A stretch of DNA of 64,000 nt from Parcubacteria group bacterium. GTDB taxonomy: Bacteria > Patescibacteriota > Minisyncoccia > Moranbacterales > UBA9337. Under the pieces are notes generated by a model, which saw only the letters and a program-made list of their open reading frames with translations, made no database searches and was not told where the DNA came from. The translations under genes and the position numbers were made by a program. This document shows positions 1 through 64,000 of this stretch, piece by piece (within the stretch, counting starts at the first letter, position 1; every line of letters starts with the position of its first letter). The DNA is taken from contig JBAZSW010000002.1 of NCBI GenBank assembly GCA_041662245.1, positions 89,017 to 153,016 of the forward strand. Reading direction: 5' to 3'.

Positions 1-1901
1 GACGGGCCTACATTTTTTATAATGACGGCTCCATCCCGACTACGGCGGCCACGGCGGATGTGACTATTACAGGAGAAACCACTAGTAATTATTTCGGTCA
101 TGCGATGACCAGCGGAGATTTTGATGCTGATAGCAAAACCGATTTAGCCGTAGGCGCTTATGGTTATAGTACTAACACGGGGCGCGCCTATATTTTTTAT
201 TGCGATGGTTCTATCCCAACTACTGCCGCCACCGCCGACGTGATTATCACAGGTGAGGCTACTGGCAATTATTTCGGTGATTCTTTCAGCAGTGGAAATT
301 TTGACGGAGATAGTGATACGGATTTAGCTGTGGGGGCTAATTATTATTCATCTGCTACAGGGCGAGCTTATATTTTCTATAATGACGGATCCATTCCGAC
401 CACGGCGGCTACCGCGGATGTGATTATCACAGGGGAAACTACTAATAATTATTTTGCTAATGCGATGATAAGCGGAGATTTTGACGGAGATAGTGATACC
501 GATTTGGCGGTGACAGCTAGAGCCTATTCATCTACTTTGGGACGGACTTATATTTTCTATAATGACGGCTCCATTCCTACTACGGCAGCTACCGCTGATC
601 TTAATATTACGGGAGATGCTAGTGGTAATTATTTCGGACAATCTATGACGAGCGGGGATTTCAACTATGATGGCAAGATTGATTTGGTTGTGGGGGCTTA
701 TGGAATAGGGGTGAACACCGGCCGGATTTACATCTTTTATAATGATGGATCAATGCCCAATTCTATGGATACGGCGGACGTGATTATCACGGGGGAAGCG
801 ATTAATAATTATTTTGGACAGGCGTTAATTGGTGGAGATTTAAATTATGATGGCAAAACTGATTTAGTGGTGGGGGCATATGGCTATAATACTAATGTTG
901 GTCGGGCTTATATATTTTACAATGATGGTTCTTATCCTACCATGGCTTCTAGCGCCGACGTTAAAATTGATGGAGAAAACAGCGGAGATTATTTCGGGAA
1001 TTCTTTCTCTAGCGGAGATTTCAATACAGATAGTAGGGTGGACTTGGCAGCAGGCGCTTACAAATATTCTACCAATACAGGACGGGTTTATATTTTTTAT
1101 AATGATGGCTCCATCCCGATCACCGCGGCGACCGCGGATGTAACTATTACGGGTGGCACTACCAATAACTATTTTGGTTATTCAATGACCAGTGGAGATT
1201 TTGATTATGACGGGCGAATTGATTTGGCAGTAGGCGCTCATTATTATAGTAGTTACACTGGGCGGGCTTATATTTTTTATTGTGATGGCTCCATCCCGGC
1301 CTCGGCGACTTCGGCCGATGTGATTATTACGGGAGAATCCGGCTCTAATTATTTTGGTTACTCGATGACTAGTGGCGACTTTAATTCAGACAGCAGGACT
1401 GATTTAGCAGTCGGGGCTAATTACAATCTTACTAATCGTGGAGCGGCTTATATTTTCTACAATGATGGTTCTATTCCGACCACGGCCGCCACAGCGGATG
1501 TAAAAATATCAGGAGAAACGGCTAGCAATTTGGGATATTCTCTAACTAGTGGAGATTTCAATTCAGACAGCAGAACCGATTTGGCAGTTGGGGCTACGGG
1601 ATATAACAGCAATATCGGCAAAGCTTATATTTTTTATAATGACGGTACTTATCCATCAGCCGTGGCTGATGCAGATGTGATAATTTTTTCAAAAGTAATT
1701 GCAAGTAATACATATTTCGGTTGCGCTATGGTGAGTGGAGATTTTGATGGGAATAATCGGATTGATTTGAGCGTCGGATTGAAAGGTGTATCAAATTTAG
1801 GCGGATTTTATATCTATACGGTTGATGCCGAAGGGACCAAACCCAATTATGTGAAAATTAAAGAAAGTATCAGGATAAAGGGAGGAGTGAGGATAAAGTA
1901 A
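1..1901 (+). CDS. FG-GAP repeat (integrin-alpha-like beta-propeller) protein, 5' end outside the window
   Basis: The reading frame is open from position 3; the track ORF 60..1901 is an internal Met. There are about 10 tandem ~60-aa repeats of the form AYIFYNDGS...TADVIITGE..NYFG.SM.SGDFDGD..TDLAVGA, which is the FG-GAP consensus. Confidence 0.7.
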   Translation, partial: RAYIFYNDGSIPTTAATADVTITGETTSNYFGHAMTSGDFDADSKTDLAVGAYGYSTNTGRAYIFYCDGSIPTTAATADVIITGEATGNYFGDSFSSGNFDGDSDTDLAVGANYYSSATGRAYIFYNDGSIPTTAATADVIITGETTNNYFANAMISGDFDGDSDTDLAVTARAYSSTLGRTYIFYNDGSIPTTAATADLNITGDASGNYFGQSMTSGDFNYDGKIDLVVGAYGIGVNTGRIYIFYNDGSMPNSMDTADVIITGEAINNYFGQALIGGDLNYDGKTDLVVGAYGYNTNVGRAYIFYNDGSYPTMASSADVKIDGENSGDYFGNSFSSGDFNTDSRVDLAAGAYKYSTNTGRVYIFYNDGSIPITAATADVTITGGTTNNYFGYSMTSGDFDYDGRIDLAVGAHYYSSYTGRAYIFYCDGSIPASATSADVIITGESGSNYFGYSMTSGDFNSDSRTDLAVGANYNLTNRGAAYIFYNDGSIPTTAATADVKISGETASNLGYSLTSGDFNSDSRTDLAVGATGYNSNIGKAYIFYNDGTYPSAVADADVIIFSKVIASNTYFGCAMVSGDFDGNNRIDLSVGLKGVSNLGGFYIYTVDAEGTKPNYVKIKESIRIKGGVRIK

Positions 1902-1955
1902 TGTTTTTTAAAGAGAAAAAAACCGCCCCGTGGTATAATGGGGGAAGAGAGGAGA

Positions 1956-2257
1956 ATTTAAGATAAATTTTTAATTTTTATATTTTTAATTTTTAAATAA
2001 ATTTTAAAACAAAATTTTTAAACCAATAAAGTATGATCTTGATTGGAATTAAAACATTAAGATTTGAATCAAAATTTTAAATTTAAAGTTTAAAATGAAT
2101 ATAAAAATATTAAATGATTAAAACAGATACAAAATATAATAAGAAAAAGATTGAAATTAAAATTTATTCATTTAAAATTGATTTCAAATTTCAAATTTAG
2201 CCTTTAAAATTAGAGCTATATTTACAAAATTACAAAAATTATAAAATTAAAAATAGG
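1956..2257. repeat. Intergenic AT-rich repeat family A (about 300 bp), copy 1
   Basis: Near-identical copies at 3601-3905, 12823-13052, 14425-14621, 16166-16364, 26860-27096 and 41003-41215, with partials at 4880-5007, 14270-14333 and 25926-26040. Shared core: ...aaagtttaaaatgaatataaaaatattaaatgattaaaacagatacgaaatataataagaaaaagattgaaattaaaatttattcatttaaaattgatttcaaatttcaaatttagcctttaaaattagagctatatttacaaaa... Confidence 0.85.
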
Positions 2258-2279
2258 AAGTATGTCATTAGTCATCGTT

Positions 2280-2333
2280 TATACGATATTATCGTATATT
2301 ATGTTGACAAACTATACGATACTATCGTATAAT
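2280..2333 (+). promoter_or_regulatory. Sigma70-like promoter (TTGACA 2304-2309, 18-bp spacer, TATAAT 2328-2333) bracketed by two 19-bp perfect palindromes
   Basis: TATACGATATTATCGTATA at 2280-2298 and TATACGATACTATCGTATA at 2313-2331 are both perfect inverted repeats. They sit immediately upstream of the ATPase gene at 2360. Confidence 0.6.
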
Positions 2334-2359
2334 TAACGAATAACATATTAAAATTAATT

Positions 2360-3526
2360 ATGAAAGAATTATTGTATCGTTATAATCCATGGTGGGAGGG
2401 GGAGATTGACTTAAAAAATTCCATTTCACGCCCGATTTTTTTTCAAGAAATGCTTGATAATCTGAGAAAACGGCAGATAGTTATCTTGACCGGCCTTCGA
2501 AGAGTTGGTAAAACGACCTTGATGAAACAACTGATACGACACTTGCTTGATGAAAAAAATATCAAAGCCGAGCATATTTTTTATATCAGTCTAGATGATT
2601 ATTTATTAAAGGATAAAAGCATTCTCGAAATAGTTGAGGAATATCGAAAAATTCATCGACTTGCTCATGACAAAAAAGTATTTTTATTTCTGGACGAAAT
2701 AACTTATCAAAAAGACTTTGAAATTCAATTAAAAAATATCTATGATCAGGAAAATGCCAAGGTTTATGTTTCTTCATCCAGTGCTTCTGTTTTAAAAAGC
2801 AAGAAGTCTTTTTTGACCGGTCGAAACTCTCTAATTGAGATTATGCCTCTGAATTTTAAGGAGTATTTGCAATTCAAAAAAATAAAAATTAAAAAAGCTG
2901 ATAAGCATTTGCTGGAAGGCATTTTTGAAGAGTTTATGCAAACTGGCGGAATGCCGGAATATGTCTTGACTGGAGATGTGCAATATTTAAAAGAGTTGGT
3001 CGATGATATCATTCAAAAAGACATTGCGGCACATTATGGCATTAGAGATGTGCAAATTTTAAAAGATTATTTCCTTTTGTTGATGGAAAGATCGGGCAAA
3101 GTTTTGAGTATTAATAAAATTGCCAAAATATTGGATATTTCTCCGGATTCATCAAGACGATATTTAGATATGTTTGTCGATTCATATTTGATATTTTTGG
3201 TATCAAGACATGGCAAAGTAAATGAGCGTTTGCTATCTGCTAAAAAAATATATGCCGCCGATTTGGGAATAAAAACATATTTTTCTGGATTTAGGGATAA
3301 GGGCAGTTTGTTTGAAAATTATGTCTACTTACAAATTAAAAAAAATAATCCTGCTTATATTTATCAAGATGGCAATGAAATTGATTTTATGACTGACAAA
3401 AAAATCCTAATTGAAGTAAAATATAATGCCCAGATGAATGAAAAACAAAATAAACTTTTTGAGAAAATTGTTGCCAAGAAAAAGATTTTGATTAAAAATA
3501 TTTTCGATTTGGATAAATTAAAATAA
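2360..3526 (+). CDS. AAA+ ATPase with C-terminal DUF4143 / PD-(D/E)xK nuclease-like domain (COG1373-type)
   Basis: Walker A motif ILTGLRRVGKTTL; Walker B motif FLFLDEI; C-terminal motif NEIDFMTDKKILIEVKYN (D...E.K). Confidence 0.75.
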   Translation: MKELLYRYNPWWEGEIDLKNSISRPIFFQEMLDNLRKRQIVILTGLRRVGKTTLMKQLIRHLLDEKNIKAEHIFYISLDDYLLKDKSILEIVEEYRKIHRLAHDKKVFLFLDEITYQKDFEIQLKNIYDQENAKVYVSSSSASVLKSKKSFLTGRNSLIEIMPLNFKEYLQFKKIKIKKADKHLLEGIFEEFMQTGGMPEYVLTGDVQYLKELVDDIIQKDIAAHYGIRDVQILKDYFLLLMERSGKVLSINKIAKILDISPDSSRRYLDMFVDSYLIFLVSRHGKVNERLLSAKKIYAADLGIKTYFSGFRDKGSLFENYVYLQIKKNNPAYIYQDGNEIDFMTDKKILIEVKYNAQMNEKQNKLFEKIVAKKKILIKNIFDLDKLK

Positions 3527-3600
3527 ATTCCGACTTAGGGATCGGACCCTCCACAAGTTCATAATCTTTTTATGGTATAATGGAGAGAAGAGAGGAGGAT

Positions 3601-3905
3601 TTAAGATAAATTTTTAATTTTTATATTTTTAATTTTTAAATAAATTTTAAAACAAAATTTTTAAACCAATTAAAGTATGATCTTGATTGGAATTAAAACA
3701 TTAAGATTTGAATCAAAATTTTAAATTTTAAATTTAAAGTTTAAAATGAATATAAAAATATTAAATGATTAAAACAGATACGAAATATAATAAGAAAAAG
3801 ATTAAAATTAAAATTTATTCATTTAAAATTGATTTCAAATTTCAAATTTAGCCTTTAAAATTAGAGCTATATTTACAAAATTACAAAAATTACAAAATTA
3901 AAAAT
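3601..3905. repeat. Repeat family A, copy 2
   Basis: About 97% identical to 1956-2257. Confidence 0.85.
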
Positions 3906-4036
3906 TCTATAAACTGTGATTTAGAAGAGAGATACACAAAATTCGTAGAGACGAAACACTGCTTCGTCTGCATGCTACAAACTAATATTGACAATCTTTT
4001 GGCTCTGAAGATCTCTAAGTTAAATAAATTAAATCT

Positions 4037-4879
4037 ATGACCAATAAAAAAGAAACGATTTTATTCAAGAATGATCCGATTCGTAGGATTTGGGATGAAG
4101 ATAAAGAAAAATGGTATTTTAGCGTGGTGGATGTGATGCGGGTTTTGACAAGTCCGACTGATTTTCAAACAGCTAGAAAATATTGGAATAAACTAAAAGG
4201 ACGTTTGAAAAAAGAAGGAAGCGAGTCGGTGACAAATTGTCACCAACTGAAATTTATAGCTAAGGATGGTAAGTATTATGCTAGTGATGCCGCCGATACG
4301 GAAACATTATTCCGCATCATCCAATCTGTACCATCGCCAAAAGCTGAGCCATTTAAACTTTGGTTGGCCAAAGTCGGTTATGAACGCCTAAAGGAATCGG
4401 TTGATCCGGAGATTGCCCTCAATCGAGCCCGTGAAAATTGGGTTAAAATGGGCAGGTCAAAAAAGTGGATCGAGCAACGCATGCGTGGTCAAGAGATTCG
4501 AAACAAACTGACTGATTATTGGGGTGATCATAAGGTTAGTGAAGAAGAGGAATACGCCAGATTGACGGATATTATTCATAGGGAATGGAGTGGACTAACG
4601 ACTAAAGCTCATAAAAATTTAAAAAGTCTCAAAGGACATAATCTGCGCGATAACATGACCGAGGCGGAATTGGTTTTTACATCGTTGGCAGAATTAACGA
4701 CGAGAAACATTGCGGAAAAAGATAGAGCGGTTGGTTTTGATAAAAATGCTATTTCGGCGAAAAAAGGCGGGGCAGTGGCGGGTCGGGCGAAAGAAGATTT
4801 TGAGTTGCAAACAGGAAAGAAGGTTGTAAGCGGCGAGAATTTTTTAGCACCAACTAAAAAAAAGAAGAAAATAGTATAG
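4037..4879 (+). CDS. Bro-N domain protein (DinD / phage antirepressor-like)
   Basis: N-terminal motif IRRIWDEDKEKWYFSVVDVMRVLT...ARKYWNKLKGRL...SPKAEPFKLWLAKVGYERL is reminiscent of Bro-N / DinD family members. The family name is recalled from memory. Confidence 0.45.
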   Translation: MTNKKETILFKNDPIRRIWDEDKEKWYFSVVDVMRVLTSPTDFQTARKYWNKLKGRLKKEGSESVTNCHQLKFIAKDGKYYASDAADTETLFRIIQSVPSPKAEPFKLWLAKVGYERLKESVDPEIALNRARENWVKMGRSKKWIEQRMRGQEIRNKLTDYWGDHKVSEEEEYARLTDIIHREWSGLTTKAHKNLKSLKGHNLRDNMTEAELVFTSLAELTTRNIAEKDRAVGFDKNAISAKKGGAVAGRAKEDFELQTGKKVVSGENFLAPTKKKKKIV

Positions 4880-5007
4880 AAGAAAGAATGAATTGAAATG
4901 AATTTCGAATTTTGAATCAATTTCTAATTATCTAATGTTTCAAAATTAAAAAATTTAGATTTATTTACAAAATTACAAAAATTAAAAATTACAAAATTAA
5001 AGTTATA

Positions 5008-8000
5008 ATGTCCAAATTTCAAAAACTAATCTTAATATTTTTTTTCATATTAATCGGACTTTCTTCCGCAACTTTCGCGTCGGCCGCGGGGAATGTTTAT
5101 TATTCCGTCGGCCAATCCACCGCTAACCTCATGACGGGCGCGCCCAATGTGGCCATCACGAGTGGCGTGGCTACTTTTGACGTGGCGCAGACTGCCAACA
5201 TTGGCGTGGGGGATGTGATAGTGGCTAATGCCATTTCCTATTATATCGCCTCCAAAACTTCCACCACCGTTTGGAATGTAGTCACCAATACAGGAGCTAC
5301 GCCCACTGACATCACCTCCACTGCGGTCACTTCAGTGAAACACGTTTACACTTCTTTGAATTCGGCGGTGACAGGCGCGTCTACTCTTTTGGGCAGTTCT
5401 GACTTGACGACGGCCGACGTAGTTTTAAATATTCCTTGCTATTATGACTCCGCGGCTGACACGACCGCCGTGACTGTTAGTGGTTACACCACCGATGCGA
5501 CGCGGTATATCAAGATTTACACGCCAAGTAACACCACGACGGAAGCGAACAATTCGCAAAGGCATAGTGGGAAGTGGGATGCGACAAAATATCAATTGGC
5601 AGTATCTGGAAATTCCGCACTATATACGAGCGTCAGTTACACATATATTCAGGGATTGCAAGTGGCTCTTGATATAAGTGTATCTAGCACAAATATAGCG
5701 GGCATATTTTCTGTTAGTACATATGTGAAAATAACCGGAAATATTGTTAAGGCTAACAATACAGGCGTTCCTAGTTATTATAAACAGGGAATTAGAGTTA
5801 CTACCGTCGGAACGGGCGTTGGGGTTTGGAATAATATAATTTATGGATTTCAATATAGCGGGCTGACGTATTATGGTGGAATATCGGCGAACTCCGCTGG
5901 AGCTTATGTGTATAACAATACTGTATATAATAATGGGGGAGGTATCTACATTGCTGCAAATACTTTCGCCAAGAATAATATTTCCTACAATAACTCGTTG
6001 GATTATTATGTAGGTGCTGGTGCATTTGATGCTTCTTCTACTGGTAATCTTTCCAAAGATGCCTCCGCTCCGGCGCTCAACACATATTACAGAAATAAGA
6101 CATTGACTTTCGTCAGCACCATTTCCGGTGGTGAAGATTTTCATTTGGTTCCTGCTGATACGGATGCGATTAACAAAGGAGCGGATTTGAGTGGCGATGC
6201 CAATTTGCCATTCACCACCGACATCGATGGCGCGCCGAGGAATGCTTCGATTAATGCTTGGGACATCGGGGCGGACGAAGCGGCGACGCAGATTTTCCGC
6301 AGTGTCGCTCCGAGTGCCACGGCGGTTTTGGAAAGTGACACTTCGCACGCTCGCACTGTGACACTTACCAGCGGCGTGGCGACTTTTAGCAATGCTCTCT
6401 CTGACACCATCGGGGTGGGGGACGCGGTGCTGATCGACACGGGCGGCACGGATCAAGCGATTGATGCTTCAGACACATTATTATTCATCAGTGGTCGTAA
6501 TTCTTCTACCAGCTACAACCTACAAACTAATAATGGTTCTGTACCCAGTAACATTGCCAGCAACGATACTTATCAAATCTATCGCGCTTACACTTCCATC
6601 GCTAACGCCGAGGAGGGAACCAAAAACACCTCCATCCCTATCGCTTTCAATGGCGGCAATCGCAATATTTTCACCAACAATGAACAATGGAACATCGCGT
6701 GTTATGCCAATGGGACCACGGCGGATGCCAGGGCGGTAGTCAGCGGTTGGACAACGGGTACGAATAATTATATCAAAATCTATACTCCCGTGAATTTGAC
6801 CGAAGTGGGCACGAGCCAAAGGCATGCTGGCAAATGGGATGACAGTAAGTATAAGATGGAGATCAATGCTAATTTTTATATTTATGCAGCCAATACTAGA
6901 TTTGACGGAATCCAGATCAAGGGCAGTGGCAGTGAAGATGTCATCAGTTATGATAATTTCAATTCTTCCGGCGGAGAACAGGTCGTGTCCAATTCGATTA
7001 TCCGCGGAGGCACGCGCGGTATCGCTGGAGTGCGCGCTAATACAAAAATTAGGATTTACAACAATATCATCTATACGATGGCCAATGCTGGATTGTATCC
7101 TTGTCCTACCGATTCCTTTTGCTATATGTATAACAATACATTATACAATACAGGAACATATGGCATTTATACCAACGGTGGTACAGCCATTGCCAAGAAT
7201 AACATCGTCTATGGTGCTGGTAATTTTAACACCTATGCTGGGACTTTTTCGGTCGGGACGGATAACAACGCGACTGACAGCACGGATGCGATTGGACAAG
7301 GCTCCAATAACAGAATCAGCCAAACTTTCTCTTTCGTTTCCACCGTGAGTGGCTCGGAAGACTTCCATCTCCAGTCGACTGATGCCGGCGCGCGAAATTA
7401 TGGCGCGGATATGAGCGCGGATGTTAATTTTGCTTTTGCCACCGATATCGACGGCGCGTCGAGAAATGCGAGCATTAACGCGTGGGATATCGGGGCGGAT
7501 GAAACCGCTACCCAGATTTTCAGAAGTGTCGGACCCAGTGCTACGGCGGTGCTCGAAAGTGATACATCGCATGCTAGAACAGTGACTCTTACTAGTGGAG
7601 TGGCGACTTTTAGTAATGCTCTCTCTGACACCATCGGGGTGGGGGACGCTGTCATCATCGACACGGGTGGCACGGATCAAACCATTGATGCTAGTGATAC
7701 GATATTATTTATCAGCAGCAGAAATAGTGCTACCAGCTACCAGCTACAAGCTAACAACGGCTCCGTACCCAGTAACATTACTATCAATGACACTTACCAA
7801 ATTTACCGCGCCTACACCAGTTTGAGTTTGGCGGAAGCGGGGACGAAGAATGCGAGCATTCCGATGACTTTTAATGGTGGTGATCGCGATTTGGTGGCGA
7901 ATAATGAGCAGTGGAATCTAGCGTGTTATGCCAATGGAACGACGGCGGATACGACTGCAGTGACAGTGAGTGGCTGGATCACTGCACAACAGGATTTTAT

Positions 8001-11000
8001 TAAAATTTACACGCCAGTAACCACGACCGAAGTGGGAACGAGTCAAAGGCATAATGGTAAGTGGGATGATGGGAAGTATAGATTGGAATATACTGGCAGT
8101 TTCGCCACAACATTAGATTCTGCAGTGATGGATATTTGGGTGGACGGATTGCAAATAAAAAGAGTGACTACTCAAAATTATGGAAATATTATAGCCTTAC
8201 GCGTTATTTCCAGAAGTAAAGTTAGCAATAACATAGTTAATTTTGTTGATACTTATACCAATTCAACTAAAGCAATATCCAATGTGTCTTCAGATGGAAG
8301 TCCGAGTTATTTTTGGAATAATATAATGTATGGAACTAGTTTGGACTATGGATACTATCAGGCAGATGCTTATGGCTATGTGTATAATAATACTGTTTCT
8401 GGTGCTGGAGATGTTGGTTATTTTTCTGGTTTTCAATTGAGAATGTTTGTTAAAAATAATATTGCTCAAAATTGTGTGGATGGATTTTTGGCTTCAAGCG
8501 GAAATTTTGGTGTTGGTTCGGATTATAATATTTCTGATTTGAGTGCCGACGCTCCCGGAGCTAATTCCAAAAATTCTACCACCGTCGCTTTTGCTGACTC
8601 CGCCAACAAAGACTTTCACCTCGCCCCCACTGACACCGCCGCCAAAAATTCCGGCGTGGATTTGAGTACGGATGCTAATTTGCCAATCACCACCGATATT
8701 GATGGCCAAACTAGAAGTGCCACCCCCAGCTGGGATATCGGCGCGGATGAAGCGGCCAATGCTGTGTACTATAGTGTCGGTCAATCCACCGCGGACTTGA
8801 AAACTGGCACGCCTAATGTCGCCATCACCAGTGGCGTGGCCACTTTTGACGCGGCGCAGACTGGGAACATCGGGGTGGGGGACGTCATGATTGCTAATGC
8901 CATCTCATATTACATATCAAGCAAAACCTCCACCACCGTTTGGAATGTGGTGACCAATACGGGCGCCACTCCCGCCAACATCACTTCCACGGCCGTCACT
9001 TCCATCAAACATGTTTACACTTCTTTGAACTCCTCCGCCTCCGGTGCGGGCACGCTCTTGGGCACGACTGATTTATATACCAATAATTATCAAATTAATC
9101 TGCCTTGTTATTACGACTCCGCGGCGGACACGGCGGCCGTTACCGTGAGTGGTTACACGACTGCGGTGCCCAATTACATTAAGATTTACACGCCGAATAA
9201 TACTTCTACGGAAGCCAATAATTCGCAACGGCATGGGGAAAAATATGACATTACAAAATATCGACTTGAAGTAACTGACGCGAACGGATTGGCATTGACA
9301 GGAGTTGATACTAAAATAATTGGCCTCCAGATTAAATTGACTGCAACAACTAGCTGGAGATCGGCAATTGCCCATGGTATTAATTATAGAGGCAACATTG
9401 AAATAGCAAATAATATCATAAAAGGTGTTTTAACAGGTAATATAACAGATTTTGGTCTATGGATAAAAAGAAACAATGTAAATACGAAAATATATAACAA
9501 TGTTATTTATGGTTTCAAGAGTGATTTGACTGCCTCTTGCGCTGGAATGTGGTTTGGTTTTGAAGGAGGAGTCGGGTCGTCAATTAAGAATGTTTTTAAC
9601 AATACATTTTATGGAAATTATTATGGTTTGAACTCCATGGATGGCGGTGTTACTGTAGTGGCGAAGAATAATATTTCTTATAATAATCCATATAAAGACT
9701 ATAATGGTACTTTTGATGCTTCCTCCACCAACAACATTTCCAAAGATACCACGGCGCCGCCCTATAACACCTATTACACCAACAAAACCTTGTCTTTTGT
9801 CAGTACCATTTCCGGTGCAGAAGATTTTCATTTGGCCTTCACGGATACGGACGCCCTCAACAAGGGAGTAGATCTGTCGGCTGACACTAGTTTCGCTTTC
9901 ACCACCGACATCGACGGCCAAACCAGAAATCAAAACAGTCTCGGGTGGGACATTGGGGTCGACGAAGCAGCCACCCAGATTTTCTATTCCGTCGGACAAA
10001 ACACATCTGATCACAAAACTGGTTTGCCAACCGTGACAGTCAGCGGTACGACCGCCACTTTCAGTGTGGCACAAACAGCGACCAATATGGGCGTGGGGGA
10101 TCTGGTGACTTATACAGGTGGAATATGTTACCTGAGCGCCAAAACTTCCACCACTGTTTGGAGTTGTATATCTGCGACGGGTGGAACGCCGACCGCCGCC
10201 ACCAACGCCACTGTCACCAGCATCGCGCATGCGTTTGCGTCATTGAGTGCGGCAATGTCTGGGTCAGGTCCCGGAGCCAGCAATTCATCTCATCTTAATA
10301 CTACTAACTTAGTAACAAATAATTATCAACTCAACATTCCTTGCTATTATGACAGTGGGGCAGATACTACAAGAGGCAATGTATATGGCTTTACTACTGG
10401 TGCCAATAATTATATTCGCCTTTATACTCCGAATAATGTGGCAGCAGAAGTGAATCTTAGCCAACGGCATCAAGGCAAATGGGATGATGCAAAGTATCGT
10501 TTTGAATATACTGCCACAGGCAGTTCTGATTATGCCCTATATATACAAGAACCATATATCAAGATTGACGGATTACAAATCAAAAGTTCAGATGGTGGAT
10601 ATGGCTATAGCGCTGGCATTGGTATAAATAGCGTATATAGCATTACTAGCAGCAATTTAGAAATATCAAACAACATTATTAAGGCCGGAACGCTTACAAA
10701 CGCCACCGTTGCCGCTGCGGGCATTGGCAACTATTCTGGTGGAAAAAGTTTGATTTATAATAATGTCATTTACGGTTTTAATGTTGATGGATCAAGTACG
10801 AAGGGAAGGGGGTTGCATATTCGAGGAAGTGCCTATGTTTATAATAATACTTTTTATGATTGTTATCATGGTATTTATAATTATGATGGAACTGCTTATG
10901 CTAAAAATAACATCGTACAAAGTGCTACCGATGGCTATGCAGGATCATTCACTTCTTCCGATTACAACATTTCCAACCTTGCGGCTGATGCTCCGTCAGC

Positions 11001-12540
11001 TTCATATCGAAGTGGCCTTGCGACAACTGCTGCTTTTGCGGATGTGGGCAACAAAGATTTTCATCTCGCCAATTCCGACACCGCCGCGCAAGGCAAGGGG
11101 GTGAATCTGACAACTGACACCAATTTACCTTTCAACGTTGACATTGATAGCGAGCAGCGCGGAACCTATTGGTCGATCGGGGCGGACGAGCCAATCGGAG
11201 TCAACGTGCAAACACCACCAGCAACTAGTCCTAACCTCGGCATCAATTCTGGCCTCGTCGGTTATTGGTCGATGGATGGTCAGACAATCTCCGGCACGAC
11301 CGTGAAAGATTTATCCGGCAACAATAATAACGGCACCAACAATGGTGCGGCGCAAGCGGTCGGCAAAAGAGGACAAGCGTTATCGTTCAATGGGACGAGT
11401 GATTATTTGGATGTGGGGAGTATTGCTATGGCAGACAATACTTCTTGGGCGGTTTCTACATGGTTTTATCCCACAGGTTCGAGCTATCAAGCCCTAGTCG
11501 GGAATACATATACTAGTAGTAGCTATGGAAGAATTCAGATAAGATACAACGATTTGTACATGTTTTATAATGATGCCAATGGTGGCATAAATTGGAATGT
11601 TGGAAGCGGAATGCCTTCAAATACTTGGCATCATGCAATTATAATTTGCAATGGAACAGATTCGAATAATCTAGAATTATATTTGGATGGTGTTTCTCTG
11701 GGCTATAAGACTTTGGCAGATTCTGGTTGGACTGCTAAATATTTGGGAAAATCAGGAAGTAGTAGCTATTGGAGCGGAGCTATGGACGAAGTTCGCGTCT
11801 ATAACCGCGCAATTTCAGCGGATGAAGTCGGACAGCTTTATCGGACGGGAGAAGAAAAATTGCAAACTTCGCAGACAGACAAAATGACCAATGGCTTGGT
11901 GGGGATGTGGAGTTTTGATGGGGCGGACATTTCCGGTACGACCGCCTATGACCGCAGCGGACAAGGCAACAATGGAACGATCAATGGTGTCACGCCGGCG
12001 ATTGGAAAGCGTGGCCAGGCTTTGAATTTCAATGGGACAAGTGATTATGTCAATATTAGTAGCACCCCGACTATCCTCGAAGGGAAAACGGCCTTTACGA
12101 TAAACTTTTGGGCCAAGAGCAGTGTGGCCTTGCCGGTATCGAAAGGAATATTTTCTAACATGGTAAATACTAATCAGCTTGTATCCGATTGTTCTGTTCT
12201 GGCAAATGATAATTATTTATTTAGAGTTTATGACGACACGGGAGTATCAAGTAGTTTTCAATTAGATGGGAGTGATATTTTTCCGGATACCAATTGGCAT
12301 TACATTTCTAATGTTTTTAGCAATGGATTAGCTTCTGTCTATGTCGATGGAGTGTATAAAGGCATATCTTCAACGACTATCGGAGCCAGTCGGAGTGGCG
12401 GTGTTACAAAAGCTTTTCGTTTAGGGAATGGCCAAGGTTATTGGAACGGAGCGCTTGATGAATTTCGCATCTATGACCGCGCGCTTTCTGCAGATGAAAT
12501 TAAAAATTTGTATGATATGGGACAGGCGGCGGTGAAATAG
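5008..12540 (+). CDS. Giant secreted modular protein (2510 aa): signal peptide, 5 beta-sandwich/beta-helix modules, 2 C-terminal LamG-like lectin domains
   Basis: Signal peptide MSKFQKLILIFFFILIGLSSATFASAAG. Modules end in EDFHL...DLS.D.N..F.TDIDG..R...WDIGADE and contain N-ladder beta-helix turns (NNIIYG, YNNTxYN, AKNNI). C-terminal LamG hallmarks are LVGYWSMDG...FNGTSDY...DEVRVYNRAIS..EV.QLY and a second copy. Confidence 0.85.
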   Translation: MSKFQKLILIFFFILIGLSSATFASAAGNVYYSVGQSTANLMTGAPNVAITSGVATFDVAQTANIGVGDVIVANAISYYIASKTSTTVWNVVTNTGATPTDITSTAVTSVKHVYTSLNSAVTGASTLLGSSDLTTADVVLNIPCYYDSAADTTAVTVSGYTTDATRYIKIYTPSNTTTEANNSQRHSGKWDATKYQLAVSGNSALYTSVSYTYIQGLQVALDISVSSTNIAGIFSVSTYVKITGNIVKANNTGVPSYYKQGIRVTTVGTGVGVWNNIIYGFQYSGLTYYGGISANSAGAYVYNNTVYNNGGGIYIAANTFAKNNISYNNSLDYYVGAGAFDASSTGNLSKDASAPALNTYYRNKTLTFVSTISGGEDFHLVPADTDAINKGADLSGDANLPFTTDIDGAPRNASINAWDIGADEAATQIFRSVAPSATAVLESDTSHARTVTLTSGVATFSNALSDTIGVGDAVLIDTGGTDQAIDASDTLLFISGRNSSTSYNLQTNNGSVPSNIASNDTYQIYRAYTSIANAEEGTKNTSIPIAFNGGNRNIFTNNEQWNIACYANGTTADARAVVSGWTTGTNNYIKIYTPVNLTEVGTSQRHAGKWDDSKYKMEINANFYIYAANTRFDGIQIKGSGSEDVISYDNFNSSGGEQVVSNSIIRGGTRGIAGVRANTKIRIYNNIIYTMANAGLYPCPTDSFCYMYNNTLYNTGTYGIYTNGGTAIAKNNIVYGAGNFNTYAGTFSVGTDNNATDSTDAIGQGSNNRISQTFSFVSTVSGSEDFHLQSTDAGARNYGADMSADVNFAFATDIDGASRNASINAWDIGADETATQIFRSVGPSATAVLESDTSHARTVTLTSGVATFSNALSDTIGVGDAVIIDTGGTDQTIDASDTILFISSRNSATSYQLQANNGSVPSNITINDTYQIYRAYTSLSLAEAGTKNASIPMTFNGGDRDLVANNEQWNLACYANGTTADTTAVTVSGWITAQQDFIKIYTPVTTTEVGTSQRHNGKWDDGKYRLEYTGSFATTLDSAVMDIWVDGLQIKRVTTQNYGNIIALRVISRSKVSNNIVNFVDTYTNSTKAISNVSSDGSPSYFWNNIMYGTSLDYGYYQADAYGYVYNNTVSGAGDVGYFSGFQLRMFVKNNIAQNCVDGFLASSGNFGVGSDYNISDLSADAPGANSKNSTTVAFADSANKDFHLAPTDTAAKNSGVDLSTDANLPITTDIDGQTRSATPSWDIGADEAANAVYYSVGQSTADLKTGTPNVAITSGVATFDAAQTGNIGVGDVMIANAISYYISSKTSTTVWNVVTNTGATPANITSTAVTSIKHVYTSLNSSASGAGTLLGTTDLYTNNYQINLPCYYDSAADTAAVTVSGYTTAVPNYIKIYTPNNTSTEANNSQRHGEKYDITKYRLEVTDANGLALTGVDTKIIGLQIKLTATTSWRSAIAHGINYRGNIEIANNIIKGVLTGNITDFGLWIKRNNVNTKIYNNVIYGFKSDLTASCAGMWFGFEGGVGSSIKNVFNNTFYGNYYGLNSMDGGVTVVAKNNISYNNPYKDYNGTFDASSTNNISKDTTAPPYNTYYTNKTLSFVSTISGAEDFHLAFTDTDALNKGVDLSADTSFAFTTDIDGQTRNQNSLGWDIGVDEAATQIFYSVGQNTSDHKTGLPTVTVSGTTATFSVAQTATNMGVGDLVTYTGGICYLSAKTSTTVWSCISATGGTPTAATNATVTSIAHAFASLSAAMSGSGPGASNSSHLNTTNLVTNNYQLNIPCYYDSGADTTRGNVYGFTTGANNYIRLYTPNNVAAEVNLSQRHQGKWDDAKYRFEYTATGSSDYALYIQEPYIKIDGLQIKSSDGGYGYSAGIGINSVYSITSSNLEISNNIIKAGTLTNATVAAAGIGNYSGGKSLIYNNVIYGFNVDGSSTKGRGLHIRGSAYVYNNTFYDCYHGIYNYDGTAYAKNNIVQSATDGYAGSFTSSDYNISNLAADAPSASYRSGLATTAAFADVGNKDFHLANSDTAAQGKGVNLTTDTNLPFNVDIDSEQRGTYWSIGADEPIGVNVQTPPATSPNLGINSGLVGYWSMDGQTISGTTVKDLSGNNNNGTNNGAAQAVGKRGQALSFNGTSDYLDVGSIAMADNTSWAVSTWFYPTGSSYQALVGNTYTSSSYGRIQIRYNDLYMFYNDANGGINWNVGSGMPSNTWHHAIIICNGTDSNNLELYLDGVSLGYKTLADSGWTAKYLGKSGSSSYWSGAMDEVRVYNRAISADEVGQLYRTGEEKLQTSQTDKMTNGLVGMWSFDGADISGTTAYDRSGQGNNGTINGVTPAIGKRGQALNFNGTSDYVNISSTPTILEGKTAFTINFWAKSSVALPVSKGIFSNMVNTNQLVSDCSVLANDNYLFRVYDDTGVSSSFQLDGSDIFPDTNWHYISNVFSNGLASVYVDGVYKGISSTTIGASRSGGVTKAFRLGNGQGYWNGALDEFRIYDRALSADEIKNLYDMGQAAVK

Positions 12541-12675
12541 AATGGACATTCGATGTCGAAAATCTTTTTATGGTATAATGGGGGAAGAGAGGAGGATTTG
12601 AAATAAATTTCGAATTTTGAATTTCGAATTTTGAATCAATTTCGAATGAATAAATGATAAGAAATGTTTCCTCTT

Positions 12676-12750
12676 GTCATTTCGACCGAATAAATATTTG
12701 TACTCAAATATTTAGAAGTGGAGACCTGCCTGCCGGCAGACAGGAATCTT
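12676..12750. repeat. Intergenic repeat family B (long form with GC palindrome CCTGCCTGCCGGCAGACAGG)
   Basis: The unit gtcatttcgaccgaataaatatttgtactcaaatatttagaagtggagacctgcctgccggcagacaggaatctt recurs at 16074-16148. Short forms lacking the GC hairpin are at 14343-14400 and 41224-41280. A partial copy is at 40931-40990. The unit contains a perfect AT hairpin AAATATTTG-TACT-CAAATATTT. Confidence 0.8.
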
Positions 12751-12822
12751 AGATGAATCAGAGATATAAGATGAATTTCGAATTTTGAATTTTGAATTTC
12801 GAATCAATTTCTAATTATCTAA

Positions 12823-13052
12823 TGTTTCAAAATTAAAACATTAAGATTTGAATCAAAATTTTAAATTTCAAATTTAAAGTTTAAAATGAATAAAAAAATA
12901 TTAAATGATTAAAACAGATACGAAATATAATAAGAAAAAGATTGAAATTAAAATTTATTCATTTAAAATTGATTTCAAATTTCAAATTTAGCCTTTAAAA
13001 TTAGAGCTATATTTACAAAAATTAAAAATTCTAAAAATTACAAAATTAAAGT
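12823..13052. repeat. Repeat family A, copy 3
   Basis: Sequence identity to the other A copies. Confidence 0.8.
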
Positions 13053-13097
13053 TATGAAGATGTTGCTATTGACTAATGTCATAATTTAGTATAAAAT

Positions 13098-13113
13098 TGA
13101 TATTATAATATCA
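13098..13113. promoter_or_regulatory. 16-bp perfect palindrome TGATATTATAATATCA (contains a TATAAT hexamer) 16 bp upstream of the ATPase start
   Basis: Perfect inverted repeat seen directly in the sequence. Confidence 0.5.
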
Positions 13114-13128
13114 TAATTAAATAAAAAT

Positions 13129-14262
13129 ATGTCATTTTATCCGAGAATAATTAAAGAAAGTATTGAAAAAAGCCTTTTTAAGGGTAAGGTTATTATTATT
13201 TATGGTGCTAGGCAAGTCGGAAAAACTACATTATCCAAGGAAATCCTGAAAAAATATGAAGGCAAAAGCACTTTTTTTAACTGTGAACTTTTGTCAGTCA
13301 AACAAAGTTTGGAAGTCCAAGAAGCCGCATCCTTAAAAGATTTTTTGGGAGATAATAGGCTGATCGTTTTGGATGAAGCGCAAAATGTTGCAAATGTAGG
13401 TCGGATTCTAAAAATAATGGTTGACACTTATCCCGAAATTCAAATAATCGCGACAGGATCTTCAAGCTTTGATCTGGCCAATAAAACCAGTGAACCTTTG
13501 ACCGGTAGAGCCATTCGTTTCACGCTCAGCCCATTGTCATTGGAAGAAATAAAAAACAAGACTAACGCAGTAGAATTGAATGCCCAGTTGGAAAACATTA
13601 TGCGATTTGGGACATATCCGGAGGTCTTTTTTTCGGCGGAAGAAAGTGCCAAGGATAAGCTGGATGAAATTGTTTCCAATTATCTGTATAAAGATGTCTT
13701 GATGCTGGATGGCATAAAAAAACCGGCAATTATCATAAAACTTCTCCAATTGTTGGCACTACAACTTGGCAATGAAGTTTCCTACAATGAATTGGCAACT
13801 TCGCTAGGGATAAATAGGCTCACCGTGGAAAAATATATCGATTTATTGGAAAAATGTTTTGTTATTTTTACCTTGAGAGCTTTGAGTCGCAATATGAGAA
13901 AAGAAATTTCGAAATCCGTGAAAATATATTTTTATGATTTGGGCATTAGGAACAGCTTGATACAGAATTATAATCTGTTGGAGATGCGCAATGATATCGG
14001 TGCTCTGTGGGAAAATTTGATGATTGTGGAAAAAATAAAGAAGAATAGTTATCATAAGATCTATGCTAATCTTTATTTCTGGCGCACTTATGACCAGAAA
14101 GAAATAGATTTAATAGAGGAACGGGACGGAAAATTTTTTGCCTATGAATTTAAGTGGAAAAAAGATAAGACTAAAGAGCCAAGGGACTTTTTGAGCAATT
14201 ATGCTAATTCTGAATTTGAAGTTGTTAACAGAGAAAATTATGGGAAGTTTTTGTTTGAGTGA
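13129..14262 (+). CDS. AAA+ ATPase with C-terminal PD-(D/E)xK-like domain (paralog 2)
   Basis: Walker A motif IIYGARQVGKTTL; Walker B motif VLDEAQ; C-terminal motif KEIDLIEERDGKFFAYEFKWKKD. Confidence 0.75.
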   Translation: MSFYPRIIKESIEKSLFKGKVIIIYGARQVGKTTLSKEILKKYEGKSTFFNCELLSVKQSLEVQEAASLKDFLGDNRLIVLDEAQNVANVGRILKIMVDTYPEIQIIATGSSSFDLANKTSEPLTGRAIRFTLSPLSLEEIKNKTNAVELNAQLENIMRFGTYPEVFFSAEESAKDKLDEIVSNYLYKDVLMLDGIKKPAIIIKLLQLLALQLGNEVSYNELATSLGINRLTVEKYIDLLEKCFVIFTLRALSRNMRKEISKSVKIYFYDLGIRNSLIQNYNLLEMRNDIGALWENLMIVEKIKKNSYHKIYANLYFWRTYDQKEIDLIEERDGKFFAYEFKWKKDKTKEPRDFLSNYANSEFEVVNRENYGKFLFE

Positions 14263-14621
14263 TGAGATAAGTTTTAAATTTAAAGTTTAAAATGAATATA
14301 AAAATATTAAATGATTAAAACAGATACAAAATATTTCCCCATGTCATTTCGACCGAATAAATATTTGTACTCAAATATTTAGAAGTGGAGAAATCTCAGA
14401 TGAATGATAAAATCTTAAGATAATTTTAAATTTCAAATTTAAAGTTTAAAATGAATATAAAAATATTAAATGATTAAAACAGATACGAAATATAATAAAA
14501 AAAAGATTGAAATTAAAATTTATTTATTTAAAATTGATTTCAAATTTCAAATTTAGTCTTTAAAACTAGAGCTATATTTACAAAAATTAAAAATTCTAAA
14601 AATTACAAAATTAAAGTTATA

Positions 14622-14714
14622 ATGTCCAAATTTCAAAAACTATTATTAATCCTAGTATTTACGATAATCGGACTTTCTTCCGCAACTTTCGCGTCGGCAG
14701 CATCTAATGTATAA
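14622..14714 (+). pseudogene. Orphan 30-codon stub of a giant-gene 5' end (promoter-proximal repeat plus signal peptide MSKFQKLLLILVFTIIGLSSATFASAASNV, then a stop)
   Basis: The upstream A repeat and the first 84 nt are near-identical to the starts of the genes at 16365 and 27097. The reading frame ends at TAA 14712-14714. Confidence 0.7.
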
Positions 14715-14761
14715 TATATATGATACCCAAAGCAAGTTTGATTTTACAACTAAGCTGATAA

Positions 14762-14797
14762 GTACAGATTGACTTTTTTTTATTAAATCTGTACTAT
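14762..14797 (+). promoter_or_regulatory. Promoter TTGACT (14769-14774), 17-bp spacer, TACTAT (14792-14797), embedded in the inverted repeat GTACAGAT...ATCTGTAC
   Basis: The inverted repeat 14762-14769 / 14787-14794 overlaps both promoter hexamers. The ATG of the next gene is at 14824. Confidence 0.5.
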
Positions 14798-14823
14798 AAA
14801 GACATAATCAATAAAAATACCGT

Positions 14824-15999
14824 ATGTATATAAAAAGACAAGCTGAAGATACAATTTTGAAACTATTGAAGAAATATCCCGCAGTCGCTCTTGTTGGTCC
14901 GCGACAATCTGGTAAATCAACTATTGCCAAAAATATATTGAAAAATTATCCTTATTACTCGCTAGAGGACTTGGATGAGCGTGAATTTGCTACTTCTGAT
15001 CCACGTGGCTTTCTGGAGCGTTTTAAAAATGGCGGAATAATAGATGAAATTCAAAAAGTGCCAGAATTAATCTCGTATCTGCAATCATTTTTGGATAATA
15101 AAAAAAATAAAAGTCCTATTATTTTGACTGGATCAGCCCAATTGACATTGTTGTCCAATATCAGTCAAACTTTGTCTGGCAGGGTGGCTATAATTGAATT
15201 GTTGCCTTTGGCTTATGTTGAAATAAAAAAAATGTCAGTGGCTCCGAAGTCATTAGAAAAATTATTTCATACAGGCTTATATCCAAAATTATATAAAGAA
15301 AAGATTAATCCTAATGATTGGTATTACGATTATGTTAAAACATACCTGGAAAGAGATGTCAGAGATATTTTGAAAGTGCATAATCTTGGAACATTTCAAA
15401 AATTTCTTAAAATGTGCGCTTCACGTGCCGGACAAATTTTGAATTTTTCATCACTGGCCAATGATTGTGGCATATCTCATTCTACTGCTGAGTCGTGGTT
15501 CAATATTCTTGAAGCGACATATATTGTAATTCGCATCCAACCGCATCATCAAAATTTTTCCAAGAGATTAATCAAATCGCCTAAACTGTATTTTTATGAT
15601 ACCGGTCTTTTGTGTTTTCTTTTGGGGATCAGTTCGGCTGATGACTTAAAAACTCATTCTTTTCGTGGAGCGATAATGGAGAATTGGGTGGCGAATGAAA
15701 TTGTAAAATCGAAATGTAACGCTCACAAACCAAATGGCATATATTTTTGGCGTGACAATAAGGGTATTGAGATTGATTTTGTAATGGAGCAAGGAACGAA
15801 ATTATATCCAATTGAAGTCAAATCAGGCAAAACTATAAATACGGATTATTTCAAAAATATTTTATACTGGTCGAAATTGGCTGGAAACAAGGCCAAGAAT
15901 GGAGCAGTGGTTTATGCGGGAAATGAAAATCAAACCAGAACAGATTTTGAGATTTATGGATGGAAATCTATAGATAACTTAATTGAGAGGATGATTTAG
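14824..15999 (+). CDS. AAA+ ATPase with C-terminal PD-(D/E)xK-like domain (paralog 3)
   Basis: Walker A motif ALVGPRQSGKSTI; Walker B motif IIDEIQ; C-terminal motif GIEIDFVMEQGTKLYPIEVKSGKT. Confidence 0.75.
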   Translation: MYIKRQAEDTILKLLKKYPAVALVGPRQSGKSTIAKNILKNYPYYSLEDLDEREFATSDPRGFLERFKNGGIIDEIQKVPELISYLQSFLDNKKNKSPIILTGSAQLTLLSNISQTLSGRVAIIELLPLAYVEIKKMSVAPKSLEKLFHTGLYPKLYKEKINPNDWYYDYVKTYLERDVRDILKVHNLGTFQKFLKMCASRAGQILNFSSLANDCGISHSTAESWFNILEATYIVIRIQPHHQNFSKRLIKSPKLYFYDTGLLCFLLGISSADDLKTHSFRGAIMENWVANEIVKSKCNAHKPNGIYFWRDNKGIEIDFVMEQGTKLYPIEVKSGKTINTDYFKNILYWSKLAGNKAKNGAVVYAGNENQTRTDFEIYGWKSIDNLIERMI

Positions 16000-16073
16000 G
16001 ATGAATTTCGAATTTTGAATTTCGAATTTTGAATCAATTTCAAATGAATAAATGATAAGAAATGTTTCCTCTT

Positions 16074-16148
16074 GTCATTTCGACCGAATAAATATTTGTA
16101 CTCAAATATTTAGAAGTGGAGACCTGCCTGCCGGCAGACAGGAATCTC
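16074..16148. repeat. Repeat family B (long form)
   Basis: Identical to 12676-12750. Confidence 0.8.
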
Positions 16149-16165
16149 AGATGAATGATAAAATC

Positions 16166-16364
16166 TTAAGATAAATTTTGAATTTTAAATTTAAAGTTTA
16201 AAATGAATATAAAAATATTAAATGATTAAAACAGATACGAAATATAATAAAAAAAAGATTGAAATTAAAATTTATTCATTTAAAATTGATTTCAAATTTC
16301 AAATTTAGCCTTTAAAATTAGAGCTATATTTACAAAAATTAAAAATTACAAAATTAAATTCATA
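16166..16364. repeat. Repeat family A, copy 5
   Basis: Sequence identity to the other A copies. Confidence 0.8.
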
Positions 16365-19300
16365 ATGTCCAAATTTCAAAAACTATTATTAATCCTAGTA
16401 TTCACGATAATCGGACTTTCTTCCGCAACTTTCGCGTCGGCAGCTAGTAATGTTTATTACAGTGTCGGGCAATCCACGGCTGACCTCAAAAACGGCACGC
16501 CTAATGTTTCCATCACTTCTGGCGTGGCGACTTTGAGCGTGGCGCAGACGGGCAATATCGGAGTCGGGGATGTCATCGTAGCTAATGCGATCTCGTATTA
16601 CATTTCCAGCAGAAGTTCGCAAAGTGTTTGGAATGTGGTTACCAATACGGGAGCTACGCCGACCAACATCACTTCCACGGCGGTCACTTCCATCAAACAC
16701 GTCTATCCCTCGCTCAGTGCGGCGGTGACGGGGGCGAGCACTCTCTTGGGCAGTTCTAATTTGACGACGGCTGACGTAGTCTTAAACATTCTTTGCTATT
16801 ACGATTCCGGTGCCGACACGACCGCGGTCACCGTTAGCGGTTACACCACCGATGCGACAAGATATATCAAGATTTACACACCGAGTAACACTTCAACGGA
16901 AGCGAACAATTCGCAGCGGCATAGTGGGAAGTGGGATGCGAGCAAATATAGGTTGGAAGTTAGTGCAGCCACGGCACTGTCTAATAGTAATTTGTATACG
17001 GTTATTGAAGGTTTGCAGATATATGAAACTCCAAATGCTCACGATCAATCGGCGATATATTCCACGACCAGCAGTACGATCAAAGGCAATATTTGTAAAG
17101 GAGATGCGACTAACTCGACTTATCGACAACATGGGATAAACATACTTTCCACTAATGGAAATACCATATATATCGAAAATAATGTTGTGTATAATTTTTC
17201 AAGGATTTATTCTAGCGGGATACTGATGAACTCAGGGTATCCAATTTTTTATGCTTTGAATAATACGGTTTATAACAATTATAACGGTATATATAATAGT
17301 GGAGTAGATACGGCAAAATATATCAAGAACAATATCTCGATGGGAAGCAGCGGGTTCAATTTTGCGGGTACATTCGATTCGAATGCGAGCAATAATGTTT
17401 CATACGATGCCACAGCTCCCGGCACGGGTTCTCTGACCAATCAATCGTTGGCACAAGTCGCATTCATTTCAACCGTTTCTGGGAATGAAGATTTTCATCT
17501 CCAACCTAGTTCGGTAGCGAAGAATATTGGCGTGGATCTGTCGAGTTATTTCACCACTGACATTGATGGCGCTACCAGAAATACCGCCATCAATGCGTGG
17601 GACATCGGGGCGGATGAGGCGGCTACGCAGATTTTCCGTAGCGTCGGACCATCGGCTACGGCGGTTTTGGAAAGTGACACATCGCACGCTCGTACTGTAA
17701 CACTTACCAGCGGCGTGGCCACTTTCAGTGCGGCACTGGCCGACAACATCGGCGTAGGGGATGCTGTTTTGATTGACACCGGTGGCACAGATCAAACCAT
17801 TGATGCGTCAGACACGATATTATTCATCAGCAGCAGAAATAGTGCTACCAGTTACACCCTACAAGCTAATAATGGCTCTGTACCCAGCGACATCGCTGTT
17901 AATGATACATACAGCATTTATCGCGCTTACACTAGTTTAAGTTTAGCCGAAGCGGGGACGAAAAATACTTCTATTCCGATAACTTTCAATGGGGGCAATC
18001 GTGATTTAGCTACCAACAATGAGCAATGGAATTTGGCTTGTTATGCCAATGGAACGACGGCCGATACAACCGCAGCTAGGATTGACAGTTGGACGACCGA
18101 CACTACGCGTTTCATCAAAATTTATACTCCCGTAACCACCGCTGAAGTGGGTATTTCCCAACGGCACAGCGGGAAATGGGATACGAGCAAATATCGCTTA
18201 GAAACGGGAACGGGCGCTTCATCTCTTAGAGTAACTCAAAATTATACCGTGGTTCAAGGACTGCAGGTATATAATTCTAGCACGGTTAATGAAGAAAATG
18301 GGATATCCCTAGATGCCTATCGCAATCATATGACGGCTAGAGATAATATTGTAAAGGGTGGATATACAGGAATAAGTACTGGTTCACAATCTTCGTCAGA
18401 CGGAAATAATTATATCATAAATAATATTGTATATGGGGCATATAGAACAGGTATAAATGCAAATAATCCTGTTTCTACCAATCCTAATTTTGTTTATAAC
18501 AATTCAGTTTCGGGGTGCAATGTGGGAGTGGTTGAGTATGGGTATGGAATAACGGCTTCAGCGGAAGGTATAGTTGAAAATAACATCAGTATCAATCTTG
18601 GCGGTTATGGTACTTATAAAAAAGATTTTGCCGCTACAATACAAAGCTATAACATTTCCCAAGACACTTCCGCGACGGGCACAGGATCTTTGACCGGCAA
18701 GACCAACACAGATGTAAAATTTGTGAGCATCATCTCTGGTGCAGAAGAGTTGCATTTGCAAGCCGGTTCGGTAGCAAAAAACGTCGGTGCCGACCTGTCC
18801 GGCACTTTCACCACCGACATCGACGGTCAGACTAGAAGTGCGAGCCTGGGGTGGGACATCGGGGCGGATGAAGCGGCCAATGCGGTGTATTATAGTGTCG
18901 GACAATCCACGGCCAACCTTATGACAGGGACGCCGAACGTCGCCATCACTGCAGGCGTCGCCACTTTTGATGTGGCGCAAACTGGAAACATCGGGGTGGG
19001 GGACGTGATTGTGGCTAATGCGATCTCCTATTACATCGCCTCCAAAACTTCGACCACTGTTTGGAATGTGGTGACGGTGACAGGCGCCACGCCGACTGAC
19101 ATCACTTCCACCGCCGTCACTTCCATTAAACATGTTTACACTTCACTTAACTCGGCGGCTGCAGGCGCAGGCACGCTTTTGGGCACAACTGATTTATATA
19201 CCAATAATTATCAAATTAACATCCCGTGCTATTACGACTCTGCCGCCGACACGACCGCCGTGACTATTAGCGGTTATACCACCGCTATGCCCAATTATAT

Positions 19301-22300
19301 TAAAATATATACGCCGAATAATACGACGACAGAGAGTAATAATTTGCAACGGCATAGTGGAAAGTGGGATGATGGAAAATATAAATTATCTTTACCAGGA
19401 ACTCTTAGTGGAATTACGATAAACATTGGATATATAAAAATAGACGGCATACAGCTCAAATATACCAACTCTACGGTTACAGCTCGCAGAGGAATATCTG
19501 TCAATGGTGAAAAAGGAACATCGGTGTGGATATCAAATTGTATTTTACAAGGCGTGATATCCGGAGCTATTACCAACGTAGAAGGTGTTATGTTTGAATA
19601 TAGTACTACTGGAAATAGAACAGCCTATTTTTGGAATAATATCATTTACGGTTTTATAAATGATAGTAACGATATATACGGTATTTATTCTAGAGCTCCT
19701 TGGAAAGTTTATGCCTATAATAACACTTTGTATAATAATTATAAGGGACTCTATGCCGAAGTGAGCAATCTTGTTTTGGCGAAAAATAATACTGTCTATA
19801 ACAATACTTCCTATGATTATTCCGGCACATTTGATGCATCCTCAACCAATAATATTTCTAAAGATGCCACCTCACCCAATGCCGGTGCCACTGATTGCGG
19901 TGGCCATAGTTGCAGGAGTCAAACTGTAGCTTTCATTTCCACTACCTCTGGCGCGGAAGATTTTCATCTAGCTTCCACTGACACGGCCGCCAGAAATTCT
20001 GGGGCGGATCTGAGTACTGATGCCAATCTGTTAGTTGCGACTGATATTGATGGCAATGCGCGTCCGGCATCCGCTGGGTTTGACATTGGCGCGGATGAAG
20101 CGGCCGCCCAGATTTTCTATTCCGTCGGTCAAAACACTACTGATCACAAAACTGGTTCGCCGACCGTGACAGTCAGCGGTACGACCGCCACTTTTTCGGT
20201 TGCGCAAACCGCGACCAATATGGGTGTAGGGGATTTGGTGACTTATACGGGTGGCACGTGTTATATTTCTGCTAAAACTTCTACCACCGTTTGGTCCTGT
20301 CTTAGTGTGACGGGTGGCGCGCCGACCGCTGCCACTAATGCAAGTGTCACCAGCATCGCACATGCCTTTGCATCACTGGAAGGCACGGTAGATGCCGGCA
20401 CTGCTTCGGGCGCTTTTGATGCAACGCATTTGAATACTAAAGATTTGGTGGCGGGAAATTATCAGCTCAATGTTCCTTGCTATTATGACAGCGGAGCGGA
20501 CACTACGGCTGTCACCGTGCAATCTTGGACCACCGGATTTTATAATTATCTTAGGATTTATACGCCCGTAAGTACGACCAGCGAAGTTAACCAATCACAG
20601 AGGCATGGAGGGAAGTGGGATGATGGGAAATATAGCTTACAGCCACCTTTAGGCACCAATACTGTGTTAAATTTATCTACAAGCAATGTTGATATAGATG
20701 GAATTCAAATAAAACATTCAAAAAGTGATGGAAGCGGTGCTACTACCATAAAAACATATTATGGAGAAATAAAAAATAACATTATAGTTGAAGTCGGAAC
20801 TTCTGTTGGATATGCCATAGGTAATTGGAGGGCCAATACATTAATTTATAACAATATAATTTATGGAATAAGTGGTTCTCCGAGAGTCGGTATTAGTGCT
20901 CAAAACGGACAACTTTTTTATGCTTATAATAATACTATTTATGGTTTATCTGTAGGCTTGGGTATATCCTGGGGTCATATAATTGCCAAAAACAACGTCG
21001 CCTACAATAATGTTACAGATTATTCAGGTACTTTCGAAGTATCTTCCACCAACAATCTTTCCAAAGATGGTACAGCCCCGCCATTTAATACATATTACAC
21101 CAATAAAACTTTGGCTTTCACCAATGTCACTTCCGGCGCCGAAGATTTTCATTTAGTCACTACTGATACGGATTCGATCAATAAAGGTGCGGATTTATCC
21201 GCTGATACCAGTTTATCTTTTACTACCGACATCGACGGCGCGCCGAGGAATGCCGCCATCAACGCGTGGGACATCGGGGCGGATGAAACTGCTACCCAAA
21301 TTTTCCGTAGCGTCGCTCCCAGTGCCACGGCGGTTTTGGAAAGTGACACATCACATGCTCGCACGGTAACGCTTACCAGCGGAGTCGCCACTTTTAGTAA
21401 TGCTCTCTCTGACACTATCGGCGTAGGGGATGCTGTTTTGATTGACACCGGTGGCACGGATCAAACCATTGATGCGTCAGACACGATATTATTCATTAGT
21501 AGCAGAAATAGTGCTACCAGCTACACCCTACAAGCTAACAATGGCTCCGTACCCAGCGACATCGCTATCAATGATACTTATAGCATTTATCGCGCCTACA
21601 CCAGTTTGAGCTTGGCCGAAGCGGGGACGAAGAATGCGAGCATTCCGATGACTTTCAACGGTGGGGACAGAAATCTTTTCACCAATAATGAGCAATGGAA
21701 CATTGCGGCTTATGCTAATGGTACGACGGCAGATACGACAGCGGTGGCAGTCAGTGGATGGACGACTGCGCAACAGGATTTTATTAAAGTTTATACTCCT
21801 GTAAGTACTACTGAAGTAGGGACCAGTCAAAGGCACGCAGGGAAATGGGACAGCGGGAAATATAGGTTGGAAGTTGACGCTACTTATGTAACCATTCTTG
21901 ATTCTATTGATAATAATGTTGTAATAGATGGTTTACAGATAAAGTTCATTGCGACTAATTATAGTCAGGCTGGTCTTCGAATAAGAGGAAAGAATAATTA
22001 TATTTCAAATAACATTATTCAAGGGGCTATATCCGGTTCGGCCAGCAATAATTATGCAATATATCCGTATTATGTTTCCAACCCAAGCAATATGTACATA
22101 TGGAACAATATTGTTTATGGATTCAATTCTTCAGGTGGTGCCGGAATTTCCTTGGCTTATACGAATAATATTTATTTATATAATAATACTCTATATGGCA
22201 ATGCATCTGGTATAAAGGTTCCCATTAGCAGTAGCGCTATTGCAAAAAATAATATTGCTTACAACAATGGTACGGATTATGTAACAAGCGGTACCGGATA

Positions 22301-25300
22301 TTTCAATTCTGCTTCCACCAATAATCTTTCCAAGGATGCCACGGCGCCGGCGTATAATACTTATTATGTAAATAAGACGTTGGATTTCATCGACACTGCC
22401 AACAAAGATTTTCACCTATCTCAAACTGATACAGCGGCGCGAGGTGTGGGTGCCAATTTAAGTGATGATGCCGCGTTCAGTGTAGAGACGCGATTAATCG
22501 CGTCTTTACGGCAGGATATTGACGGACAAATGCGAAATCCTGCGGGTGCGGGTTGGGACATCGGGGCCGACGAAGGCACGGTGGAATTTGCGCCAACCGT
22601 GATGCAAACAGGCGGGGATTATTCGTCGCTCAATTCTTGGAATGTGGGCGTGGCGTCCAATCTCACCGCTGCCACGACTCGAGTTTTCGCGCACGGCGGC
22701 AAAACAGGCACCATCGCTGACAACGCCAGTGTGACGGGCCTCACCAGCAATGCCACAGCGACTGTGGTGCATGCCAGTGCTACGCAAATTCTTCTGGAAA
22801 ATATCAGTGGCACTTTTCAAACGGGTGAAACCGTCCAAGTCACGGCCGGTAACAGCGTGGTCATCGCCGACAACGGCAATCCCGCTTCGGCCGTGGCCAA
22901 GATTGATGGAGCGTGGACGAGTGCGGATACGACAGCGGTAACGATTAATGGTTTCACCACCGGCGCTGATGATTATGTTAGGATATACACGACACCAATA
23001 GCGCGGCATCAGGGAAAGTGGGATGATGGAAAATATAGATTGGAAATATCCAATGCAAATATTATTTATAGTTACATGAGCTATGTAAGAATAGACGGCT
23101 TACAAATTGAAGCTACGCGTGATGGCTCTACTGCAATAGGAATACGACTAAGTACATCTGCTGGAGCAGGTGACTTTAATGTTTCAGGTTGTATTTTTAA
23201 GGGCATAAATAATTCAACCGGAACTCATTATGGATTATACATAACCAATAGTTTAGTAAATTTATATATTTGGAATAACATCATTTATGGTTTTCAAAGT
23301 ATAGGAATGTTTTTAAATGCTTCCAACGCATTTGTTTATAATAATTCTGTCAATAATAATGTTACGGGAATATATAGAAATAATGGAAGAGTAGTTTCTA
23401 AGAACAATATTTCATATAGTAATACTACCAAGGATTATGATGGCAGTTTTGATGCGTCTTCTACTAATAATCTTTCTTCCGACGCCACCTCCCCCAACTC
23501 CGGCGCCACCGATTGCGGTGGACATAGTTGTCGTAATCAAACTGTAGCTTTTATTTCCACCACTTCCGGTTCCGAAGACTTTCATCTCTCATCGAGTGAT
23601 ACGGCGGCCAAAGACAGCGGAATAGACTTAAGCGGCGACGCTAATTTGAGATTCACCACTGACATTGATGTTGCCTCGCGCCAAGCCAACAAGTGGGACA
23701 TCGGGGCGGATGAATTTTGGGAGGCGCAAACGGGTGGATCGGTTGGCGGCGCGTCAGCCATCACCACGCCGGCCGTGGCGGATTATGATTTCAATGAAGG
23801 CTTTGGCAGCTTGGCACACAACGCCGGCTCGGGCGGGGCGACTTTGAACGGCACGCTGAATGCCGGCGGGATTGGTACTAATCCAACCACCACGGCCATG
23901 TGGGACAAAGGCGGGAAATTCGGCGGGGCGATAGAGTTTGATGGAACGGATGATTATGTGAGCGCGACACAAAATGGGACAGCCTTAACGCAACTGTCTG
24001 TTTCTTTTTGGCTGAAATCCAATTCAACGCCGACTTCTGACAAAGGGGTTTTTCAATGGGTCAATATCTTGTCCGCTCCAAACCCATTCATAGCAATATC
24101 TAGAACGGCCAATACAAATAATTACAGATTTTTTATTGACGGCAATGATAGAGTGACAACAGCTATGGTCAATAATTCTTGGTATTTCGTTTCTCTTGTT
24201 CTTAATTCCAGCAATTTGTGGACAGTCTATATAAATGGGACATCTGTTGGCACATATCAAGATGATGCCACCCATGCCTATCAAGCATCGGCAAATAGTG
24301 TATATTTTGGTAATGATTTTTTTGGATACCTAGATGGTTTAATGGACGATGCCAAGATTTTCAACTACGCTCTCTCGGATTCGCAGATTAAAACTCTCTA
24401 CAACAACAACTCCGCCTTGAGCGCGGGCAATGATGCCAGTCGCAATAACAACGGCACAACTGTGACGGGAACGGCCAAAGATTATTGCATCCCAGGAGAC
24501 ACCGCGCAGTGCGACAAACCTGTCGGGGAATGGAAGATGGATGAAAAAGTGGCGGGTGATGCCAAAACGATTTATGACACGAGCGGCAACGGCAATGACG
24601 GCACGACACACTGGGGTGCGAATGCGAGCGGGATGGATTGCTCTGTGCCCGGCAAATTTGGTTCGGGTTGTGGATTTGATGGGGTGGATGATTATGTCTC
24701 AGTGGCCAATAATAGTGTCTTGGATATTGCAGATAATGGTAATTTTAGTTTCGGAGGATGGTTTAAAATATCTTCTAACACCGGAGACGCCGAACAACCT
24801 ATTATTTCTAAAAGAAATTCTAATACCGGTCCAAATTATCAAGGTTATGAATTATTTATTAAGTCAGATAATACGATTGATTGCCTGATTCAGCAAAATG
24901 GCTCTAATTCTTCAGATATTTGGTCGACAACTACTTATAATGATGGTAAATGGCATTATGCCGAATGTGTTCTCACTTCTGGCGTTTCAAATAAATTATT
25001 TGTAGATGGGATTAATGTTGCTTCAGATGTTACGAGTATACCATCGACAGGGTTTTCTAATAGTCAACCATTAACATTCGGCATATCCTCCAATTATAGT
25101 CCGTGGAATTTTTCTGGTTCAATCGACCAAGTCCAAATCTTTAACTACGCCCGCACGCCGGCGCAGATCGCGTGGGATTTCAACAAAGGCGGACCAATCG
25201 CCGAGTGGCGCCTCAATGAATGTACGGGTGCGACGGTGCATGACGAAACAACCAATGGCAACAACGGCACCATCAATTTGGGCACGAGTGGCACGCAAAC

Positions 25301-25925
25301 GACTGCGATTGGTAATGGTACTTGCTCAGCCTCTGCCAGTACTCCTTGGTACAACGGCCGCACCGGCAAATATAACGCTTCTTTGAATTTTGATGGAACG
25401 GATGATTATGTTAGTGCCAATAGCACTATTTCTTCTGGCACGGCTGGTAGTACGGTGGTGTGGATAAAGCCATCTGGCTCATATACTAATTCGCAGTGTC
25501 CCGTAGGGGGGATAGGTGCTGGGGGTGCCAGCTATCAATCACGCTATTTGATTTGCGCGATTTATAATGCTGTTTGTGGAGACAGTAGTTGGAGTGCGTG
25601 GATTGGCAATGGGACCACCTATCAATATGCTTGTTCGACGCAAGTTTATAATTCGACTAATTTTCCGGCTGGGGTTTGGACACAGTTGATTGCAACCTAT
25701 GATGGTACGAATATAAAATTATATAAAGATGGTATTTTGGTAAAAACAGTGGCACAGACAGTCAGTGGGGCCGGTGACGCTCAACCATTTTCCATCGGTC
25801 GCTTAGGTGGTTACAATGGCGGACGTTTCAATGGTCAAATCGACAACGTTAAAATTTTCAACTACGCGCTGACCCCGTTACAAGTTCAGGCTGAATATAA
25901 TAACGGCGCTAGTGTGGGATTTTGA
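16365..25925 (+). CDS. Giant secreted modular protein (3186 aa): signal peptide, 6 modules, 4 C-terminal LamG-like domains
   Basis: Same signal peptide and module grammar as the 5008 gene. The sixth module is divergent (TVEFAPTVMQTGGDYSSLNSW...). C-terminal LamG signatures are DDAKIFNYALSDSQIKTLY, DQVQIFNYARTPAQIAW and DNVKIFNYALTPLQVQAEY. Confidence 0.85.
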   Translation: MSKFQKLLLILVFTIIGLSSATFASAASNVYYSVGQSTADLKNGTPNVSITSGVATLSVAQTGNIGVGDVIVANAISYYISSRSSQSVWNVVTNTGATPTNITSTAVTSIKHVYPSLSAAVTGASTLLGSSNLTTADVVLNILCYYDSGADTTAVTVSGYTTDATRYIKIYTPSNTSTEANNSQRHSGKWDASKYRLEVSAATALSNSNLYTVIEGLQIYETPNAHDQSAIYSTTSSTIKGNICKGDATNSTYRQHGINILSTNGNTIYIENNVVYNFSRIYSSGILMNSGYPIFYALNNTVYNNYNGIYNSGVDTAKYIKNNISMGSSGFNFAGTFDSNASNNVSYDATAPGTGSLTNQSLAQVAFISTVSGNEDFHLQPSSVAKNIGVDLSSYFTTDIDGATRNTAINAWDIGADEAATQIFRSVGPSATAVLESDTSHARTVTLTSGVATFSAALADNIGVGDAVLIDTGGTDQTIDASDTILFISSRNSATSYTLQANNGSVPSDIAVNDTYSIYRAYTSLSLAEAGTKNTSIPITFNGGNRDLATNNEQWNLACYANGTTADTTAARIDSWTTDTTRFIKIYTPVTTAEVGISQRHSGKWDTSKYRLETGTGASSLRVTQNYTVVQGLQVYNSSTVNEENGISLDAYRNHMTARDNIVKGGYTGISTGSQSSSDGNNYIINNIVYGAYRTGINANNPVSTNPNFVYNNSVSGCNVGVVEYGYGITASAEGIVENNISINLGGYGTYKKDFAATIQSYNISQDTSATGTGSLTGKTNTDVKFVSIISGAEELHLQAGSVAKNVGADLSGTFTTDIDGQTRSASLGWDIGADEAANAVYYSVGQSTANLMTGTPNVAITAGVATFDVAQTGNIGVGDVIVANAISYYIASKTSTTVWNVVTVTGATPTDITSTAVTSIKHVYTSLNSAAAGAGTLLGTTDLYTNNYQINIPCYYDSAADTTAVTISGYTTAMPNYIKIYTPNNTTTESNNLQRHSGKWDDGKYKLSLPGTLSGITINIGYIKIDGIQLKYTNSTVTARRGISVNGEKGTSVWISNCILQGVISGAITNVEGVMFEYSTTGNRTAYFWNNIIYGFINDSNDIYGIYSRAPWKVYAYNNTLYNNYKGLYAEVSNLVLAKNNTVYNNTSYDYSGTFDASSTNNISKDATSPNAGATDCGGHSCRSQTVAFISTTSGAEDFHLASTDTAARNSGADLSTDANLLVATDIDGNARPASAGFDIGADEAAAQIFYSVGQNTTDHKTGSPTVTVSGTTATFSVAQTATNMGVGDLVTYTGGTCYISAKTSTTVWSCLSVTGGAPTAATNASVTSIAHAFASLEGTVDAGTASGAFDATHLNTKDLVAGNYQLNVPCYYDSGADTTAVTVQSWTTGFYNYLRIYTPVSTTSEVNQSQRHGGKWDDGKYSLQPPLGTNTVLNLSTSNVDIDGIQIKHSKSDGSGATTIKTYYGEIKNNIIVEVGTSVGYAIGNWRANTLIYNNIIYGISGSPRVGISAQNGQLFYAYNNTIYGLSVGLGISWGHIIAKNNVAYNNVTDYSGTFEVSSTNNLSKDGTAPPFNTYYTNKTLAFTNVTSGAEDFHLVTTDTDSINKGADLSADTSLSFTTDIDGAPRNAAINAWDIGADETATQIFRSVAPSATAVLESDTSHARTVTLTSGVATFSNALSDTIGVGDAVLIDTGGTDQTIDASDTILFISSRNSATSYTLQANNGSVPSDIAINDTYSIYRAYTSLSLAEAGTKNASIPMTFNGGDRNLFTNNEQWNIAAYANGTTADTTAVAVSGWTTAQQDFIKVYTPVSTTEVGTSQRHAGKWDSGKYRLEVDATYVTILDSIDNNVVIDGLQIKFIATNYSQAGLRIRGKNNYISNNIIQGAISGSASNNYAIYPYYVSNPSNMYIWNNIVYGFNSSGGAGISLAYTNNIYLYNNTLYGNASGIKVPISSSAIAKNNIAYNNGTDYVTSGTGYFNSASTNNLSKDATAPAYNTYYVNKTLDFIDTANKDFHLSQTDTAARGVGANLSDDAAFSVETRLIASLRQDIDGQMRNPAGAGWDIGADEGTVEFAPTVMQTGGDYSSLNSWNVGVASNLTAATTRVFAHGGKTGTIADNASVTGLTSNATATVVHASATQILLENISGTFQTGETVQVTAGNSVVIADNGNPASAVAKIDGAWTSADTTAVTINGFTTGADDYVRIYTTPIARHQGKWDDGKYRLEISNANIIYSYMSYVRIDGLQIEATRDGSTAIGIRLSTSAGAGDFNVSGCIFKGINNSTGTHYGLYITNSLVNLYIWNNIIYGFQSIGMFLNASNAFVYNNSVNNNVTGIYRNNGRVVSKNNISYSNTTKDYDGSFDASSTNNLSSDATSPNSGATDCGGHSCRNQTVAFISTTSGSEDFHLSSSDTAAKDSGIDLSGDANLRFTTDIDVASRQANKWDIGADEFWEAQTGGSVGGASAITTPAVADYDFNEGFGSLAHNAGSGGATLNGTLNAGGIGTNPTTTAMWDKGGKFGGAIEFDGTDDYVSATQNGTALTQLSVSFWLKSNSTPTSDKGVFQWVNILSAPNPFIAISRTANTNNYRFFIDGNDRVTTAMVNNSWYFVSLVLNSSNLWTVYINGTSVGTYQDDATHAYQASANSVYFGNDFFGYLDGLMDDAKIFNYALSDSQIKTLYNNNSALSAGNDASRNNNGTTVTGTAKDYCIPGDTAQCDKPVGEWKMDEKVAGDAKTIYDTSGNGNDGTTHWGANASGMDCSVPGKFGSGCGFDGVDDYVSVANNSVLDIADNGNFSFGGWFKISSNTGDAEQPIISKRNSNTGPNYQGYELFIKSDNTIDCLIQQNGSNSSDIWSTTTYNDGKWHYAECVLTSGVSNKLFVDGINVASDVTSIPSTGFSNSQPLTFGISSNYSPWNFSGSIDQVQIFNYARTPAQIAWDFNKGGPIAEWRLNECTGATVHDETTNGNNGTINLGTSGTQTTAIGNGTCSASASTPWYNGRTGKYNASLNFDGTDDYVSANSTISSGTAGSTVVWIKPSGSYTNSQCPVGGIGAGGASYQSRYLICAIYNAVCGDSSWSAWIGNGTTYQYACSTQVYNSTNFPAGVWTQLIATYDGTNIKLYKDGILVKTVAQTVSGAGDAQPFSIGRLGGYNGGRFNGQIDNVKIFNYALTPLQVQAEYNNGASVGF

Positions 25926-26167
25926 GGATGAATTTTTAATTTTTACATTTTTAATTTTTAAATAATGCTCAAATTTCTAATTTTTCAAAATTAAAACATT
26001 TAGATTTATTTATAAAATTACAAAAATTACAAAATTAAAAATTCTACAAGCTGTGATTTAAAAGAGAGATGCGCAAAGTAGCCGATGACTGTTGATTGAT
26101 GATGAATTACTCATCTTTTATGATATAATGAAATAGTAAATCAATAATAATTTAACTTAAAAAATCT

Positions 26168-26731
26168 ATGAAAATACTAAGAAAAATCGCTCAAGCTTGG
26201 AGACTAATCTTGTTTATCATCGGGGTCATTATCCTCGTGGCTGGACTGCTTTGGGGCATCTTTTGGGGAGTAAATAAACTATTCTTCCACGGCAAACTAG
26301 GCAATAACGGAGAGATTAAAACCTATCAAGTCTTGGTTTCCATCCATGACAATACTATGCCCGATCCCGCCGAAGACAAAAAAACTTCTATTAAAAAAGG
26401 CTATGCTCTCGGACTCTATCCCGAAGACCACCAGTGGTCCGATACCGAAAAAGTCAGCTTTTTAATCTTAAAGATGAAACTCAATGAAACGGAGGCAACC
26501 GATCTGATGGCTCCTGTTGAAAAAGATATCAACATCAAAACCTTGCCTAAAGAAGAACAAGACCGATTGAAAAAGGAAAAAGACGCTCCACCACAAAAAG
26601 AAACCCTCGCCGCCAGAAAGTATAAGATTAATCTAGAAAAAATCAATTTCTCCGACCCCAACTCACTTCTTAAAGGTCAACCGTTTACGGACAAGGTTTT
26701 CGGGTGGGAGATTGTGGAGAAGATAAAATAA
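26168..26731 (+). CDS. Hypothetical membrane-anchored protein (187 aa)
   Basis: N-terminal transmembrane helix LILFIIGVIILVAGLLWGIFWGV. No recognisable domain. Confidence 0.45.
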   Translation: MKILRKIAQAWRLILFIIGVIILVAGLLWGIFWGVNKLFFHGKLGNNGEIKTYQVLVSIHDNTMPDPAEDKKTSIKKGYALGLYPEDHQWSDTEKVSFLILKMKLNETEATDLMAPVEKDINIKTLPKEEQDRLKKEKDAPPQKETLAARKYKINLEKINFSDPNSLLKGQPFTDKVFGWEIVEKIK

Positions 26732-26736
26732 TAATC

Positions 26737-26835
26737 AACACTCAATAACCAATACTCATTCAATATCCGATAAATTAACATTCAATTGAACATTTTGATA
26801 GTGATTATTGAATGAATATTGAGTATTTAATATAA
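26737..26835. repeat. Palindromic AT-rich element, family C
   Basis: Large imperfect inverted repeat (...aatactcattcaata... / ...tattgaatgaatattgagtatt...). Related copies are at 57508-57625, 58845-58950, 60349-60410 and 60790-60850. Confidence 0.65.
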
Positions 26836-27096
26836 CAATGAAGCAGTGGGATTCTGATAATAATTTTTAATTTTTATATTTTTAATTTTTAAATAATGCT
26901 CAAATTTCTAATTTTTAAAAATTAAGAATTCAGATTTATTTATAAAATTACAAAAATTACAAAATTAAAAATTCTATAAACTGTGATTTAGAAGAGAGAT
27001 GCACAAAATTTGTAGAGTCTGCATATTGCAAAATTAAAAAATTCAGATTTATTTACAAAAATTAAAAATTCTAAAAATTACAAAATTAAATTCATA

Positions 27097-30000
27097 ATGT
27101 CCAAATTTCAAAAACTATTATTAATCCTAGTATTCACGATAATCGGACTTTCTTCCGCCTCTTTGGCGTCGGCCGCCACTCAGATTTACCGCTCGGTCGC
27201 TTCCGGTGTCACGGCAACTTTGGCGACAGATAGTTCGCACGCCAACACGGTGACAGTTACTTCTGGCACCGCTACTTTTTCAGCTGCACTTCCTGACAAT
27301 ATCGGAGTTGGAGATGCAGTTCTCATAGATACAGGAGGGACAGATCAAACTATCGACGCTTCGGACACTTTGTTATTCATCCACGCCCGTGCCAGTTCTA
27401 CCAGTTATACGCTCAAAACTCATACAGGTGCTACTCCATCGGATATTTCTATCAACGACACTTATAGTATTTATCGCGCTTACACTTCTCTTTCCAATGC
27501 CGAAGCGGGGACAAAAAACACCAATATTCCGATTACGTTTAATGGTGGCGATAGAAATCTGGTGACCAATGATGAAGTTTGGAACTTCGCTTGTTATGCG
27601 GCTGGGACGACGGCGGATACGGCGATGACTACTATCGATAGTTGGACGACGGACTCGACGCGGTATATGAGAATTTACACTCCTGTAAGCACGACTGAAG
27701 TAGGGACGAGTCAACGGCACAGTGGGAAGTGGGATGAGAGTAAATACTATATAAGTATTGGGAATAATTCAGCAGGAATATATTACAATATAAAATATTT
27801 AGTAATTGATGGAATACAAATTAAAGTTACTTCTTCTGACAGTTCTGGTTCCGTAGGAATCCAAGCTTATAACAGCTCGATAGTGGCGGGGGGAGAAATA
27901 ACTATAAAAAATAATATTGTTCGAGGTCAACTCAGCGGGACTGATCCTGGGAGCGCCGGTATCGCAACCAGTGGCTATTCTCCTAATAGCGGAGTGATTA
28001 AAATTTTCAATAATATAGTGTATGATTTTGCCAGAGTAACCGGTACTCCTCAAGCTATTTTTTTTGGAGCTGGCGATCACTATATCTATAACAATACAAT
28101 CATTAATTGTTATGGTGGTCTTTATAAAAATGGAGGAAGCTCCGCTGCTGTGGCAAAAAATAATATTGTCAAAGGAGCCACCGATGCTTATTATGGAACT
28201 TTTACTACGGGAACAGATTATAATGCTACTGATGGGACAGATGATATCGGCACAGGATCAAATAATAAAATTTCTCAAACTTTTTCTTTCATTGACGAAA
28301 CTAATGATGATTTTCATCTTTCCTCCACTGACACGGCCGCGCGAAATTCTGGTATTGATTTAGCAACCGATACTTATTCGCCTTTTGCCACTGATATCGA
28401 CGGCGCGGGCCGAAGTGCGACGGTGAATGCGTGGGACATCGGGGCGGATGAAACCGCTACGCAAATATTCCGCTCGGTCGGACCAAGCGCCACAGCAGTT
28501 TTGGAAAGTGACACATCGCACGCTCGCACAGTGACGCTCACTAGTGGCGTGGCGACTTTCAGTGTGGCTCTGGCTGACGATATTGGAGTGGGGGATGCAG
28601 TTTTGATTGACACAGGCGGAACAAGTAACGCCATTGATGCATCCGATACAATATTATTTATCAGTGCCCGCAATTCTTCTACCAGCTACAATCTACAAAC
28701 TCACACAGGAGCTGCTCCCAGCGACATTACTATCAATGATACATACAGTATTTATCGTGCCTATACCAGTTTGAGTTTGGCCGAAGCGGGGACGAAAAAT
28801 ACTTCCATTCCGATAACTTTCAATGGTGGTAATCGCGATTTAGTGACCAACAATGAAGAGTGGAATCTAGCTTGTTATGCTAATGGAGTGACAGCGGATA
28901 CGACCAGTGTAACAGTGGCTGGTTGGACCACTGCACAACAGGATTTTATTAAAATTTATACTCCCGTAACCACAACCGAAGTGGGGACGAGTCAACGGCA
29001 CGGGGGGAAGTGGGATATGGGAAAATATAACTTAACTGTAGATAGCGGTAGTTGGAGAGCAATAACCAACGAAGTTTCATATATGACTATAAATGGTCTG
29101 CAAATATCTAAGGATTGCCAAAATAATAATGATAGCAATGCCGTTCGTGATCAGGGTGTAGGTGGACTTGTAAATATTTCCAATAATATAATTAAAGAAA
29201 CTTCAACTAATTCACTTACTGCCTCGCAGGGAGTTCGAAAACATTGGGGATCGGGAACAGTTTTGATTTGGAATAATATTATTTACGGATGGCATGGCAC
29301 GGGTAATTACGTATCAGGAATAGTTAATGCTAGTGCTTCTGCTGCTTATCTATATGGATACAACAACACTATTTATGACTGCAATATAGGCATTAGAAGA
29401 GATACGGGAACAATTATTGCTAAAAACAATATTACCCAAAATTGCACTGATGGTTATAGTGGGACTTTTGATTCTTCTTCCGACTATAACATTTCCGACC
29501 TCGCCTCTGATAACACGGGTGGGGCGCATGACAAACAAGCTACCGTGGCTTTCGCTGACACGGCCAACAAAGATTTCCACCTCGCTCCCACCGACACGCA
29601 AGCTAAAAATTCCGGTGCGGATTTGAGCGCGGATGCTAATTTGCCTTTTACCACTGATATTGATGGCCAGACCAGAAGCGCCACTCCTGGGTGGGACATC
29701 GGCGCAGACGAAGCGGCCAACGCGGTCTATTATTCTGTTGGCCAATCCACCGCGGATTTGAAAACAGGCTCGCCTAATGTCGCCATCACTGCTGGCGTGG
29801 CCACTTTTGACGTGGCGCAAACAGGGAACATTGGCGTGGGGGATGTGGTGGTGGCGAATGCCATTTCTTATTATATATCGAGTAAAACCTCCACTACCGT
29901 GTGGAATGTGGTCACAGTCACGGGAGCCACGCCCACCAACATCACTTCCACGGCGGTTACTTCGATAAAACATGTTTACACTTCTTTGAATTCTGCTGTT

Positions 30001-33000
30001 TCTGGTGCGTCCACTTTGCTGGGCACGACTGATTTATATACTAACAATTATCAGATTAACATCCCGTGCTATTATGACAGTGCCGCCGATACGACTGCCG
30101 TGACAGTTTCTGGTTACACCACGGCGGTGCCCAATTACATCAAAATCTATACGCCGTATAATACGACGACGGAGAGTAATAATTCGCAAAGGCATAGCGG
30201 GAAGTGGGACGCCACGAAATATCGTCTCGTCACAACTTTGGGTAATATTTCTGTCAGTTATGTTAATAATGTGAAAATAGACGGACTGCAATTGGAATCG
30301 CAAGCCACAGTGGCGAGAAGAGTTATTATAATGATTGGCTCTAATATGGCAATTTCCAATAATATTTTGCGATATTCAGGTGCAGCGCCTGTTGAAGCGA
30401 TTTTTTGTAATTCTACCCAAACCAATATTGATGTTTGGAACAATATTGTTTATGGTTTTGCTAATGGCGGTGATGGAATATATATAACAAATAATAATAA
30501 TGGTAGCGCAAGGGTTTATAATAATATTGTATATGGCGGTACATACGGGATTACTACTGGTAATACTGATATTATTGCTAAAAATAATATTTCTTATAAC
30601 AATACTACTTATGATTTCTCTTCCGGCACTTTCCATTCCACCTCCACCAACAATCTTTCTAAAGATGCCACCGCTCCGCCACTCAACACTTATTACACTA
30701 GTAAAACTTTGGCTTTTACTAGCACCACTGCCGGCGCCGAAGATTTTCATTTGGTGGCCGCTGATACGGATGCAATTAACAAAGGGGCGGATCTCTCCGC
30801 CGACACCAATTTGGCTTTTTCCACCGACATCGATTCTCAAACCCGCAATCTACGCAGTGAGGGCTGGGACATCGGCGCCGACGAGGCCGCCACACAAATA
30901 TTTTACAGTGTCGGACAAAACACATCTGACCACAAAACCGGTTCGCCATTGGTCACAGTCAGTGGTACGACGGCGACTTTTGACACCGCCCAAACAGCTA
31001 CCAATATGGGCGTGGGGGATTTGGTCACGTACACGGGTGGCACGTGTTATATCTCCGCTAAAACTTCTACCACCGTTTGGTCCTGTCTTAGTGTGACGGG
31101 TGGCGCGCCGACCGCTGCCACTAATGCAAGTGTTACGAGCATCGCGCATGCCTTTGCATCTCTCGAAGGCGCCGTGGATGCCGACATGGCTACGGGCGCT
31201 TTTGATGCAACGCATTTGAATACTAAAGATTTAGTGGCGGGCAACTATCAGCTCAATGTGCCGTGTTATTATGATAGTGGAGCGGATACTACTGCGGTGG
31301 TGGTGCGATCTTGGACGACGGGAGCGCAGGATTATATTCGGATTTATACACCGGTGAGTACGACCACTGAAGTCAATCAGACGCAGAGGCACAGTGGGAA
31401 GTGGGATAGTGGGAAATATAATATGCTAATCAGCTCTGGTGCGAGCGGGAAAGCCATATATGTTGCTAATCAATATATTCGCATAGATGGATTACAGATA
31501 AAAACAGTCGGTTATGGAGGAATTTGGTCAAATGTTATATACGGTGCTAAAGGTCAAATTATCAGTAATAATATTATTTGGGGAAGTGGAACTTTCACTG
31601 CTGCTGGACAAGGAATTGGTTGGTTTGGTAATGTAGCTAGCGTATCAGCTTACAATAACATCATTTACGGGTTTACTTATGCCGGTTCGTATGGTATTAG
31701 GTTAGACCAATATACTCAAGATAAGACGCCGGTGGTTTATAATAACACTGTTTATGGTTGTGACACGGGAATTTTACAAGACGCCGATGCCTATTATTCC
31801 AACAACATCGCCTACAACAACGGCGTGGATTTTAGCGGTACGTCCAGAGCCGGTTCGACCAACAATCTTTCCAAGGACGGTACGGCAACAGGAACGAACG
31901 CTAAAATAAATCAAACAGTGGCATTTACTTCCACCGCTTCTGGTAGTGAAGATTTTCATCTCGCCTCCACTGATACGGCGGCCAAAAATTCTGGGGCGGA
32001 TTTGTCAGCGGACGCTAATCTACCATTTGCTACCGATATCGACGGCGCTTCGAGAAATGCGAGCATCAATGCTTGGGACATCGGCGCGGATGAAACAGCC
32101 ACGCAGATATTCTACAGCGTCGGTCAAAATACTTCTGATCACAAAACCGGTTCCCCAACGGTCACCGTTAGTGGCACGACCGCCACATTTGACACCGCTC
32201 AAACAGCTACCAATATGGGCGTGGGGGATTTGGTCACTTACACTGGTGGGACTTGTTATATTTCTGCTAAAACTTCTACTAGCGTTTGGTCTTGTGTTAG
32301 TGCAACTGGTGGTACACCAACGGTGGCCAGCGGTGCAAATGTCACGTCCATCGCGCACGCTTTTTCAGCTTTGAGCACAGCCCTTGATGCGGACTCTATT
32401 TCTACTTCAGCCGGTAATTCATCGCATCTCAATACGAATAATCTGGTGACGGGCAATTATCAACTTAATGTGCCCTGCTACTATGATAGTGGTCCGGATG
32501 TCGGGGCGTATGTCCGAAGCTGGACAACAGGTGCACAAAACCATATTAAGATTTACACGCCGGTGAGCACGACAAGTGAAGCTAATCAGACGCAACGGCA
32601 TAGTGGGAAGTGGGACAACACGAAATATTCCATAAACGCCACGGGTCTAGGTCAGAATATAAATTCATGGAATATCGATTTAGTAATCGAGGGTCTTCAG
32701 ATTTACAAATATGCCGCAGATGGTTATACCTCTATAATAACTGTTAACCCAGCTGCATTTTCCAGGATATCTGCCAACATATTCAAGGGTGACAATAACT
32801 TTGGCTCTGCTTATGGAATAAGTGGTGGAAGTGCCAGTTTGAATGTAAATATATACGATAATGTTTTTCAAGATTTTAGATCGCCCTCCAGTTATTTTTG
32901 GACGATAAATCCGGCGGCGGGCAATTGGTATGTCTACAACAACACTTTCTATAATTGTCACATCGCTCTTCGGGGAATCTCTGGCATGGTGGCCAAAAAT

Positions 33001-36000
33001 AATATCGTTCAAAACTGTGTCGATGGGTATGACGGCACATTCAATTCCGCTTCCGACTATAATATTTCCGATCTCGCTTCAGACAACACTGGTGGGGCGC
33101 ATGACAAACAAGCCACCGTGGCTTTCGCTGACACTGCCAACAAAGATTTTCACCTCGCCCCCACTGACACGGCCGCCAAAAATTCCGGCGCGGATTTATC
33201 AGCGGACGCATATCTGCCATTTGCCACCGACATCGACGGCCAGACCAGAAGTGCTACCCCCAGCTGGGACATCGGCGCCGATGAAGCGGCTAATGCTGTC
33301 TACTATTCTGTCGGGCAATCCACGGCGGATTTGAAAACCGGTACGCCCAATGTCGCCATCACCTCGGGCGTGGCTACTTTTGACGTTGCGCAGACTGGGA
33401 ACATCGGGGTTGGGGATGTTATGATCGCTAACGCTATCTCATATTACATATCAAGCAAAACTTCCACCACTGTTTGGAATGTGGTTACCAATACGGGTGC
33501 TACGCCAACTGACATCACGTCCACGGCCGTGACTTCCATCAAGCATGTTTACACTTCACTTAACTCTGCCTCTTCCGGTGCCGGCACACTCCTTGGCACA
33601 ACTGATCTATACACTAACAATTACCAAATCAACATCCCTTGCTATTATGACGGTGCAGCCGACACGACATCTGTGACAGTCTCTGGCTACACCACGGCTG
33701 TGCCCAATTACATCAAGATTTATACGCCATATAATACGACGACCGAGAGTAACAATTCGCAAAGGCATAGCGGGAAGTGGGACGATGCAAAATATCGTTT
33801 AGTATCGGCCAGTCCTACAACCGTCCAACTCAATAGCTCCTATATCATGCTTGAAGGTATTCAACTAAAAAATACCAATACAACATCGGGTGCTGATACC
33901 GCCATAATATATACCAGTTTAAATAACGCTAATTCTTTGTTGACAATCAATAAGAATATTGTTGTGGCTCAAGTGTCCGGAGTTGGCACGATGTATGCTT
34001 TTAAGGATATCTATCAGACGACCAAGAACGCTATATTCAGTAATAATTCTTTTTATAACATAACCGGCGGGACGGCGGAAGATAGAGCTATTATTATGGA
34101 TGGAGGAAACTTTTATATATATAACAACACTATTTATAATGCCGAGGCTGGACTTAAAATAACTTATTCTTCCACGGTTATCGCTAAAAATAATATAGTG
34201 CAAGGCGCTACGGATGGATATTATGGTACTTTTGATTCCTCTTCTGATTACAACATTTCCAATCTATCCAGCGACACGACGGGTGGCGCGCATGACAAAC
34301 AAGCCACGGTGGTTTTTATTTCTACTACGGCCGGCGTTGAAGATTTTCATCTAGCTTTGACTGACACCGCTGCACGAAATTCCGGAGTGGATTTGAGCGC
34401 CGACACCAGTTTCGCTTTCACCACCGACATTGACTCTCAAACCAGAAATCAAAACGCTCTCGGTTGGGACATCGGCGCCGACGAGGCCGCCACACAAATA
34501 TTTTACAGTGTCGGGCAAAACACCACTGACCACAAAACCGGTACGCCGTTGGTCACGGTAGCGGGTACGATGGCGACTTTTGACACCGCCCAAACCGCCA
34601 CCAATATGGGCGTGGGGGATCTGGTCACGTACACGGGTGGCACTTGTTACATTTCGGCTAAAACTTCCTCTACCATTTGGAGTTGTATATCTGCGACGGG
34701 TGGCACGCCAACGGCCGTCATCAACGCGAGCGTCACTTCCATCGCGCATGCCTTTGCATCTCTCGAAGGCGCCGTGGATGCCGGCACTGCTTCGGGGGCG
34801 TTTGATGCGTCGCATCTCAACACCAAAGATATAATGGCGGGCAACTTTCAACTCAACATTCCTTGCTATTATGACAGCGGAGCGGACACTACGGCTGTCA
34901 CCGTGCAATCTTGGACGACGGGAGCACAGAATTATCTTAAGATTTATACGCCCAACAACACGACCAGTGAAGTCAATCAGACCCAAAGACATGCTGGGAA
35001 ATGGGATGATACTAAATATGATCTTAAAATATCAACTAATGCCCACAATATGCAAATTTCAATTAGTTACATTCATATTGATGGATTACAAATATACCAA
35101 TATGCTGATAATTCAGCCAAGGTCAGTTTATATGTCTACTCTCCTAATACAGGCATAGAAATATCAAATAATATTATTCGGGGTAGGGGTAGTTATACAA
35201 CAGGGACACATTTGGGGATAAATATCGCCACTTCTAATAAAATATGGAACAATATTATTTATAATTTTAATGTAACTGGCTCAGTCGGAATCAATTCAAC
35301 GGGCAGTTATACGAATCAATACATATACAATAATACTATCTATAATTGCGCTGTAGGTATTGCTCGATCAAATGCTACGGTAATTCTCAAAAACAACATT
35401 GCCTACAATAATGGAACTGACTATTCTGGCACTTTCGATGCTTCTTCCACCAATAATCTTTCCAAAGATGCTACGGCTCCGCCTCTCAACACTTATTACA
35501 TCAATAAAACATTGGCTTTCACCAATGTTACTTCCGGCGCCGAAGATTTTCATTTGGCCACTACTGATACGGATGCCATCAATAAAGGTGCGGATCTCTC
35601 TGCCGACACCAGTCTATCTTTCACTACCGACATCGACGGTGCGGGTCGAATCGCGGCGGTGAACGCGTGGGACATCGGAGCCGATGAAACCGCCACCCAG
35701 ATTTATCGCTCGGTCGCTCCGAGCGCCACAGCAGTTTTGGAAAGTGATACTTCCCACGCTAGAACTGTGACAATCACCAGTGGAGTGGCCACTTTTAGCA
35801 ATGCTCTCTCTGACACTATTGGAGTCGGGGACGCTGTCCTCATCGATACAGGTGGTACGGATCAAACCATTGATGCTAGTGATACTATATTATTCATCAG
35901 CAGCAGAAATAGTGCTACCAGCTACAACCTACAAACTCATACAGGAGCTACTCCCAGCGACATTACTATCAATGATACATACAGTATTTATCGAGCTTAT

Positions 36001-39000
36001 ACCAGTGTAAGTTTAGCGGAAGCGGGCACCAAAAATACGAGTATCCCGATAACTTTTAACGGAGGCAATCGTGATTTAGTTACCAACAATGAACAGTGGA
36101 ACTTGGCTTGTTATGCTAATGGAGTGACAGCGGATACGACATCAGTAATAATTACTGGTTGGACCACTGCGCAACAGGACTTTATTAAAATTTATACCCC
36201 TGTATCGACAACTGAAGTAGGGACGAGTCAAAGGCACGGGGGGAAGTGGGACAGCGGATTTTTTAGAATGGAGAACATTTCATACAGTCTGTATATATCA
36301 GTTGACAATATTGTCATTGATGGAATTCAATTCTACAATAGTAATAATGTTGGAAACTCGTCAGGCATTTATCTTACTGGTGCGGGAGGGATAGAAAACA
36401 TAACGTTTAGTGGAAATATTTTTAGGGGTTTGGGATCATATAGCGACGGCAATTTACATAGTGGTATTTCTGCTACGGGACTAACTCCGACAGCAGGTTC
36501 AGTAGTTAAAATTTATAATAACATTGTTTATGATTTTTCCGGTTCATCGCTAAGTGGAATAGGCATAAACGCTGTAAAAGGAACTCGAACATATTATATT
36601 TATAACAATACTGTGTATAATATTGTGGGTTATGGAATCAATAATTATAGTGCTGCGGCAGTGGTAGCTAAGAATAATATTGTGCAAAATTGTACCGATG
36701 GATATGTTGGAACTTTTACTAGCTCCGACTACAACATCTCCGACATCGCTGCCGACAACACTGGTGGGGCGCATGACAAACAAGCCACCGTGGCTTTCGC
36801 CGACACTGCCAACAAAGATTTTCACCTCGCTCCCACCGACACCGCCGCCAAAAATTCCGGCGTGGATTTGAGCGCGGATGCTAATTTGCCAATCACCACC
36901 GACATCGACGGCCAGACTAGAATCGCCACTCCCGGTTTTGACATCGGCGCGGATGAAGCGGCTAATGCCGTCTATTATTCCGTCGGCCAATCCACCGCGG
37001 ACTTGAAGACCGGCACACCGAATGTTTCCATTGCCAGCGGTACGGCCACTTTTGATGTGGGGCAAACTGCTAATATCGGGGTTGGGGATGTGATGATCGC
37101 TAACGCCATTTCATATTACATATCAAGCAAAACTTCCACCACCGTTTGGAATGTGGTTACGGTGACAGGCACCACTCCCACCAACATCACTTCCACGGCT
37201 GTCACTTCGATCAAGCACGTCTATTCTTCTTTGAATTCCGCCTCCTCCGGTGCGGGCACACTTCTTGGTACGAGTGATTTGTATACTAACAATTACCAAA
37301 TCAATATCCCATGTTATTATGACAGTGCCGCCGACACGACGGCGGTGACTGTGCAAAATTACACTACCGCTGTGCCCAATTATATTAAAATTTATACGCC
37401 GAATAATACGGTGACGGAGAGTAATAATTCGCAGAGGCATAGCGGGAAATGGGACACGGGGAAGTATAGCCTCTCTAACAGTGCAGTAGCAGATGCTTTA
37501 AGAATTAATAATAACAATGTTGTTATTGCTGGTTTACAGATTAATCAGCAGTATAATGCTGATTATTATGATGCAATCGCAGTGGGAGCTGATAATCGCA
37601 ATGCGATGATCTTGCAAAATATTCTAAAAGATTCTGGTGCGACCAATTCGGGGAACGCCGTTTATGTAGGCAATAGTACCAATACGTCAATTCCGAGTAT
37701 GATTTATATTGTGAATAATGTCGCTTATGGCTGGAAATCAGATGCTATAAATGTTGGTGGCGTTGGAGATAATGGGGCATTTGTGTACAATAATACATTA
37801 TATGGAAACGGCACCTGTGGCATAAATCAAAATAGTTATTATGATGTTGTCGCTAAAAATAATGTTGTAAATTCTAGTGGTACTTATGGTTATTGTACTT
37901 CTCATCTTTCAACGCCTTTAAATTACGCTACCTCTTCCACTAACAATATTTCCTCTGATGCCACCGCTCTGGGATCAAATTCCAAAATCAATGCTACCGT
38001 TAAATTTATTTCTACCACCAGTGGTAGTGAAGATTTACATTTATCTCCCGAAGATAAAATGGCTAGAGATTTCGGAGCAGATTTGAGTGTGGATGCCAAT
38101 TTTGCCTTTAGCACTGACGTTGACGGTTCTGTTCGGACAGTTTCTTGGGATGCAGGAGCCGATGAAACGGCGACACAAATCTTCTACAGTGTCGGACAGA
38201 ACACCACTGATCACAGCATCGGCAGTGGTGGTGCCACTTGTTCTACTACGGGGGCTTGCACCATCACTATTGCCGGTGGCATGGCTACTTTCAATTATGC
38301 CCAAACCGCCACCAATCTCGGAGTGGGTGATAAGGTGACTTACAATACCACGAGTGTGGCTTATATTACCCAAAAAATTTCTCAAACCCAATGGAAATTA
38401 ATGACAGCCACAGGTGGAGTGCCAGCCGACGTCGGCACGGCCCAGACTTTGAATTCCATTACGCATGCCTTTGCCTCATTGGAAGGTGCGGTGGATGCTG
38501 ATAATGCCAATGGTGCCTTTGATTCAACCCATCTCAACACCAAAGATTTGGTGATTGGAAATTACCAACTCAATGTTCCTTGTTATTATGACACAGGCGC
38601 GGATACGATGAATGTAATATTGAGATCTTGGAAGACAAGCACGCAGAATTATATCAAGATGTACACGCCCAATAATACTACTAGCGAAGTCAATCAGTCT
38701 CAGAGACACAACGGTAAATGGGACGCGACGAAATATTCCTTATCCAGTACGGGCCTTGGCTCAAATCTTTATACCGCGGATAATAGTACGGGCAATGGCA
38801 ATGTCATAATTGAGGGCATTCAATTCTACAGATATAGCGCTAGCAATTTTACATCTGTATTATCTCTGCCCTCGACTAAGAATTCATTCAAAAGAATATC
38901 TTCTAATATATTCAAAGGGGAAGTAAATTATTTATCCAGCACTTATGTCATTTCCGGAGGGGTAGCCGGAGCAGATGTTTATATCTATAATAATATTTTT

Positions 39001-39498
39001 CAAGATTTTAAGCCCGCCAGCGGATATGTCTGGGGATTTAATCCGAGTGCTGGCAATTGGTATGTTTACAACAATACTTTTTATAATTGTGACGTGGCGA
39101 TTAGACGCGGGGCATCGAATAATATGTATGTCAAAAACAACATCACCCAAAATTGTACTGACGGATATTATGGAACTTTTGACGCATCTTCCGATTATAA
39201 TATCTCTGACCTCGCTGCTGACACTGCGGGTGGCGTGCACGACAAACAAGCCACTGTGGCTTTTATTGACGCTACCAATAAAGATTTCTGTTTGAAGACA
39301 AGCGATACGGCGGCCAGATATGCAGGAATAAATCTTTCTACTGATAGTTATTTACCTTTTACAAATGACATTCGAGGCAAAGCTCGTCCCAAATCTCCCG
39401 ATGCTTGGAGTATCGGCGCTTGCGAAAATCTCGATTCTACAAAAGTAAAAATGGAAGGCACGCAGATAAAATTGGAAGGAGATGTGAAATTTGAGTAA
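27097..39498 (+). CDS. Giant secreted modular protein (4133 aa): signal peptide, 10 modules, no LamG tail
   Basis: Same signal peptide. Ten modules each end in the DFHL...TDIDG..R...WDIGADE motif. The last ends ...DAWSIGACENLDSTKVKMEGTQIKLEGDVKFE. Confidence 0.85.
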   Translation: MSKFQKLLLILVFTIIGLSSASLASAATQIYRSVASGVTATLATDSSHANTVTVTSGTATFSAALPDNIGVGDAVLIDTGGTDQTIDASDTLLFIHARASSTSYTLKTHTGATPSDISINDTYSIYRAYTSLSNAEAGTKNTNIPITFNGGDRNLVTNDEVWNFACYAAGTTADTAMTTIDSWTTDSTRYMRIYTPVSTTEVGTSQRHSGKWDESKYYISIGNNSAGIYYNIKYLVIDGIQIKVTSSDSSGSVGIQAYNSSIVAGGEITIKNNIVRGQLSGTDPGSAGIATSGYSPNSGVIKIFNNIVYDFARVTGTPQAIFFGAGDHYIYNNTIINCYGGLYKNGGSSAAVAKNNIVKGATDAYYGTFTTGTDYNATDGTDDIGTGSNNKISQTFSFIDETNDDFHLSSTDTAARNSGIDLATDTYSPFATDIDGAGRSATVNAWDIGADETATQIFRSVGPSATAVLESDTSHARTVTLTSGVATFSVALADDIGVGDAVLIDTGGTSNAIDASDTILFISARNSSTSYNLQTHTGAAPSDITINDTYSIYRAYTSLSLAEAGTKNTSIPITFNGGNRDLVTNNEEWNLACYANGVTADTTSVTVAGWTTAQQDFIKIYTPVTTTEVGTSQRHGGKWDMGKYNLTVDSGSWRAITNEVSYMTINGLQISKDCQNNNDSNAVRDQGVGGLVNISNNIIKETSTNSLTASQGVRKHWGSGTVLIWNNIIYGWHGTGNYVSGIVNASASAAYLYGYNNTIYDCNIGIRRDTGTIIAKNNITQNCTDGYSGTFDSSSDYNISDLASDNTGGAHDKQATVAFADTANKDFHLAPTDTQAKNSGADLSADANLPFTTDIDGQTRSATPGWDIGADEAANAVYYSVGQSTADLKTGSPNVAITAGVATFDVAQTGNIGVGDVVVANAISYYISSKTSTTVWNVVTVTGATPTNITSTAVTSIKHVYTSLNSAVSGASTLLGTTDLYTNNYQINIPCYYDSAADTTAVTVSGYTTAVPNYIKIYTPYNTTTESNNSQRHSGKWDATKYRLVTTLGNISVSYVNNVKIDGLQLESQATVARRVIIMIGSNMAISNNILRYSGAAPVEAIFCNSTQTNIDVWNNIVYGFANGGDGIYITNNNNGSARVYNNIVYGGTYGITTGNTDIIAKNNISYNNTTYDFSSGTFHSTSTNNLSKDATAPPLNTYYTSKTLAFTSTTAGAEDFHLVAADTDAINKGADLSADTNLAFSTDIDSQTRNLRSEGWDIGADEAATQIFYSVGQNTSDHKTGSPLVTVSGTTATFDTAQTATNMGVGDLVTYTGGTCYISAKTSTTVWSCLSVTGGAPTAATNASVTSIAHAFASLEGAVDADMATGAFDATHLNTKDLVAGNYQLNVPCYYDSGADTTAVVVRSWTTGAQDYIRIYTPVSTTTEVNQTQRHSGKWDSGKYNMLISSGASGKAIYVANQYIRIDGLQIKTVGYGGIWSNVIYGAKGQIISNNIIWGSGTFTAAGQGIGWFGNVASVSAYNNIIYGFTYAGSYGIRLDQYTQDKTPVVYNNTVYGCDTGILQDADAYYSNNIAYNNGVDFSGTSRAGSTNNLSKDGTATGTNAKINQTVAFTSTASGSEDFHLASTDTAAKNSGADLSADANLPFATDIDGASRNASINAWDIGADETATQIFYSVGQNTSDHKTGSPTVTVSGTTATFDTAQTATNMGVGDLVTYTGGTCYISAKTSTSVWSCVSATGGTPTVASGANVTSIAHAFSALSTALDADSISTSAGNSSHLNTNNLVTGNYQLNVPCYYDSGPDVGAYVRSWTTGAQNHIKIYTPVSTTSEANQTQRHSGKWDNTKYSINATGLGQNINSWNIDLVIEGLQIYKYAADGYTSIITVNPAAFSRISANIFKGDNNFGSAYGISGGSASLNVNIYDNVFQDFRSPSSYFWTINPAAGNWYVYNNTFYNCHIALRGISGMVAKNNIVQNCVDGYDGTFNSASDYNISDLASDNTGGAHDKQATVAFADTANKDFHLAPTDTAAKNSGADLSADAYLPFATDIDGQTRSATPSWDIGADEAANAVYYSVGQSTADLKTGTPNVAITSGVATFDVAQTGNIGVGDVMIANAISYYISSKTSTTVWNVVTNTGATPTDITSTAVTSIKHVYTSLNSASSGAGTLLGTTDLYTNNYQINIPCYYDGAADTTSVTVSGYTTAVPNYIKIYTPYNTTTESNNSQRHSGKWDDAKYRLVSASPTTVQLNSSYIMLEGIQLKNTNTTSGADTAIIYTSLNNANSLLTINKNIVVAQVSGVGTMYAFKDIYQTTKNAIFSNNSFYNITGGTAEDRAIIMDGGNFYIYNNTIYNAEAGLKITYSSTVIAKNNIVQGATDGYYGTFDSSSDYNISNLSSDTTGGAHDKQATVVFISTTAGVEDFHLALTDTAARNSGVDLSADTSFAFTTDIDSQTRNQNALGWDIGADEAATQIFYSVGQNTTDHKTGTPLVTVAGTMATFDTAQTATNMGVGDLVTYTGGTCYISAKTSSTIWSCISATGGTPTAVINASVTSIAHAFASLEGAVDAGTASGAFDASHLNTKDIMAGNFQLNIPCYYDSGADTTAVTVQSWTTGAQNYLKIYTPNNTTSEVNQTQRHAGKWDDTKYDLKISTNAHNMQISISYIHIDGLQIYQYADNSAKVSLYVYSPNTGIEISNNIIRGRGSYTTGTHLGINIATSNKIWNNIIYNFNVTGSVGINSTGSYTNQYIYNNTIYNCAVGIARSNATVILKNNIAYNNGTDYSGTFDASSTNNLSKDATAPPLNTYYINKTLAFTNVTSGAEDFHLATTDTDAINKGADLSADTSLSFTTDIDGAGRIAAVNAWDIGADETATQIYRSVAPSATAVLESDTSHARTVTITSGVATFSNALSDTIGVGDAVLIDTGGTDQTIDASDTILFISSRNSATSYNLQTHTGATPSDITINDTYSIYRAYTSVSLAEAGTKNTSIPITFNGGNRDLVTNNEQWNLACYANGVTADTTSVIITGWTTAQQDFIKIYTPVSTTEVGTSQRHGGKWDSGFFRMENISYSLYISVDNIVIDGIQFYNSNNVGNSSGIYLTGAGGIENITFSGNIFRGLGSYSDGNLHSGISATGLTPTAGSVVKIYNNIVYDFSGSSLSGIGINAVKGTRTYYIYNNTVYNIVGYGINNYSAAAVVAKNNIVQNCTDGYVGTFTSSDYNISDIAADNTGGAHDKQATVAFADTANKDFHLAPTDTAAKNSGVDLSADANLPITTDIDGQTRIATPGFDIGADEAANAVYYSVGQSTADLKTGTPNVSIASGTATFDVGQTANIGVGDVMIANAISYYISSKTSTTVWNVVTVTGTTPTNITSTAVTSIKHVYSSLNSASSGAGTLLGTSDLYTNNYQINIPCYYDSAADTTAVTVQNYTTAVPNYIKIYTPNNTVTESNNSQRHSGKWDTGKYSLSNSAVADALRINNNNVVIAGLQINQQYNADYYDAIAVGADNRNAMILQNILKDSGATNSGNAVYVGNSTNTSIPSMIYIVNNVAYGWKSDAINVGGVGDNGAFVYNNTLYGNGTCGINQNSYYDVVAKNNVVNSSGTYGYCTSHLSTPLNYATSSTNNISSDATALGSNSKINATVKFISTTSGSEDLHLSPEDKMARDFGADLSVDANFAFSTDVDGSVRTVSWDAGADETATQIFYSVGQNTTDHSIGSGGATCSTTGACTITIAGGMATFNYAQTATNLGVGDKVTYNTTSVAYITQKISQTQWKLMTATGGVPADVGTAQTLNSITHAFASLEGAVDADNANGAFDSTHLNTKDLVIGNYQLNVPCYYDTGADTMNVILRSWKTSTQNYIKMYTPNNTTSEVNQSQRHNGKWDATKYSLSSTGLGSNLYTADNSTGNGNVIIEGIQFYRYSASNFTSVLSLPSTKNSFKRISSNIFKGEVNYLSSTYVISGGVAGADVYIYNNIFQDFKPASGYVWGFNPSAGNWYVYNNTFYNCDVAIRRGASNNMYVKNNITQNCTDGYYGTFDASSDYNISDLAADTAGGVHDKQATVAFIDATNKDFCLKTSDTAARYAGINLSTDSYLPFTNDIRGKARPKSPDAWSIGACENLDSTKVKMEGTQIKLEGDVKFE

Positions 39499-39572
39499 TG
39501 GCCTTTGATGGGGAAAGTGTGTTGGGATGTAATTATAGTAAATAACGCTATTTTAGGGGATTTGGGGAACTA

Positions 39573-39601
39573 TTGACATTTTTTATTAAAAACAGTACAA
39601 T
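39573..39601 (+). promoter_or_regulatory. Promoter TTGACA (39573-39578), 17-bp spacer, TACAAT (39596-39601)
   Basis: Canonical hexamers and spacing. The track ORF begins at the TTG of the -35 hexamer, so the true start is more likely the ATG at 39636. Confidence 0.55.
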
Positions 39602-39635
39602 AAGGGCAGAAATTAATATTAAATTCATACATTAT

Positions 39636-40913
39636 ATGAGTGAAATTTATAAAAGAAGGTTAGTAGACAATATTAAAAAATGGTTAAATAGGCCAGAAAT
39701 CATCGTTATTACGGGTTCTCGTCAGATAGGCAAAACATTTTTAACCAGAAAAATATTGCCGACTATAACAAAAAAGCCGATAAAATATTTTAATTTTGAG
39801 GATTTGGAGCTTCGTTCGTTGTTTCAAGAAAACCCAAAAGGTTTTATGGAAAGCATTAAAGACGAGGAAAATATTTATGTTTTTGATGAATTTCAGAAAG
39901 TTCCTAATCTGACTAGCTTTTTAAAAGTACTTTATGATCAAGACAAAGAAAAAATTCCAAAAATATTTTTAACTGGTTCTTCATCGCTTGAAATTCAAGA
40001 AAAAATTTCGCAAAGCCTAGTGGGTCAATGTGTTGTTTTTGATTTTTTTTCACTGTCTTTTTCTGAGAGATATTTTTTAGAGAAAAATAATCTTTTGGGA
40101 GAAATTTTATCACTTGAGAGCAGTTTAGATATAAAAAAACTACAACAGGGAGTTTTTTTTGAAAAAGATGATTTGGCGAGAAAATTTGATGAATATATGT
40201 TACGAGGTGGATACCCAGAACTGGGAGAGCTGGAGGGCGAGCAAATTTGGCAAAAATTAAAATCAATTATTGAGTTGATTCTAGAAAAAGATATGCGAGG
40301 ACTGGTGAAAGATGAACATCTTTTTTCTTCCAAAAAACTTTTAGAAATTTTGGCTTTTCGCATTGGCAATATTATTTCCTTTGAAAATCTGGCTGCGGAA
40401 ATGCAACTTAATATCAAAACAGTGCGCAACTTGATAGCCGTTTTTAAAGGATTATTTTTTATCGAATTTATCTATCCCAAAGCAAGTTTTGCGCATGAAT
40501 ATAAAAAAGCGCCAAAGGTGTATTTCAATGATTTGGGTATGCGAAATGAATTGATAAAAATGCATAAACTTCCAGTTGATCGATCGCAACTCGGAGCGAT
40601 GGTGGAGAACTTTGTTTTTTGCCAGCTTAAACGATATAGTGCTTATAAAAAAGATTTTAAGATAAACTATTGGCAAGATTATAATAAAAATGAAGTGGAC
40701 TTTGTTTTGGATGTTGAAGGTCGGATTATTTCAATAGAAGTTAAATATCGCAAAGGTCAGAAAGATAGATTAACTGTCGGTGTTGCGAACTTTATTAAAA
40801 AATATAATTCACAAACCCATATTACAATTACCTATGATTATTTTGGAACTTCTAAAATTGGCAATTGTACAGTTTACTTCATTCCTGCTTATATGTTTGG
40901 ATTGATAATATAA
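39636..40913 (+). CDS. AAA+ ATPase with C-terminal PD-(D/E)xK-like domain (paralog 4)
   Basis: Walker A motif VITGSRQIGKTFL; Walker B motif VFDEFQ; C-terminal motif NEVDFVLDVEGRIISIEVKYRKG. Confidence 0.7.
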   Translation: MSEIYKRRLVDNIKKWLNRPEIIVITGSRQIGKTFLTRKILPTITKKPIKYFNFEDLELRSLFQENPKGFMESIKDEENIYVFDEFQKVPNLTSFLKVLYDQDKEKIPKIFLTGSSSLEIQEKISQSLVGQCVVFDFFSLSFSERYFLEKNNLLGEILSLESSLDIKKLQQGVFFEKDDLARKFDEYMLRGGYPELGELEGEQIWQKLKSIIELILEKDMRGLVKDEHLFSSKKLLEILAFRIGNIISFENLAAEMQLNIKTVRNLIAVFKGLFFIEFIYPKASFAHEYKKAPKVYFNDLGMRNELIKMHKLPVDRSQLGAMVENFVFCQLKRYSAYKKDFKINYWQDYNKNEVDFVLDVEGRIISIEVKYRKGQKDRLTVGVANFIKKYNSQTHITITYDYFGTSKIGNCTVYFIPAYMFGLII

Positions 40914-41002
40914 GAATCGTAATTTCTAAATAAATATTTGTACTCAAATATTTAGAAGTGGAGACCTGCCTGCCGACAGGAATCTTAGATGAATGATAAA
41001 TC

Positions 41003-41215
41003 CTTAAGATAATTTTAAATTTCAAATTTAAAGTTTAAAATGAATATAAAAATATTAAATGATTAAAACAGATACGAAATATAATAAGAAAAAGATTGAA
41101 ATTAAAATTTATTCATTTAAAATTGATTTCAAATTTCAAATTTAGCCTTTAAAATTAGAATATTAAGATTTGAATCAAAATTCAAAATTTTAAATTAAAG
41201 TTTAAAAAGAAATAT
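41003..41215. repeat. Repeat family A (copy 8), followed by a short-form B element at 41224-41280
   Basis: Sequence identity to the other copies. Confidence 0.75.
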
Positions 41216-41623
41216 TTCTTCATGTCATTTCGACCGAATAAATATTTGTACTCAAATATTTAGAAGTGGAGAAATCTCAAATCAAGATCTCTGTGCCACC
41301 GCTAAAGCTTTAGCGACACGCGGTCCATGCCTAAATTTCTGAGTACCCCAGTTATGATAACGGGGCAGGCATAAATTCATTTAGTCGAGATGACAGGCCT
41401 CGATTATTTTGTCCTAAGGCCGTCTTAGTGACCGTTAGTGAAATTTTTGCTTGACAATTATCCAATATCTGATAATATAAACACTGACACGTAGCATGAG
41501 TTAAAATTAAATAGAAAATGTATCAGAGGCTTTCATTTTTCCCCCTTTATTCAAGCATTAGGAATGAAATATTAATTATAAAATTAACTCCTCTATTTTT
41601 GTGTTGGTACAAATAACTACATT

Positions 41624-41842
41624 ATGACTCAAAAGAAAGAATTAATAACCGTAGAAGGTGTGGTGATGGAAACGCTTCCAAGCACAACCTTTAAAGTTAA
41701 ATTGGAAAATGGGCATGAAATTTTAGCTCATATTTCAGGCAGAATGCGAGTAAACTATATTAAACTTCTTCCGGGAGATAAGGTGATATTGGAAATGAGC
41801 CCCTATGATTTAACCCGCGGGAGGATAACGAAGAGACTATAG
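41624..41842 (+). CDS. infA: Translation initiation factor IF-1
   Basis: [15 protein letters not shown]...[20 protein letters not shown]...[20 protein letters not shown] is the S1-like IF-1 signature. Confidence 0.9.
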
Positions 41843-41865
41843 CAAATTAATTTTAAATTTAGAAT

Positions 41866-41913
41866 TTCGAATTCCCGCCTGCAAACGCTGTAGCACTGCG
41901 GGCAGGTTAAATG
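41866..41913. repeat. About 45-bp element; an inverted copy lies at 48505-48548
   Basis: gaattcccgcctgcaaacgctgtagcactgcgggcaggttaaatg. Its reverse complement matches 48505-48548 at about 43 of 45 positions. Confidence 0.7.
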
Positions 41914-42002
41914 AATTTCAAATGTATTAATTCAAAAATTAGAAAATTAAGATTTGATTCAAAATTGGAAATTGGAAATTCAAAATTTTTTATAAAATAT
42001 AT

Positions 42003-42116
42003 ATGAAAGTAAGAGCATCAGTTAAAAAAATATGTGCTAATTGTAAAACCGTCAGACGCCGAGGGAAAGTTTATGTTATTTGTACTAATCCTAAGCACAA
42101 GCAAAGACAAGGATAG
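42003..42116 (+). CDS. rpmJ: Ribosomal protein L36 (37 aa; absent from the ORF track)
   Basis: [37 protein letters not shown] with a C-x2-C...C-x4-H zinc ribbon. Confidence 0.9.
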
Positions 42117-42261
42117 GATGTAGTTTTGTAGCTTGTAGTTTTTAGCTTTTTAGCAAAAAATAAAAAAGCTATTTTTTAAGAAGCTAATAACCTAAAAAGC
42201 TAAATATAAATCTAATACATCTAAGAAGCCAAGAAGCTAATAACCTAAAAAGCTAAATATT

Positions 42262-42711
42262 ATGTCAGAAGAAAAGAAAATTGAAGAAATTAAAGATGCG
42301 CCTATTGCCACAGAAGATGTCAAAGTTGAAAATGATGGGGCTCCTGTTAAAAAAGGAAAGCGGACTGTTTTTAAAGGTCAGGCGCATATTCAATGTACTT
42401 ATAATAATACAATTGTGACTATTTCTGATATGAATGGAGCAGTTTTGGGTTGGTCAAGCTCGGGAATGTTGGGATTTAAAGGAGCCAAAAAATCCACTCC
42501 TTTTGCCGCTACCAAAGTGGCTGCTGACGTTTCAGAAAAAGTTAAGAAGTTTGGTTTAAAAGAATTAATGATTTTTATAAAAGGTGTAGGAGGTGGACGA
42601 GAGTCAGCTGTACGAGGTTTGTCTGGTGCTGGATTTGAAGTGCTTTCTATTAAAGATATCACTCCTGCCCCACACAACGGTTGCAGAAGGAGAAAACCGA
42701 GGAGAGTCTAA
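42262..42711 (+). CDS. rpsK: Ribosomal protein S11
   Basis: AHIQCTYNNTIVTISD..G..LGWSS.G..GFKGAKKSTPFAA...ITPAPHNGCRRRKPRRV. Confidence 0.9.
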   Translation: MSEEKKIEEIKDAPIATEDVKVENDGAPVKKGKRTVFKGQAHIQCTYNNTIVTISDMNGAVLGWSSSGMLGFKGAKKSTPFAATKVAADVSEKVKKFGLKELMIFIKGVGGGRESAVRGLSGAGFEVLSIKDITPAPHNGCRRRKPRRV

Positions 42712-42856
42712 TCAGTTAAAAGTTCAAAATTAAAAATTAAAAGTTACAATTTAAAGTTAAAAATTGACAATAAAAACTTTGAAATGATAACTGCAACTTT
42801 TAACTTTGCGCTTTGAATTTTGAATTAACACATATAATATTTAAAAGTTAAATAAT

Positions 42857-42892
42857 TTACTAGTTACTAATTACTAGTTCCTAGTTACTAAA
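42857..42892. promoter_or_regulatory. Tandem TTACTAGTT(AC) direct-repeat motif upstream of rpsM; similar arrays at 43421-43470 upstream of rpsD and 45604-45640 upstream of rplM
   Basis: ttactagttactaattactagttcctagttacta; ttaccaatcac...ctagttaccaatcactagttaccagttacta; ttactgattactagttactgattactagttacta. Confidence 0.45.
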
Positions 42893-42897
42893 TAATT

Positions 42898-43284
42898 ATG
42901 GCAAGAATAGCAGGAGTAAATATACCCGATAATAAAAGAATAGAGATTGCTCTAACTTATATTTTTGGTATTGGAAAATCCATTAGTGGAGTTATTTTAG
43001 ATGAATTAAAAATTGATAAAAATATTAGGGCTAAGGATCTTACTTCTGAGCAGGTTAATAGTTTGAAAAATTGTATTGAGGATAAATATAAGATTGAAGG
43101 AGAGTTAAAACATGAGATTCGAATGAATATTCGAAGATTGAAAGAAATTGGTTGTTATAGAGGGATGAGACACCAAAAAGGTCTTCCAAGTCGCGGACAA
43201 AGAACTAAAACCAATAACCGAACGTTAAGAGGGAATGTTCGTCAGACGATGGGAAGCGGTAGAAGATCAGTGGAAAAGACATAA
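42898..43284 (+). CDS. rpsM: Ribosomal protein S13
   Basis: MARIAGVNIPDNKRIEIALTYIFGIGK...GCYRGMRHQKGLPSRGQRTKTNNRT. Confidence 0.9.
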   Translation: MARIAGVNIPDNKRIEIALTYIFGIGKSISGVILDELKIDKNIRAKDLTSEQVNSLKNCIEDKYKIEGELKHEIRMNIRRLKEIGCYRGMRHQKGLPSRGQRTKTNNRTLRGNVRQTMGSGRRSVEKT

Positions 43285-43477
43285 GACAATTAAAAGTTTA
43301 AAATTAAAAATTAAAAGTTACAATTTAAAGTTAAAAATTGACAACGAAAACTTTAAACTGATAACTGCAACTTTTAACTTTGTACTTTGAATTTTTAACT
43401 AATAAAGTTTAATCACAAAATTACCAATCACTGTTTTCTAGTTACCAATCACTAGTTACCAGTTACTAAATTAATAT

Positions 43478-44110
43478 ATGGCAAGAGATTTAAATTCAAG
43501 ATGTAAAAAATGTCGAAGAGCTGGAGAAAAGCTTTTTCTTAAAGGTGATCGTTGCACCTCAGTTAAATGCGCGATGATAAAAAAAGCTTATGCTCCGGGA
43601 GTGCATGGTAAAAAAATGGGCAGAGGGCTAAGCGAATATGGAAAGCAATTAGCTATGAAACAAAGAATTAAAAGGATTTACGGAGTTATGGAAAAACAAT
43701 TCCGAAAACATTTTCAAGATATTCAAAGAAAAGAAGGTATTACTGGAAATTTGTTAATGATAAGATTGGAAATGAGATTAGACAATGTCGTCTATCGGAT
43801 GGGTCTAGCTAGCTCTAGAAACGCCGCTCGTCAATTGGTTAACCATGGATTAATCAAAGTTAACGGGAGAAAATTGTCTGTGCCATCTGCTTTGGTAAAG
43901 GTAGGAGATAGTGTTATGGTAAGCGAGACCAAAAAAGAAAAAACTTATTTTAAAAACATCGCTAGCGCGCTAAAGAATAAAAAAGATGTTCCTTCTTGGA
44001 TAAGTATGGATGCTGTTAACTTTGAAGGAAAAATTTTGTCTACTCCGGATATAGCTAGCATTGGAATAAATGCTGATCCTCAATTGGTAGTTGAATATTA
44101 TTCTCGATAA
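43478..44110 (+). CDS. rpsD: Ribosomal protein S4
   Basis: N-terminal C-x2-C...C zinc motif and the S4 domain LDNVVYRMGLASSRNAARQLVNHGLIKVNGRK. Confidence 0.9.
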   Translation: MARDLNSRCKKCRRAGEKLFLKGDRCTSVKCAMIKKAYAPGVHGKKMGRGLSEYGKQLAMKQRIKRIYGVMEKQFRKHFQDIQRKEGITGNLLMIRLEMRLDNVVYRMGLASSRNAARQLVNHGLIKVNGRKLSVPSALVKVGDSVMVSETKKEKTYFKNIASALKNKKDVPSWISMDAVNFEGKILSTPDIASIGINADPQLVVEYYSR

Positions 44111-44162
44111 TAATTAGATTTTTAGATAATAAATTAATTCGTCTTTAATTAAAATTAAAAAT

Positions 44163-45158
44163 ATGCAATCAATAACATTGCCAAAAAAATCAAAATTTAT
44201 TGAAACTGGAGAAAACAGTGGAAAATTTATTATTGAGGATTGTTTTCCGGGATATGGCACAACATTGGGTAATTCTTTGCGTCGAGTACTGTTATCTTCC
44301 TTAGATGGAGCAGCGGCTACTGCGATTAAAATTAAGGGTGTTTCTCACGAGTTTTCTACGGTAGAAGGAATTCTTGAAGATGTAGTACAAATAATTTTAA
44401 ATGTTAAAAAACTTCGTTTTAAATCTTTTAGTGATGAGCCCGTAAGATTAAGTTTGAAATTTACTGGCAAGGGAGTGATTACAGGCAAAGATATTAAAAA
44501 AACTGCCGAAGTGGAAGTGATTAATACGGATCAAGTGATTGCCAATTCTACAAGTTTAAAAACTAATTTAGAATTAGAGATAGAAGTAAATAAAGGAATC
44601 GGCTATATTCCTGTAGAATTACAAGAAAAAAGAGACGAGGTTGATTGGATTTCTATTGATGCTATTTATACTCCGATGAAAAGAGTTAATTACGCTGTAG
44701 AAAATATGCGAGTAGGAAAAAGAACTGATTTCGAAAGAATTGTTTTGGAAATTTTTACCGATGGAACCGTTACTCCGACAGATGCTTTTAACAAAGCTGT
44801 AGGAATATTGGTAAATCAATTCTCCGTTTTATCTGAAGGTGTAGATCAAACAACTTCTAGCCAAAAGAAAAAAATTGAGGACTCAGGAAAGCCAGAAAGC
44901 TATGAGGCTGTCTTGGACAAGGAAGAAGAAAGTGTAGAAAAAGAAGTTAATGAAAATGAAAGTTTAAGTATCGATGATTTGAAAGGACTTTCTACTAGAA
45001 CAATTAATGCGCTTAAAGATAATAAGATAACCAAAGTTAAAGGTATTATCAAACTGACAACTGAAGAATTGGGTGCTTTAAGTGGAATGGGAGAAAAAGG
45101 TGTTAAAGAAATAAAGAAAGCTATCGGGATATTGGGATTGATATTGAAAAATAACTAG
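44163..45158 (+). CDS. rpoA: DNA-directed RNA polymerase alpha subunit
   Basis: N-terminal domain GYGTTLGNSLRRVLLSSLDGAAATAIKIKGVSHEFST and a C-terminal helix-hairpin-helix domain. Confidence 0.9.
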   Translation: MQSITLPKKSKFIETGENSGKFIIEDCFPGYGTTLGNSLRRVLLSSLDGAAATAIKIKGVSHEFSTVEGILEDVVQIILNVKKLRFKSFSDEPVRLSLKFTGKGVITGKDIKKTAEVEVINTDQVIANSTSLKTNLELEIEVNKGIGYIPVELQEKRDEVDWISIDAIYTPMKRVNYAVENMRVGKRTDFERIVLEIFTDGTVTPTDAFNKAVGILVNQFSVLSEGVDQTTSSQKKKIEDSGKPESYEAVLDKEEESVEKEVNENESLSIDDLKGLSTRTINALKDNKITKVKGIIKLTTEELGALSGMGEKGVKEIKKAIGILGLILKNN

Positions 45159-45178
45159 GCATATAACTATAAAGAAAT

Positions 45179-45544
45179 ATGAGACATTTAGTAAAAGGAA
45201 GAACACTCGGAAGAGAAAAGGCACAACGCGAGGCATTGATGCACGGTTTGGTTGCTAATTTAGTATTGAGTGAAAAAATTACTACTACTGAAGCTAAAGC
45301 TAAAGAATTGAAGCCTCTTATGGATAAGATTATTACCAAAGTTAAAAAAGCTGGAACTGATTCACAAAAGAAAGTTACTGTAATAAGAGAGTTAAGAAAG
45401 GATTTAAATGTTGCTTGTGTGAAGAAACTTTCGGGTGAATTTTTTAAAAAATTTGAAGGAAGAAATAGCGGTTATACTAGAATAATTAAATTGACTGAAA
45501 GAAAAAGTGATAGTGCCAAGATGGCAGTGATTGAATTTGTTTAA
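45179..45544 (+). CDS. rplQ: Ribosomal protein L17
   Basis: MRHLVKGRTLGREKAQREALM..L...L....I.TT.AKAKEL. Confidence 0.85.
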   Translation: MRHLVKGRTLGREKAQREALMHGLVANLVLSEKITTTEAKAKELKPLMDKIITKVKKAGTDSQKKVTVIRELRKDLNVACVKKLSGEFFKKFEGRNSGYTRIIKLTERKSDSAKMAVIEFV

Positions 45545-45649
45545 TATTTGCATCGAATAGTTAACGAATTAACGAATTGTAAATTACAAAAGTTTAAATT
45601 ATAATTACTGATTACTAGTTACTGATTACTAGTTACTACTAATAAATTT

Positions 45650-46039
45650 ATGGAAGAAAGAAAATATTATCAAATTAGCGCCCAGGGAAAAGTTTTAGGG
45701 AGATTAGCTACTGAAATAGTAAAATTTTTGAGTGGGAAAAATAAAGTTAGTTTTACTCCTAATATTGATGGAGGAGATTTTGTGGTGGTAACCAATTCTG
45801 ATGGGGTTATCGTTACAGGTAATAAAGCTAAAGATAAAAAATATTATAAATTTTCTGGCTATCCAGGGGGAATCAAAGAAATTAGTTTTGAAAAACAATT
45901 AGCTAGAGATTCTAGAAAATTAATTGAAGCCGCTGTTAAAGGAATGCTTCCTAAAAATAAATTAAGTAGCGCAATGATGACTAGGCTTTTGATATACAAA
46001 GATGAAGCGCAGGAACATAATATAGATTTTAAAATTTAG
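45650..46039 (+). CDS. rplM: Ribosomal protein L13
   Basis: YYQISAQGKVLGRLATEIVKFLSGK...PNIDGGDFVVVTN. Confidence 0.85.
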   Translation: MEERKYYQISAQGKVLGRLATEIVKFLSGKNKVSFTPNIDGGDFVVVTNSDGVIVTGNKAKDKKYYKFSGYPGGIKEISFEKQLARDSRKLIEAAVKGMLPKNKLSSAMMTRLLIYKDEAQEHNIDFKI

Positions 46040-46067
46040 TACCGCTTAGGTTTAATGAAAATTATTT

Positions 46068-46568
46068 ATGAATAAAGAAAAAACAACTGTAAAAAAATCT
46101 CCAGAGAAAAAAGAAATAAAGGCTAAAAAGCCAACTACGGGGAAAAAGATTGCCAAGATTTCTAAAAAGAATGATTATTTTTATGCTGTCGGAAGAAGAA
46201 AGACTTCTGTGGCTCAGGTTAGAATTTTCCCAAGCAATAAAGCAGGAGAAGAGGATTGCCAAGTAAATAATCGTGCTATGACTGAATATTTTTTAGGTAC
46301 AATCGCGCAAGCCACTTTTCTTTCTCCTTTTAAAGAAACGGGAACGACAGATAAATTTAAGGTGACTGTTTTGGTGCGAGGAGGAGGAATTAGCAGCCAA
46401 GTGGAAGCGGTTAGATTGGGAATTGCTAGAGCACTTGTGAAATTTGATGAAACTTTAAGACCAGTTTTAAAAGCTAATAAATTCTTGATGAGAGATTCTC
46501 GAAAGGTAGAAAGAAAGAAACCAGGACTTAAAAAAGCCAGACGTGCTCCACAGTGGGCGAAAAGATAA
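46068..46568 (+). CDS. rpsI: Ribosomal protein S9 (with a Lys-rich N-terminal extension)
   Basis: YFYAVGRRKTSVAQVRI...GGGISSQVEAVRLGIARAL...KKPGLKKARRAPQWAKR. Confidence 0.9.
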   Translation: MNKEKTTVKKSPEKKEIKAKKPTTGKKIAKISKKNDYFYAVGRRKTSVAQVRIFPSNKAGEEDCQVNNRAMTEYFLGTIAQATFLSPFKETGTTDKFKVTVLVRGGGISSQVEAVRLGIARALVKFDETLRPVLKANKFLMRDSRKVERKKPGLKKARRAPQWAKR

Positions 46569-46593
46569 GCGTTTAAAAAATTTACTTCTAAAA

Positions 46594-46622
46594 AACATTC
46601 GTATTCATGCGAGTGTTTTTTG
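46594..46622 (+). terminator. Rho-independent terminator after rpsI
   Basis: 8-bp stem AACATTCG / CGAGTGTT (one G-U pair), 8-nt loop, followed by a T-run. Confidence 0.55.
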
Positions 46623-46864
46623 ATGTTGTTATTAATTTCGAATTTAAAATTTTGAATTTCGAGTCAATTATGAATATTTGAATAATATATTGTGGAGGGC
46701 TTATTGGAAAAACTATTATTTAAGAATTAAAGAATTGGGATTTGATTCAAAATTTTAAATTCAAAATTCAAAATTATAAAAAATGTTATTTTTTATTATA
46801 TTTGCTAAATATACAGTATATGTTTATACTAAGAAATGGAATAATTAAACTTTATTAAAAAAAT

Positions 46865-48322
46865 ATGCGAGAAGATATTCTAAAAGCTAAGCTAGAGAAA
46901 CTGGCAAATCTGAGAAATGCCAATGTTGATCCTTACCCAGAAAAATCCCAAAGAACGCATTTTAACAAAGAGGTTCTGGATAATTTTGATAGTATTAAAG
47001 GAGAGGTTTTCTTAGTGGGAAGAGTAAAGTCTGTGCGACCGATGGGTGGATCATCTTTTGTGCATATCGAAGATGAAAGTGGCAAGATGCAATTATTCTT
47101 GAATAAAAATAATATCGGAGCTGATGAATATAAATTATTTACTAAAAATATTGAACTGGGAGATTTTATTCAAGTAAATGGAGATCTTTTTAAAACTAAA
47201 ACAGAAGAGAAAACTTTAGCCGTAAAGAGCTGGAAAATTTTGACCAAAAATATTCGTCCTATTCCTACGGAATATTATGGATTAAAAGATGTTGAGAAGC
47301 TTTTGAGAAAAAGGTATTTAGATTTGATGGGCAATGAGGAAACCCGAGAATTATTTCGAAAAAAATCTTTGTTTTGGCAGACAGTGAGAAAAGTTTTAAC
47401 TGATAACGGATTTTTGGAAGTGCAAACTCCTGTACTGGAGAGTGTCCCAGGGGGAGCAGACGCGGAGCCTTTTATTACTCATTATAATGCCCTAAACCAA
47501 GATTTTTATTTAAGAATTTCTCTAGAGTTGCATTTGAAGAGACTTTTAGTAGGAGGTTATGAAAAAGTTTTTGAGATTGGAAGAGTTTTTCGCAATGAAG
47601 GAATTTCTAGAGAACATTTGCAAGAGTTTGATCATATTGAATTTTATTGGGCTTATGCAGATATGGAAAATGGAATGGAGCTAACAGAAAAACTATACAA
47701 AGCTATCGCCAAGGAAATGTTGGGAGAAAAAATGATTTCCAATTGGGAGGATAATGAAATTAACTGGGGCGAATCTTGGCCTCGAGTAGATTATTTTACA
47801 GAGTTTAAAAAAGAAACAGAGATAGATTTGAGTGCAGATGTGACTGTAGCTGAGCTTAGAAAGAAGGCAGATGAACTAGGAATAAAGTATGATAAAACAG
47901 ATGGTAAAGGAAGAATGATTGACACCATTTATAAAAAGACAGTTCGCCAGAAATTGATTCAGCCTTGTTTTTTGGTGGGGCATCCGATTGAAGTTTCGCC
48001 CTTGGCTAAAAAAGATCCCACTACTCCTAACCGAGTTTTACGTTTTCAACCCATCGCTTGTAAAAGTGAATTAGGCAATGGCTTTTCGGAATTAAATGAT
48101 CCGATTGATCAAAGGGAAAGGTTTGAGGAGCAAATGAAATTAAGAGAGGCGGGCGATAGTGAAGCGCAAATGTTAGATGAAGATTTTATTGAAGCTTTGG
48201 AATATGGAATGCCACCAGCTTTTGGATTTGGAATGAGTGAGCGATTATTTGCAGTGATGATGGGTCGTTCAGTCAGAGAAACTGTTATTTTCCCATCAGT
48301 AAGAACGATAGAGGAGAAGTAA
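46865..48322 (+). CDS. lysS: Lysyl-tRNA synthetase (class II)
   Basis: N-terminal OB-fold anticodon-binding region followed by class II motifs FRNEGISREHLQEFDHIEFYWAY and GMPPAFGFGMSERL. Confidence 0.85.
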   Translation: MREDILKAKLEKLANLRNANVDPYPEKSQRTHFNKEVLDNFDSIKGEVFLVGRVKSVRPMGGSSFVHIEDESGKMQLFLNKNNIGADEYKLFTKNIELGDFIQVNGDLFKTKTEEKTLAVKSWKILTKNIRPIPTEYYGLKDVEKLLRKRYLDLMGNEETRELFRKKSLFWQTVRKVLTDNGFLEVQTPVLESVPGGADAEPFITHYNALNQDFYLRISLELHLKRLLVGGYEKVFEIGRVFRNEGISREHLQEFDHIEFYWAYADMENGMELTEKLYKAIAKEMLGEKMISNWEDNEINWGESWPRVDYFTEFKKETEIDLSADVTVAELRKKADELGIKYDKTDGKGRMIDTIYKKTVRQKLIQPCFLVGHPIEVSPLAKKDPTTPNRVLRFQPIACKSELGNGFSELNDPIDQRERFEEQMKLREAGDSEAQMLDEDFIEALEYGMPPAFGFGMSERLFAVMMGRSVRETVIFPSVRTIEEK

Positions 48323-48378
48323 TTTTAAATTATAAATTTCAAGTTTAAAATGAATAACAAATGATTAAATGACAAAAT

Positions 48379-48464
48379 GTAGAGACGTAATTCATTACGT
48401 CTAGATGTAGTAGAGACGCAATTCATTACGTCTAGAAGAAGAGACGCGATAAATCGGCGTCTCT
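48379..48464. repeat. Three tandem REP hairpins (GTAG-type)
   Basis: gtagagacgtaattcattacgtctag (48379-48404); tagagacgcaattcattacgtcta (48411-48434); agagacgcgataaatcggcgtctct (48440-48464). Confidence 0.75.
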
Positions 48465-48504
48465 GCGAATGTTTAAAAATTAAAAATTTGAGAATTAAGA
48501 TTTG

Positions 48505-48548
48505 ATTTAACCTGCCCGCAGTTGCTACAGTGTTGCAGGCGGGAATTC
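48505..48548. repeat. Inverted copy of the 41866-41913 element
   Basis: gatttaacctgcccgcagttgctacagtgttgcaggcgggaattc. Confidence 0.7.
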
Positions 48549-48574
48549 AAAATTTAAAATTCAAAATTATTGGG

Positions 48575-49537
48575 ATGTTGATAGATGATGTTACAATTAA
48601 AGTCAAAGCAGGCAAAGGCGGAGATGGAATGGTGGCTTTTGCTAAAACTCTGATGAATCAGGGACCAACCGGAGGAGATGGTGGAAGGGGCGGGAATATT
48701 ATTATTAGAGGAGTAAATGATTTGGGGGCATTGCGACCTTTTAAAACTAAAAAATTAGTAGCTGCTAAAAATGGTGGACAAGGCGAACAAAATATGAGAA
48801 CCGGAGCCAATGGAGCAGACGGAATAGTAGTTGTGCCGGTGGGAACATTGGTGCATGATTTGACTCATAAAAAAGATTATGAAATTAGTAAAATTGGAGA
48901 AGAAATTGTAATTTTAAAAGGGGGCAATGGCGGTTTTGGAAATTTTTATTTTCGTTCTAGCACTAACACCACTCCCGAGCAAGCCAACCCCGGTCAAATT
49001 GGAGAAGAGGCTCAGATAAGATTAGAATTAAAATTAATTGCCGACATTGGATTTGTGGGTTATCCCAATGTAGGGAAATCAAGTCTGCTTAACGAACTTA
49101 CTAATGCGTCAAGCAAAGTGGCTAATTATAAATTTACTACGTTAGAACCGCACTTGGGAGTTTATTATGAATTAATTTTAGCGGATATCCCAGGGATAAT
49201 TGAAGGAGCTTCGGAAGGGAAAGGTCTTGGACATAAGTTTCTCAAACACATCGAACGCACCAAAATATTATTTCATTTTATTTCAGCCGATAGTGAAAAT
49301 CCCTTGGAGGATTATAAAATAATCAGAGAAGAATTGGGAAAATTTAATAAAAAGCTTTTAAAAAAAGAAGAATGGGTGATCGTGAGTAAATCTGATGAAA
49401 AAAGTCCTGAGGAAGTTAAAAAAATTGTAAACAAGTTAAAGAAGAAAAACCCTCAAATAATTGCGTTATCTTTATTGGATGACAAAAGTATCGAGGGGGT
49501 AAGGAAGATTTTAAATGAAATAAAAAAGAATAAATAA
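48575..49537 (+). CDS. obg: GTPase Obg/CgtA
   Basis: Obg fold KAGKGGDGMVAF...GG.GG.GG; G-domain GFVGYPNVGKSSLLN, DIPGIIEGAS and VSKSD. The track ORF starts at an upstream TTG; the ATG is at 48575. Confidence 0.85.
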   Translation: MLIDDVTIKVKAGKGGDGMVAFAKTLMNQGPTGGDGGRGGNIIIRGVNDLGALRPFKTKKLVAAKNGGQGEQNMRTGANGADGIVVVPVGTLVHDLTHKKDYEISKIGEEIVILKGGNGGFGNFYFRSSTNTTPEQANPGQIGEEAQIRLELKLIADIGFVGYPNVGKSSLLNELTNASSKVANYKFTTLEPHLGVYYELILADIPGIIEGASEGKGLGHKFLKHIERTKILFHFISADSENPLEDYKIIREELGKFNKKLLKKEEWVIVSKSDEKSPEEVKKIVNKLKKKNPQIIALSLLDDKSIEGVRKILNEIKKNK

Positions 49538-49601
49538 TTTTGAATTTTAAATTTTGAATTTTAAATCAATTTTTAATGATTGAATGAAAAAATGGCGAAA
49601 T

Positions 49602-49630
49602 GTAGAGATGTGGCACTGCCACGTCTGTGC
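49602..49630. repeat. REP hairpin
   Basis: gtagagatgtggcactgccacgtctgtgc. Confidence 0.6.
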
Positions 49631-49766
49631 ATAATTTAATAATTAAGATATTTTTAATTAATTTTAAATTTAAAATTTAGCCTTTAAAATTAAGCAATCG
49701 TAAAAATAACAGGTTGCAATTTATTGAAGTATATTAAAATAATTTTAAAATTTAAAACGTAAATCT

Positions 49767-51083
49767 ATGTTAGATATAAAATATATTAGAGAGAACAAGG
49801 AGGCTATTGCAGAAGCAATTAAAAATAAAAATATTAAATTGGATTTAGATAAGCTCTTGGAGTTGGATAGAGAAAGAGTGGAGCTATTACAAAAAGTAGA
49901 AAAATTGCAAGCCGAAAAAAACGATTTAAATAATGAAATGGCCAAGGCTCAAAATAAAGAAGCGACAATCGAAAAAGGGGCTGAAATTAAAAAAGAATTA
50001 GCCGAGCTAGAGCCTAGATTTAAAGAAGTAAAAGAGGCTTTTGAAAATTTAATGGTAAAAGTTCCCAATATTGTTTCCTCTGATACCCCTTTGGGAAAAG
50101 ATGAAAGTGATAATAAAGAAGTCCTTGTTTGGGGAGAAATTCCTAAATTTGATTTTCCGATTAAAAATCACATTGAGATAGGAAAAAATTTGGATATTTT
50201 AGATTTGGAAAAAGGAACAAAAACAGCGGGTTATCGAGGATATTATCTTAAAAATGAAGGAGCTTCTTTAGTTATGGCTTTAATGATGTATGCTATAAAT
50301 AAAATGATTGAAAAGGGTTACACGCCCATGATTCCTCCTACTTTAGTAAAAGGAAACGCACTTTTTGGAACAGGATATTTCAGTGGCAAAGAATATGATT
50401 CCAAGGAAGATAATATTTATCAGTTAGCATCTGCCGATGAAGAGGTAGATGGAAAAACCAAAAAAGAAAAAAAATTCTTAGTGGGAACAGCTGAGCCATC
50501 GCTATTGGCTTATTATGCTGGCGATGTTTTAAAAGAAGAAGATTTGCCGATAAAAGTAGCGGGTTACTCGCAATGCTATCGGAGTGAAATTGGCAGTTAT
50601 GGCAAGGACACTAAGGGGTTTTATCGTGTGCATGAATTTATGAAAGTAGAGCAAGTGGTTTTAATGAAAGCGGATGAGGAGGCTTCAGTAAGAATGCACG
50701 AAGATATGTTTGCTATTTCTAAAGAAATACATGAAGAATTGGGATTACCTTATCGGGTACTTCAAATTTGTACGGGTGATATGAGTGCAGGAAAATATCG
50801 AGCTTACGATATTGAAGCTTGGATGCCGGGACTTAATCGTTGGGGAGAAACGGGGAGTGCTTCTAATTTTACTGATTGGCAAGCTCGTCGACTTAATACT
50901 AAATACGTAGATAAAGAGGGAAACAAAAAATTTGTTTATATGCTCAATAATACTGTACTTCCAAGTGTGCGACCTTTTATCGCTATTTTAGAAAACTTTC
51001 AGCAAGCGGATGGTAGTGTGATTATTCCCGAAGTTTTGCGCAAATGGATGTCAGGAAATATCGAAAGAATTTTGAAAAAATAA
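49767..51083 (+). CDS. serS: Seryl-tRNA synthetase
   Basis: N-terminal coiled-coil arm, then class II core GYSQCYRSEIGSYGKDTKGFYRVHEF. Confidence 0.85.
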   Translation: MLDIKYIRENKEAIAEAIKNKNIKLDLDKLLELDRERVELLQKVEKLQAEKNDLNNEMAKAQNKEATIEKGAEIKKELAELEPRFKEVKEAFENLMVKVPNIVSSDTPLGKDESDNKEVLVWGEIPKFDFPIKNHIEIGKNLDILDLEKGTKTAGYRGYYLKNEGASLVMALMMYAINKMIEKGYTPMIPPTLVKGNALFGTGYFSGKEYDSKEDNIYQLASADEEVDGKTKKEKKFLVGTAEPSLLAYYAGDVLKEEDLPIKVAGYSQCYRSEIGSYGKDTKGFYRVHEFMKVEQVVLMKADEEASVRMHEDMFAISKEIHEELGLPYRVLQICTGDMSAGKYRAYDIEAWMPGLNRWGETGSASNFTDWQARRLNTKYVDKEGNKKFVYMLNNTVLPSVRPFIAILENFQQADGSVIIPEVLRKWMSGNIERILKK

Positions 51084-51156
51084 ATTGTAGAGGCGTGATT
51101 CATCGCGACTAAAGACAATATTGTAGAAACGCGACAAATTTCGTCGTTCACGAGCG

Positions 51157-51226
51157 ATAGAATAAATCGGCATCTCTACATGATGTTTGATAAATATGTT
51201 GTAGAGACGCAATTTATTGCGTCTAA
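51157..51226. repeat. REP pair in inverted orientation flanking the RAYT 5' end
   Basis: cgatagaataaatcggcatctctaca (reverse) and tgtagagacgcaatttattgcgtctaaaa (forward). Confidence 0.7.
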
Positions 51227-51233
51227 AATAAAA

Positions 51234-51899
51234 ATGACAGACAAGTTCAAAAATAAATATAAAATAGATTCTACTCGTTTAAAAAATTATGATTATTCTC
51301 AAAATGGAATGTATTTTGTTACCATTTGCACTAAAGATCATAAGCATTTTTTTGGTGAGGTGATTGATGGAAAAATGATTTTAAATGATGTCGGTAAAAT
51401 TGTAGATAAATTATGGCAAGAAATTCCTAGATATTTCCCATTTGTAAAATTAGATATTTATCAGATTATGTCTAACCATATTCATGGGAATTTGGAAATA
51501 ATTCGAGACGATAATGTAGAGACGCGATTTATCGCGTCTAAAACTAACCATATTCATGGGAATTTGGAAATAATTCGAGACGATAATGTAGAGACGCGAT
51601 TTATCACGTCTCAAACAAACGGAGGTGTTGCTGGTGGAAGTAATCCGATGCTAAATCCAGATTCATTATCAAGTATTATTCGTTGGTATAAAGGTAGATG
51701 TTCATTTGAAATCAGAAAAAATATGAAGGGTGTAACTTTTGCTTGGCAACCTCGATTTTATGATCATATAATTCGCGATAATGAATCTTTGAATAAAATT
51801 CGTGAATATATAATTGAAAATCCTGAAGTGTGGGAAAAAGAAGGAGATAAGATAGAGAATAATTTTAATGTAGAGACACGATTTGTCGTGTCTAATTAA
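51234..51899 (+). CDS. REP-associated tyrosine transposase (RAYT, IS200-like Y1 HuH transposase) with a 72-bp in-frame REP-containing tandem duplication at 51474-51617
   Basis: HuH motif SNHIHGNLEI and C-terminal RAYT signature WQPRFYDHIIRDNESLNKIREYIIENPEVW. The gene is flanked and internally punctuated by GTAGAGACG...CGTCTCTAC hairpins. Confidence 0.8.
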   Translation: MTDKFKNKYKIDSTRLKNYDYSQNGMYFVTICTKDHKHFFGEVIDGKMILNDVGKIVDKLWQEIPRYFPFVKLDIYQIMSNHIHGNLEIIRDDNVETRFIASKTNHIHGNLEIIRDDNVETRFITSQTNGGVAGGSNPMLNPDSLSSIIRWYKGRCSFEIRKNMKGVTFAWQPRFYDHIIRDNESLNKIREYIIENPEVWEKEGDKIENNFNVETRFVVSN

Positions 51900-51925
51900 G
51901 ACGCGATGAATCGCGTCTCTACGGG
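51869..51925. repeat. REP pair (forward plus inverted) at the RAYT 3' end
   Basis: tgtagagacacgatttgtcgtgtcta and aagacgcgatgaatcgcgtctctacggg. Confidence 0.7.
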
Positions 51926-51935
51926 TGTAAAAAAT

Positions 51936-53165
51936 ATGCAAAAAGAAACAAAAAAAAATTTAAAATTTCCTAAAGACTTCATGTGGGGGGTAGCCACCGC
52001 TTCTTATCAAATTGAAGGTAATAATTCTAATTCGGATTGGTGGCAATGGGAAGAAAAAGGAGAAACAATTGATAAGTCAGGTTTAGCTTGTGATTATTGG
52101 AATAGATTTAAAAATGACCATGACTTTTTAGATGAATTGGGAGTAAATTCTTTTCGTCTGTCGCTAGAGTGGAGCAGGATTGAAAATAAAGAAGGAGAAT
52201 TTTCGCAAGAAACCATTTCGCATTATCGGGAAATTTTAGAAGATTTAAAAAAGAGAAATATCAAAACTACTGTAACTCTTTGGCACTGGACCAGTCCCAT
52301 TTGGTTTCAAAGAAATTATGGATTCCATAATAAAAAATCTGTCGAAATTTTTACCAGATATTGTCAAAAAGTAGTATCGGAATTGGGGGATTTGGTTGAC
52401 ATTTATGTCGTGGTTAATGAACCGATGGTGCCTTTGGGAATGGGATTTCTAGGAGGAGTTTTTCCTCCCGGTTTTAAAAATCCTTTTAAATTTTATCGAG
52501 CCTTAAATAATGTTGCTAGCGCTTATAAGAATATTTATAAAATAATCCATGAAAAATATCCGACAGCTCAGGTGGGAACTAGCTATCTCTATAATTGGTA
52601 TGAAAGATCTGATTCTAAGATGGTGAATGTTATAAATAAGATAAGTCAATGGTATCGGATAGATTTATTGGGTAATAAAATTAAGGATTATCAAGATTAC
52701 TTAGGAATTGATTATTATCGAATTGGAAAAATAAAATTTAATTGGAGAAAAATAAAATTAGACACTAAAAATCAAATTTATTTTGGTTTTACCATTGAGG
52801 AAAATAAAGAAAATTTGATGAAATGGATTGCTTATCCGGAAGGAATTTATAAAGTTTTAAAAGAGGCTCAAAAAAAATATAATCTTCCAATTTATATTTT
52901 AGAAAATGGTTTGCCGACAACTGAAGGAACAGAAGATGTCGAAAGAGTAAAATTTATTCAAGATCATTTGTTTTATGTGAAAAAAGCCATGGCTGAAGGG
53001 GTGGACGTGAGGGGATATTATCATTGGTCACTTTTAGACAATTATGAATGGCTTTATGGTTATGCGCCACGTTTTGGTTTGATTGAAATGAATTATGAAA
53101 CTTTAGAAAGAACGCCACGCAAGAGTTTTTATGCGTATAAAAAAATAATTGAAAAGACGCGATAA
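51936..53165 (+). CDS. Glycoside hydrolase family 1 beta-glucosidase
   Basis: FMWGVATASYQIEGN, acid/base motif VVNEP, nucleophile motif YILENG and C-terminal YHWSLLDNYEW. Confidence 0.85.
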   Translation: MQKETKKNLKFPKDFMWGVATASYQIEGNNSNSDWWQWEEKGETIDKSGLACDYWNRFKNDHDFLDELGVNSFRLSLEWSRIENKEGEFSQETISHYREILEDLKKRNIKTTVTLWHWTSPIWFQRNYGFHNKKSVEIFTRYCQKVVSELGDLVDIYVVVNEPMVPLGMGFLGGVFPPGFKNPFKFYRALNNVASAYKNIYKIIHEKYPTAQVGTSYLYNWYERSDSKMVNVINKISQWYRIDLLGNKIKDYQDYLGIDYYRIGKIKFNWRKIKLDTKNQIYFGFTIEENKENLMKWIAYPEGIYKVLKEAQKKYNLPIYILENGLPTTEGTEDVERVKFIQDHLFYVKKAMAEGVDVRGYYHWSLLDNYEWLYGYAPRFGLIEMNYETLERTPRKSFYAYKKIIEKTR

Positions 53166-53229
53166 ATCGGCGTCTCTACAATGTATTTGATAGGAATCTA
53201 GAATGTAGAGACGTGATTTATCACGTCTA
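53154..53229. repeat. REP pair (inverted plus forward)
   Basis: aagacgcgataaatcggcgtctctaca ... tgtagagacgtgatttatcacgtcta. Confidence 0.7.
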
Positions 53230-53400
53230 AATAGAATATAGAAACATGATCTATCACGTCTAAATAGAATATAGAAACATGATCTATCACGTCTAAATAG
53301 AATATAGAAACATGATCTATCACGTCTAAATAGAATATAGAAACATGATTTATCACGTCTAAATAGAATTTAGAAACATGATTTATCACGTCTAAAAATT
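53198..53400. repeat. Tandem array of at least 5 33-bp REP-derived units (tagaatatagaaacatgatctatcacgtctaaa)
   Basis: Exact 33-bp periodicity with no spacers. The units derive from the adjacent REP with a decayed left arm. Confidence 0.8.
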
Positions 53401-53491
53401 GTTAGCTTGTTTTTATGCTAAAATGTTAACGTGCCAATATGTTTTTGTGTTATAATGTATTCATTGAACATTGCTTATAAAAAAAACAAAA

Positions 53492-54808
53492 ATGGAAGAG
53501 GAGCCTTTGATAAAATTAAAAAATGTTCAGCTGACATACAATGAAGGTAAGCCCAACGCCTATAAAGCTTTGCATGATATTAATCTTCAGATAAAAGATA
53601 ATGCTTTTGTGATTATTTTCGGGCCCAGTGGATGCGGTAAATCCAGTTTGCTAAACACTATTTCCGGCCTAGAAGTTCCTGACAGTGGAGAAGTTTTTGT
53701 GGCGGGAAATGATTTGATTAATATTAGTAATAAAAATCACGTTAATTTTCATCGAAATATTATTGGAATGGTTTTTCAATCATATAATTTAATTCCTACC
53801 TTGAGTGTTTTGGATAATGTAGCTATCCCGCAAATATTTGTTTCTAATAATAAAAAGAAGAGAGAAGAAAAGGCGATGAAACTTTTGGATAGATTTGGGA
53901 TTATGCCTCAAGCGCATAAATTACCGTCAGAACTTTCTGGAGGGCAACAACAAAGGATAGGAATTGCCAGAGCGATTATTAATGATCAGCCGATAATATT
54001 GGCAGATGAACCTGTTGGAAACTTGGATTCCAAGTCAGCCAATAATGTAATGCAGATACTGAGCGAATTGAATAGGGAAGAGAAAAAAACGATAATCATG
54101 GTTTCCCATAATCCGGAGAACATAATTTGGGGCAATCATATTATCTACATGAAAGATGGAAAAATTGTCAAAGAAGATATCAAAAATGCTCTTGGCGAAA
54201 CAACTCAAGTTAAGAAGGAGGAAGATGATGAGTTTACCAAAATTGAAGCGATGCTCAGAAATTTCCAAGGATTGACCAAAGAACAAATCAAGATATTAAT
54301 TACTCCGATGAAATCAGAAATTTTGACTAGGTCAGTTTTGGTGGATATGGACGAGAAGCAGATGGGTATCTTGGAAGAAGGAATTAGAAGAAGGATTTTA
54401 GATACCATAACTCCCGAAGAATTTTTTGAGAGAATTGATAAATCAGATAAATTGGGTGGAGTAGATATGGATATCCGAACTGCTCATCGAGTGGCCAAAA
54501 AAGTAGAGGATGTAATTGCTTTGGCTCATATTGTAAATAATCCCGATAATGATGATCATGAATACAAGGCTAACTCTATAGTCAAATATTTATTAACTCA
54601 GGACAATGTGAAGATTGATCCTAATCAAATAAATAAATTAAAAGAATTGATTAAGCATAGGATAATGAATAGAATCGATAGAGGAGTTTTCAAACAATTA
54701 TTAGATTCGCCTATCCAAAATAACGGAGCTGGTTTTAACAGCCGAACAGCTAAAAAAGTATCAAAAACTATGGATATGATTTTAATGGTAGGCTATGGTA
54801 TGGCTTAA
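53492..54808 (+). CDS. ABC transporter ATP-binding protein (MacB/LolD-like) with a long C-terminal extension
   Basis: Walker A motif GPSGCGKSSLLN; signature LSGGQQQRIGIARA; Walker B motif ILADEPVGNLD. Confidence 0.8.
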   Translation: MEEEPLIKLKNVQLTYNEGKPNAYKALHDINLQIKDNAFVIIFGPSGCGKSSLLNTISGLEVPDSGEVFVAGNDLINISNKNHVNFHRNIIGMVFQSYNLIPTLSVLDNVAIPQIFVSNNKKKREEKAMKLLDRFGIMPQAHKLPSELSGGQQQRIGIARAIINDQPIILADEPVGNLDSKSANNVMQILSELNREEKKTIIMVSHNPENIIWGNHIIYMKDGKIVKEDIKNALGETTQVKKEEDDEFTKIEAMLRNFQGLTKEQIKILITPMKSEILTRSVLVDMDEKQMGILEEGIRRRILDTITPEEFFERIDKSDKLGGVDMDIRTAHRVAKKVEDVIALAHIVNNPDNDDHEYKANSIVKYLLTQDNVKIDPNQINKLKELIKHRIMNRIDRGVFKQLLDSPIQNNGAGFNSRTAKKVSKTMDMILMVGYGMA

Positions 54809-54889
54809 CCGCACTATAATATATAATTGGGAATTTGATAATTTAGAATGGAATAAGCTTGTGATATTAATCAAAAAATAATTTAAATT

Positions 54890-56095
54890 ATGTTGGTATT
54901 GGATACAATCAGAATATCATCTAGATCGTTTAAAAATAATCGATTGCGAACATTTTTAACGATAATGGGTATTAGTATAGGAATCGCTTCTATCTTTTTT
55001 TTGGTTTCTTTGGGATATGGTTTTCAGAAAGTTGTTTTGGAAAGGATTGCTACAAGCGACTCCTTGCTTTCCATCGATGTGTTTCCCAAAGCGAGTGGAG
55101 GTAAAGAAATAAATGTTATATCCGACAAAGACATCCCTGAAATAGAGAAGGTAGACGGAGTCTTAAAGATTGCTCCTATTATTACTCAAAAATTTAAAGT
55201 GCATAGTGGCGGGTTTATCACTGAGGCTAAGGTAAATATTGTTAGTGATGATTTTTTTAAGTTGGAGGGATTGGCTATTCAAAAAGGAAGTTCTCTTTCT
55301 GACGGGAGTAAGGATGAAATAATAGTAACTACCTCCGTCTTAGATTTATTGCATATCGATAGCAGTAATTTTAAAAATAAAGAAATAGTTATCGATATTT
55401 CAACTCTAACGGAGCAAGAAAGAGAATCTTCCACTAATGATGAAACTACTCAAAAGAAATATAAAATTGTGGGGATGATAAATGATAAATCAAAAGCCAA
55501 TGTTTATATTTCCAATGTTTCAGTGGCGGAATTGGGATTTAATTATTTTAACAGGATAAAGATAAGGGTTTCTGCTGAAAACAAAATAGGTTCCGTGCGA
55601 AATGAGATAAGCAGTAAGGGCTATATCGTTTCAGCTATTTCCGATACAGTTGATCAAACTCGAAAAATTTTTAATATAATTCAAATTGTTTTAATTTCTT
55701 TTGGAATGTTGGCTCTAGTAGTTAGCGCTATCGGAATGTTTAATACTATGACCATCTCTCTATTGGAAAGAACGCAAGAGATTGCTATAATGAAATCGTT
55801 AGGTGCCAGCGCGCGAGATATCTGGAGTATGTTTTTGACAGAGTCAATTTTAATTGGTTTTCTGGGCGGAACAATGGGAATTTTAATTGGATTTTCTGGA
55901 ACGGAAACAGCTAATTTTCTTCTAAATTTAATAGCTAAAAATTTTGGAGGAATAAGTGTGGACATATTTTATATTCCTTTATGGTTTGTGCTTTTTATAA
56001 TAATTTTTTCCACAGTTGTAGGATTGATAACCGGATTTTATCCAGCCAAAAGAGCAGCCGCTTTGGACACCTTGGAAGCGTTGAGATATAAATAG
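54890..56095 (+). CDS. ABC transporter permease, FtsX/MacB-like
   Basis: N-terminal TM helix, periplasmic domain, and the C-terminal FtsX motif ERTQEIAIMKSLGASARDI with 3 further TM helices. Confidence 0.75.
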   Translation: MLVLDTIRISSRSFKNNRLRTFLTIMGISIGIASIFFLVSLGYGFQKVVLERIATSDSLLSIDVFPKASGGKEINVISDKDIPEIEKVDGVLKIAPIITQKFKVHSGGFITEAKVNIVSDDFFKLEGLAIQKGSSLSDGSKDEIIVTTSVLDLLHIDSSNFKNKEIVIDISTLTEQERESSTNDETTQKKYKIVGMINDKSKANVYISNVSVAELGFNYFNRIKIRVSAENKIGSVRNEISSKGYIVSAISDTVDQTRKIFNIIQIVLISFGMLALVVSAIGMFNTMTISLLERTQEIAIMKSLGASARDIWSMFLTESILIGFLGGTMGILIGFSGTETANFLLNLIAKNFGGISVDIFYIPLWFVLFIIIFSTVVGLITGFYPAKRAAALDTLEALRYK

Positions 56096-56235
56096 TAAAA
56101 ATATCAAATGCCAAATTTCAAATTCCCAATAAATGTTTTAATGACTAGATTTTGAATTATTAAATATTATATCTCTAATTTTTGAGTCATTTGAGTTTTT
56201 ATTCGTAAATTAAATTTGTATTAATTTTAAAAATA

Positions 56236-56808
56236 ATGAAATTCAACAAAGAAACTTTTGAAATAATATTTTTTGCCAGAGCTGGTCAAGGCGCTAAAAG
56301 TATTGCCGAATCATTAGCACAGGCAGCGGTAAGTGAGGGAAAATTCGTTCAAGCTTTTTCTTTTTATGGACCGCAACGGAGTGGTGCTCCTACTAAAGCT
56401 TTTGTAAAAATTTCTGCAAGTCCTATTCGCAATCATGAACCCATTATTGATCCTGATGTAGTAGTGGTTTTAGATGATACGTTAGTGACCAGTGAAGATG
56501 TGGGTAAAAACATTACCGAAAATGAATCTGTGATAGTCAACACTAGAAAAACTGAGGAGGAAATTAGAAAGAGTATTAAAGATTTTAAAGGAAACATTAA
56601 AGCTGTGGACGCTAGTGGAATTTCTCTAGATGTAATCGGACAAATTCAGCCCAATGGAGTGATTTTGGGAAAATTAATCGCAATTACCGAAATTGTAAAA
56701 TTGGAAAGTGTCATCAACCAATTTCGAGAAATTTTTGAAAAAAAGATTGGAGCAGAATTGACCCAGAAAAATGTGTTGGCAATTGAGAAAGGATATGATT
56801 CTTTTTAG
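56236..56808 (+). CDS. porG: Pyruvate:ferredoxin oxidoreductase gamma subunit
   Basis: ARAGQGAKSIAESLAQAAVSEGKFVQAFSFYGPQRSGAP. Confidence 0.8.
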   Translation: MKFNKETFEIIFFARAGQGAKSIAESLAQAAVSEGKFVQAFSFYGPQRSGAPTKAFVKISASPIRNHEPIIDPDVVVVLDDTLVTSEDVGKNITENESVIVNTRKTEEEIRKSIKDFKGNIKAVDASGISLDVIGQIQPNGVILGKLIAITEIVKLESVINQFREIFEKKIGAELTQKNVLAIEKGYDSF

Positions 56809-56852
56809 CTTGTAGTGTTTTAGTTTGTAGCTTTTTAGATATAAATCATTTT

Positions 56853-57113
56853 ATGAAAAATAATTTAAATTCATACAGAGATTTAATAGTATGGCAAAAA
56901 GCTATGGAGCTAGTGACAGAAATTTATAAATTAACTGACAAATTTCCAAAAGAAGAAATTTATGGAATTGTATCTCAAATGAGAAGATGTGCAATATCGA
57001 TACCTTCAAATATTGCAGAGGGAAGAAGACGGGATGGAAAAAAAGATTTTAGAAGGTTTTTAATTATCGCTTATGGATCGGGAGCAGAATTAGAAACCCA
57101 AATTGAAATTTAA
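56853..57113 (+). CDS. Four-helix-bundle protein (TIGR02436 / '23S rRNA intervening sequence protein' family), C-terminally short
   Basis: YRDLIVWQKAMELVTEIYKLTDKFPKEEIYGIVSQMRRCAISIPSNIAEG. Confidence 0.65.
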   Translation: MKNNLNSYRDLIVWQKAMELVTEIYKLTDKFPKEEIYGIVSQMRRCAISIPSNIAEGRRRDGKKDFRRFLIIAYGSGAELETQIEI

Positions 57114-57243
57114 AAAAGATTAAAATTTTCAAAAGAAATAGAATTTATTGAAGTTGAGAAAATATTGCTGGAAATTATGAAGATGTTAAACAAATTGGTA
57201 TCGATACTAAAAAGCTAATAACTAAAATCTAAAAAGCTAAAAT

Positions 57244-57504
57244 ATGGAAAAAGGAGCTATCATAAAACATAATATAAAAAATGCCTCTCCGACGGGAAGC
57301 TGGAGAAATTATGCCCCAAGGGTGGATAGTGATAAATGTATTGGATGCAATACCTGTGTTAAATATTGTCCAGATGCGTGTATTGTTTTAAAAAATAGAA
57401 AAGATACAAAGCCGACTAAGCTAGCTGAGATTGATTTAGAATTTTGTAAGGGCTGTGGAGTATGCGCACAAGTTTGTCCAGCAAAGGCAATTGAAATGAA
57501 ATAA
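57244..57504 (+). CDS. porD: Pyruvate:ferredoxin oxidoreductase delta subunit (2x[4Fe-4S])
   Basis: CIGCNTCVKYCP...CKGCGVCAQVCP. Confidence 0.8.
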   Translation: MEKGAIIKHNIKNASPTGSWRNYAPRVDSDKCIGCNTCVKYCPDACIVLKNRKDTKPTKLAEIDLEFCKGCGVCAQVCPAKAIEMK

Positions 57505-57507
57505 ATA

Positions 57508-57625
57508 CCCAATGCTCAATAGACAATACTCATTTAATAATCAATAAATTAATATTCAATTGAATGTTGGATATTAAATATTGAATGAATATTGGATATT
57601 GTTTATTGAATATTAAGAAACAAAA
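57508..57625. repeat. Palindromic element, family C
   Basis: aatactcatttaataatcaataaattaatattcaattgaatgttggatattaaatattgaatgaatattggatattgtttattgaatatt. Confidence 0.7.
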
Positions 57626-57654
57626 TAAGTGATTATCTATTAATATAATTTCAA

Positions 57655-58830
57655 ATGACAAGAAAAATATCCAATCGTAAATATAACGTCGCCTTAACTG
57701 GTGGAGCAGCTTCAGCTGAGGCTCTTCGTCAAATTAATCCTTTAGTAATGCCCGTTTATCCGATTACTCCTCAGACCCCGATAATTGAATCTTTTGCAAA
57801 AATTTGCGCGGATGGAAAAGCAGATACTGAAATTATCACAGTGGAATCGGAGCATAGCGCTATTTCAGCTGCGATTGGTTCGCAAGCAGCTGGCGGACGA
57901 ACAGTAACCGCAACCAGTTCTCAAGGCTTAGCGTTGATGAACGAAATTCTTTATATTGCTAGCGGAATGAGGCTGCCAATTGTAATGTTGATTTCAGCTC
58001 GAGCATTGAGTGCTCCGATAAATATTCATGGAGATCATAGCGATGTAATGGGTGCGCGCGATACAGGCTGGATTCAATTATTTGCTGAAAATGTTCAAGA
58101 GGTTTATGACAATACGATTATTGGAACGAGATTGGCAGAAAAATCTGAACTTCCTATTATGGTGATAATGGATGGTTTTACGACTTCTCATAATGTAGAA
58201 AATTTGGAATTGTTATCAGATGAAACAGTCAAAGAATTTGTCGGAGAATATATAAATGAAAATTCGTTATTGAATGTAGGTAATCCAGTAACTTATGGTC
58301 CTGTAGCGCTTTCTAGTTCATATTTTGATTTTAAAATCGATCAAGAAAAAGCAATGGATAAAGTAGGGGGCAACTGTAAAAAAATAATGAAAGATTTTAA
58401 AAAAATATCTCAAAGAGAATATGATTTAGTTGAGGCCTATGAAATGGAAGATGCAGAGGATGTGGTAATCGTGATGGGGGCGACAGCTGGCACGGCTAAG
58501 GATGCAGTAGATATTTTACGAAAAGCAGGTAAAAAAGTAGGGCTTATAAAAATAAAATTGTTTAGACCTTTCCCTTATGTTGAAGTTGCTAAAGCTTTAA
58601 AAAATGTAAAAAATATAGCCGTTATGGATAGGGCGATTTCTTCTGGTTCAATGCCAGCACTTTACAGTGAAATAAATAATACACTCAGATTTGGAGATTT
58701 GGATAAAGCAAAAGTCAAAAGTTACGTTTACGGTTTAGGCGGAAGAGACATTTTTATTAAAGATATTGAGGGGATTTTCGAGGAATTATTAAATGAGAAA
58801 ATTGTTAAGGGAATTAAGTATATTAAATAG
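57655..58830 (+). CDS. porA: Pyruvate:ferredoxin oxidoreductase alpha subunit
   Basis: NVALTGGAASAEALRQINPLVMPVYPITPQT...; length matches PorA. Confidence 0.8.
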   Translation: MTRKISNRKYNVALTGGAASAEALRQINPLVMPVYPITPQTPIIESFAKICADGKADTEIITVESEHSAISAAIGSQAAGGRTVTATSSQGLALMNEILYIASGMRLPIVMLISARALSAPINIHGDHSDVMGARDTGWIQLFAENVQEVYDNTIIGTRLAEKSELPIMVIMDGFTTSHNVENLELLSDETVKEFVGEYINENSLLNVGNPVTYGPVALSSSYFDFKIDQEKAMDKVGGNCKKIMKDFKKISQREYDLVEAYEMEDAEDVVIVMGATAGTAKDAVDILRKAGKKVGLIKIKLFRPFPYVEVAKALKNVKNIAVMDRAISSGSMPALYSEINNTLRFGDLDKAKVKSYVYGLGGRDIFIKDIEGIFEELLNEKIVKGIKYIK

Positions 58831-58844
58831 AAATATCATATTTT

Positions 58845-58950
58845 AATACTCAATAAACAATGTTCATTAAATAATCAATAAATTAATATTCAATTGAATG
58901 TTGGATATTAAATATTGAATGAATATTGAATATTGTTTATTGAGTATTAA
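58845..58950. repeat. Palindromic element, family C (near-perfect ~100-bp palindrome)
   Basis: aatactcaataaacaatgttcatt...attcaattgaat...attgtttattgagtatt. The termini AATACTCAATAAACAAT / ATTGTTTATTGAGTATT are exact reverse complements. Confidence 0.8.
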
Positions 58951-59026
58951 GTAAAAGACTTTGTTAATGAATGCAGTAAAATAAAACTCAGAAAATTAAA
59001 ATATGAAATAGTTAATAATAAATATT

Positions 59027-59323
59027 ATGGAAATAAAAGAATTATTAGAAAAATCAAAAAGCATTTGGGGTGAAGATAAATTAAATTTATCTCAAATAAT
59101 TGTGAGAACGGGTAAGGTTTTTGGCGACATCTGTCGTTGGGAAAGAAATTCCCAAAAAGATAAAGAAACTCACAATGACTATGAGTTAAAAAAAGAATTA
59201 GGTAACATGATTTTTTGTAATATTCGATGGTGTGATGATTTAGGTTATGATCCACAGGAATGCATCGAGCTAGCAATTAAAGCTCAAGAAAAATTTGTCC
59301 AAGAAAACAATAAAAATAGTTAA
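59027..59323 (+). CDS. Small MazG-like nucleotide pyrophosphohydrolase (putative)
   Basis: 98 aa, all-helical. The motif ELKKELGNMIFCNIRWCDDLGYD resembles the MazG/NTP-PPase EExGD-type motif. Weak call. Confidence 0.35.
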   Translation: MEIKELLEKSKSIWGEDKLNLSQIIVRTGKVFGDICRWERNSQKDKETHNDYELKKELGNMIFCNIRWCDDLGYDPQECIELAIKAQEKFVQENNKNS

Positions 59324-59445
59324 AAATTCAAAGTGCAAAATTCAAAGTTGCAATTAAAAATTAAAAGTTTTTATTTTTAGAATAAATTTTGAACTTTGGA
59401 CTGTAATTTTTAACTTTGCATTTTTAACTTTTAACTTGAATTATT

Positions 59446-60348
59446 ATGAATAATGATTTAATCAAAAACTATGCTTCGGGAGGCGACACTTGTGCCGGTT
59501 GTGGAATTCCTGTGATTGTGAGGAATATTTTAGATGTTGCCACTGATCCGATAGTGATTATCAATGCCACGGGATGTCTGGAGGTCACTTCCACTATTTA
59601 TCCTTATACTGCATGGAAAGTCCCTTATATTCATAACGCTTTTGAAAATGCGGCGGCGACTGCTGCTGGAATAGAAACTGCTTATCAGGCGATGAAAAAA
59701 AGAGGACTGATGGATAAAAAAATAAAGTTTGTTGTTTTCGGCGGAGATGGAGGAACTTTTGATATTGGGTTGCAATCACTTTCGGGGATGCTTGAGCGAG
59801 GACATGATGTGCTTTATGTGGCTTATGATAATGAAGGCTATATGAATACAGGAGGGCAACGTTCAGGAGCTACTCCAATTGGAGCTAGTATGGAAACTAC
59901 TCCTTCGGGAAAAAAATCTTATGGCAATAAAAATTCTCGTAAAAATATGATGCAAATTGTGGCAGGGCACGAAGTGGGTTATCTGGCTCAAGCTAATGTG
60001 GCTTATGTAGAGGATTTGCGAAAAAAAGCTAAGAAAGCTTTGGAAACAGAAGGAGCATCTTTTCTTTTGGTTTTTCAGCCTTGTACCAATGTTTGGAAAT
60101 TTCCCACTTCTGATTATGTGAAAGTGGCGAAATTAGCCACGGAAACTAATTATTGGCCACTTTATGAAATTGAAAATGGGGAACATAAATTAAATTTAAA
60201 AAATGACAATCCTAAAAAAATAGAAGAATATCTAAAAACTCAAAAAAGATTTAAACATCTATTTGCACCAGGGAATGAAGAAGTTTTAAAGAGCATTCAG
60301 GAAAAGGTAAATGGAGAGTGGGAAAGATTGTTAAAAAAAGTTATTTAA
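59446..60348 (+). CDS. porB: Pyruvate:ferredoxin oxidoreductase beta subunit (TPP-binding)
   Basis: CAGCGIPVIVRNIL..., VVFGGDGGTFDIGLQSLSGMLERGHDVLYVAYDNEGYMNTGGQRS. Confidence 0.85.
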   Translation: MNNDLIKNYASGGDTCAGCGIPVIVRNILDVATDPIVIINATGCLEVTSTIYPYTAWKVPYIHNAFENAAATAAGIETAYQAMKKRGLMDKKIKFVVFGGDGGTFDIGLQSLSGMLERGHDVLYVAYDNEGYMNTGGQRSGATPIGASMETTPSGKKSYGNKNSRKNMMQIVAGHEVGYLAQANVAYVEDLRKKAKKALETEGASFLLVFQPCTNVWKFPTSDYVKVAKLATETNYWPLYEIENGEHKLNLKNDNPKKIEEYLKTQKRFKHLFAPGNEEVLKSIQEKVNGEWERLLKKVI

Positions 60349-60424
60349 TATCTAATATCCAATAATCAATATTCATTCAATATTTAATAATCCAATATTC
60401 ATTATTTAATTAAATTTTATTTTT

Positions 60425-60778
60425 ATGAATAATTTTGATCTTGAAGAAAGAACTGCAAAATTTGCAGAAGAAATCATAGAATTGTGTAAAGAGCTAGAAA
60501 TAAATTCATTAAATAGAAGAATAATTGATCAATTAATAGGTTCAAGCGGTTCAATTGGAGCTAACTATTGTGAAGCTTGCGAATCTGAAAGCAAAAAAGA
60601 TTTTAGACACAAAATGGGTATTGCAAAAAAAGAAATAAAAGAAACAAAGCATTGGCTGAGATTATTAGTAAAAGTTCATAATGACAAAAAAGATAAATGC
60701 AGAGTTTTATGGAAGGAAGCTCATGAATTATTGTTGATTTTTTCTAAATCTATAAAGACTAGCAAAAATGGAAAATAG
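60425..60778 (+). CDS. Four-helix-bundle protein (TIGR02436 family), full length
   Basis: Same family as 56853: ...IIDQLIGSSGSIGANYCEACESESKKDFRHKMGIAKKEIKETKHWLRLL. Confidence 0.65.
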   Translation: MNNFDLEERTAKFAEEIIELCKELEINSLNRRIIDQLIGSSGSIGANYCEACESESKKDFRHKMGIAKKEIKETKHWLRLLVKVHNDKKDKCRVLWKEAHELLLIFSKSIKTSKNGK

Positions 60779-60847
60779 TGGTTGGTATCTAATTGAATAT
60801 TAATTTATTGGTTATTGAATGTATATTGTTTATTGGATATTGAACAT

Positions 60848-60868
60848 TAAAAACGAGCCACCTGCTCG
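60848..60868 (-). terminator. Rho-independent terminator for the minus-strand tRNA cluster
   Basis: The minus strand reads CGAGC-AGGTG-GCTCG followed by TTTTT. Confidence 0.5.
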
Positions 60869-61009
60869 CCTCGCTGAAGCTACTGCGAAGCGGGTCGGAA
60901 ACGAACCGACGACCTACACGTTACCTGCCCGAAATGCTTTGAGCCGTCTATCGGGATTGAACCGATGACCTACGCGTTACGAGTGCGTCGCTCCGCCTGC
61001 CTACGCCTG
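60856..61009 (-). other. Two degenerate tRNA 3'-half-like segments downstream of tRNA-Thr (anticodon-loop-like CTCGTAA, T arms ATCGG-TTCAATC-CCGAT and GTCGG-TTCGTTT-CCGAC). Neither has a matching 5' acceptor strand
   Basis: The minus-strand segments align to the 3' half of the tRNA-Thr (GAGCGACGCACTCGTAACGCGTAGGTCATCGGTTCAATCCCGATAGACGGC and ...GTAACGTGTAGGTCGTCGGTTCGTTTCCGACCCGCTTCG). No sequence complementary to AGACGGC or CCGCTTC is found 5' of them. Confidence 0.5.
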
Positions 61010-61082
61010 AGCCTACAATCGGACTTGAACCGATAACCTACGGTTTACGATACCGTTGCTCTACCAATTGAGCTATGTAGGC
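61010..61082 (-). tRNA. tRNA-Thr (anticodon CGU), no encoded CCA
   Basis: The minus strand reads GCCTACATAGCTCAATTGGTAGAGCAACGGTATCGTAAACCGTAGGTTATCGGTTCAAGTCCGATTGTAGGCT. Acceptor stem is GCCTACA / TGTAGGC, D arm GCTC..GAGC, anticodon stem ACGGT / ACCGT with loop ATCGTAA, T arm ATCGG-TTCAAGT-CCGAT. Confidence 0.8.
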
Positions 61083-61084
61083 TT

Positions 61085-61125
61085 AGGCGATGGCGGGCAG
61101 GTCTACCAACTGAGCTAAGGTGGCA
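61085..61125 (-). other. tRNA 5'-fragment-like sequence (GCCACCTTAGCTCAGTTGGTAGAC) truncated after the D arm and followed by CCTGCCCGCC
   Basis: Acceptor-like GCCACCT plus D arm GCTCAGTTGGTAGA, then no anticodon arm or T arm. Confidence 0.4.
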
Positions 61126-61239
61126 CTAATACAAATATCATTGTAATACAATTAGCAATAAATTTCAAATAAACTCTTTGACATTTATTTTTTTGTGGTA
61201 TAATAAAATTGATAAATTAAAACTTTAAAAAATAAAAAA

Positions 61240-61659
61240 ATGGAAAAAAAATATGTTGTTATAATTGCTGTTATTTTAGTGGCAACTTTGGGTGTGATTA
61301 TTTTTGTTACTCAATCTCGTTTTGGGAAAAAAGATATTGTTACTAGTGAGCTTAATGCAAACAAAATAGTTAAAGAAGCTAAACTTATTCTTCCGGAAAA
61401 AGAGGAATGTAGTTATGCAAATGGAGCAGAGGCTGTTAGCCTTGCGTTGGAAAGAGGCGATATTACTATTTGTGATTGTATAAAAAATGATGATAAGATT
61501 AAGGAATCTTGTAACAATGTTGTAAATGAAGCGGATATCTATAAGAGAGCTACTCGAGAAAAAAATATTGATATTTGTCAAGAGATAGAAAGCGAAGATG
61601 GACAAAAAAATTGCAAAGAAAATGTTTTGGCCAAGATAGAATATTTGAATAATAAATAA
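61240..61659 (+). CDS. Hypothetical membrane-anchored Cys-containing protein (139 aa)
   Basis: N-terminal TM helix VVIIAVILVATLGVIIFV. No known domain. Confidence 0.45.
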   Translation: MEKKYVVIIAVILVATLGVIIFVTQSRFGKKDIVTSELNANKIVKEAKLILPEKEECSYANGAEAVSLALERGDITICDCIKNDDKIKESCNNVVNEADIYKRATREKNIDICQEIESEDGQKNCKENVLAKIEYLNNK

Positions 61660-61682
61660 AAATAAATATTAAAAACAAAAAA

Positions 61683-62882
61683 ATGAATAAGAAGTACTTA
61701 GTTATAATCGGTGTCATTTTTCTGATAACAATTGGTGTTTTTATTTTTAATTTAGAAAAAAGAAAAAATGTTTCGCCAATAGATAAAATTGATGGAGTCG
61801 CTGTAGCAGAAAATAGCGCAACTTTAATTTCTCAAAAAAATAATAATTTTAAGATAAGGCTTAACTTTAAAGGCGAGGAAAATGTGGCTAAATCTATCAC
61901 GAGATATTATGTTTCTTTATACCCAGCCGATGATAACGGAGATGCTCTTGGACTTTCTCCTGTTGACGTGGCTAAATATGATGATGAGATATTTTTGGGA
62001 AATGGAAATAATAGTGCAAAAAGAGAAATTCTTTATATCGCTCCCAGTTTTTTAAAGGGAAAGTATGCTATAACCGTTAATTATGTTAATGAAGTGGGAA
62101 TAAGCAAAAAAAATATAAAATTAGGAGGTTATGATTTAAATGGTAGTAACAGGAATTTTGTGGAAGTTTTTTCAGGAACATGCAAATTTAATATAGTTGG
62201 AGAGACTGACAATAAGAAATATACCCTTTCTCAGGGTGTGGATGTCAAAAATAGTGAAGATCTAAGGGTTACCTGTTCAGTGATGAGTCACTTTGCTGAA
62301 GATGTTTCAGTTATGCCTAGTTTTGCTAATCTCAGAAGAAAGAATCTTTATCCACGAGAGGAAGTAGCACAAGAAGATAAAAACTTAGAATTTATTACTC
62401 TTAAGCCCAATGAATTGAAGGATGTGTCTTTCTCTGTCCCCAAAGCTTTAGCTCCTCAAGCTTATGATGCTGTTTTATTTTTTTTAGATGAACAAAGACA
62501 TATTATTTCCACTAAAGCATTTTTGCATTATGTTTTGGCGGGAGAAAGTGCCAATATTGAAAGATTGACTTTGGATAAAAATGATTATAAGTTAGGAGAT
62601 CATGCCAATGTAAATTTGTCTTATTTTGGTTCAGCAGATGGCTTTGCCGACTCTAGGTTAGGTGGAACAAAAAACACAAAGTTAATTTTTGAATTAGACT
62701 TGCGAGATAATAATGATGTAAGTTGTCTTTCCATGACGAAGTTTTTCGAAGTTAATCCTTCAGATAGTAATGTGAGTAATTTTGTTTTGGATGTAGAAAA
62801 GGAATGCAAAAATCCTTTTGTAAGAGCTGTTATTAGGGGAGAAAATGGAAATATATTAGAGGAAGAAACATTTTTACGTTAA
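61683..62882 (+). CDS. Hypothetical membrane-anchored protein (399 aa)
   Basis: N-terminal TM helix LVIIGVIFLITIGVFIF and an apparently beta-rich ectodomain. Confidence 0.45.
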   Translation: MNKKYLVIIGVIFLITIGVFIFNLEKRKNVSPIDKIDGVAVAENSATLISQKNNNFKIRLNFKGEENVAKSITRYYVSLYPADDNGDALGLSPVDVAKYDDEIFLGNGNNSAKREILYIAPSFLKGKYAITVNYVNEVGISKKNIKLGGYDLNGSNRNFVEVFSGTCKFNIVGETDNKKYTLSQGVDVKNSEDLRVTCSVMSHFAEDVSVMPSFANLRRKNLYPREEVAQEDKNLEFITLKPNELKDVSFSVPKALAPQAYDAVLFFLDEQRHIISTKAFLHYVLAGESANIERLTLDKNDYKLGDHANVNLSYFGSADGFADSRLGGTKNTKLIFELDLRDNNDVSCLSMTKFFEVNPSDSNVSNFVLDVEKECKNPFVRAVIRGENGNILEEETFLR

Positions 62883-62913
62883 AAAATATTTATTTATACT
62901 TAAAAATAAAATT

Positions 62914-64000
62914 ATGAGTATCAGTTTGCAATTATTCAAAAAAAGAAATGTAACTAAAAAAACAGAGGTTTTGATTTCAGTTTCATTTTTTCTGTTATTA
63001 TCTGGTGGATTTTTCTTGGGATGGAATGTTCCTGAAATTAAAGCTGGATGTAGTGGTCAATGTGTTGGAGATTTTGGTAAGATTGGTAATAATGTTGATA
63101 GTGGTAATAGTACAGCTACTAAGGAGTGTTGTGTGTGTAGTACATCTTCTTGTAAAAACGAACATTGCACATGTAAAGCTACTTCTTGCGCCGCTTCTAC
63201 TTGCCAAGGTAGTACTTGTCAGTATACCAAGAGCGATTGTAGCACAGGCACTGAATCTGGAACACAATGCTGTCCTACTTGCAATTATATAAGTTCTTAC
63301 AGCTCTTGGGATGCCTGTCATTATGACACAGGTTTAAAAACTTATGTTCAACGAGGGACTCATCCAAATTTTAGTCATGATTGTGGTAGTGGCTGTCCCG
63401 CAGATGCTCAAAGTGTTAGACTTTGTGGAGTATGCAATGGTGCTGTTCCTGCTTCCAGTGTTGCTCCTTTTGCTTTAACTCCTTGTCTGGGAGGTGGTGT
63501 GGCTGCTATGAACTTAGTAAGTCCCAACTGGAAATGGAATTGTTTGGGCGGCGGCGGGGGTAGTGCTGCTATAGGTTGTAGCTCTTCTTACATCCCTGTT
63601 CCAACTGTTAGTTTAACTGTTAATCCTGCATCAGTTAATTTAAATGGTGGGACGTCAACGATATCCCCCAAAAATGTTAATTTAACTTGGAGTATAACGA
63701 ATTCCGCTACTGCTTGCCCAAATGGATGCACTTGCTCTGCGTCCAATGCTTGGGCTGGAGTTAAGACTTCTTCAGGTACAGAAACAGTTACGATTTCCTC
63801 CGGAGCTGATCCTACTTATACTTTGACTTGCAGTAATACATTTAGTGGAGTAAGTGCCCCTGTTTCAAGAACAGTCGTTTCTTCTTGTACCCCGTTAACT
63901 TATTATGATACTTGTAATGTTACTTGTGACAGTGGCACGCAAGCTTGTCATCATATTAATTCTAATTGTGTAGTTTCTGCTTGTGCAGATAAAACCTGCA
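62914..64000 (+). CDS. Cys-rich secreted/anchored protein, 3' end outside the window (not in the ORF track)
   Basis: Frame 1 is open from the ATG at 62914 to the window end, checked codon by codon. N-terminal TM/signal segment VLISVSFFLLLSGGFFLGW, then repeated C-x-C / CxxC-rich segments (GCSGQCVG...CCVCSTSSCKNEHCTCKATSCAASTCQGSTCQY...). Confidence 0.6.
   Translation, partial: MSISLQLFKKRNVTKKTEVLISVSFFLLLSGGFFLGWNVPEIKAGCSGQCVGDFGKIGNNVDSGNSTATKECCVCSTSSCKNEHCTCKATSCAASTCQGSTCQYTKSDCSTGTESGTQCCPTCNYISSYSSWDACHYDTGLKTYVQRGTHPNFSHDCGSGCPADAQSVRLCGVCNGAVPASSVAPFALTPCLGGGVAAMNLVSPNWKWNCLGGGGGSAAIGCSSSYIPVPTVSLTVNPASVNLNGGTSTISPKNVNLTWSITNSATACPNGCTCSASNAWAGVKTSSGTETVTISSGADPTYTLTCSNTFSGVSAPVSRTVVSSCTPLTYYDTCNVTCDSGTQACHHINSNCVVSACADKTC

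Follow-up and report, generated by a model that had tools for sequence, protein, structure and literature searches.

Mosaic AT-rich repeats between giant surface-protein and ATPase genes of a Moranbacteria genome as candidate intergenic cassettes

Introduction

Why should near-identical AT-rich sequences recur within a single genome, in the spacers that separate giant surface-protein genes from ATPase genes? The stretch of DNA analysed here (hereafter, the window) comprises 64,000 nt of contig JBAZSW010000002.1. Its source is a Candidatus Moranbacteria MAG, and its RpoA is 92% identical to that of a Candidatus Moraniibacteriota MAG. A Shine-Dalgarno-like motif was found at none of the 31 genes checked. 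The original prediction described a composite unit, built of elements A and B and preceded by an extended -10 motif (M), in front of each giant or ATPase gene. This unit was suggested to be a transcribed non-coding RNA, a long structured leader or a regulatory module shared by the array.

Results

We found that element A occurs in six full and two partial copies, all on the plus strand. Copy 1 lies at about 2047-2254 and copy 2 at about 3691-3905; the latter, together with the preceding M copy and AT-rich module C, forms a 333-nt direct repeat (95.8% identity) of 1931-2254, on the other side of the ATPase1 gene. The tail of copy 3 (about 12831-13055) ends where the ATG of a giant gene would be, behind copy 4 (about 14422-14620) lies a gene fragment of 30 codons from the N-terminus of a giant gene (14622-14714), and copy 5 (about 16173-16364) abuts the ATG of giant2 at 16365. 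Copy 6 (about 41011-41159), outside the range described originally, is truncated at its 3' end, and a second A start follows it as a partial copy (41153-41207). The other partial copy holds the first ~63 nt of A (14272-14334), 9 nt past the stop codon of ATPase2. The claim that A stands upstream of every giant and ATPase gene did not hold, as the A core is missing before three of these genes: giant1 (5008) and giant3 (27097) are preceded by no more than the final ~40-60 nt of A (the tail), and no A sequence was found upstream of ATPase4 (39636). Repeat modules are common to 19 of the 27 intergenic regions in the window, ribosomal-protein operon spacers included, and hence the repeats are a window-wide phenomenon and not peculiar to the giant/ATPase array. 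Thus, the repeats between giant surface-protein genes and ATPase genes are real, but the original description of them was too broad.

The six A copies are 95-99% identical in pairwise comparisons, and their 142-nt core contains eight variable sites and no indels. This conservation had been judged far higher than a promoter needs. However, what is compared are paralogous copies from a single genome, and the four DUF4143 ATPases share only 23-29% identity with each other. Differences at 8 of 142 core sites, set against such divergent ATPases, reflect recent copying or gene conversion rather than long-term purifying selection, and A has spread recently and independently of its flanking genes. Neither A nor M was found in the loci of relatives, sampled at up to 21 kb, or in the collections scanned, where an exact 34-mer was required, so that A copies below about 92% identity elsewhere would escape notice. 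Within this limited search, the cassette family shows no sign outside this genome.

Similarity is not confined to A. Collinear blocks relate 12606-12758 to 16004-16156 (153 nt, 98.7%), 16087-16322 to 40929-41159 (236 nt, 95.3%) and 14329-14701 to 16060-16444 (394 nt, 89.6%), the last of which takes in 78 nt of giant-gene coding sequence. All three giant genes and one gene fragment have in common a 5' cassette spanning -40 to +80, made of ~40 nt of A tail and ~80 nt of signal-peptide codons (16325-16444, plus strand; other copies at 4968-5087, 14582-14701 and 27057-27176). Moreover, direct repeats bracket ATPase1, ATPase2 and ATPase3 singly, as well as the 187-aa gene (25931-26077 versus 26862-27007; 147 nt, 93.9%) and rpsM (42716-42821 versus 43290-43395; 106 nt, 93.4%). 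The ATPase1 cassette (2255-3572, plus strand) comprises a promoter-like site, the gene (2360-3526) and a short 3' tail, with M-C-A repeats on both sides; those of ATPase2, ATPase3 and ATPase4 lie at 13056-14271, 14717-15999 and 39499-40913, respectively. The repeats are, in their anatomy, a mosaic of recently copied blocks, and recombination would be what drives the shuffling of the cassettes, although neither a recombination intermediate nor a strain polymorphism at an A boundary was directly seen.

Such a distribution could also arise if A, and perhaps other AT-rich modules, were a non-autonomous MITE- or REP-like element recently transposed by an enzyme encoded elsewhere. The A copies are near-identical and strictly intergenic, their similarity is independent of the divergence of the neighbouring genes, the searches of relatives and collections did not find A, and module B truly belongs to a dispersed, orientation-independent repeat family. 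Nevertheless, A has no terminal inverted repeats, common boundaries or short target-site duplications, and its ends vary by copy. Similarity also continues into adjacent modules and even coding sequence, as segmental copying predicts, and the 18 window proteins compared with Pfam gave no transposase, integrase or RAYT match. We consider transposition of A unlikely.

Equally doubtful is that the repeats are a by-product of DUF4143 ATPase cassette insertion, with tens to hundreds of target bases duplicated each time. The longest collinear repeats (199-435 nt) do bracket three of the four window ATPases, and the giant-gene fragment lies just upstream of ATPase3. In the related loci L082/L083, an ATPase2 ortholog (88% identity) stands in a different gene context; what it has in common with the window is limited to its 60-nt promoter-proximal region, and A was not found beside it. 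The ATPases of these loci likewise sit between direct repeats of local sequence, two unrelated ATPases lying between copies of a dockerin-gene 3' end (64-115 nt, 83%). Copies of the ftsK promoter, 29-31 nt long, flank an orthologous ATPase in L207 and L209; they are nearly identical within either genome and different between the two. However, this ATPase is syntenic in two species and hence not obviously mobile, and the supporting cases come from a handful of loci. The 187-aa gene, rpsM and giant1, which are not ATPases, are bracketed in the same way, whereas no repeat flanks ATPase4 or the L205 homologue. By-eye inspection revealed no common junction motif at the cassette ends, and we know of no mechanism that yields target duplications so variable in length.

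The regular look of the array might be an effect of short-read assembly, with repeats collapsed or wrongly joined in the MAG. The repeats are indeed 200-330 nt long and 95-99% identical, and in a second, independent assembly (Logan unitigs) the unitigs end exactly at repeat borders. Yet particular substitutions, indels and combinations of modules tell the copies apart, which makes every unique-to-repeat junction distinct, and two junction-carrying Logan unitigs match the window exactly. An artefact of this kind is very improbable, although, the MAG being built from short reads, the order of cassettes between the 200-330-nt repeats could be partly mis-assembled.

M was correctly placed 3' of three genes. 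Its three copies, where chance predicts none, lie on the plus strand at 1931-1955, 3573-3598 (with one inserted base and one other change) and 12571-12595, and start 30 nt past the stop codon of the FG-GAP gene, 47 nt past that of ATPase1 and 31 nt past that of giant1. The motif, which stands behind a T-rich stretch, consists of a perfect extended -10 (TGGTATAAT) and a purine-rich run (GGGGGAAGAGAGGAGA in copy 1), and is similar to a promoter-like site at 61179-61204 (TTGACA..tttttgTGGTATAAT) upstream of the gene at 61240. M is thus a plausible candidate for an extended -10 promoter. The purine-rich half of M (GGGGGAAGAGAGGAGG) is left without explanation by the cassette model set out below. 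TTGAAA-16-TAAAAT is present in five of the six A copies, copy 2 reading TTAAAA instead, and between A and its start codon every ATPase has a promoter-like site of its own, such as TTGACA-18-TATAAT at 2304-2333 in the ATPase1 cassette. Promoter-like hexamers are scarcely enriched in this AT-rich DNA (74 observed versus 59.9 +/- 6.8 expected), and the T-run of classical intrinsic terminators is absent from the hairpins of the repeats. The modules may nevertheless have promoter and terminator activity.

If M drove a non-coding RNA or a long structured leader (C, B and A) regulating the downstream genes, as was first proposed, the good extended -10 motif and the lack of indels among the six A cores would fit, and the B-containing part does fold somewhat better than its shuffles (z -2.44). 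However, A does not fold better than shuffled sequences (z -1.25 on one strand and +0.96 on the other), and the M-C leader gives a z of 0.17. No Rfam family matches A or the M leader, A was not found beside the ATPase2 ortholog or in the other relatives examined, M is missing upstream of three of the six A copies, and the promoter-like sites of the ATPases lie downstream of A. A is without RNA-structure signal, and we regard an M-driven regulatory RNA as quite improbable. What stands of the original interpretation is a regulatory module shared by the array, which is plausible at the sequence level in view of M, the A hexamers and the giant-gene 5' cassette.

Even less probable is that A encodes a small protein. 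A 28-codon ORF (MIKTDTKYNKKKIEIKIYSFKIDFKFQI), with an overlapping 8-codon ORF before it, lies within the indel-free core and is intact in all six copies, in a host that needs no Shine-Dalgarno site. Against this, an ORF of at least 28 codons appears in about 10% of A shuffles (193 of 2000), synonymous and non-synonymous changes number two each among the four substitutions, and the alternating residues are explained by AAATTT-like repeats in the DNA.

Element B matches its initial description as an AT hairpin with or without a GC palindrome: the core is present in four full copies and a truncated one, and the palindrome in three of these five. On the plus strand, B lies at 12675-12758, with a 20-nt GC palindrome (12725-12744) inserted within its 3' arm; at 16073-16156, also with the palindrome (16123-16142); at 14342-14398, without it; and at 40927-40994, 5'-truncated and with a shortened palindrome (40965-40980). 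A covariance model built exclusively from metagenome instances scores the copy at 14342-14398 at 46.1 bits (E 3.6e-7), and also at 46.1 bits the plus-strand B unit (41223-41279) of element X (41223-41395). The minus strand of X probably carries a second, enlarged B-type unit facing the first (head 41395-41384, tail 41299-41286), and the heads of the two units pair into a closing stem of 12 bp.

B is a member of a cosmopolitan hairpin repeat family with clear covariation, which occurs in metagenomes and phage contigs and has no Rfam entry. Its orientation relative to genes is unbiased, it often forms convergent pairs (as in X) or arrays, and its flanks (TGTCAT..CGAG/C ... GTGG..ATC) are constant across contigs of 28-68% GC, phage contigs included. 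Many of the loops are GNA triloops with a C-G closing pair, a type known for its high stability in single-stranded DNA, and a k-turn-like RNA consensus is matched as well by the GAC/GTGGA subtype. Structural covariation was seen for B alone, and it is a property of the cosmopolitan family.

The C module, an AT-rich spacer after M, lies at 1956-2046 (plus strand) and 3599-3690, and 35-nt pieces of it recur at 25931-25965 and 26862-26896. F, an AT-rich (TTTCGAATTTTGAA)n-like stretch, is found at 12596-12673 (plus strand), with further copies at 12771-12830, 16000-16071 and 4893-4962, and sits directly after M or a stop codon; F2 and C' (12772-12876) fold into a long imperfect AT hairpin. Some AT-palindromic modules occur in relatives in several copies, 80-93% conserved. 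A second 45-nt motif predicted before three genes, here called T, was confirmed in three copies, at 3903-3940 (plus strand), 26040-26077 and 26970-27007. At the first of these, the shared stretch runs on to 3950, and an extra ~16-nt hairpin (about 3950-3965), absent from the 26970 copy, precedes the next shared bases.

Discussion

The reading that we favor, with a probability of about 0.5, is that the units of this Moranbacteria genome are mosaic intergenic 'punctuation' cassettes, promoter- and terminator-like, which are copied by recombination. Directly behind the stop codon stands a stretch (F or C) that is AT-rich and in part palindromic, and that sometimes hosts the REP-like hairpin B, itself with or without the GC palindrome. 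The 190-nt A module comes next, and the promoter-proximal tail is last, leading up to the following start codon. M, at the front of three spacers, would act as an outward-reading extended -10 promoter. Blocks of 150-430 nt would be copied whole between spacers by homologous or illegitimate recombination and gene conversion, leaving copies 95-99% identical even though the intervening genes have no relationship or only an ancient one. The modules may supply transcription starts, and possibly stops, in an organism without Shine-Dalgarno use, and may also give the next gene an unstructured A/U-rich leader. Repeated homology would let single-gene cassettes (the DUF4143 ATPases, a Bro-N gene and the 187-aa gene) be gained, lost or moved within this variable surface-protein region. 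In keeping with this, a LamG gene of the relative L008 leads straight into the infA promoter, ATPase4, B, A and element X all being missing there, and the ATPase2 ortholog of L082/L083 stands in a different gene context.

Several known systems share some of these traits. In the vsp, vlp and vsa families of mycoplasmas, paralogous surface-protein genes have a near-identical upstream region and near-identical signal-peptide codons, while the remainder is divergent; the common stretch from -40 to +80 of the giant genes is similar. In contrast, the giant signal peptide has no lipoprotein cysteine, all genes here are on one strand, no recombinase-family match was obtained among the window proteins scanned, and we saw neither inverted gene copies nor, between the -35 and -10 hexamers, a homopolymer tract of variable length. 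The BIMEs of enterobacteria and the BOX elements of Streptococcus pneumoniae are extragenic modular mosaics of a palindromic unit and short motifs, species-specific and present in many copies. The repeats described here are also extragenic mosaics of variable arrangement, many copies and species-specific sequence. However, they have no sequence relationship to BIMEs or BOX, which have no equivalent of the non-palindromic, 190-nt A; large segmental blocks are copied here, as opposed to short units of fixed architecture, and no RAYT gene was seen among the 18 window proteins compared with Pfam. B resembles REPs and REPINs in being a short, dispersed hairpin with conserved flanks, in either orientation relative to genes and often in convergent pairs or arrays. 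REPs are lineage-specific, whereas the B flanks are constant across contigs of widely different GC content and phage contigs, and no transposase was identified with B.

Finally, the Moranbacteria cassettes may be regarded as analogous to the promoter-early stem-loop (PeSL) cassettes of T4-like phages (Arbiol et al., 2010, PMC2839356; Comeau et al., 2014, PMC4122927). The latter comprise a stop codon, an AT-rich region, a sigma-70 promoter, a stem-loop and variable genes, and recombination between copies accounts for indels and gene replacement (PMC2839356, PMC4122927). Unlike those phage cassettes, ours belong to a cellular (CPR) genome, are much longer (200-590 nt) with several modules, have no Shine-Dalgarno element, and carry hairpins that are AT-rich or of the B family instead of polyG/polyC. 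Both, on the other hand, are repeated composite intergenic cassettes that begin at the upstream stop codon and contain an AT-rich region, a sigma-70-type promoter (predicted here) and a stem-loop. Both also cluster beside genes that are variable or of unknown function, with all copies in one orientation, and the direct repeats that bracket single genes here would permit recombination of the PeSL type.

Organization of the intergenic repeats

The intergenic repeats of the window are genuine and make up a striking mosaic of cassettes that were copied recently. The sequence features listed in the original prediction are all present. Motif M, a short extended -10 sequence with a purine run (TGGTATAATGG..GAAGAGAGGAGG), lies at 1931, 3573 and 12571, where chance would provide none, and module A, of about 190 nt, occurs in six copies with 95-99% identity (about 2047, 3691, 12831, 14422, 16173 and 41011). 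The sixth of these falls outside the range first described, and two partial copies were also found. When the six copies are aligned, their 142-nt core shows 8 variable sites and zero indels. The core of the hairpin element B is represented by four full copies and a truncated one, three copies carrying a GC palindrome. The second motif described at first, T, maps at 3903, 26040 and 26970.

The unit had been placed upstream of every giant surface-protein gene and every DUF4143 ATPase gene. Repeats do exist there, but giant1 (5008) and giant3 (27097) are preceded only by the final 40-60 nt of this module, and the claim fails for ATPase4, which has no upstream copy at all. Between A and the ATG, every ATPase gene has its own promoter-like site. 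Modules start 0-47 nt past stop codons, in spacers with a GC content of 14-22% versus 38% overall. Nineteen of the 27 spacers of the window have modules in common with others, including spacers of the ribosomal-protein operon, so the repeats extend beyond the giant/ATPase array.

Small GC-rich palindromes or hairpins appear as optional inserts in the AT-rich modules, being present in one copy and missing from its twin. In the window they were observed at 12725-12744, 16123-16142, 40965-40980, about 3950-3965 and 41875-41908, and elsewhere at about 1834-1849 of L004 and about 11690-11640 (- strand) of L005. The palindrome type CCTG.CTGCC..GGCAG.CAGG recurs within a B-like hairpin of L005.

Genomic setting

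The window comes from a MAG of Candidatus Moranbacteria (CPR). Its RpoA is 92% identical to that of JAVEXR010000034, and the window codes for the cellular markers infA, rpmJ, rpsK, rpsM, rpoA and aminoacyl-tRNA synthetases. All long ORFs treated as genes are on the + strand. The genes amid the repeats encode an FG-GAP protein, four AAA_14/DUF4143 ATPases, a Bro-N protein, a 187-aa protein and three giant LamG/beta-helix proteins, and none of the 18 window proteins compared with Pfam matched a transposase or integrase family. Intergenic DNA accounts for 13% and is filled with near-identical repeats, a share that needs explanation in view of the small size of CPR genomes. As the source is a short-read MAG, some cassettes that lie between repeats may stand in the wrong order; two independent Logan unitigs end at repeats, yet match the junctions that they cover.

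Other repeats were also observed in the window. About six 33-nt tandem units (atagaatatagaaacatgatctatcacgtctaa) lie at 53200-53400, upstream of an ABC-transporter ATPase gene, and several tRNA-like 3'-half fragments (ggttcgaa-type T-arms; 60860-61120, - strand) adjoin the single intact tRNA-Thr (61009-61082). The genes for the subunits of pyruvate:ferredoxin oxidoreductase are separated by unusually long spacers (56809-57654, 846 nt; 58831-59445, 615 nt) holding another palindromic repeat family, which also occurs at 26743-26833 and 60791-60841 and shares 83% identity with an L005 copy.

Recent copying rather than selection

The original prediction regarded the conservation of the unit as far higher than needed for a promoter. 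However, the four ATPases are only 23-29% identical to each other, while the divergence among the surrounding A copies is just 1-3%. A was therefore spread or homogenised long after the genes had diverged, and its high identity is no evidence of selection. Collinear shared blocks run across the module borders: M+C+A (333 nt, 95.8%), F+B+palindrome (153 nt, 98.7%), B+palindrome+A (236 nt, 95.3%) and B+A plus 78 nt of giant-gene coding sequence (394 nt, 89.6%), F and C being AT-rich spacer modules. The ends of similarity vary among the A copies and extend into adjacent modules. Neither the alignments nor the folds revealed terminal inverted repeats in A, and short target-site duplications were not found. 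Altogether, this combination is typical of segments copied through recombination or gene conversion. A MITE or another discrete transposon, with its fixed ends, terminal inverted repeats and target-site duplications, is accordingly a less likely reading of A.

A transcribed structured RNA or leader had also been proposed, but neither A nor M lends support to it. The fold of A is no better than that of shuffled sequences (z -1.25 and +0.96 for the two strands), and the same holds for M-C (z 0.17). The stretch with B, modestly stable (z -2.44), is the sole such stretch of those compared. A gathering-threshold Rfam search of the window returned one tRNA and nothing else, leaving A and M-C with no curated match, and an E-value search of 40800-41700 gave only noise. 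For A, covariation could draw on no more than 8 variable sites in six copies, with no diverged homologue found in the scans. Two further candidate features of A were rejected: a 28-codon ORF, which is intact in all copies but arises by chance in about 10% of shuffles, and DNA curvature, since neither the autocorrelation of A-tracts nor periodograms revealed a clear 10-11-bp phasing.

The infA promoter and leader (41451-41624) retain 87-95% identity in relatives with RpoA identities of 87-92%. Blocks such as GCATTAGGAATGAAA and AACTCCTCTATTTTTGT persist in relatives with RpoA about 70% identical, and the consensus fold of this leader gave no structural signal. The sequence CUCCUCU in the infA leader complements AGAGGAG in M, possibly by coincidence.

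Distribution of the modules in other genomes

A 34-mer of the A core had no exact match in the GTDB representative genomes or the JGI metagenomes, a 22-mer of A and motif M had none in IMG/VR, and none of 210 fetched loci contains M. These scans, in which collections were searched for exact words and relatives were sampled as short loci, revealed neither the A core nor M outside the genome of the window. The 71% similarity of A to L018 (18622-18788) was dismissed as compositional, since both are AT-rich and of low complexity and have no specific core in common. No A-like sequence precedes the homologues of the giant N-terminus (at most 59% identity) on other contigs. Some AT-palindromic modules (41910-42000; related, 12781-12882) have several copies in L002 and L004 with 80-93% conservation, which indicates that this part of the repertoire is older.

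B belongs to a cosmopolitan repeat of the form TGTCAT(Y)(K)CGA(G/C)-variable hairpin-GTGG(N)(R)ATC. The search pattern, derived from the B copies of the window and the B-like copies of L004 and L005, matched no fewer than 120 contigs in the JGI metagenomes and as many in IMG/VR, which gives at least 240 from metagenomes and phages together, and the metagenome contigs that carry it span 28-68% GC. The covariation that the original prediction proposed to check is present in B at the level of this family. Among 307 instances the 5-bp outer helix covaries almost perfectly (ATTGC/GCAAT in 221, ATCGC/GCGAT in 22, ATTTC/GAAAT in 20 and ATCTC/GAGAT in 11), the latter two pairs always accompanying a GAC..GTGGA subtype to which the window B (ATTTC/GAAAT) belongs. 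The central hairpin varies freely, often with a C-GNA-G triloop, and copies form arrays and convergent pairs with no orientation bias relative to flanking ORFs. The GAC/GTGGA subtype fits a k-turn-like consensus, but the frequent C-GNA-G triloops suggest hairpins in single-stranded DNA instead.

A covariance model, R1, built from 25 metagenome instances and no window sequence, scored 46.1 bits (E 3.6e-7) at 14342-14398 and 41223-41279, and 19.8 bits at 12675-12758 and 16073-16156, where the GC palindrome inserted inside the 3' arm accounts for the score. The Pfam scan of 18 window proteins revealed no RAYT (Y1) transposase. Rfam has no such family, a search of seven loci with many B-family copies having returned no match, and literature searches with DNA strings or peptide strings from spurious translations returned only chance primer matches. 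Translations of the B repeat are common spurious ORFs in many genomes, so that the repeat may have been noticed under another name. A hairpin repeat with textbook covariation, found in hundreds of contigs and lacking an Rfam family, deserves a study of its own, and this lead raises the overall interest of the window repeats.

The element X (41223-41395, about 173 nt) looks like a B unit facing a second, enlarged B-type unit. It has a 12-bp closing stem (TGTCATTTCGAC / GTCGAGATGACA), GC-rich inner hairpins and a fold z of -3.4. It immediately precedes the infA promoter and is missing from L008, the locus of the closest relative.

Putative promoter content of the cassettes

In the model that best fits these data, each spacer is a punctuation cassette: the stop codon is followed by an AT-rich, partly palindromic F/C stretch, sometimes hosting B and the GC palindrome, then by A, and finally by the tail of A running into the next ATG. 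The hairpins of the spacers comprise the long AT hairpin of F2/C' (about 45 bp in the predicted fold), B and the GC palindrome, none of which carries a T-run of terminator type.

A promoter content for these cassettes is plausible. Matches to the sigma-70 consensus are found in M (TGGTATAAT) and in A (TTGAAA-16-TAAAAT), and M, which resembles a promoter-like site at 61179-61204, is plausibly an extended -10 promoter reading outward. None of the 31 start codons has a Shine-Dalgarno-like motif; thus, GGAGG in M does not ordinarily serve for ribosome binding. We infer that the unstructured, A/U-rich A and its tail would suit Shine-Dalgarno-independent initiation.

Bracketed genes and cassette presence or absence

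The longest collinear repeats bracket ATPase1, ATPase2 and ATPase3 individually, as they would if flanking repeats were a by-product of ATPase insertion, and we keep this explanation as a rival. However, the 187-aa gene (147 nt, 93.9%) and rpsM are bracketed likewise, the latter by a 106-nt direct repeat with TTGACA (42716-42821 and 43290-43395; 93.4%), and giant1 is bracketed more weakly. Moreover, ATPase4 and the homologue in L205 have no flanking repeat. Bracketing is thus a general property of the spacers and not the footprint of ATPase insertion alone. The repeats around rpsM sit within what is normally one operon, and each ribosomal-protein gene may have its own promoter-like cassette.

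Comparison with relatives reveals differences in the presence of such segments. In L008, the infA promoter directly follows the LamG gene, whereas the window has an extra 2.1 kb in between, consisting of ATPase4, B', A6 and X. An ortholog of ATPase2 (88%) in L082 and L083 lies between another ATPase gene and trmD; it shares with the window its 60-nt promoter-proximal region only, and has no A, B or M. The ATPase genes of these two loci are flanked by direct repeats of the 3' end of a dockerin gene. In L082, three dockerin-type 3'-end copies (7877-8019, 9679-9821 and 11349-11440) alternate with two unrelated DUF4143 ATPase genes. In two Moranbacteria (L207 and L209), a syntenic DUF4143 ATPase ortholog located between rpoC and ftsK is surrounded by 29-31-nt direct repeats that resemble the ftsK promoter (5794-5824 and 7153-7183; 5796-5824 and 7155-7183, respectively). 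The repeat copies are identical or nearly so within each genome and different between genomes, a pattern that suggests concerted evolution or repeated insertion.

Comparison with known systems

The giants recall the 5' cassettes of mycoplasma-type variable surface proteins, in which divergent paralogs likewise share the upstream region and the signal peptide. Their 5' cassette is 77-100% identical from -40 to +80, and only this segment, the tail of A plus the signal peptide, is common to all giants and one gene fragment; beyond +80, the identity of giant3 to the others is at background. Unlike in mycoplasma switching, which uses either a site-specific invertase acting on inverted copies or a promoter homopolymer tract of variable length, all copies of the window are on the + strand, and no recombinase family was matched among the scanned window proteins. 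The A alignment contains no length-variable homopolymer tract between the -35 and -10 hexamers.

The closest functional analogue is the PeSL cassette of T4-like phages, in which a stop codon is followed by an AT-rich region, an active sigma-70 promoter and a stem-loop that stops or attenuates transcription from upstream; PeSL copies adjoin variable genes, which are shuffled, with indels or replacement, when the copies recombine, mini-circles being formed as well (PMC2839356, PMC4122927). The repeated intergenic motif of the window is similarly AT-rich and begins at the upstream stop codon, but it resides in a cellular Moranbacteria chromosome and not in the hyperplastic region of a T4-like phage genome. 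Given the cellular genome, the much greater length of the units and the lack of any sequence relationship, the window units are not members of PeSL, although by analogy they may work in the same way. We give roughly one chance in five to the reading that the repeats are the working parts by which a cellular CPR genome shuffles genes in a PeSL-like manner. In such a system, promoter and hairpin cassettes after every stop codon would supply expression signals, and the same cassettes would provide the homology to excise and re-insert single-gene cassettes, namely DUF4143 ATPases and surface-protein gene fragments, via circular intermediates. If so, shuffling would rapidly remodel the set of cell-surface and putative defence genes that the episymbiont carries. 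Cassettes that both hold promoters and drive recombination would offer uncultured episymbionts a simple route to vary giant surface proteins and to acquire ATPase genes, and would extend to cellular genomes a mechanism known in T4-like phages.

What the first reader, a model, noticed from the sequence alone, without database searches (positions are those of the whole stretch)
2360..40913. Four paralogous AAA+ ATPase/PD-(D/E)xK-nuclease fusion genes interleaved with the giant genes, each behind its own palindrome-embedded promoter
The genes at 2360, 13129, 14824 and 39636 all have Walker A/B motifs and a C-terminal D...(I/F)E(V/F)K motif typical of restriction-endonuclease-fold nucleases (COG1373 / DUF4143 type). 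Each has a private promoter overlapped by perfect inverted repeats. These are two 19-bp TATACGATA(T/C)TATCGTATA palindromes at 2280-2331, TGATATTATAATATCA at 13098-13113, GTACAGAT...ATCTGTAC at 14762-14794, and a clean TTGACA-17-TACAAT promoter at 39573-39601. Operator-wrapped promoters suggest tight, possibly autoregulatory, control. Their strict alternation with the repeat units and giant genes suggests a functional link, such as nucleic-acid surveillance or defence, or involvement in cassette recombination, rather than chance.
Basis: partly seen in the sequence, partly recalled or inferred. Interest (0 to 1): 0.6.

Follow-up and report, generated by a model that had tools for sequence, protein, structure and literature searches.

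The report
Self-promoted ATPase-nuclease defence-candidate genes
Four distantly related copies of a very common but uncharacterised bacterial "ATPase fused to a DNA-cutting domain" gene sit among giant surface-protein genes of a tiny-genome (Parcubacteria) bacterium; the genes are ordinary members of a known candidate anti-virus family, but at least two carry promoter-plus-operator blocks that travel with the gene between unrelated bacteria, which suggests self-regulation.

Summary

They are only 23-29% identical, so they are four subfamilies, not recent paralogs. Alternation with the giant genes is not strict.

The A1 double palindrome is a genuine conserved element. TATACGAT-N3-ATCGTATA sites flank the -35 and cover the spacer/-10. 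The block recurs in front of A1-type genes (56-73% identical) in many phyla and unrelated neighbourhoods. The ATPase is the only shared gene.

The A3 inverted repeat (GTACAR-N21-CTGTAC) persists in 56-84% homologs. The A2 palindrome is kept only in an 88% ortholog and may be chance. A4 has a conserved promoter and 5'UTR.

Best reading: these are self-contained, horizontally mobile, probably autorepressed single-gene cassettes that lodged in a recombination-prone surface-protein island. Giant-gene neighbours appear only in the two closest-ortholog contexts, so that link looks lineage-specific. The gene family is known; the conserved operator is a modest, testable novelty.

The parts
2360..3526 (+). 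A1: ATPase-wHTH-PD-(D/E)xK nuclease gene, 388 aa (PDC-S01 sub-model PDLC04787)
2280..2298 (.). A1 operator O1 (TATACGAT-ATT-ATCGTATA), just upstream of the -35
   Evidence: Perfect 9-bp arms. The left half, which was not part of the search pattern, matches perfectly in 13 of 24 loci.
2304..2333 (+). A1 promoter TTGACA-18-TATAAT (12 of 12 consensus bases)
   Evidence: Best promoter-like site in 1-20000. The same -35 and -10 occur in homolog loci.
2313..2331 (.). A1 operator O2 (TATACGAT-ACT-ATCGTATA), covering the spacer and the first bases of the -10
   Evidence: The right half, not part of the search pattern, has at most 1 mismatch in 21 of 24 loci. Background probability is 0.0005. It is also present in the protein-selected homologs L002, L005, L064 and L066.
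13129..14262 (+). A2: ATPase-wHTH-nuclease gene, 377 aa (PDLC04789)
   Evidence: Pfam DUF4143 1.9e-40, AAA_14 1.3e-28, HTH_11 3.9e-5. PADLOC 1.5e-150.
13069..13113 (+). A2 promoter TTGACT-17-TAAAAT followed by the palindrome TGATATTATAATATCA (13098-13113)
   Evidence: The promoter is conserved in 88%, 69% and 65% homologs. The palindrome is kept only in the 88% ortholog. The shuffle test is not significant, 169 of 2000.
14824..15999 (+). A3: ATPase-wHTH-nuclease gene, 391 aa (PDLC04790)
   Evidence: Pfam DUF4143 7.5e-54 and AAA_14 7.8e-27. PADLOC 1.9e-101.
14761..14797 (+). A3 promoter TTGACT(14769-14774)-17-TACTAT(14792-14797), bracketed by inverted-repeat arms AGTACAGATT and AATCTGTACT
   Evidence: 10-bp arms, reached in 25 of 2000 shuffles. 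The core GTACAR-N21-CTGTAC is kept in homologs of 84% (L043), 73% (L047) and 56% (L051) identity in unrelated contexts. It occurs once in the window.
39636..40913 (+). A4: ATPase-wHTH-nuclease gene, 425 aa. The true start is the ATG at 39636, not the TTG at 39573.
   Evidence: Pfam and PADLOC hits. The ATG and 5'UTR are conserved in homologs, and the TTG at 39573 is the first three bases of the -35 hexamer.
39573..39626 (+). A4 promoter TTGACA-17-TACAAT plus a conserved 5'UTR containing the near-palindrome GAAATTAATATTAAATTC (39609-39626)
   Evidence: Sequence is conserved from the -35 to the ATG in 63-80% homologs from four or more contexts. There is no similarity upstream of the -35.
2040..2253 (+). 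AT-rich 214-nt intergenic module, copy 1 of 6. The others are at 3691-3904, 12831-13044, 14396-14609, 16148-16361 and 40985-41198.
   Evidence: Direct-repeat family D16, 78-95% identical. The alignment shows the module ends at the giant-gene ATG, and ATPase cassettes begin where that ATG would be.
14622..14714 (+). Truncated 5' end (signal-peptide codons) of a giant gene, left between a module copy and the A3 cassette
   Evidence: By eye it is near-identical to the first ~90 nt of G2 (16365-) and G3 (27097-), then ends in a stop codon.
4037..4879 (+). Bro-N domain gene (PADLOC candidate PDC-S13), a neighbour of A1
   Evidence: Pfam Bro-N 2.6e-9. PADLOC PDC-S13 6.1e-117. A 62% homolog lies beside an A1 homolog in L066/L067.

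Best explanation
The four genes are independent members of four divergent subfamilies of the widespread single-gene family AAA_14-DUF4143 (COG1373; PADLOC candidate PDC-S01). Each protein has three parts: a STAND/ORC-Cdc6-like P-loop ATPase, a winged-helix domain, and a small C-terminal PD-(D/E)xK nuclease.

Each gene is a self-contained cassette that runs from its own sigma-70-type promoter to its stop codon. That cassette, promoter included, is what moves between genomes.

For A1, and probably A3, the promoter is wrapped by symmetric operator sites that co-travel with the gene. The most likely mechanism, which is inferred and not shown, has two steps:
1. The protein's own winged-helix domain binds these sites as a dimer or oligomer. 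This represses its own strong promoter and keeps a potentially toxic nuclease at a low level.
2. A nucleotide-dependent switch triggered by invading nucleic acid or protein activates the nuclease and may relieve repression.

The cassettes lie among the giant surface-protein genes because that region is a variable, recombination-prone island. Near-identical AT-rich leader modules there supply recombination substrates. The placement does not mean the ATPases act on the giant genes.
For: SHOWN
- Domain architecture and intact motifs in all four genes.
- A scan of one genome per species with a 22-base core of the A1 promoter/operator found 29 loci. They come from Actinomycetota, Clostridia, Nitrospirae, Bdellovibrionales, Peregrinibacteria, Saccharibacteria, Paceibacterota, Moraniibacteriota and other groups. 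In 23 loci an A1-type gene starts 17-57 nt downstream, and 2 more lie at contig ends.
- Half-sites outside the search pattern are conserved while the central 3 nt vary.
- Four protein-selected homolog contexts also carry the block.
- The ATPase is the only gene shared by these neighbourhoods: 26 of 31 loci, against 5 for the next cluster.
- Half-sites occur only at the promoter and never 3' of the gene. In the 64-kb window they occur only at A1.
- The A3 inverted repeat and all four promoters are conserved with their genes in unrelated contexts.
- Residues of the predicted winged-helix recognition region (S250, N252, K253, S261, D263, R267, Y268) are listed as at least 90% conserved in an alignment of 43 A1-type sequences plus A2-A4. 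They differ in A2-A4, which have different promoter repeats.
- Homolog contexts are often defence or toxin-antitoxin neighbourhoods: AlwI restriction-modification and AbiEii, HepT/MNT, PIN/FitA, DruA, Fic.

LITERATURE
- DUF4143 is listed in the PD-(D/E)XK superfamily (PMC3424549).
[quoted passage not shown] PDCs are enriched in small-genome symbionts such as Patescibacteria (PMC12988326).
- A Thermus AAA_14/DUF4143 gene rose 6.6-fold in expression when plasmid DNA was present (PMC4406477).
Against: - No binding data exist, so autoregulation is an inference by exclusion. A host factor cannot be formally excluded, although it would need to be shared across about ten phyla.
- The A2 palindrome is not conserved beyond an 88% ortholog, and A4 has no clear operator. 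'Operator-wrapped' therefore does not hold for all four genes.
- Defence activity of PDC-S01 is unproven. The one tested representative is not among the four candidates reported to protect E. coli against T4, T5 or T7 (bioRxiv 10.1101/2024.09.26.614923).
- The A2 and A3 orthologs in two related lineages again sit beside giant-gene homologs and extra ATPase genes. A lineage-specific functional link is therefore not excluded.
Confidence: 0.6

Rival explanations
1. There is a functional link with the giant genes. The ATPase-nucleases would cut or remodel DNA at the repeated leader modules, driving cassette shuffling or gene conversion among the giant surface-protein paralogs. Alternatively, they would protect this locus specifically.
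For: - ATPase cassettes sit exactly where a giant-gene start codon would follow the 214-nt module. One cassette (A3) follows a truncated giant-gene 5' end.
- In two related lineages the A2 ortholog (L038/L039) and the A3 ortholog (L043-L046) again neighbour homologs of G1-G3 (40-46% identity). They also neighbour a 66% homolog of the 187-aa ORF and further ATPase genes of other subfamilies.
Against: - Members of the same subfamilies at 56-80% identity lie in about 11 other independent contexts with no giant gene. No G1-G3 homolog was found in any of them, and the largest ORF is usually under 1100 aa.
- Published surveys counted roughly 39,000 PDC-S01 systems across bacteria and archaea (PMC12988326). 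Distant family members occur on 276 plasmid records.
- The operator sequences of A1 and A3 do not occur in or near the modules or giant genes.
- The two positive contexts are the closest orthologs, so shared ancestry explains them.
Confidence: 0.1
2. These are selfish, addiction-type or homing-type elements rather than host defence. The nuclease-ATPase cassette would spread and persist for its own benefit. Tight autoregulation would serve safe establishment in a new host, as C-protein control does in restriction-modification systems.
For: - Promoter-to-stop cassettes at 56-73% identity are spread across many phyla in unrelated neighbourhoods.
- There is no partner gene.
- Several divergent copies accumulate at one locus: the window, L038, L043 and L057.
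- The family is common on plasmids.
- One heterologous defence test was negative (bioRxiv 10.1101/2024.09.26.614923).
Against: - No terminal repeats, no target duplication and no second copy of the operator 3' of the gene.
- No methylase or antitoxin partner that would make an addiction module.
- The gene was nominated for defence because it is embedded in BREX, DISARM and type I R-M loci (bioRxiv 10.1101/2024.01.29.577857).
- Selfish and defensive roles are not mutually exclusive.
Confidence: 0.2
3. The palindromes are chance products of AT-rich intergenic DNA and the promoters are generic. Nothing regulatory is encoded.
For: - The upstream regions are 73-87% A+T.
- The A2 palindrome is reached in 169 of 2000 shuffles and is absent from 65-69% homologs.
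- A4 has no significant inverted repeat.
- Promoter-like hits overall are only slightly above shuffle expectation: 83 found against 70 +/- 8 expected.
Against: - A1 has two copies of one 19-bp palindrome. Its half-sites are conserved across phyla at a background probability of 0.0005 per 8-mer.
- The A3 repeat is kept at the same 21-nt spacing in homologs down to 56% identity.
Confidence: 0.1

Closest known systems
PADLOC phage-defence candidate PDC-S01 (Pfam AAA_14 + DUF4143; COG1373 'predicted AAA+ ATPase')
   Same: All four proteins hit PDC-S01 HMMs end to end (E 2.5e-71 to 1.5e-150). They have both Pfam domains above threshold, single-gene organisation, and frequent defence or toxin-antitoxin neighbours in homolog loci.
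   Different: Nothing structural differs. These are ordinary members from four different sub-models. The conserved promoter/operator block of the A1 subfamily is not described in the papers I could search.
STAND NTPases used in immunity (NB-ARC/Apaf-1/CED-4; bacterial Avs)
   Different: There is no C-terminal repeat sensor (TPR, WD40 or LRR). The protein is only about 390 aa. The nuclease is C-terminal, not N-terminal. Whether it oligomerises on a trigger is unknown.
Orc1/Cdc6 initiators
   Different: Orc1/Cdc6 has no nuclease domain. The sites here overlap a promoter rather than an origin. There is no evidence of a replication role.
C-protein-controlled restriction-modification systems and autoregulated toxin-antitoxin operons
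   Same: Two symmetric operator sites are positioned at and around the -35 and -10 of the unit's own promoter. This suits tight control of a toxic nuclease after horizontal transfer.
   Different: Here the presumed regulator, ATPase and nuclease are one polypeptide. There is no separate controller, methylase or antitoxin gene.
VRR-NUC / Hjc-type minimal PD-(D/E)xK nucleases
   Different: Sequence identity is only 11-18%. The domain is fused to an ATPase-wHTH module, and its substrate is unknown.

Membership tests
Pfam AAA_14 + DUF4143 architecture (COG1373) | AAA_14 domain hit above the gathering score | tested here: met
   94-109 bits against a cutoff of 27 for all four genes.
Pfam AAA_14 + DUF4143 architecture (COG1373) | C-terminal DUF4143 domain hit above the gathering score | tested here: met
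   79-182 bits against a cutoff of 28.1 for all four genes.
Pfam AAA_14 + DUF4143 architecture (COG1373) | Intact Walker A and Walker B motifs | tested here: met
   G45, R47, G50, K51 and D112, E113 are invariant in the four-way and 46-way alignments.
PD-(D/E)xK nuclease superfamily | Conserved E ... D ... (D/E)xK catalytic residues | tested here: met
   E319, D342, E352 and K354 are invariant in 46 sequences, including all four window genes.
PD-(D/E)xK nuclease superfamily | Alpha-beta-beta-beta-alpha-beta core fold | tested here: met
PD-(D/E)xK nuclease superfamily | Metal-dependent phosphodiesterase activity | not testable with these tools
   Needs biochemistry.
PADLOC PDC-S01 candidate defence system | Full-length match to a PDC-S01 HMM | tested here: met
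   A1 matches PDLC04787 at 2.5e-71. A2 matches PDLC04789 at 1.5e-150. A3 matches PDLC04790 at 1.9e-101. A4 matches PDLC04789 at 1.5e-67.
PADLOC PDC-S01 candidate defence system | Protection against phage or other mobile DNA | not testable with these tools
   The literature has no positive test. One representative was tested against T4, T5 and T7 and is not among the four candidates reported as protective (bioRxiv 10.1101/2024.09.26.614923). Validation is stated as pending (PMC12988326).
STAND NTPases | Nucleotide-binding domain, helical domain and winged-helix domain in series | tested here: met
STAND NTPases | C-terminal repeat sensor domain (TPR, WD40 or LRR) | tested here: not met
   The proteins end in a roughly 90-aa nuclease domain and have no repeat-domain hits. 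They may work like STAND proteins but are not canonical members.
Autoregulated operator-promoter unit (as in C-protein or toxin-antitoxin control) | Symmetric operator(s) overlapping the unit's own promoter and conserved with the gene | tested here: met
   Met for A1. Met for A3 on three homologs. Not met for A2. No clear operator at A4.
Autoregulated operator-promoter unit (as in C-protein or toxin-antitoxin control) | The unit's own product binds the operator and represses transcription | not testable with these tools
   Inferred only. The ATPase is the sole gene shared among operator-bearing loci, and it contains a winged helix.
Transposon / Tn7-like TnsA-TnsC element | Terminal repeats or a second copy of the binding site at the other end of the element | tested here: not met
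   A1 half-sites occur only at the promoter in 16 loci, with none 3' of the gene.
Integron-type gene cassette array | An integrase next to the array, and attC-like recombination sites between cassettes | tested here: not met
   Every non-overlapped ORF of at least 100 aa in 1-42 kb was scanned against Pfam except G3, and none hit a recombinase family. G3 is a paralog of G1 and G2 (direct-repeat families). The inter-cassette repeat is the 5' leader of the giant genes, ending at their ATG. The attC-type structure itself was not folded.

The most novel reading that the evidence does not exclude
In this Parcubacteria/Moranbacteria lineage, diverse AAA_14-DUF4143 ATPase-nucleases have been recruited to the giant adhesin-like gene cluster. 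There they would promote or police recombination among the near-identical leader modules and giant-gene paralogs. That would be a nuclease-driven surface-protein variation system in an episymbiont. The association recurs in two related lineages with different ATPase subfamilies, which is the only evidence that keeps this reading alive.
Probability: 0.07. Interest if true: 0.75.

Novelty: new member of a known kind. Interest (0 to 1): 0.4.

Why it matters
PDC-S01 (AAA_14-DUF4143) is reported as the fourth most common, though still candidate, defence system in prokaryotes. It is one of several candidates enriched in small-genome symbionts. It has no known trigger, target, or even a positive phenotype.

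The finding gives a concrete handle for one subfamily. That subfamily carries an almost invariant pair of 19-bp operators around a consensus promoter in at least ten phyla, with no partner gene. The operators supply a defined DNA ligand for the protein's winged helix and a ready reporter assay. They may also explain negative heterologous tests, since the gene may be strongly self-repressed unless triggered.

For this window, the practical conclusion is that the ATPases are accessory cassettes in a variable surface-protein island. There is no evidence that they form a dedicated system with the giant genes.

Tried and rejected
1. Same-genome survey. The 30-nt core of the AT-rich module found nothing in metagenome contigs. 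The exact A1 promoter pattern did not recover the source contig in genome contigs. Exact-protein look-ups returned only 1.4-kb Logan contigs. Genome-wide copy number and context in the source organism therefore remain unknown.
2. Sequence search of A3 against PDB chains found nothing meaningful; the best E-value was 0.098, to antibody chains. Fold comparison was needed instead.
3. Rfam and tRNA scans of the window found only one tRNA-Thr at 61009-61082 and nothing in the intergenic modules.
4. Viral-contig scans. The A1 operator pattern gave 0 hits. An A3 pattern gave 4 hits, none followed by an A3-like gene, so they look like chance.
5. Transposon idea (TnsA/TnsC-like nuclease plus ATPase): rejected because no operator copy or repeat lies 3' of the gene.
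6. Integron-like array: rejected. No recombinase was found, and the repeats are giant-gene leaders.
7. Co-travelling regulator gene: rejected by neighbourhood clustering.
8. Literature searches for COG1373 and AAA_14 returned nothing mechanistic.

Full report
WHAT IS IN THE WINDOW

The left 41 kb is an island of co-directional genes:
- An FG-GAP repeat gene (60-1901).
- Three giant paralogous genes: G1 5008-12540, G2 16365-25925 and G3 27097-39498. Their products are 2510, 3186 and 4133 aa.
- Four genes of about 390 aa, here called A1-A4.
- A Bro-N gene (4037-4879) and a 187-aa ORF (26168-26731).

G1 and G2 carry Laminin_G_3 domains, G2 a beta-helix hit, and all three a shared signal-peptide start. 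From 41.6 kb onward the genes are housekeeping: infA and rpmJ by eye, then ribosomal proteins S11 and S4, RpoA, aminoacyl-tRNA synthetases and Obg.

NCBI names the source of the identical proteins 'MAG: Parcubacteria group bacterium', on a contig of 196,952 bp. The nearest A1 relatives are from Candidatus Moranbacteria. Background G+C is about 31-33%. The ATPase genes are 30-35% G+C, and the 2-kb windows across the giant genes 37-48%.

CHECKING THE OBSERVATION

All four genes score well above Pfam gathering thresholds for AAA_14 and DUF4143. NCBIfam has no model for them. All four match PADLOC's candidate PDC-S01 end to end, each best with a different sub-model.

Walker A, Walker B and the nuclease residues E319, D342, E352 and K354 are invariant. 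This holds among the four genes and in a 46-sequence alignment.

Pairwise identity is only 23-29%. They are distant family members, not recent duplicates.

The gene order is not a strict alternation. A2 and A3 are adjacent, and G2 and G3 are separated by the 187-aa ORF rather than by an ATPase.

FOLD

The alignments span 257-282 residues. They therefore cover the ATPase, the helical domain and the winged helix.

THE A1 PROMOTER BLOCK IS A CONSERVED, CO-TRAVELLING ELEMENT

The first evidence came from homologs 72% identical to A1 in Moranbacteria contigs with completely different neighbours:
- One lies between an AlwI restriction-modification/DUF6119 cluster and ndk.
- Another lies between recO and an aminotransferase gene.
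- Both carry the same layout: palindrome, 5 nt, TTGACA, 3 nt, palindrome overlapping TATAAT.

I then scanned one genome per species with the 22 specified bases ATCGTATA-N5-TTGACA-N3-TATACGAT:
- It returned 29 loci from Actinomycetota, Clostridia, Nitrospirae, Bdellovibrionales, Elusimicrobiota, Omnitrophota, Peregrinibacteria, Saccharibacteria, Paceibacterota, Moraniibacteriota and other groups.
- In 23 loci an A1-type gene (56-73% identical) starts 17-57 nt downstream.
- Two more loci lie at contig ends.

The half-sites that were not part of the search pattern are also conserved:
- The right half of O2 has at most 1 mismatch in 21 of 24 loci. The background probability is 0.0005.
- The left half of O1 is perfect in 13 of 24.
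- The central 3 nt vary freely, as expected for a dimer-bound operator.
- O2 is nearly always complete, whereas O1 is often reduced to one half-site.

Two further protein-selected homologs carry the block in slightly diverged form. Both are 61% identical to A1. L064 encodes LpxK and L066 a porin, so they probably come from Gram-negative organisms.

The ATPase is the only gene shared by these neighbourhoods: 26 of 31 loci, against 5 for the next cluster. Half-sites are never found 3' of the gene. In the window they occur only at A1.

I infer that the operators are bound by the protein's own winged helix. That is autoregulation, and it is not demonstrated. Consistent with it, winged-helix residues such as S261, D263, R267 and Y268 are listed as at least 90% conserved in the alignment of 43 A1-type sequences plus A2-A4. 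They differ in A2-A4.

THE OTHER THREE PROMOTERS

A3:
- The arms AGTACAGATT and AATCTGTACT bracket TTGACT-17-TACTAT. This arrangement is reached in 25 of 2000 shuffles.
- The core GTACAR-N21-CTGTAC, at identical spacing, recurs in three homologs.
- The 84% homolog is L043. The 73% homolog is L047, beside a HepT/MNT pair. The 56% homolog is L051, beside a sigma-54 two-component system.
- That is good but thin support, resting on three independent homologs.

A2:
- The promoter is conserved in 88%, 69% and 65% homologs.
- The palindrome TGATATTATAATATCA survives only in the 88% ortholog.
- It is not significant by shuffling, at 169 of 2000. It may be chance.

A4:
- Homologs of 63-80% identity from four or more contexts share sequence from the -35 to the ATG, and nothing upstream of the -35.
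- The conserved stretch includes a near-palindrome, GAAATTAATATTAAATTC, in the 5'UTR.
- The true start codon is the ATG at 39636. The TTG at 39573 is the first three bases of the -35 hexamer.

In all four cases the transferable unit runs from the promoter to the stop codon.

RELATION TO THE REPEATS AND THE GIANT GENES

The 214-nt AT-rich module has six copies, 78-95% identical. It is the 5' leader of the giant genes:
- It ends at the ATG of G2.
- A shortened version of its 3' end precedes G1 and G3.

ATPase cassettes begin within a few bases of where that ATG would be. Before A3 there is a 93-nt remnant of a giant-gene 5' end (14622-14714). The region is a mosaic of modules, consistent with repeated homologous exchange.

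Contexts elsewhere argue against a general functional link:
- A1 homologs, about 33 loci: no giant-gene homolog.
- A4 homologs, 3 or more contexts: no giant-gene homolog.
- A2 homologs at 65-69% identity: none.
- A3 homologs at 56-73% identity: none.
- The 88% A2 ortholog (L038/L039) and the 84% A3 ortholog (L043-L046): both neighbour homologs of G1-G3 (40-46% identity) and additional ATPase genes of yet other subfamilies. L043-L046 also carry a 66% homolog of the 187-aa ORF.

This pattern fits an ancestral, rearranging variable island in this lineage that accumulates such cassettes. It does not prove that reading. The alternative of a lineage-specific functional coupling keeps a small probability.

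COMPARISON WITH WHAT IS KNOWN

PDC-S01 was nominated as a defence candidate because such genes are embedded in BREX, DISARM and type I R-M loci (bioRxiv 10.1101/2024.01.29.577857). It is described as an ATPase fused to a PD-(D/E)xK domain and as the fourth most common defence across prokaryotes. About 29,500 bacterial and 10,000 archaeal instances were counted, and validation is pending (PMC12988326). The one representative tested in E. coli against T4, T5 and T7 was not among the protective candidates (bioRxiv 10.1101/2024.09.26.614923).

Distant members occur on 276 plasmid records and a few phage records. A Thermus AAA_14/DUF4143 gene was 6.6-fold up-regulated in the presence of plasmid DNA (PMC4406477). 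That is compatible with regulated expression.

I found no description of the conserved operator pair in the searchable literature.

VERDICT

The genes are ordinary new members of a known, uncharacterised family, and the nuclease fold is confirmed. 'Paralogous' and 'strict alternation' are overstated. The operator idea is right for A1, plausible for A3 and unsupported for A2. The proposed link to the giant genes is most likely positional.

The transferable result is the cross-phylum dual operator of the A1 subfamily. It makes autoregulation and DNA binding by these proteins directly testable.

Noticed in passing
window 4037-4879; L066 6240-7061, L067 1370-2008: The Bro-N gene next to A1 is PADLOC candidate PDC-S13 (6e-117). 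A 62% identical Bro-N gene lies immediately beside a 61% A1 homolog in an unrelated organism that is probably Gram-negative (its contig encodes a porin). This is a possible two-gene association, seen in only 2 of about 35 A1-type loci.
   Followed up: partly
window 12677-12745, 14343-14400, 16073-16145, 40925-40985, 41222-41275: A second repeated intergenic element, GTCATTTCGACCGAATAAATATTTGTACTCAAATATTTAGAAGTGGAGA. It contains an AT hairpin and is often followed by the GC-rich hairpin CCTGCCTGCCGGCAGACAGG. Similar GC hairpins occur in related contigs (L043 ~2262-2296; L062 upstream of the A4 homolog). There is no Rfam match. It may be a terminator or a REP-like element.
   Followed up: no
L043 16859-18295: The related island carrying the A3 ortholog has a diversity-generating retroelement signature (bAvd plus an RVT_1 reverse transcriptase) and a KilA-N gene about 6 kb downstream, just before tuf and rpsJ. 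No reverse transcriptase was noticed in the window's island.
   Followed up: no
window 5008-39498 versus the flanks: 2-kb windows across the giant genes are 37-48% G+C, in a genome whose other genes are about 31-34%. The ATPase cassettes match the low-GC background. The giant genes also contain long internal repeats with spacings of about 1.2, 2.4 and 3.6 kb that are shared among the three paralogs.
   Followed up: no
window 1-1516: Eight tandem 180-nt units (66-77% identical) encode FG-GAP repeats in the gene at 60-1901. An in-frame stop lies before position 60, so this may be a fragment or a separately started gene.
   Followed up: no
L038 8386-8452: Another AAA_14-DUF4143 subfamily, in tandem with the A2 ortholog, also has two similar small palindromes. 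TACTTG-A-CAAGTA overlaps its -35, and a TACTTA-G-TAAGTA-like site lies after the -10. Subfamily-specific promoter palindromes may be a general feature of the family.
   Followed up: partly
window 26732-26830; L043 9830-9924: A roughly 95-nt element forms a long hairpin (…CAATACTCATTCAATATC…GATATTGAATGAATATTGAGTAT…). It is 81% conserved between the window, downstream of the 187-aa ORF, and L043, just upstream of the A3 ortholog.
   Followed up: no
L016, L023, L029: Three exact matches to the A1 operator/promoter pattern gave no blastp hit to A1 with my simple ORF rule. Downstream in L023 (Amylibacter) is a 115-aa ORF. L016 has a 289-aa ORF, and an ORF of that length clustered with the ATPases. 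These may be decayed or re-used promoters.
   Followed up: partly

Follow-up and report, generated by a model that had tools for sequence, protein, structure and literature searches.

Three giant exported proteins of a Parcubacteria group bacterium built from predicted beta-helix modules with exchangeable cores

Three giant genes in a 64,000-nucleotide window (the whole stretch of DNA analysed) from a Parcubacteria group bacterium encode proteins built from 21 modules, each predicted to fold into a small beta-barrel that leads into a parallel, right-handed beta-helix with some ten rungs. In these modules a conserved frame alternates with variable cores, and the cores are exchangeable cassettes that have been swapped between frame flavours across species. 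We lean towards the view that the three genes encode Sec-exported, extended, multivalent fibres of tailspike-like glycan-recognition units; the kind of protein is known, and the family is undescribed. All three are open on the + strand, at the lengths given by a first-pass annotation of the DNA, and together cover about 29.5 kb of the contig:

5008..12540 (+) gene A, 2510 aa: signal peptide, modules S-R-R-S-N, linker, two LamG domains; NCBI MFA6183737.1
16365..25925 (+) gene B, 3186 aa: signal peptide, modules S-R-S-N-R-X, three LamG domains; NCBI MFA6183740.1
27097..39498 (+) gene C, 4133 aa: signal peptide, modules R-R-S-N-N-S-N-R-S-N, 23-aa tail; NCBI MFA6183742.1

Their reading frames, 7.5-12.4 kb each, are intact and free of internal stops, and the genes are under purifying selection. 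Scans for intrinsic terminators and sigma-70 promoters near the giant genes scored no higher in this AT-rich DNA than in shuffled sequence.

Splitting the proteins at the end motif [WF][DS][IA]G[AV][DC]E recovers the 21 modules counted in the first-pass annotation (five in A, six in B and ten in C; 380-452 aa each). The start motifs that it described for subtypes R, S and N are present, as is the common module end EDFHL...TDIDG..R...WDIGADE. Its three subtypes account for 20 of the 21 modules (S, n=7; R, n=7; N, n=6), but module B6 represents a fourth flavour, X, which recurs in homologs too:

5089..6279 (+) A1, flavour S
6280..7503 (+) A2, flavour R
7504..8751 (+) A3, flavour R
8752..9966 (+) A4, flavour S
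9967..11190 (+) A5, flavour N
16446..17618 (+) B1, flavour S
17619..18872 (+) B2, flavour R
18873..20099 (+) B3, flavour S
20100..21287 (+) B4, flavour N; taken for structure modelling
21288..22574 (+) B5, flavour R
22575..23714 (+) B6, flavour X, divergent; begins GTVEFAPTVMQTGGDYSSL
27175..28452 (+) C1, flavour R, divergent
28453..29712 (+) C2, flavour R
29713..30885 (+) C3, flavour S
30886..32094 (+) C4, flavour N
32095..33285 (+) C5, flavour N
33286..34485 (+) C6, flavour S
34486..35688 (+) C7, flavour N
35689..36957 (+) C8, flavour R
36958..38166 (+) C9, flavour S
38167..39426 (+) C10, flavour N, divergent

The module order R-S-N is found four times in the window; a universal R-S-N grammar is not supported, the architectures of homologs being combinatorial.

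Predicted fold and domain assignments

The AF2 model of module B4 (pLDDT 89.4, pTM 0.83) predicts a beta-barrel at residues 1-88, a cap helix at 93-97 and a right-handed beta-helix from about 120 to 396, and the modelled helix is of the right-handed, three-stranded kind, its rungs stacked and carrying an Asn ladder. The beta-helix is predicted as it had been proposed from the sequence; the accompanying beta-sandwich is instead modelled as a six-stranded beta-barrel, an N-terminal element of about 88 aa. Pfam Beta_helix (PF13229) scores 19.2, 22.5 and 30.5 bits in genes A, B and C, respectively, passing its gathering cut-off of 25.9 bits in gene C only.

The proposed choice-of-anchor Q-type module termini are borne out by the NCBIfam model NF041518, which exceeds its curated cut-off of 25 bits in all three proteins (gene A, 30.1; gene B, 49.2; gene C, 34.0) and covers the last ~58 aa of modules (DFHL...DIDG..R...DIGADE). 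Choice-of-anchor domains are generally defined as sitting just upstream of a recognised C-terminal sorting signal. The giant proteins share with NF041518 proteins this module end, but the element recurs here 21 times as a module junction instead of once before an anchor: 20 of the 21 copies are internal, not placed just before a recognised sorting signal, and the last copy in gene C directly precedes the 23-aa tail, while A and B run on into LamG domains. A literature search turned up no mention of choice-of-anchor Q.

The assertion that no described family matches also stands, Pfam having no model for barrel or frame and NCBI giving the proteins only the generic names 'LamG domain-containing protein' and 'hypothetical protein'. 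Foldseek returned nothing at E <= 1e-3, the similarity to beta-helices being generic, and a sequence profile search of the PDB gave nothing significant (best match chondroitinase B, E about 0.9).

LamG tails had been placed on two genes, with two and four copies, and none on the third; the choice of genes and the two copies of gene A are upheld, but gene B has three:

11191..12537 (+) linker and two LamG (Laminin_G_3) domains, gene A; Pfam
23715..25922 (+) three LamG domains, gene B; Pfam

Laminin_G_3 (PF13385; Pfam cut-off 27.6) scores 129 bits in gene A and 179 bits in gene B (E-values 2e-37 and 8e-53) and is not found in gene C.

Conserved frame and variable core

The conservation boundary does not coincide with the module boundary. 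Each module junction is spanned by a conserved frame of ~290 aa, which takes in the end of one helix (its last rungs and cap), the barrel and the opening rungs of the helix that follows; this frame alternates with a hypervariable core of ~140 aa, which is formed by the central rungs and differs from module to module. The frame flavours (three or four) co-vary. Modules of one flavour have a protein identity of 0.80 over the N-part and 0.30 over the core. With a dN/dS of about 0.1, against 0.4-0.5 for the core, the frame is under strong purifying selection.

The ~80% protein identity of the N-part within a flavour is accompanied by only ~74% DNA identity, and no two modules share an exact DNA match longer than 77 nt. 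The repeats did not arise recently, which makes an assembly artefact unlikely. On the same 77-nt maximum and on saturated synonymous sites (pS 0.62-0.74), a recent origin of modules by duplication or gene conversion is rejected.

Scaffold motifs (NN ladders) are retained and the intervening sequence varies; the residues common to modules are of scaffold type (Asn ladders, hydrophobics). Cores are 10-17% aromatic and poor in charge, some having as few as 3 acidic residues. From the periodicity of the sequence, the variable residues may line one groove of the helix.

Cores are old, distinct types, some of which are kept in other species, where their counterparts have 60-81% identity; the core of C6 is 81% identical to that of a module in P0002, from another organism. 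Exchange between flavours is exemplified by a mosaic of C7 (flavour N), P0001 and B4, in which the core of C7 is 57-83% identical to an S-flavour module of P0001. Hypervariation driven by a diversity-generating retroelement (DGR) is rejected: no RVT_1 was found among the scanned ORFs of the window, and the core differences are old and are not adenine-specific variants of one template. The DGRs of related loci adjoin Lcl_C proteins, not beta-helix genes.

Signal peptides, leaders and C-terminal tails

Each giant gene begins with a leader and a signal peptide, and a further copy of this start stands alone between genes A and B:

4940..5007 (+) AT-rich leader upstream of gene A, TTTATTTACAAAA...TAAAAATTACAAAATTAAAGTTATA
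5008..5088 (+) signal peptide of gene A, MSKFQKLILIFFFILIGLSSATFASAA; sole hydrophobic segment, AXA motif
14622..14714 (+) orphan 5' fragment of a giant gene: repeat, leader, 30 codons (MSKFQKLLLILVFTIIGLSSATFASAASNV), then stop
16148..16364 (+) full 214-nt intergenic repeat and leader, directly upstream of gene B
16365..16445 (+) signal peptide of gene B; DNA 93% identical to gene C and 95% to the orphan copy
27029..27096 (+) leader upstream of gene C
27097..27174 (+) signal peptide of gene C, from sequence features

The signal peptides, near-identical in all three proteins, combine a basic n-region, a hydrophobic stretch of ~15 residues and an A-S-A/A cleavage motif, features that support a Sec-type assignment, and they are the only hydrophobic segments of the giant proteins. 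The repeat, leader and signal peptide had been called identical in the three genes. A common leader does exist, limited to the last ~45-70 nt, but the copies are not identical (over the first 84 coding bases, B, C and the orphan agree at 92-95% and match A at 80-83%), and among the three genes the full 214-nt repeat precedes gene B only. The homogenised part is the leader and signal-peptide cassette only (92-95%).

The 23-aa tail of gene C has a counterpart on an unrelated protein, and a small membrane protein is encoded upstream of the gene:

1851..1898 (+) same class of tail on an unrelated FG-GAP repeat protein, VKIKESIRIKGGVRIK
26168..26731 (+) 187-aa single-pass membrane protein, upstream neighbour of giant beta-helix genes, conserved in related organisms
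39427..39495 (+) 23-aa C-terminal tail of gene C, NLDSTKVKMEGTQIKLEGDVKFE; portable C-terminal motif

The tail of gene C is short, basic and amphipathic, and shares the motif G-x-Φ-K-Φ-(R/K)-G-x-Φ-K-Φ-(R/K) with the FG-GAP protein, which is also secreted and the gene of which is cut off by the start of the window and ends at 1901; FG-GAP homologs of Ignavibacteria end in a T9SS C-terminal domain instead. NCBIfam gave no match to the C-terminal tails at E <= 10, LPXTG (LP.TG) is absent from the three proteins, and the giant proteins lack the features of known sorting signals (LPXTG, PEP-CTERM, T9SS CTD, GlyGly-CTERM and others). The motif has the look of a sorting or anchoring signal not described before. 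A gene for a membrane protein of ~180 aa also adjoins giant genes in related loci.

We tentatively raise the possibility of two linked readings, namely that the tail motif is a sorting or anchoring signal specific to Patescibacteria and that the giant proteins are a library of receptor-binding cassettes shuffled by recombination. The tail would then be a basic amphipathic beta-hairpin, taking the place of the T9SS, PEP-CTERM or LPXTG signal of other phyla, and may dock onto the ~180-aa membrane protein encoded beside the giant genes; the library, i.e., exchangeable beta-helix cores on a conserved connector, would be shared with phages and would set the episymbiotic host range.

As a side observation, the gene at 60425-60775 is the only 23S_rRNA_IVP gene, and no remnant of one lies between the 187-aa gene and gene C.

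Possible functions and relation to known proteins

Host recognition and attachment are largely obscure in Patescibacteria, very few of which are cultured. Very large surface proteins with ConA, FN3 or integrin-like domains have been proposed as host-attachment factors in these bacteria (PMC13059738), and in the DPANN archaeon Nanobdella an action on the host wall has been proposed for surface proteins with a pectin-lyase fold (10.1101/2023.10.27.564410). Fold and context suggest an adhesin or glycan-binding role for the giant proteins and an episymbiotic lifestyle for the bacterium. As glycan-recognition fibres, the proteins would stay at the cell surface after cleavage of the signal peptide, retained via the tail, the LamG domains or the neighbouring conserved membrane protein, and would project as rods of ~40-80 nm, at ~8 nm per module. 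Each helix would use its variable groove to bind a surface polysaccharide of its own, on a host or prey cell or in the matrix, and some modules may also cut it; a single cell would present 21 specificities at high avidity. The conserved frame would keep the rod rigid and supply homology for the swapping of cores over evolutionary time. The proteins could also simply be released, since they carry no recognised cell-wall or membrane anchor.

'Adhesin' is not the sole reading, and the modules may not be pure binders, because the nearest structural neighbours of the module are mostly enzymes. The modules may form an array of polysaccharide depolymerases (lyases or hydrolases) of differing specificities, which would break down the capsule or cell wall of a host, or polymers of the environment, to gain entry or to feed, with binding in a secondary role. 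The resemblance of the barrel and helix unit to GH110 enzymes and tailspike depolymerases speaks for this, but we consider it unlikely: no catalytic signature was found in the three proteins, including the DPH(D/E) motif of mannuronan C5-epimerases (AlgE/AlgG), the residues conserved across modules are those of a scaffold, and the low acidic content of some cores likewise argues against catalysis. The weak alignment with chondroitinase B puts the Lys250 and Arg271 of that enzyme at positions that vary between modules; K297 (AKNN) is nearly invariant. The three proteins have no CAZy-type Pfam matches and no significant sequence match to a CAZy-type structure, and membership by sequence of a known enzyme family (PL6/PL9, GH136/GH110/GH28) is rejected, the PDB profile search having given no significant similarity.

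Decidedly unlikely, in our view, is a mainly protective or variable coat, the diversity of which would reflect phage pressure (receptor masking, decoys, antigenic variation) and not host recognition. Four PDC-S01 and one PDC-S13 candidate defence genes are interleaved with the giant genes in the island, and AbiEii, DGRs and PD-(D/E)XK genes lie next to giant genes in related loci, as would suit a coat; but such co-location is typical of flexible islands generally and is no proof of function. The atypical composition of the giant genes (GC3 0.42-0.44 vs 0.23-0.32 in housekeeping genes), the status of all three proteins as singletons in 90% identity clusters and the presence of the same module next to tail-fibre genes of a putative phage point the same way. 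Against this, strong purifying selection on the frame and the conservation of several cores at 60-81% across organisms argue for maintained, specific functions and not for free antigenic drift, and the LamG domains, of lectin fold, point to ligand binding.

That the region is a prophage, a phage-derived tail-fibre cluster, an assembly artefact or a pseudogene array is highly improbable: although the sequence is highly repetitive and relatives are encoded on two IMG/VR contigs (the only ones in viral collections, one, UViG_3300027896_000115, a putative phage, encoding a two-module relative without signal peptide beside collagen-like tail-fibre genes), the window has no phage structural, packaging or integrase genes, the modules match neither PHROGs nor GenBank phages (tblastn), the proteins have signal peptides and their genes sit just upstream of the infA-rpsM-rpsK-rpsD-rpoA cluster, and pseudogenes and misassembly are rejected on the intact frames, a dN/dS well below 1 and the shortness of the exact repeats.

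The fibres that we favour find their closest likeness in phage tailspikes and capsule depolymerases (multi-depolymerase Klebsiella phage K64-1, CBA120), which share the body of beta-barrel and beta-helix predicted here and, as would hold for the fibres, have specificity residing in the variable surface of the helix and many specificities per particle or cell; the relative on the putative viral contig lies next to tail-fibre genes. Phage tailspikes are trimers. The giant proteins differ from them in fusing up to 10 units, in being encoded on a bacterial chromosome and in having a signal peptide at the N-terminus and no particle-binding domain; no PHROG or other sequence match links the two, and no catalytic residues were identified. 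Mannuronan C5-epimerases of the AlgE type (Azotobacter vinelandii) are likewise secreted, with repeated beta-helix A-modules of ~385 aa, and form a paralogous family differing in module number, but they have at most two A-modules, RTX-type R-modules, type I secretion and a catalytic YG(F/I)DPH(D/E) motif that is absent from the giant proteins.

Among beta-helix surface proteins, comparators come from Methanobrevibacter and Methanosphaera, as adhesin-like proteins (PMC11532034), along with PfbA of S. pneumoniae and the pectin-lyase-like proteins of Nanobdella; they are alike in belonging to host-associated organisms with small genomes, but have one helix each, Ig-like domains and known anchors, e.g., LPXTG, in contrast with the serial helices, conserved connector, LamG or novel C-terminal tail and lack of a known anchor seen here. 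Giant proteins implicated in adhesion in other bacteria (West-Roberts et al., 10.1101/2023.11.21.568195) and those of Absconditicoccaceae (PMC13059738) are also very large, secreted, found in small-celled or predatory bacteria and proposed to act in cell contact; they consist of antiparallel beta-helices, dockerins and FN3, not of this module family.

Large surface proteins of beta-helix and LamG domains are expected in such bacteria, and no unprecedented mechanism is demonstrated here. The connector, the exchangeable core and the alternative C-terminal endings offer units for assays of glycan binding or activity and for genome-based prediction of host range. It may also be that the C-terminal motif marks the exported surface proteome of these organisms; this would help annotation and might point to a sorting or anchoring pathway as yet unknown. 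The family may be one of the main surface toolkits of Patescibacteria: it has 16,326 cluster representatives, is centred on Moranbacteria and Parcubacteria and is unannotated, with relatives of up to 17 modules.

Giant genes built of serial beta-helix modules

The three giant beta-helix genes, designated A, B and C, are intact open reading frames of the sizes proposed in the first-pass annotation, and an exact look-up retrieved each protein at NCBI:

5008-12540, + strand: gene A, 2510 aa, MFA6183737.1
16365-25925, + strand: gene B, 3186 aa, MFA6183740.1
27097-39498, + strand: gene C, 4133 aa, MFA6183742.1

The contig of all three records is 196,952 bp long and belongs to a MAG labelled "Parcubacteria group bacterium"; the proteins are named "LamG domain-containing protein" or "hypothetical protein", and at 90% identity each protein is a singleton or near-singleton. 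Splitting at the module end motif W-D-I-G-A-D-E yields the expected 21 modules (5 + 6 + 10 in A, B and C, each 380-452 aa). The start motifs quoted in that annotation define module flavours S (7), R (7) and N (6), but three subtypes do not suffice, the divergent module B6 being a fourth (X) that is found again in homologs. The order R-S-N occurs four times in the window, and comparison across homologs shows module orders to be combinatorial. Two LamG domains terminate gene A and none gene C, as described, but gene B ends in three copies rather than four, with strong matches to Pfam Laminin_G_3. Pfam Beta_helix passes its cut-off in gene C but not in A or B, and the NCBIfam choice-of-anchor Q domain, also named in that annotation, scores above cut-off in all three proteins. 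The signal peptide is likewise borne out (basic n-region, A-S-A/A site), the N-terminal segment being the sole hydrophobic one; no LPXTG motif was found in the three proteins. The original observation is real and robust.

For the fold, 43 modules were aligned, 21 of them from the window and 22 taken from homologs. AlphaFold2 predicts the structure of module B4 with confidence (pLDDT 89.4, pTM 0.83): residues 1-88 form a six-stranded beta-barrel instead of the anticipated beta-sandwich, residues 93-97 a short cap helix, and the remainder to residue 396 the anticipated beta-helix, right-handed and of about ten rungs.

Structural neighbours in the fold table (the figure for each entry carries no label)
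GH136 lacto-N-biosidase: 17.4
PL6 alginate lyase: 16.3
Pel9A: 15.5
Rhombotarget A: 15.2
Phage tailspike and capsule depolymerases: 13-15
AlgE4: 14.3
PfbA adhesin: 13.3

Foldseek returned no match at E <= 1e-3, and no solved structure was related at the sequence level, the best match being chondroitinase B (E 0.9).

Conserved connectors, exchanged cores and family distribution

Within-flavour protein identity is ~80% over the N-terminal ~200 residues, ~30% over the next ~140 (the core) and ~55% over the last ~90. A junction-centred profile resolves a single conserved stretch that reaches from about -105 to +180 around W-D-I-G-A-D-E (identity 0.6-1.0), with a sharp fall to 0.2-0.35 on both sides, and module ends vary in step with the flavour of the module that follows. 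The unit of conservation is therefore the connector, i.e., helix end, barrel and next helix start, with variable central rungs lying between successive connectors. The N-part evolves at a dN/dS of about 0.1, the C-part at 0.2 and the core at 0.4-0.5; the core keeps scaffold motifs (IDGLQ, NNI, YNNIIY, YNNT, KNN) amid variable sequence and contains 10-17% W, Y and F and few acidic residues.

Counterparts of individual cores occur in other organisms, at 81% identity for C6 (protein P0002), 71% for C7 (protein P0001) and about 60% for A2, A3 and C4. C7 (flavour N) and the first module of P0001 (flavour S) share 20-53% identity in the N-part and 57-83% in the core, whereas C7 and B4, both of flavour N, share 77-93% and 30-37%, respectively; this mosaic shows that cores recombined between connector flavours.

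A word-indexed search gave 340 matches (best 55% identity); those with names belong to Moranbacteria and Parcubacteria, and almost all are "hypothetical". An exhaustive profile search retrieved 16,326 cluster representatives at E <= 1e-3, of which 3,627 remain at E <= 1e-30; among them are proteins as long as 6257 and 7731 aa that contain 15-17 modules, so that the window giants are not the largest of the family. Species-representative genomes with relatives belong mostly to Candidatus Moraniibacteriota and other Patescibacteria, and relatives also occur in Raymondbacteria, Planctomycetes, Zixibacteria and Fermentibacteria MAGs; in several genomes a single contig holds at least two loci. The family is undescribed but falls within a known kind, beta-helix and LamG surface proteins. 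Large surface proteins of Patescibacteria have been proposed as attachment factors (PMC13059738), and pectin-lyase-fold surface proteins of a DPANN archaeon to act on the host wall (10.1101/2023.10.27.564410). A literature search found no paper naming choice-of-anchor Q. The connector/cassette organisation, a C-terminal motif and a conserved membrane-protein partner are new, and all merit follow-up.

Two IMG/VR contigs encode relatives. One, an 817-aa two-module protein without signal peptide (locus L043, 3224-7451, putative viral contig UViG_3300027896_000115), directly follows two collagen-repeat tail-fibre-like genes, which supports a receptor-recognition role of the module and its probable use as a receptor-binding protein by phages that infect these bacteria; GenBank phages and PHROGs gave no match to the module.

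Given the anatomy, predicted fold, selection pattern, mosaicism and distribution established here, we lean, by a modest margin of belief, towards surface rods: the Sec pathway would export the giant proteins, which would be retained and displayed at the cell surface as rods of serial tailspike-like units, the variable helix grooves binding, and perhaps cleaving, different polysaccharides, with LamG lectin-fold domains or a tail motif at the far end. True depolymerase arrays, as the enzymes in the fold table might suggest, seem improbable; in the weak chondroitinase B alignment, catalytic Lys250 and Arg271 lie opposite variable positions, and the epimerase motif DPH(D/E) was not found in the giant proteins. 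A protective or phage-driven variable coat is slightly less probable still. Very little credence attaches to a phage remnant or artefact: beyond the 5' ends, the genes show saturation at synonymous sites (pS 0.62-0.74) and no two modules share an exact match of more than 77 nt, so the modules are old duplicates and no assembly artefact.

C-terminal tails

Genes A and B terminate in LamG domains; gene C ends in a short tail that resembles that of an unrelated protein at the window start:

39427-39495: tail of gene C, 23 aa past the last module, KMEGTQIKLEGDVKFE
1851-1898: tail of the FG-GAP repeat protein, VKIKESIRIKGGVRIK

Many homologs stop 21-25 aa past the last module with a like tail (e.g., NINRNVNFGRNVNIK, IKGGITIEGGVKIFKQ). 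Moranbacteria FG-GAP homologs carry RGNVKFRGNVNVR, QGTVKFRGNIKIE and similar tails, and those of Ignavibacteria a T9SS C-terminal domain in place of the motif. The tails share the consensus G-(T/G/N)-(V/F/I)-K-Φ-(R/K)-G-x-(V/F)-K-Φ-(R/K)-COOH; in a looser form, G-x-Φ-K-Φ-(R/K)-G-x-Φ-K-Φ-(R/K)-COOH, the motif terminates gene C, the FG-GAP protein and numerous Patescibacteria homologs of either family (P0002-P0119 and P0203-P0298). A regular expression located it at the very C-terminal end of 30/120 and 12/82 beta-helix homologs and of 26/120 FG-GAP homologs, partial sequences being frequent in these sets, against 0.2-0.7% at internal control positions; the counts are underestimates, since both window tails are missed. 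No NCBIfam model matches the motif, and a literature search on it found nothing. We take it for a portable C-terminal signal, possibly a new one for sorting or anchoring. With alternating hydrophobic and basic residues, the tail would form an amphipathic cationic beta-hairpin, a shape that would be apt for attachment to an anionic envelope or for docking on a partner by a beta-strand.

The FG-GAP protein itself (1-1901, running past the window start) is a large secreted repeat protein at the island edge, with nine or more 60-aa repeats, whose coding DNA is a tandem repeat of 180 nt (66-77% identity).

Genomic island and membrane-protein partner

The giant genes are interspersed with the following features:

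2040-2253, 3691-3904, 12831-13044, 14396-14609, 16148-16361, 40985-41198: 214-nt AT-rich intergenic repeat, six copies
2360-3526, 13129-14262, 14824-15999, 39573-40913: AAA_14+DUF4143 genes
4037-4879: Bro-N gene
14622-14714: orphan giant-gene 5' end (full upstream repeat, leader, 30 signal-peptide codons, then stop)
26168-26731: 187-aa single-pass membrane protein, preceding gene C

The 214-nt copies (78-95% identity) lie on either side of the four AAA_14+DUF4143 genes and ahead of the Bro-N gene and gene B; the repeat contains a promoter-like TTGAAA-16-TAAAAT site, and its 3' end runs on into the giant-gene leader, an AT-rich stretch of about 45-70 nt common to A, B and C. The 5' ends had been called identical, but the complete repeat stands at gene B only and the first 84 coding bases are 80-95% identical (92-95% among B, C and the orphan copy, 80-83% against A). 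The orphan, followed by the AAA_14+DUF4143 gene at 14824-15999, has two differences from gene B in these 84 nt and is suggestive of a duplication or insertion at the gene B 5' end. In contrast to the saturated synonymous sites elsewhere in the genes, the promoter/leader/signal-peptide cassette alone has stayed uniform or was recently copied. A 20-nt GC-rich palindrome, CCTGCCTGCCGGCAGACAGG, lies at 16123-16142 in the repeat copy ahead of gene B, recurs with a small deletion at about 41010 in the copy that follows the last AAA_14+DUF4143 gene, and is precisely missing where the orphan copy would have it, at about 14390.

The AAA_14+DUF4143 genes (mutual identity only 26%) match PADLOC candidate PDC-S01 (E down to 1e-150), and the Bro-N gene PDC-S13 (E 6e-117); this interleaving of candidate defence genes places the giant genes in a defence-island-like flexible region, a short way upstream of infA-rpsM-rpsK-rpsD-rpoA. 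AAA_14+DUF4143 genes also adjoin giant genes at related loci L041, L042 and L045, and related islands carry AbiEii and PD-(D/E)XK genes and DGRs (Lcl_C-type target, bAvd, reverse transcriptase), the latter a few kb from homologous giant genes (L004 3162-5644, L041 292-3128, L045 2037-4572); no DGR was found in the window. GC3 is 0.42-0.44 in the giant genes (5008-39498), 0.36 in the FG-GAP gene and 0.23-0.32 in housekeeping genes (43478-56095), and overall GC 0.42-0.48 versus about 0.31 in the first and last of these stretches, which could reflect foreign origin or special codon usage.

The 187-aa membrane protein has no Pfam match and belongs to a family of 26 clusters only, which adjoins a giant beta-helix gene at every locus examined (L002/L003, L041, L045, L046, L047; relatives of ~180 aa at L002 2227-2790, L041 8948-9511, L045 9001-9564, L046 9001-9528 and L047 7612-8154). 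Its closest relatives in other organisms reach 74-87% identity, compared with 55% for the giants and their best homolog, and the protein is a candidate anchor or accessory factor. The usual order at related loci is membrane protein, 23S_rRNA_IVP gene, giant gene; at L047 the IVP gene is located upstream, and the giant itself also includes an IVP-like stretch, and in the window no IVP gene separates the 187-aa gene from gene C. The window's 23S_rRNA_IVP gene (a bAvd-like four-helix bundle, 85% identical to the L045 copy) lies 21 kb away at 60425-60775, near pyruvate:ferredoxin oxidoreductase genes and tRNA-Thr.
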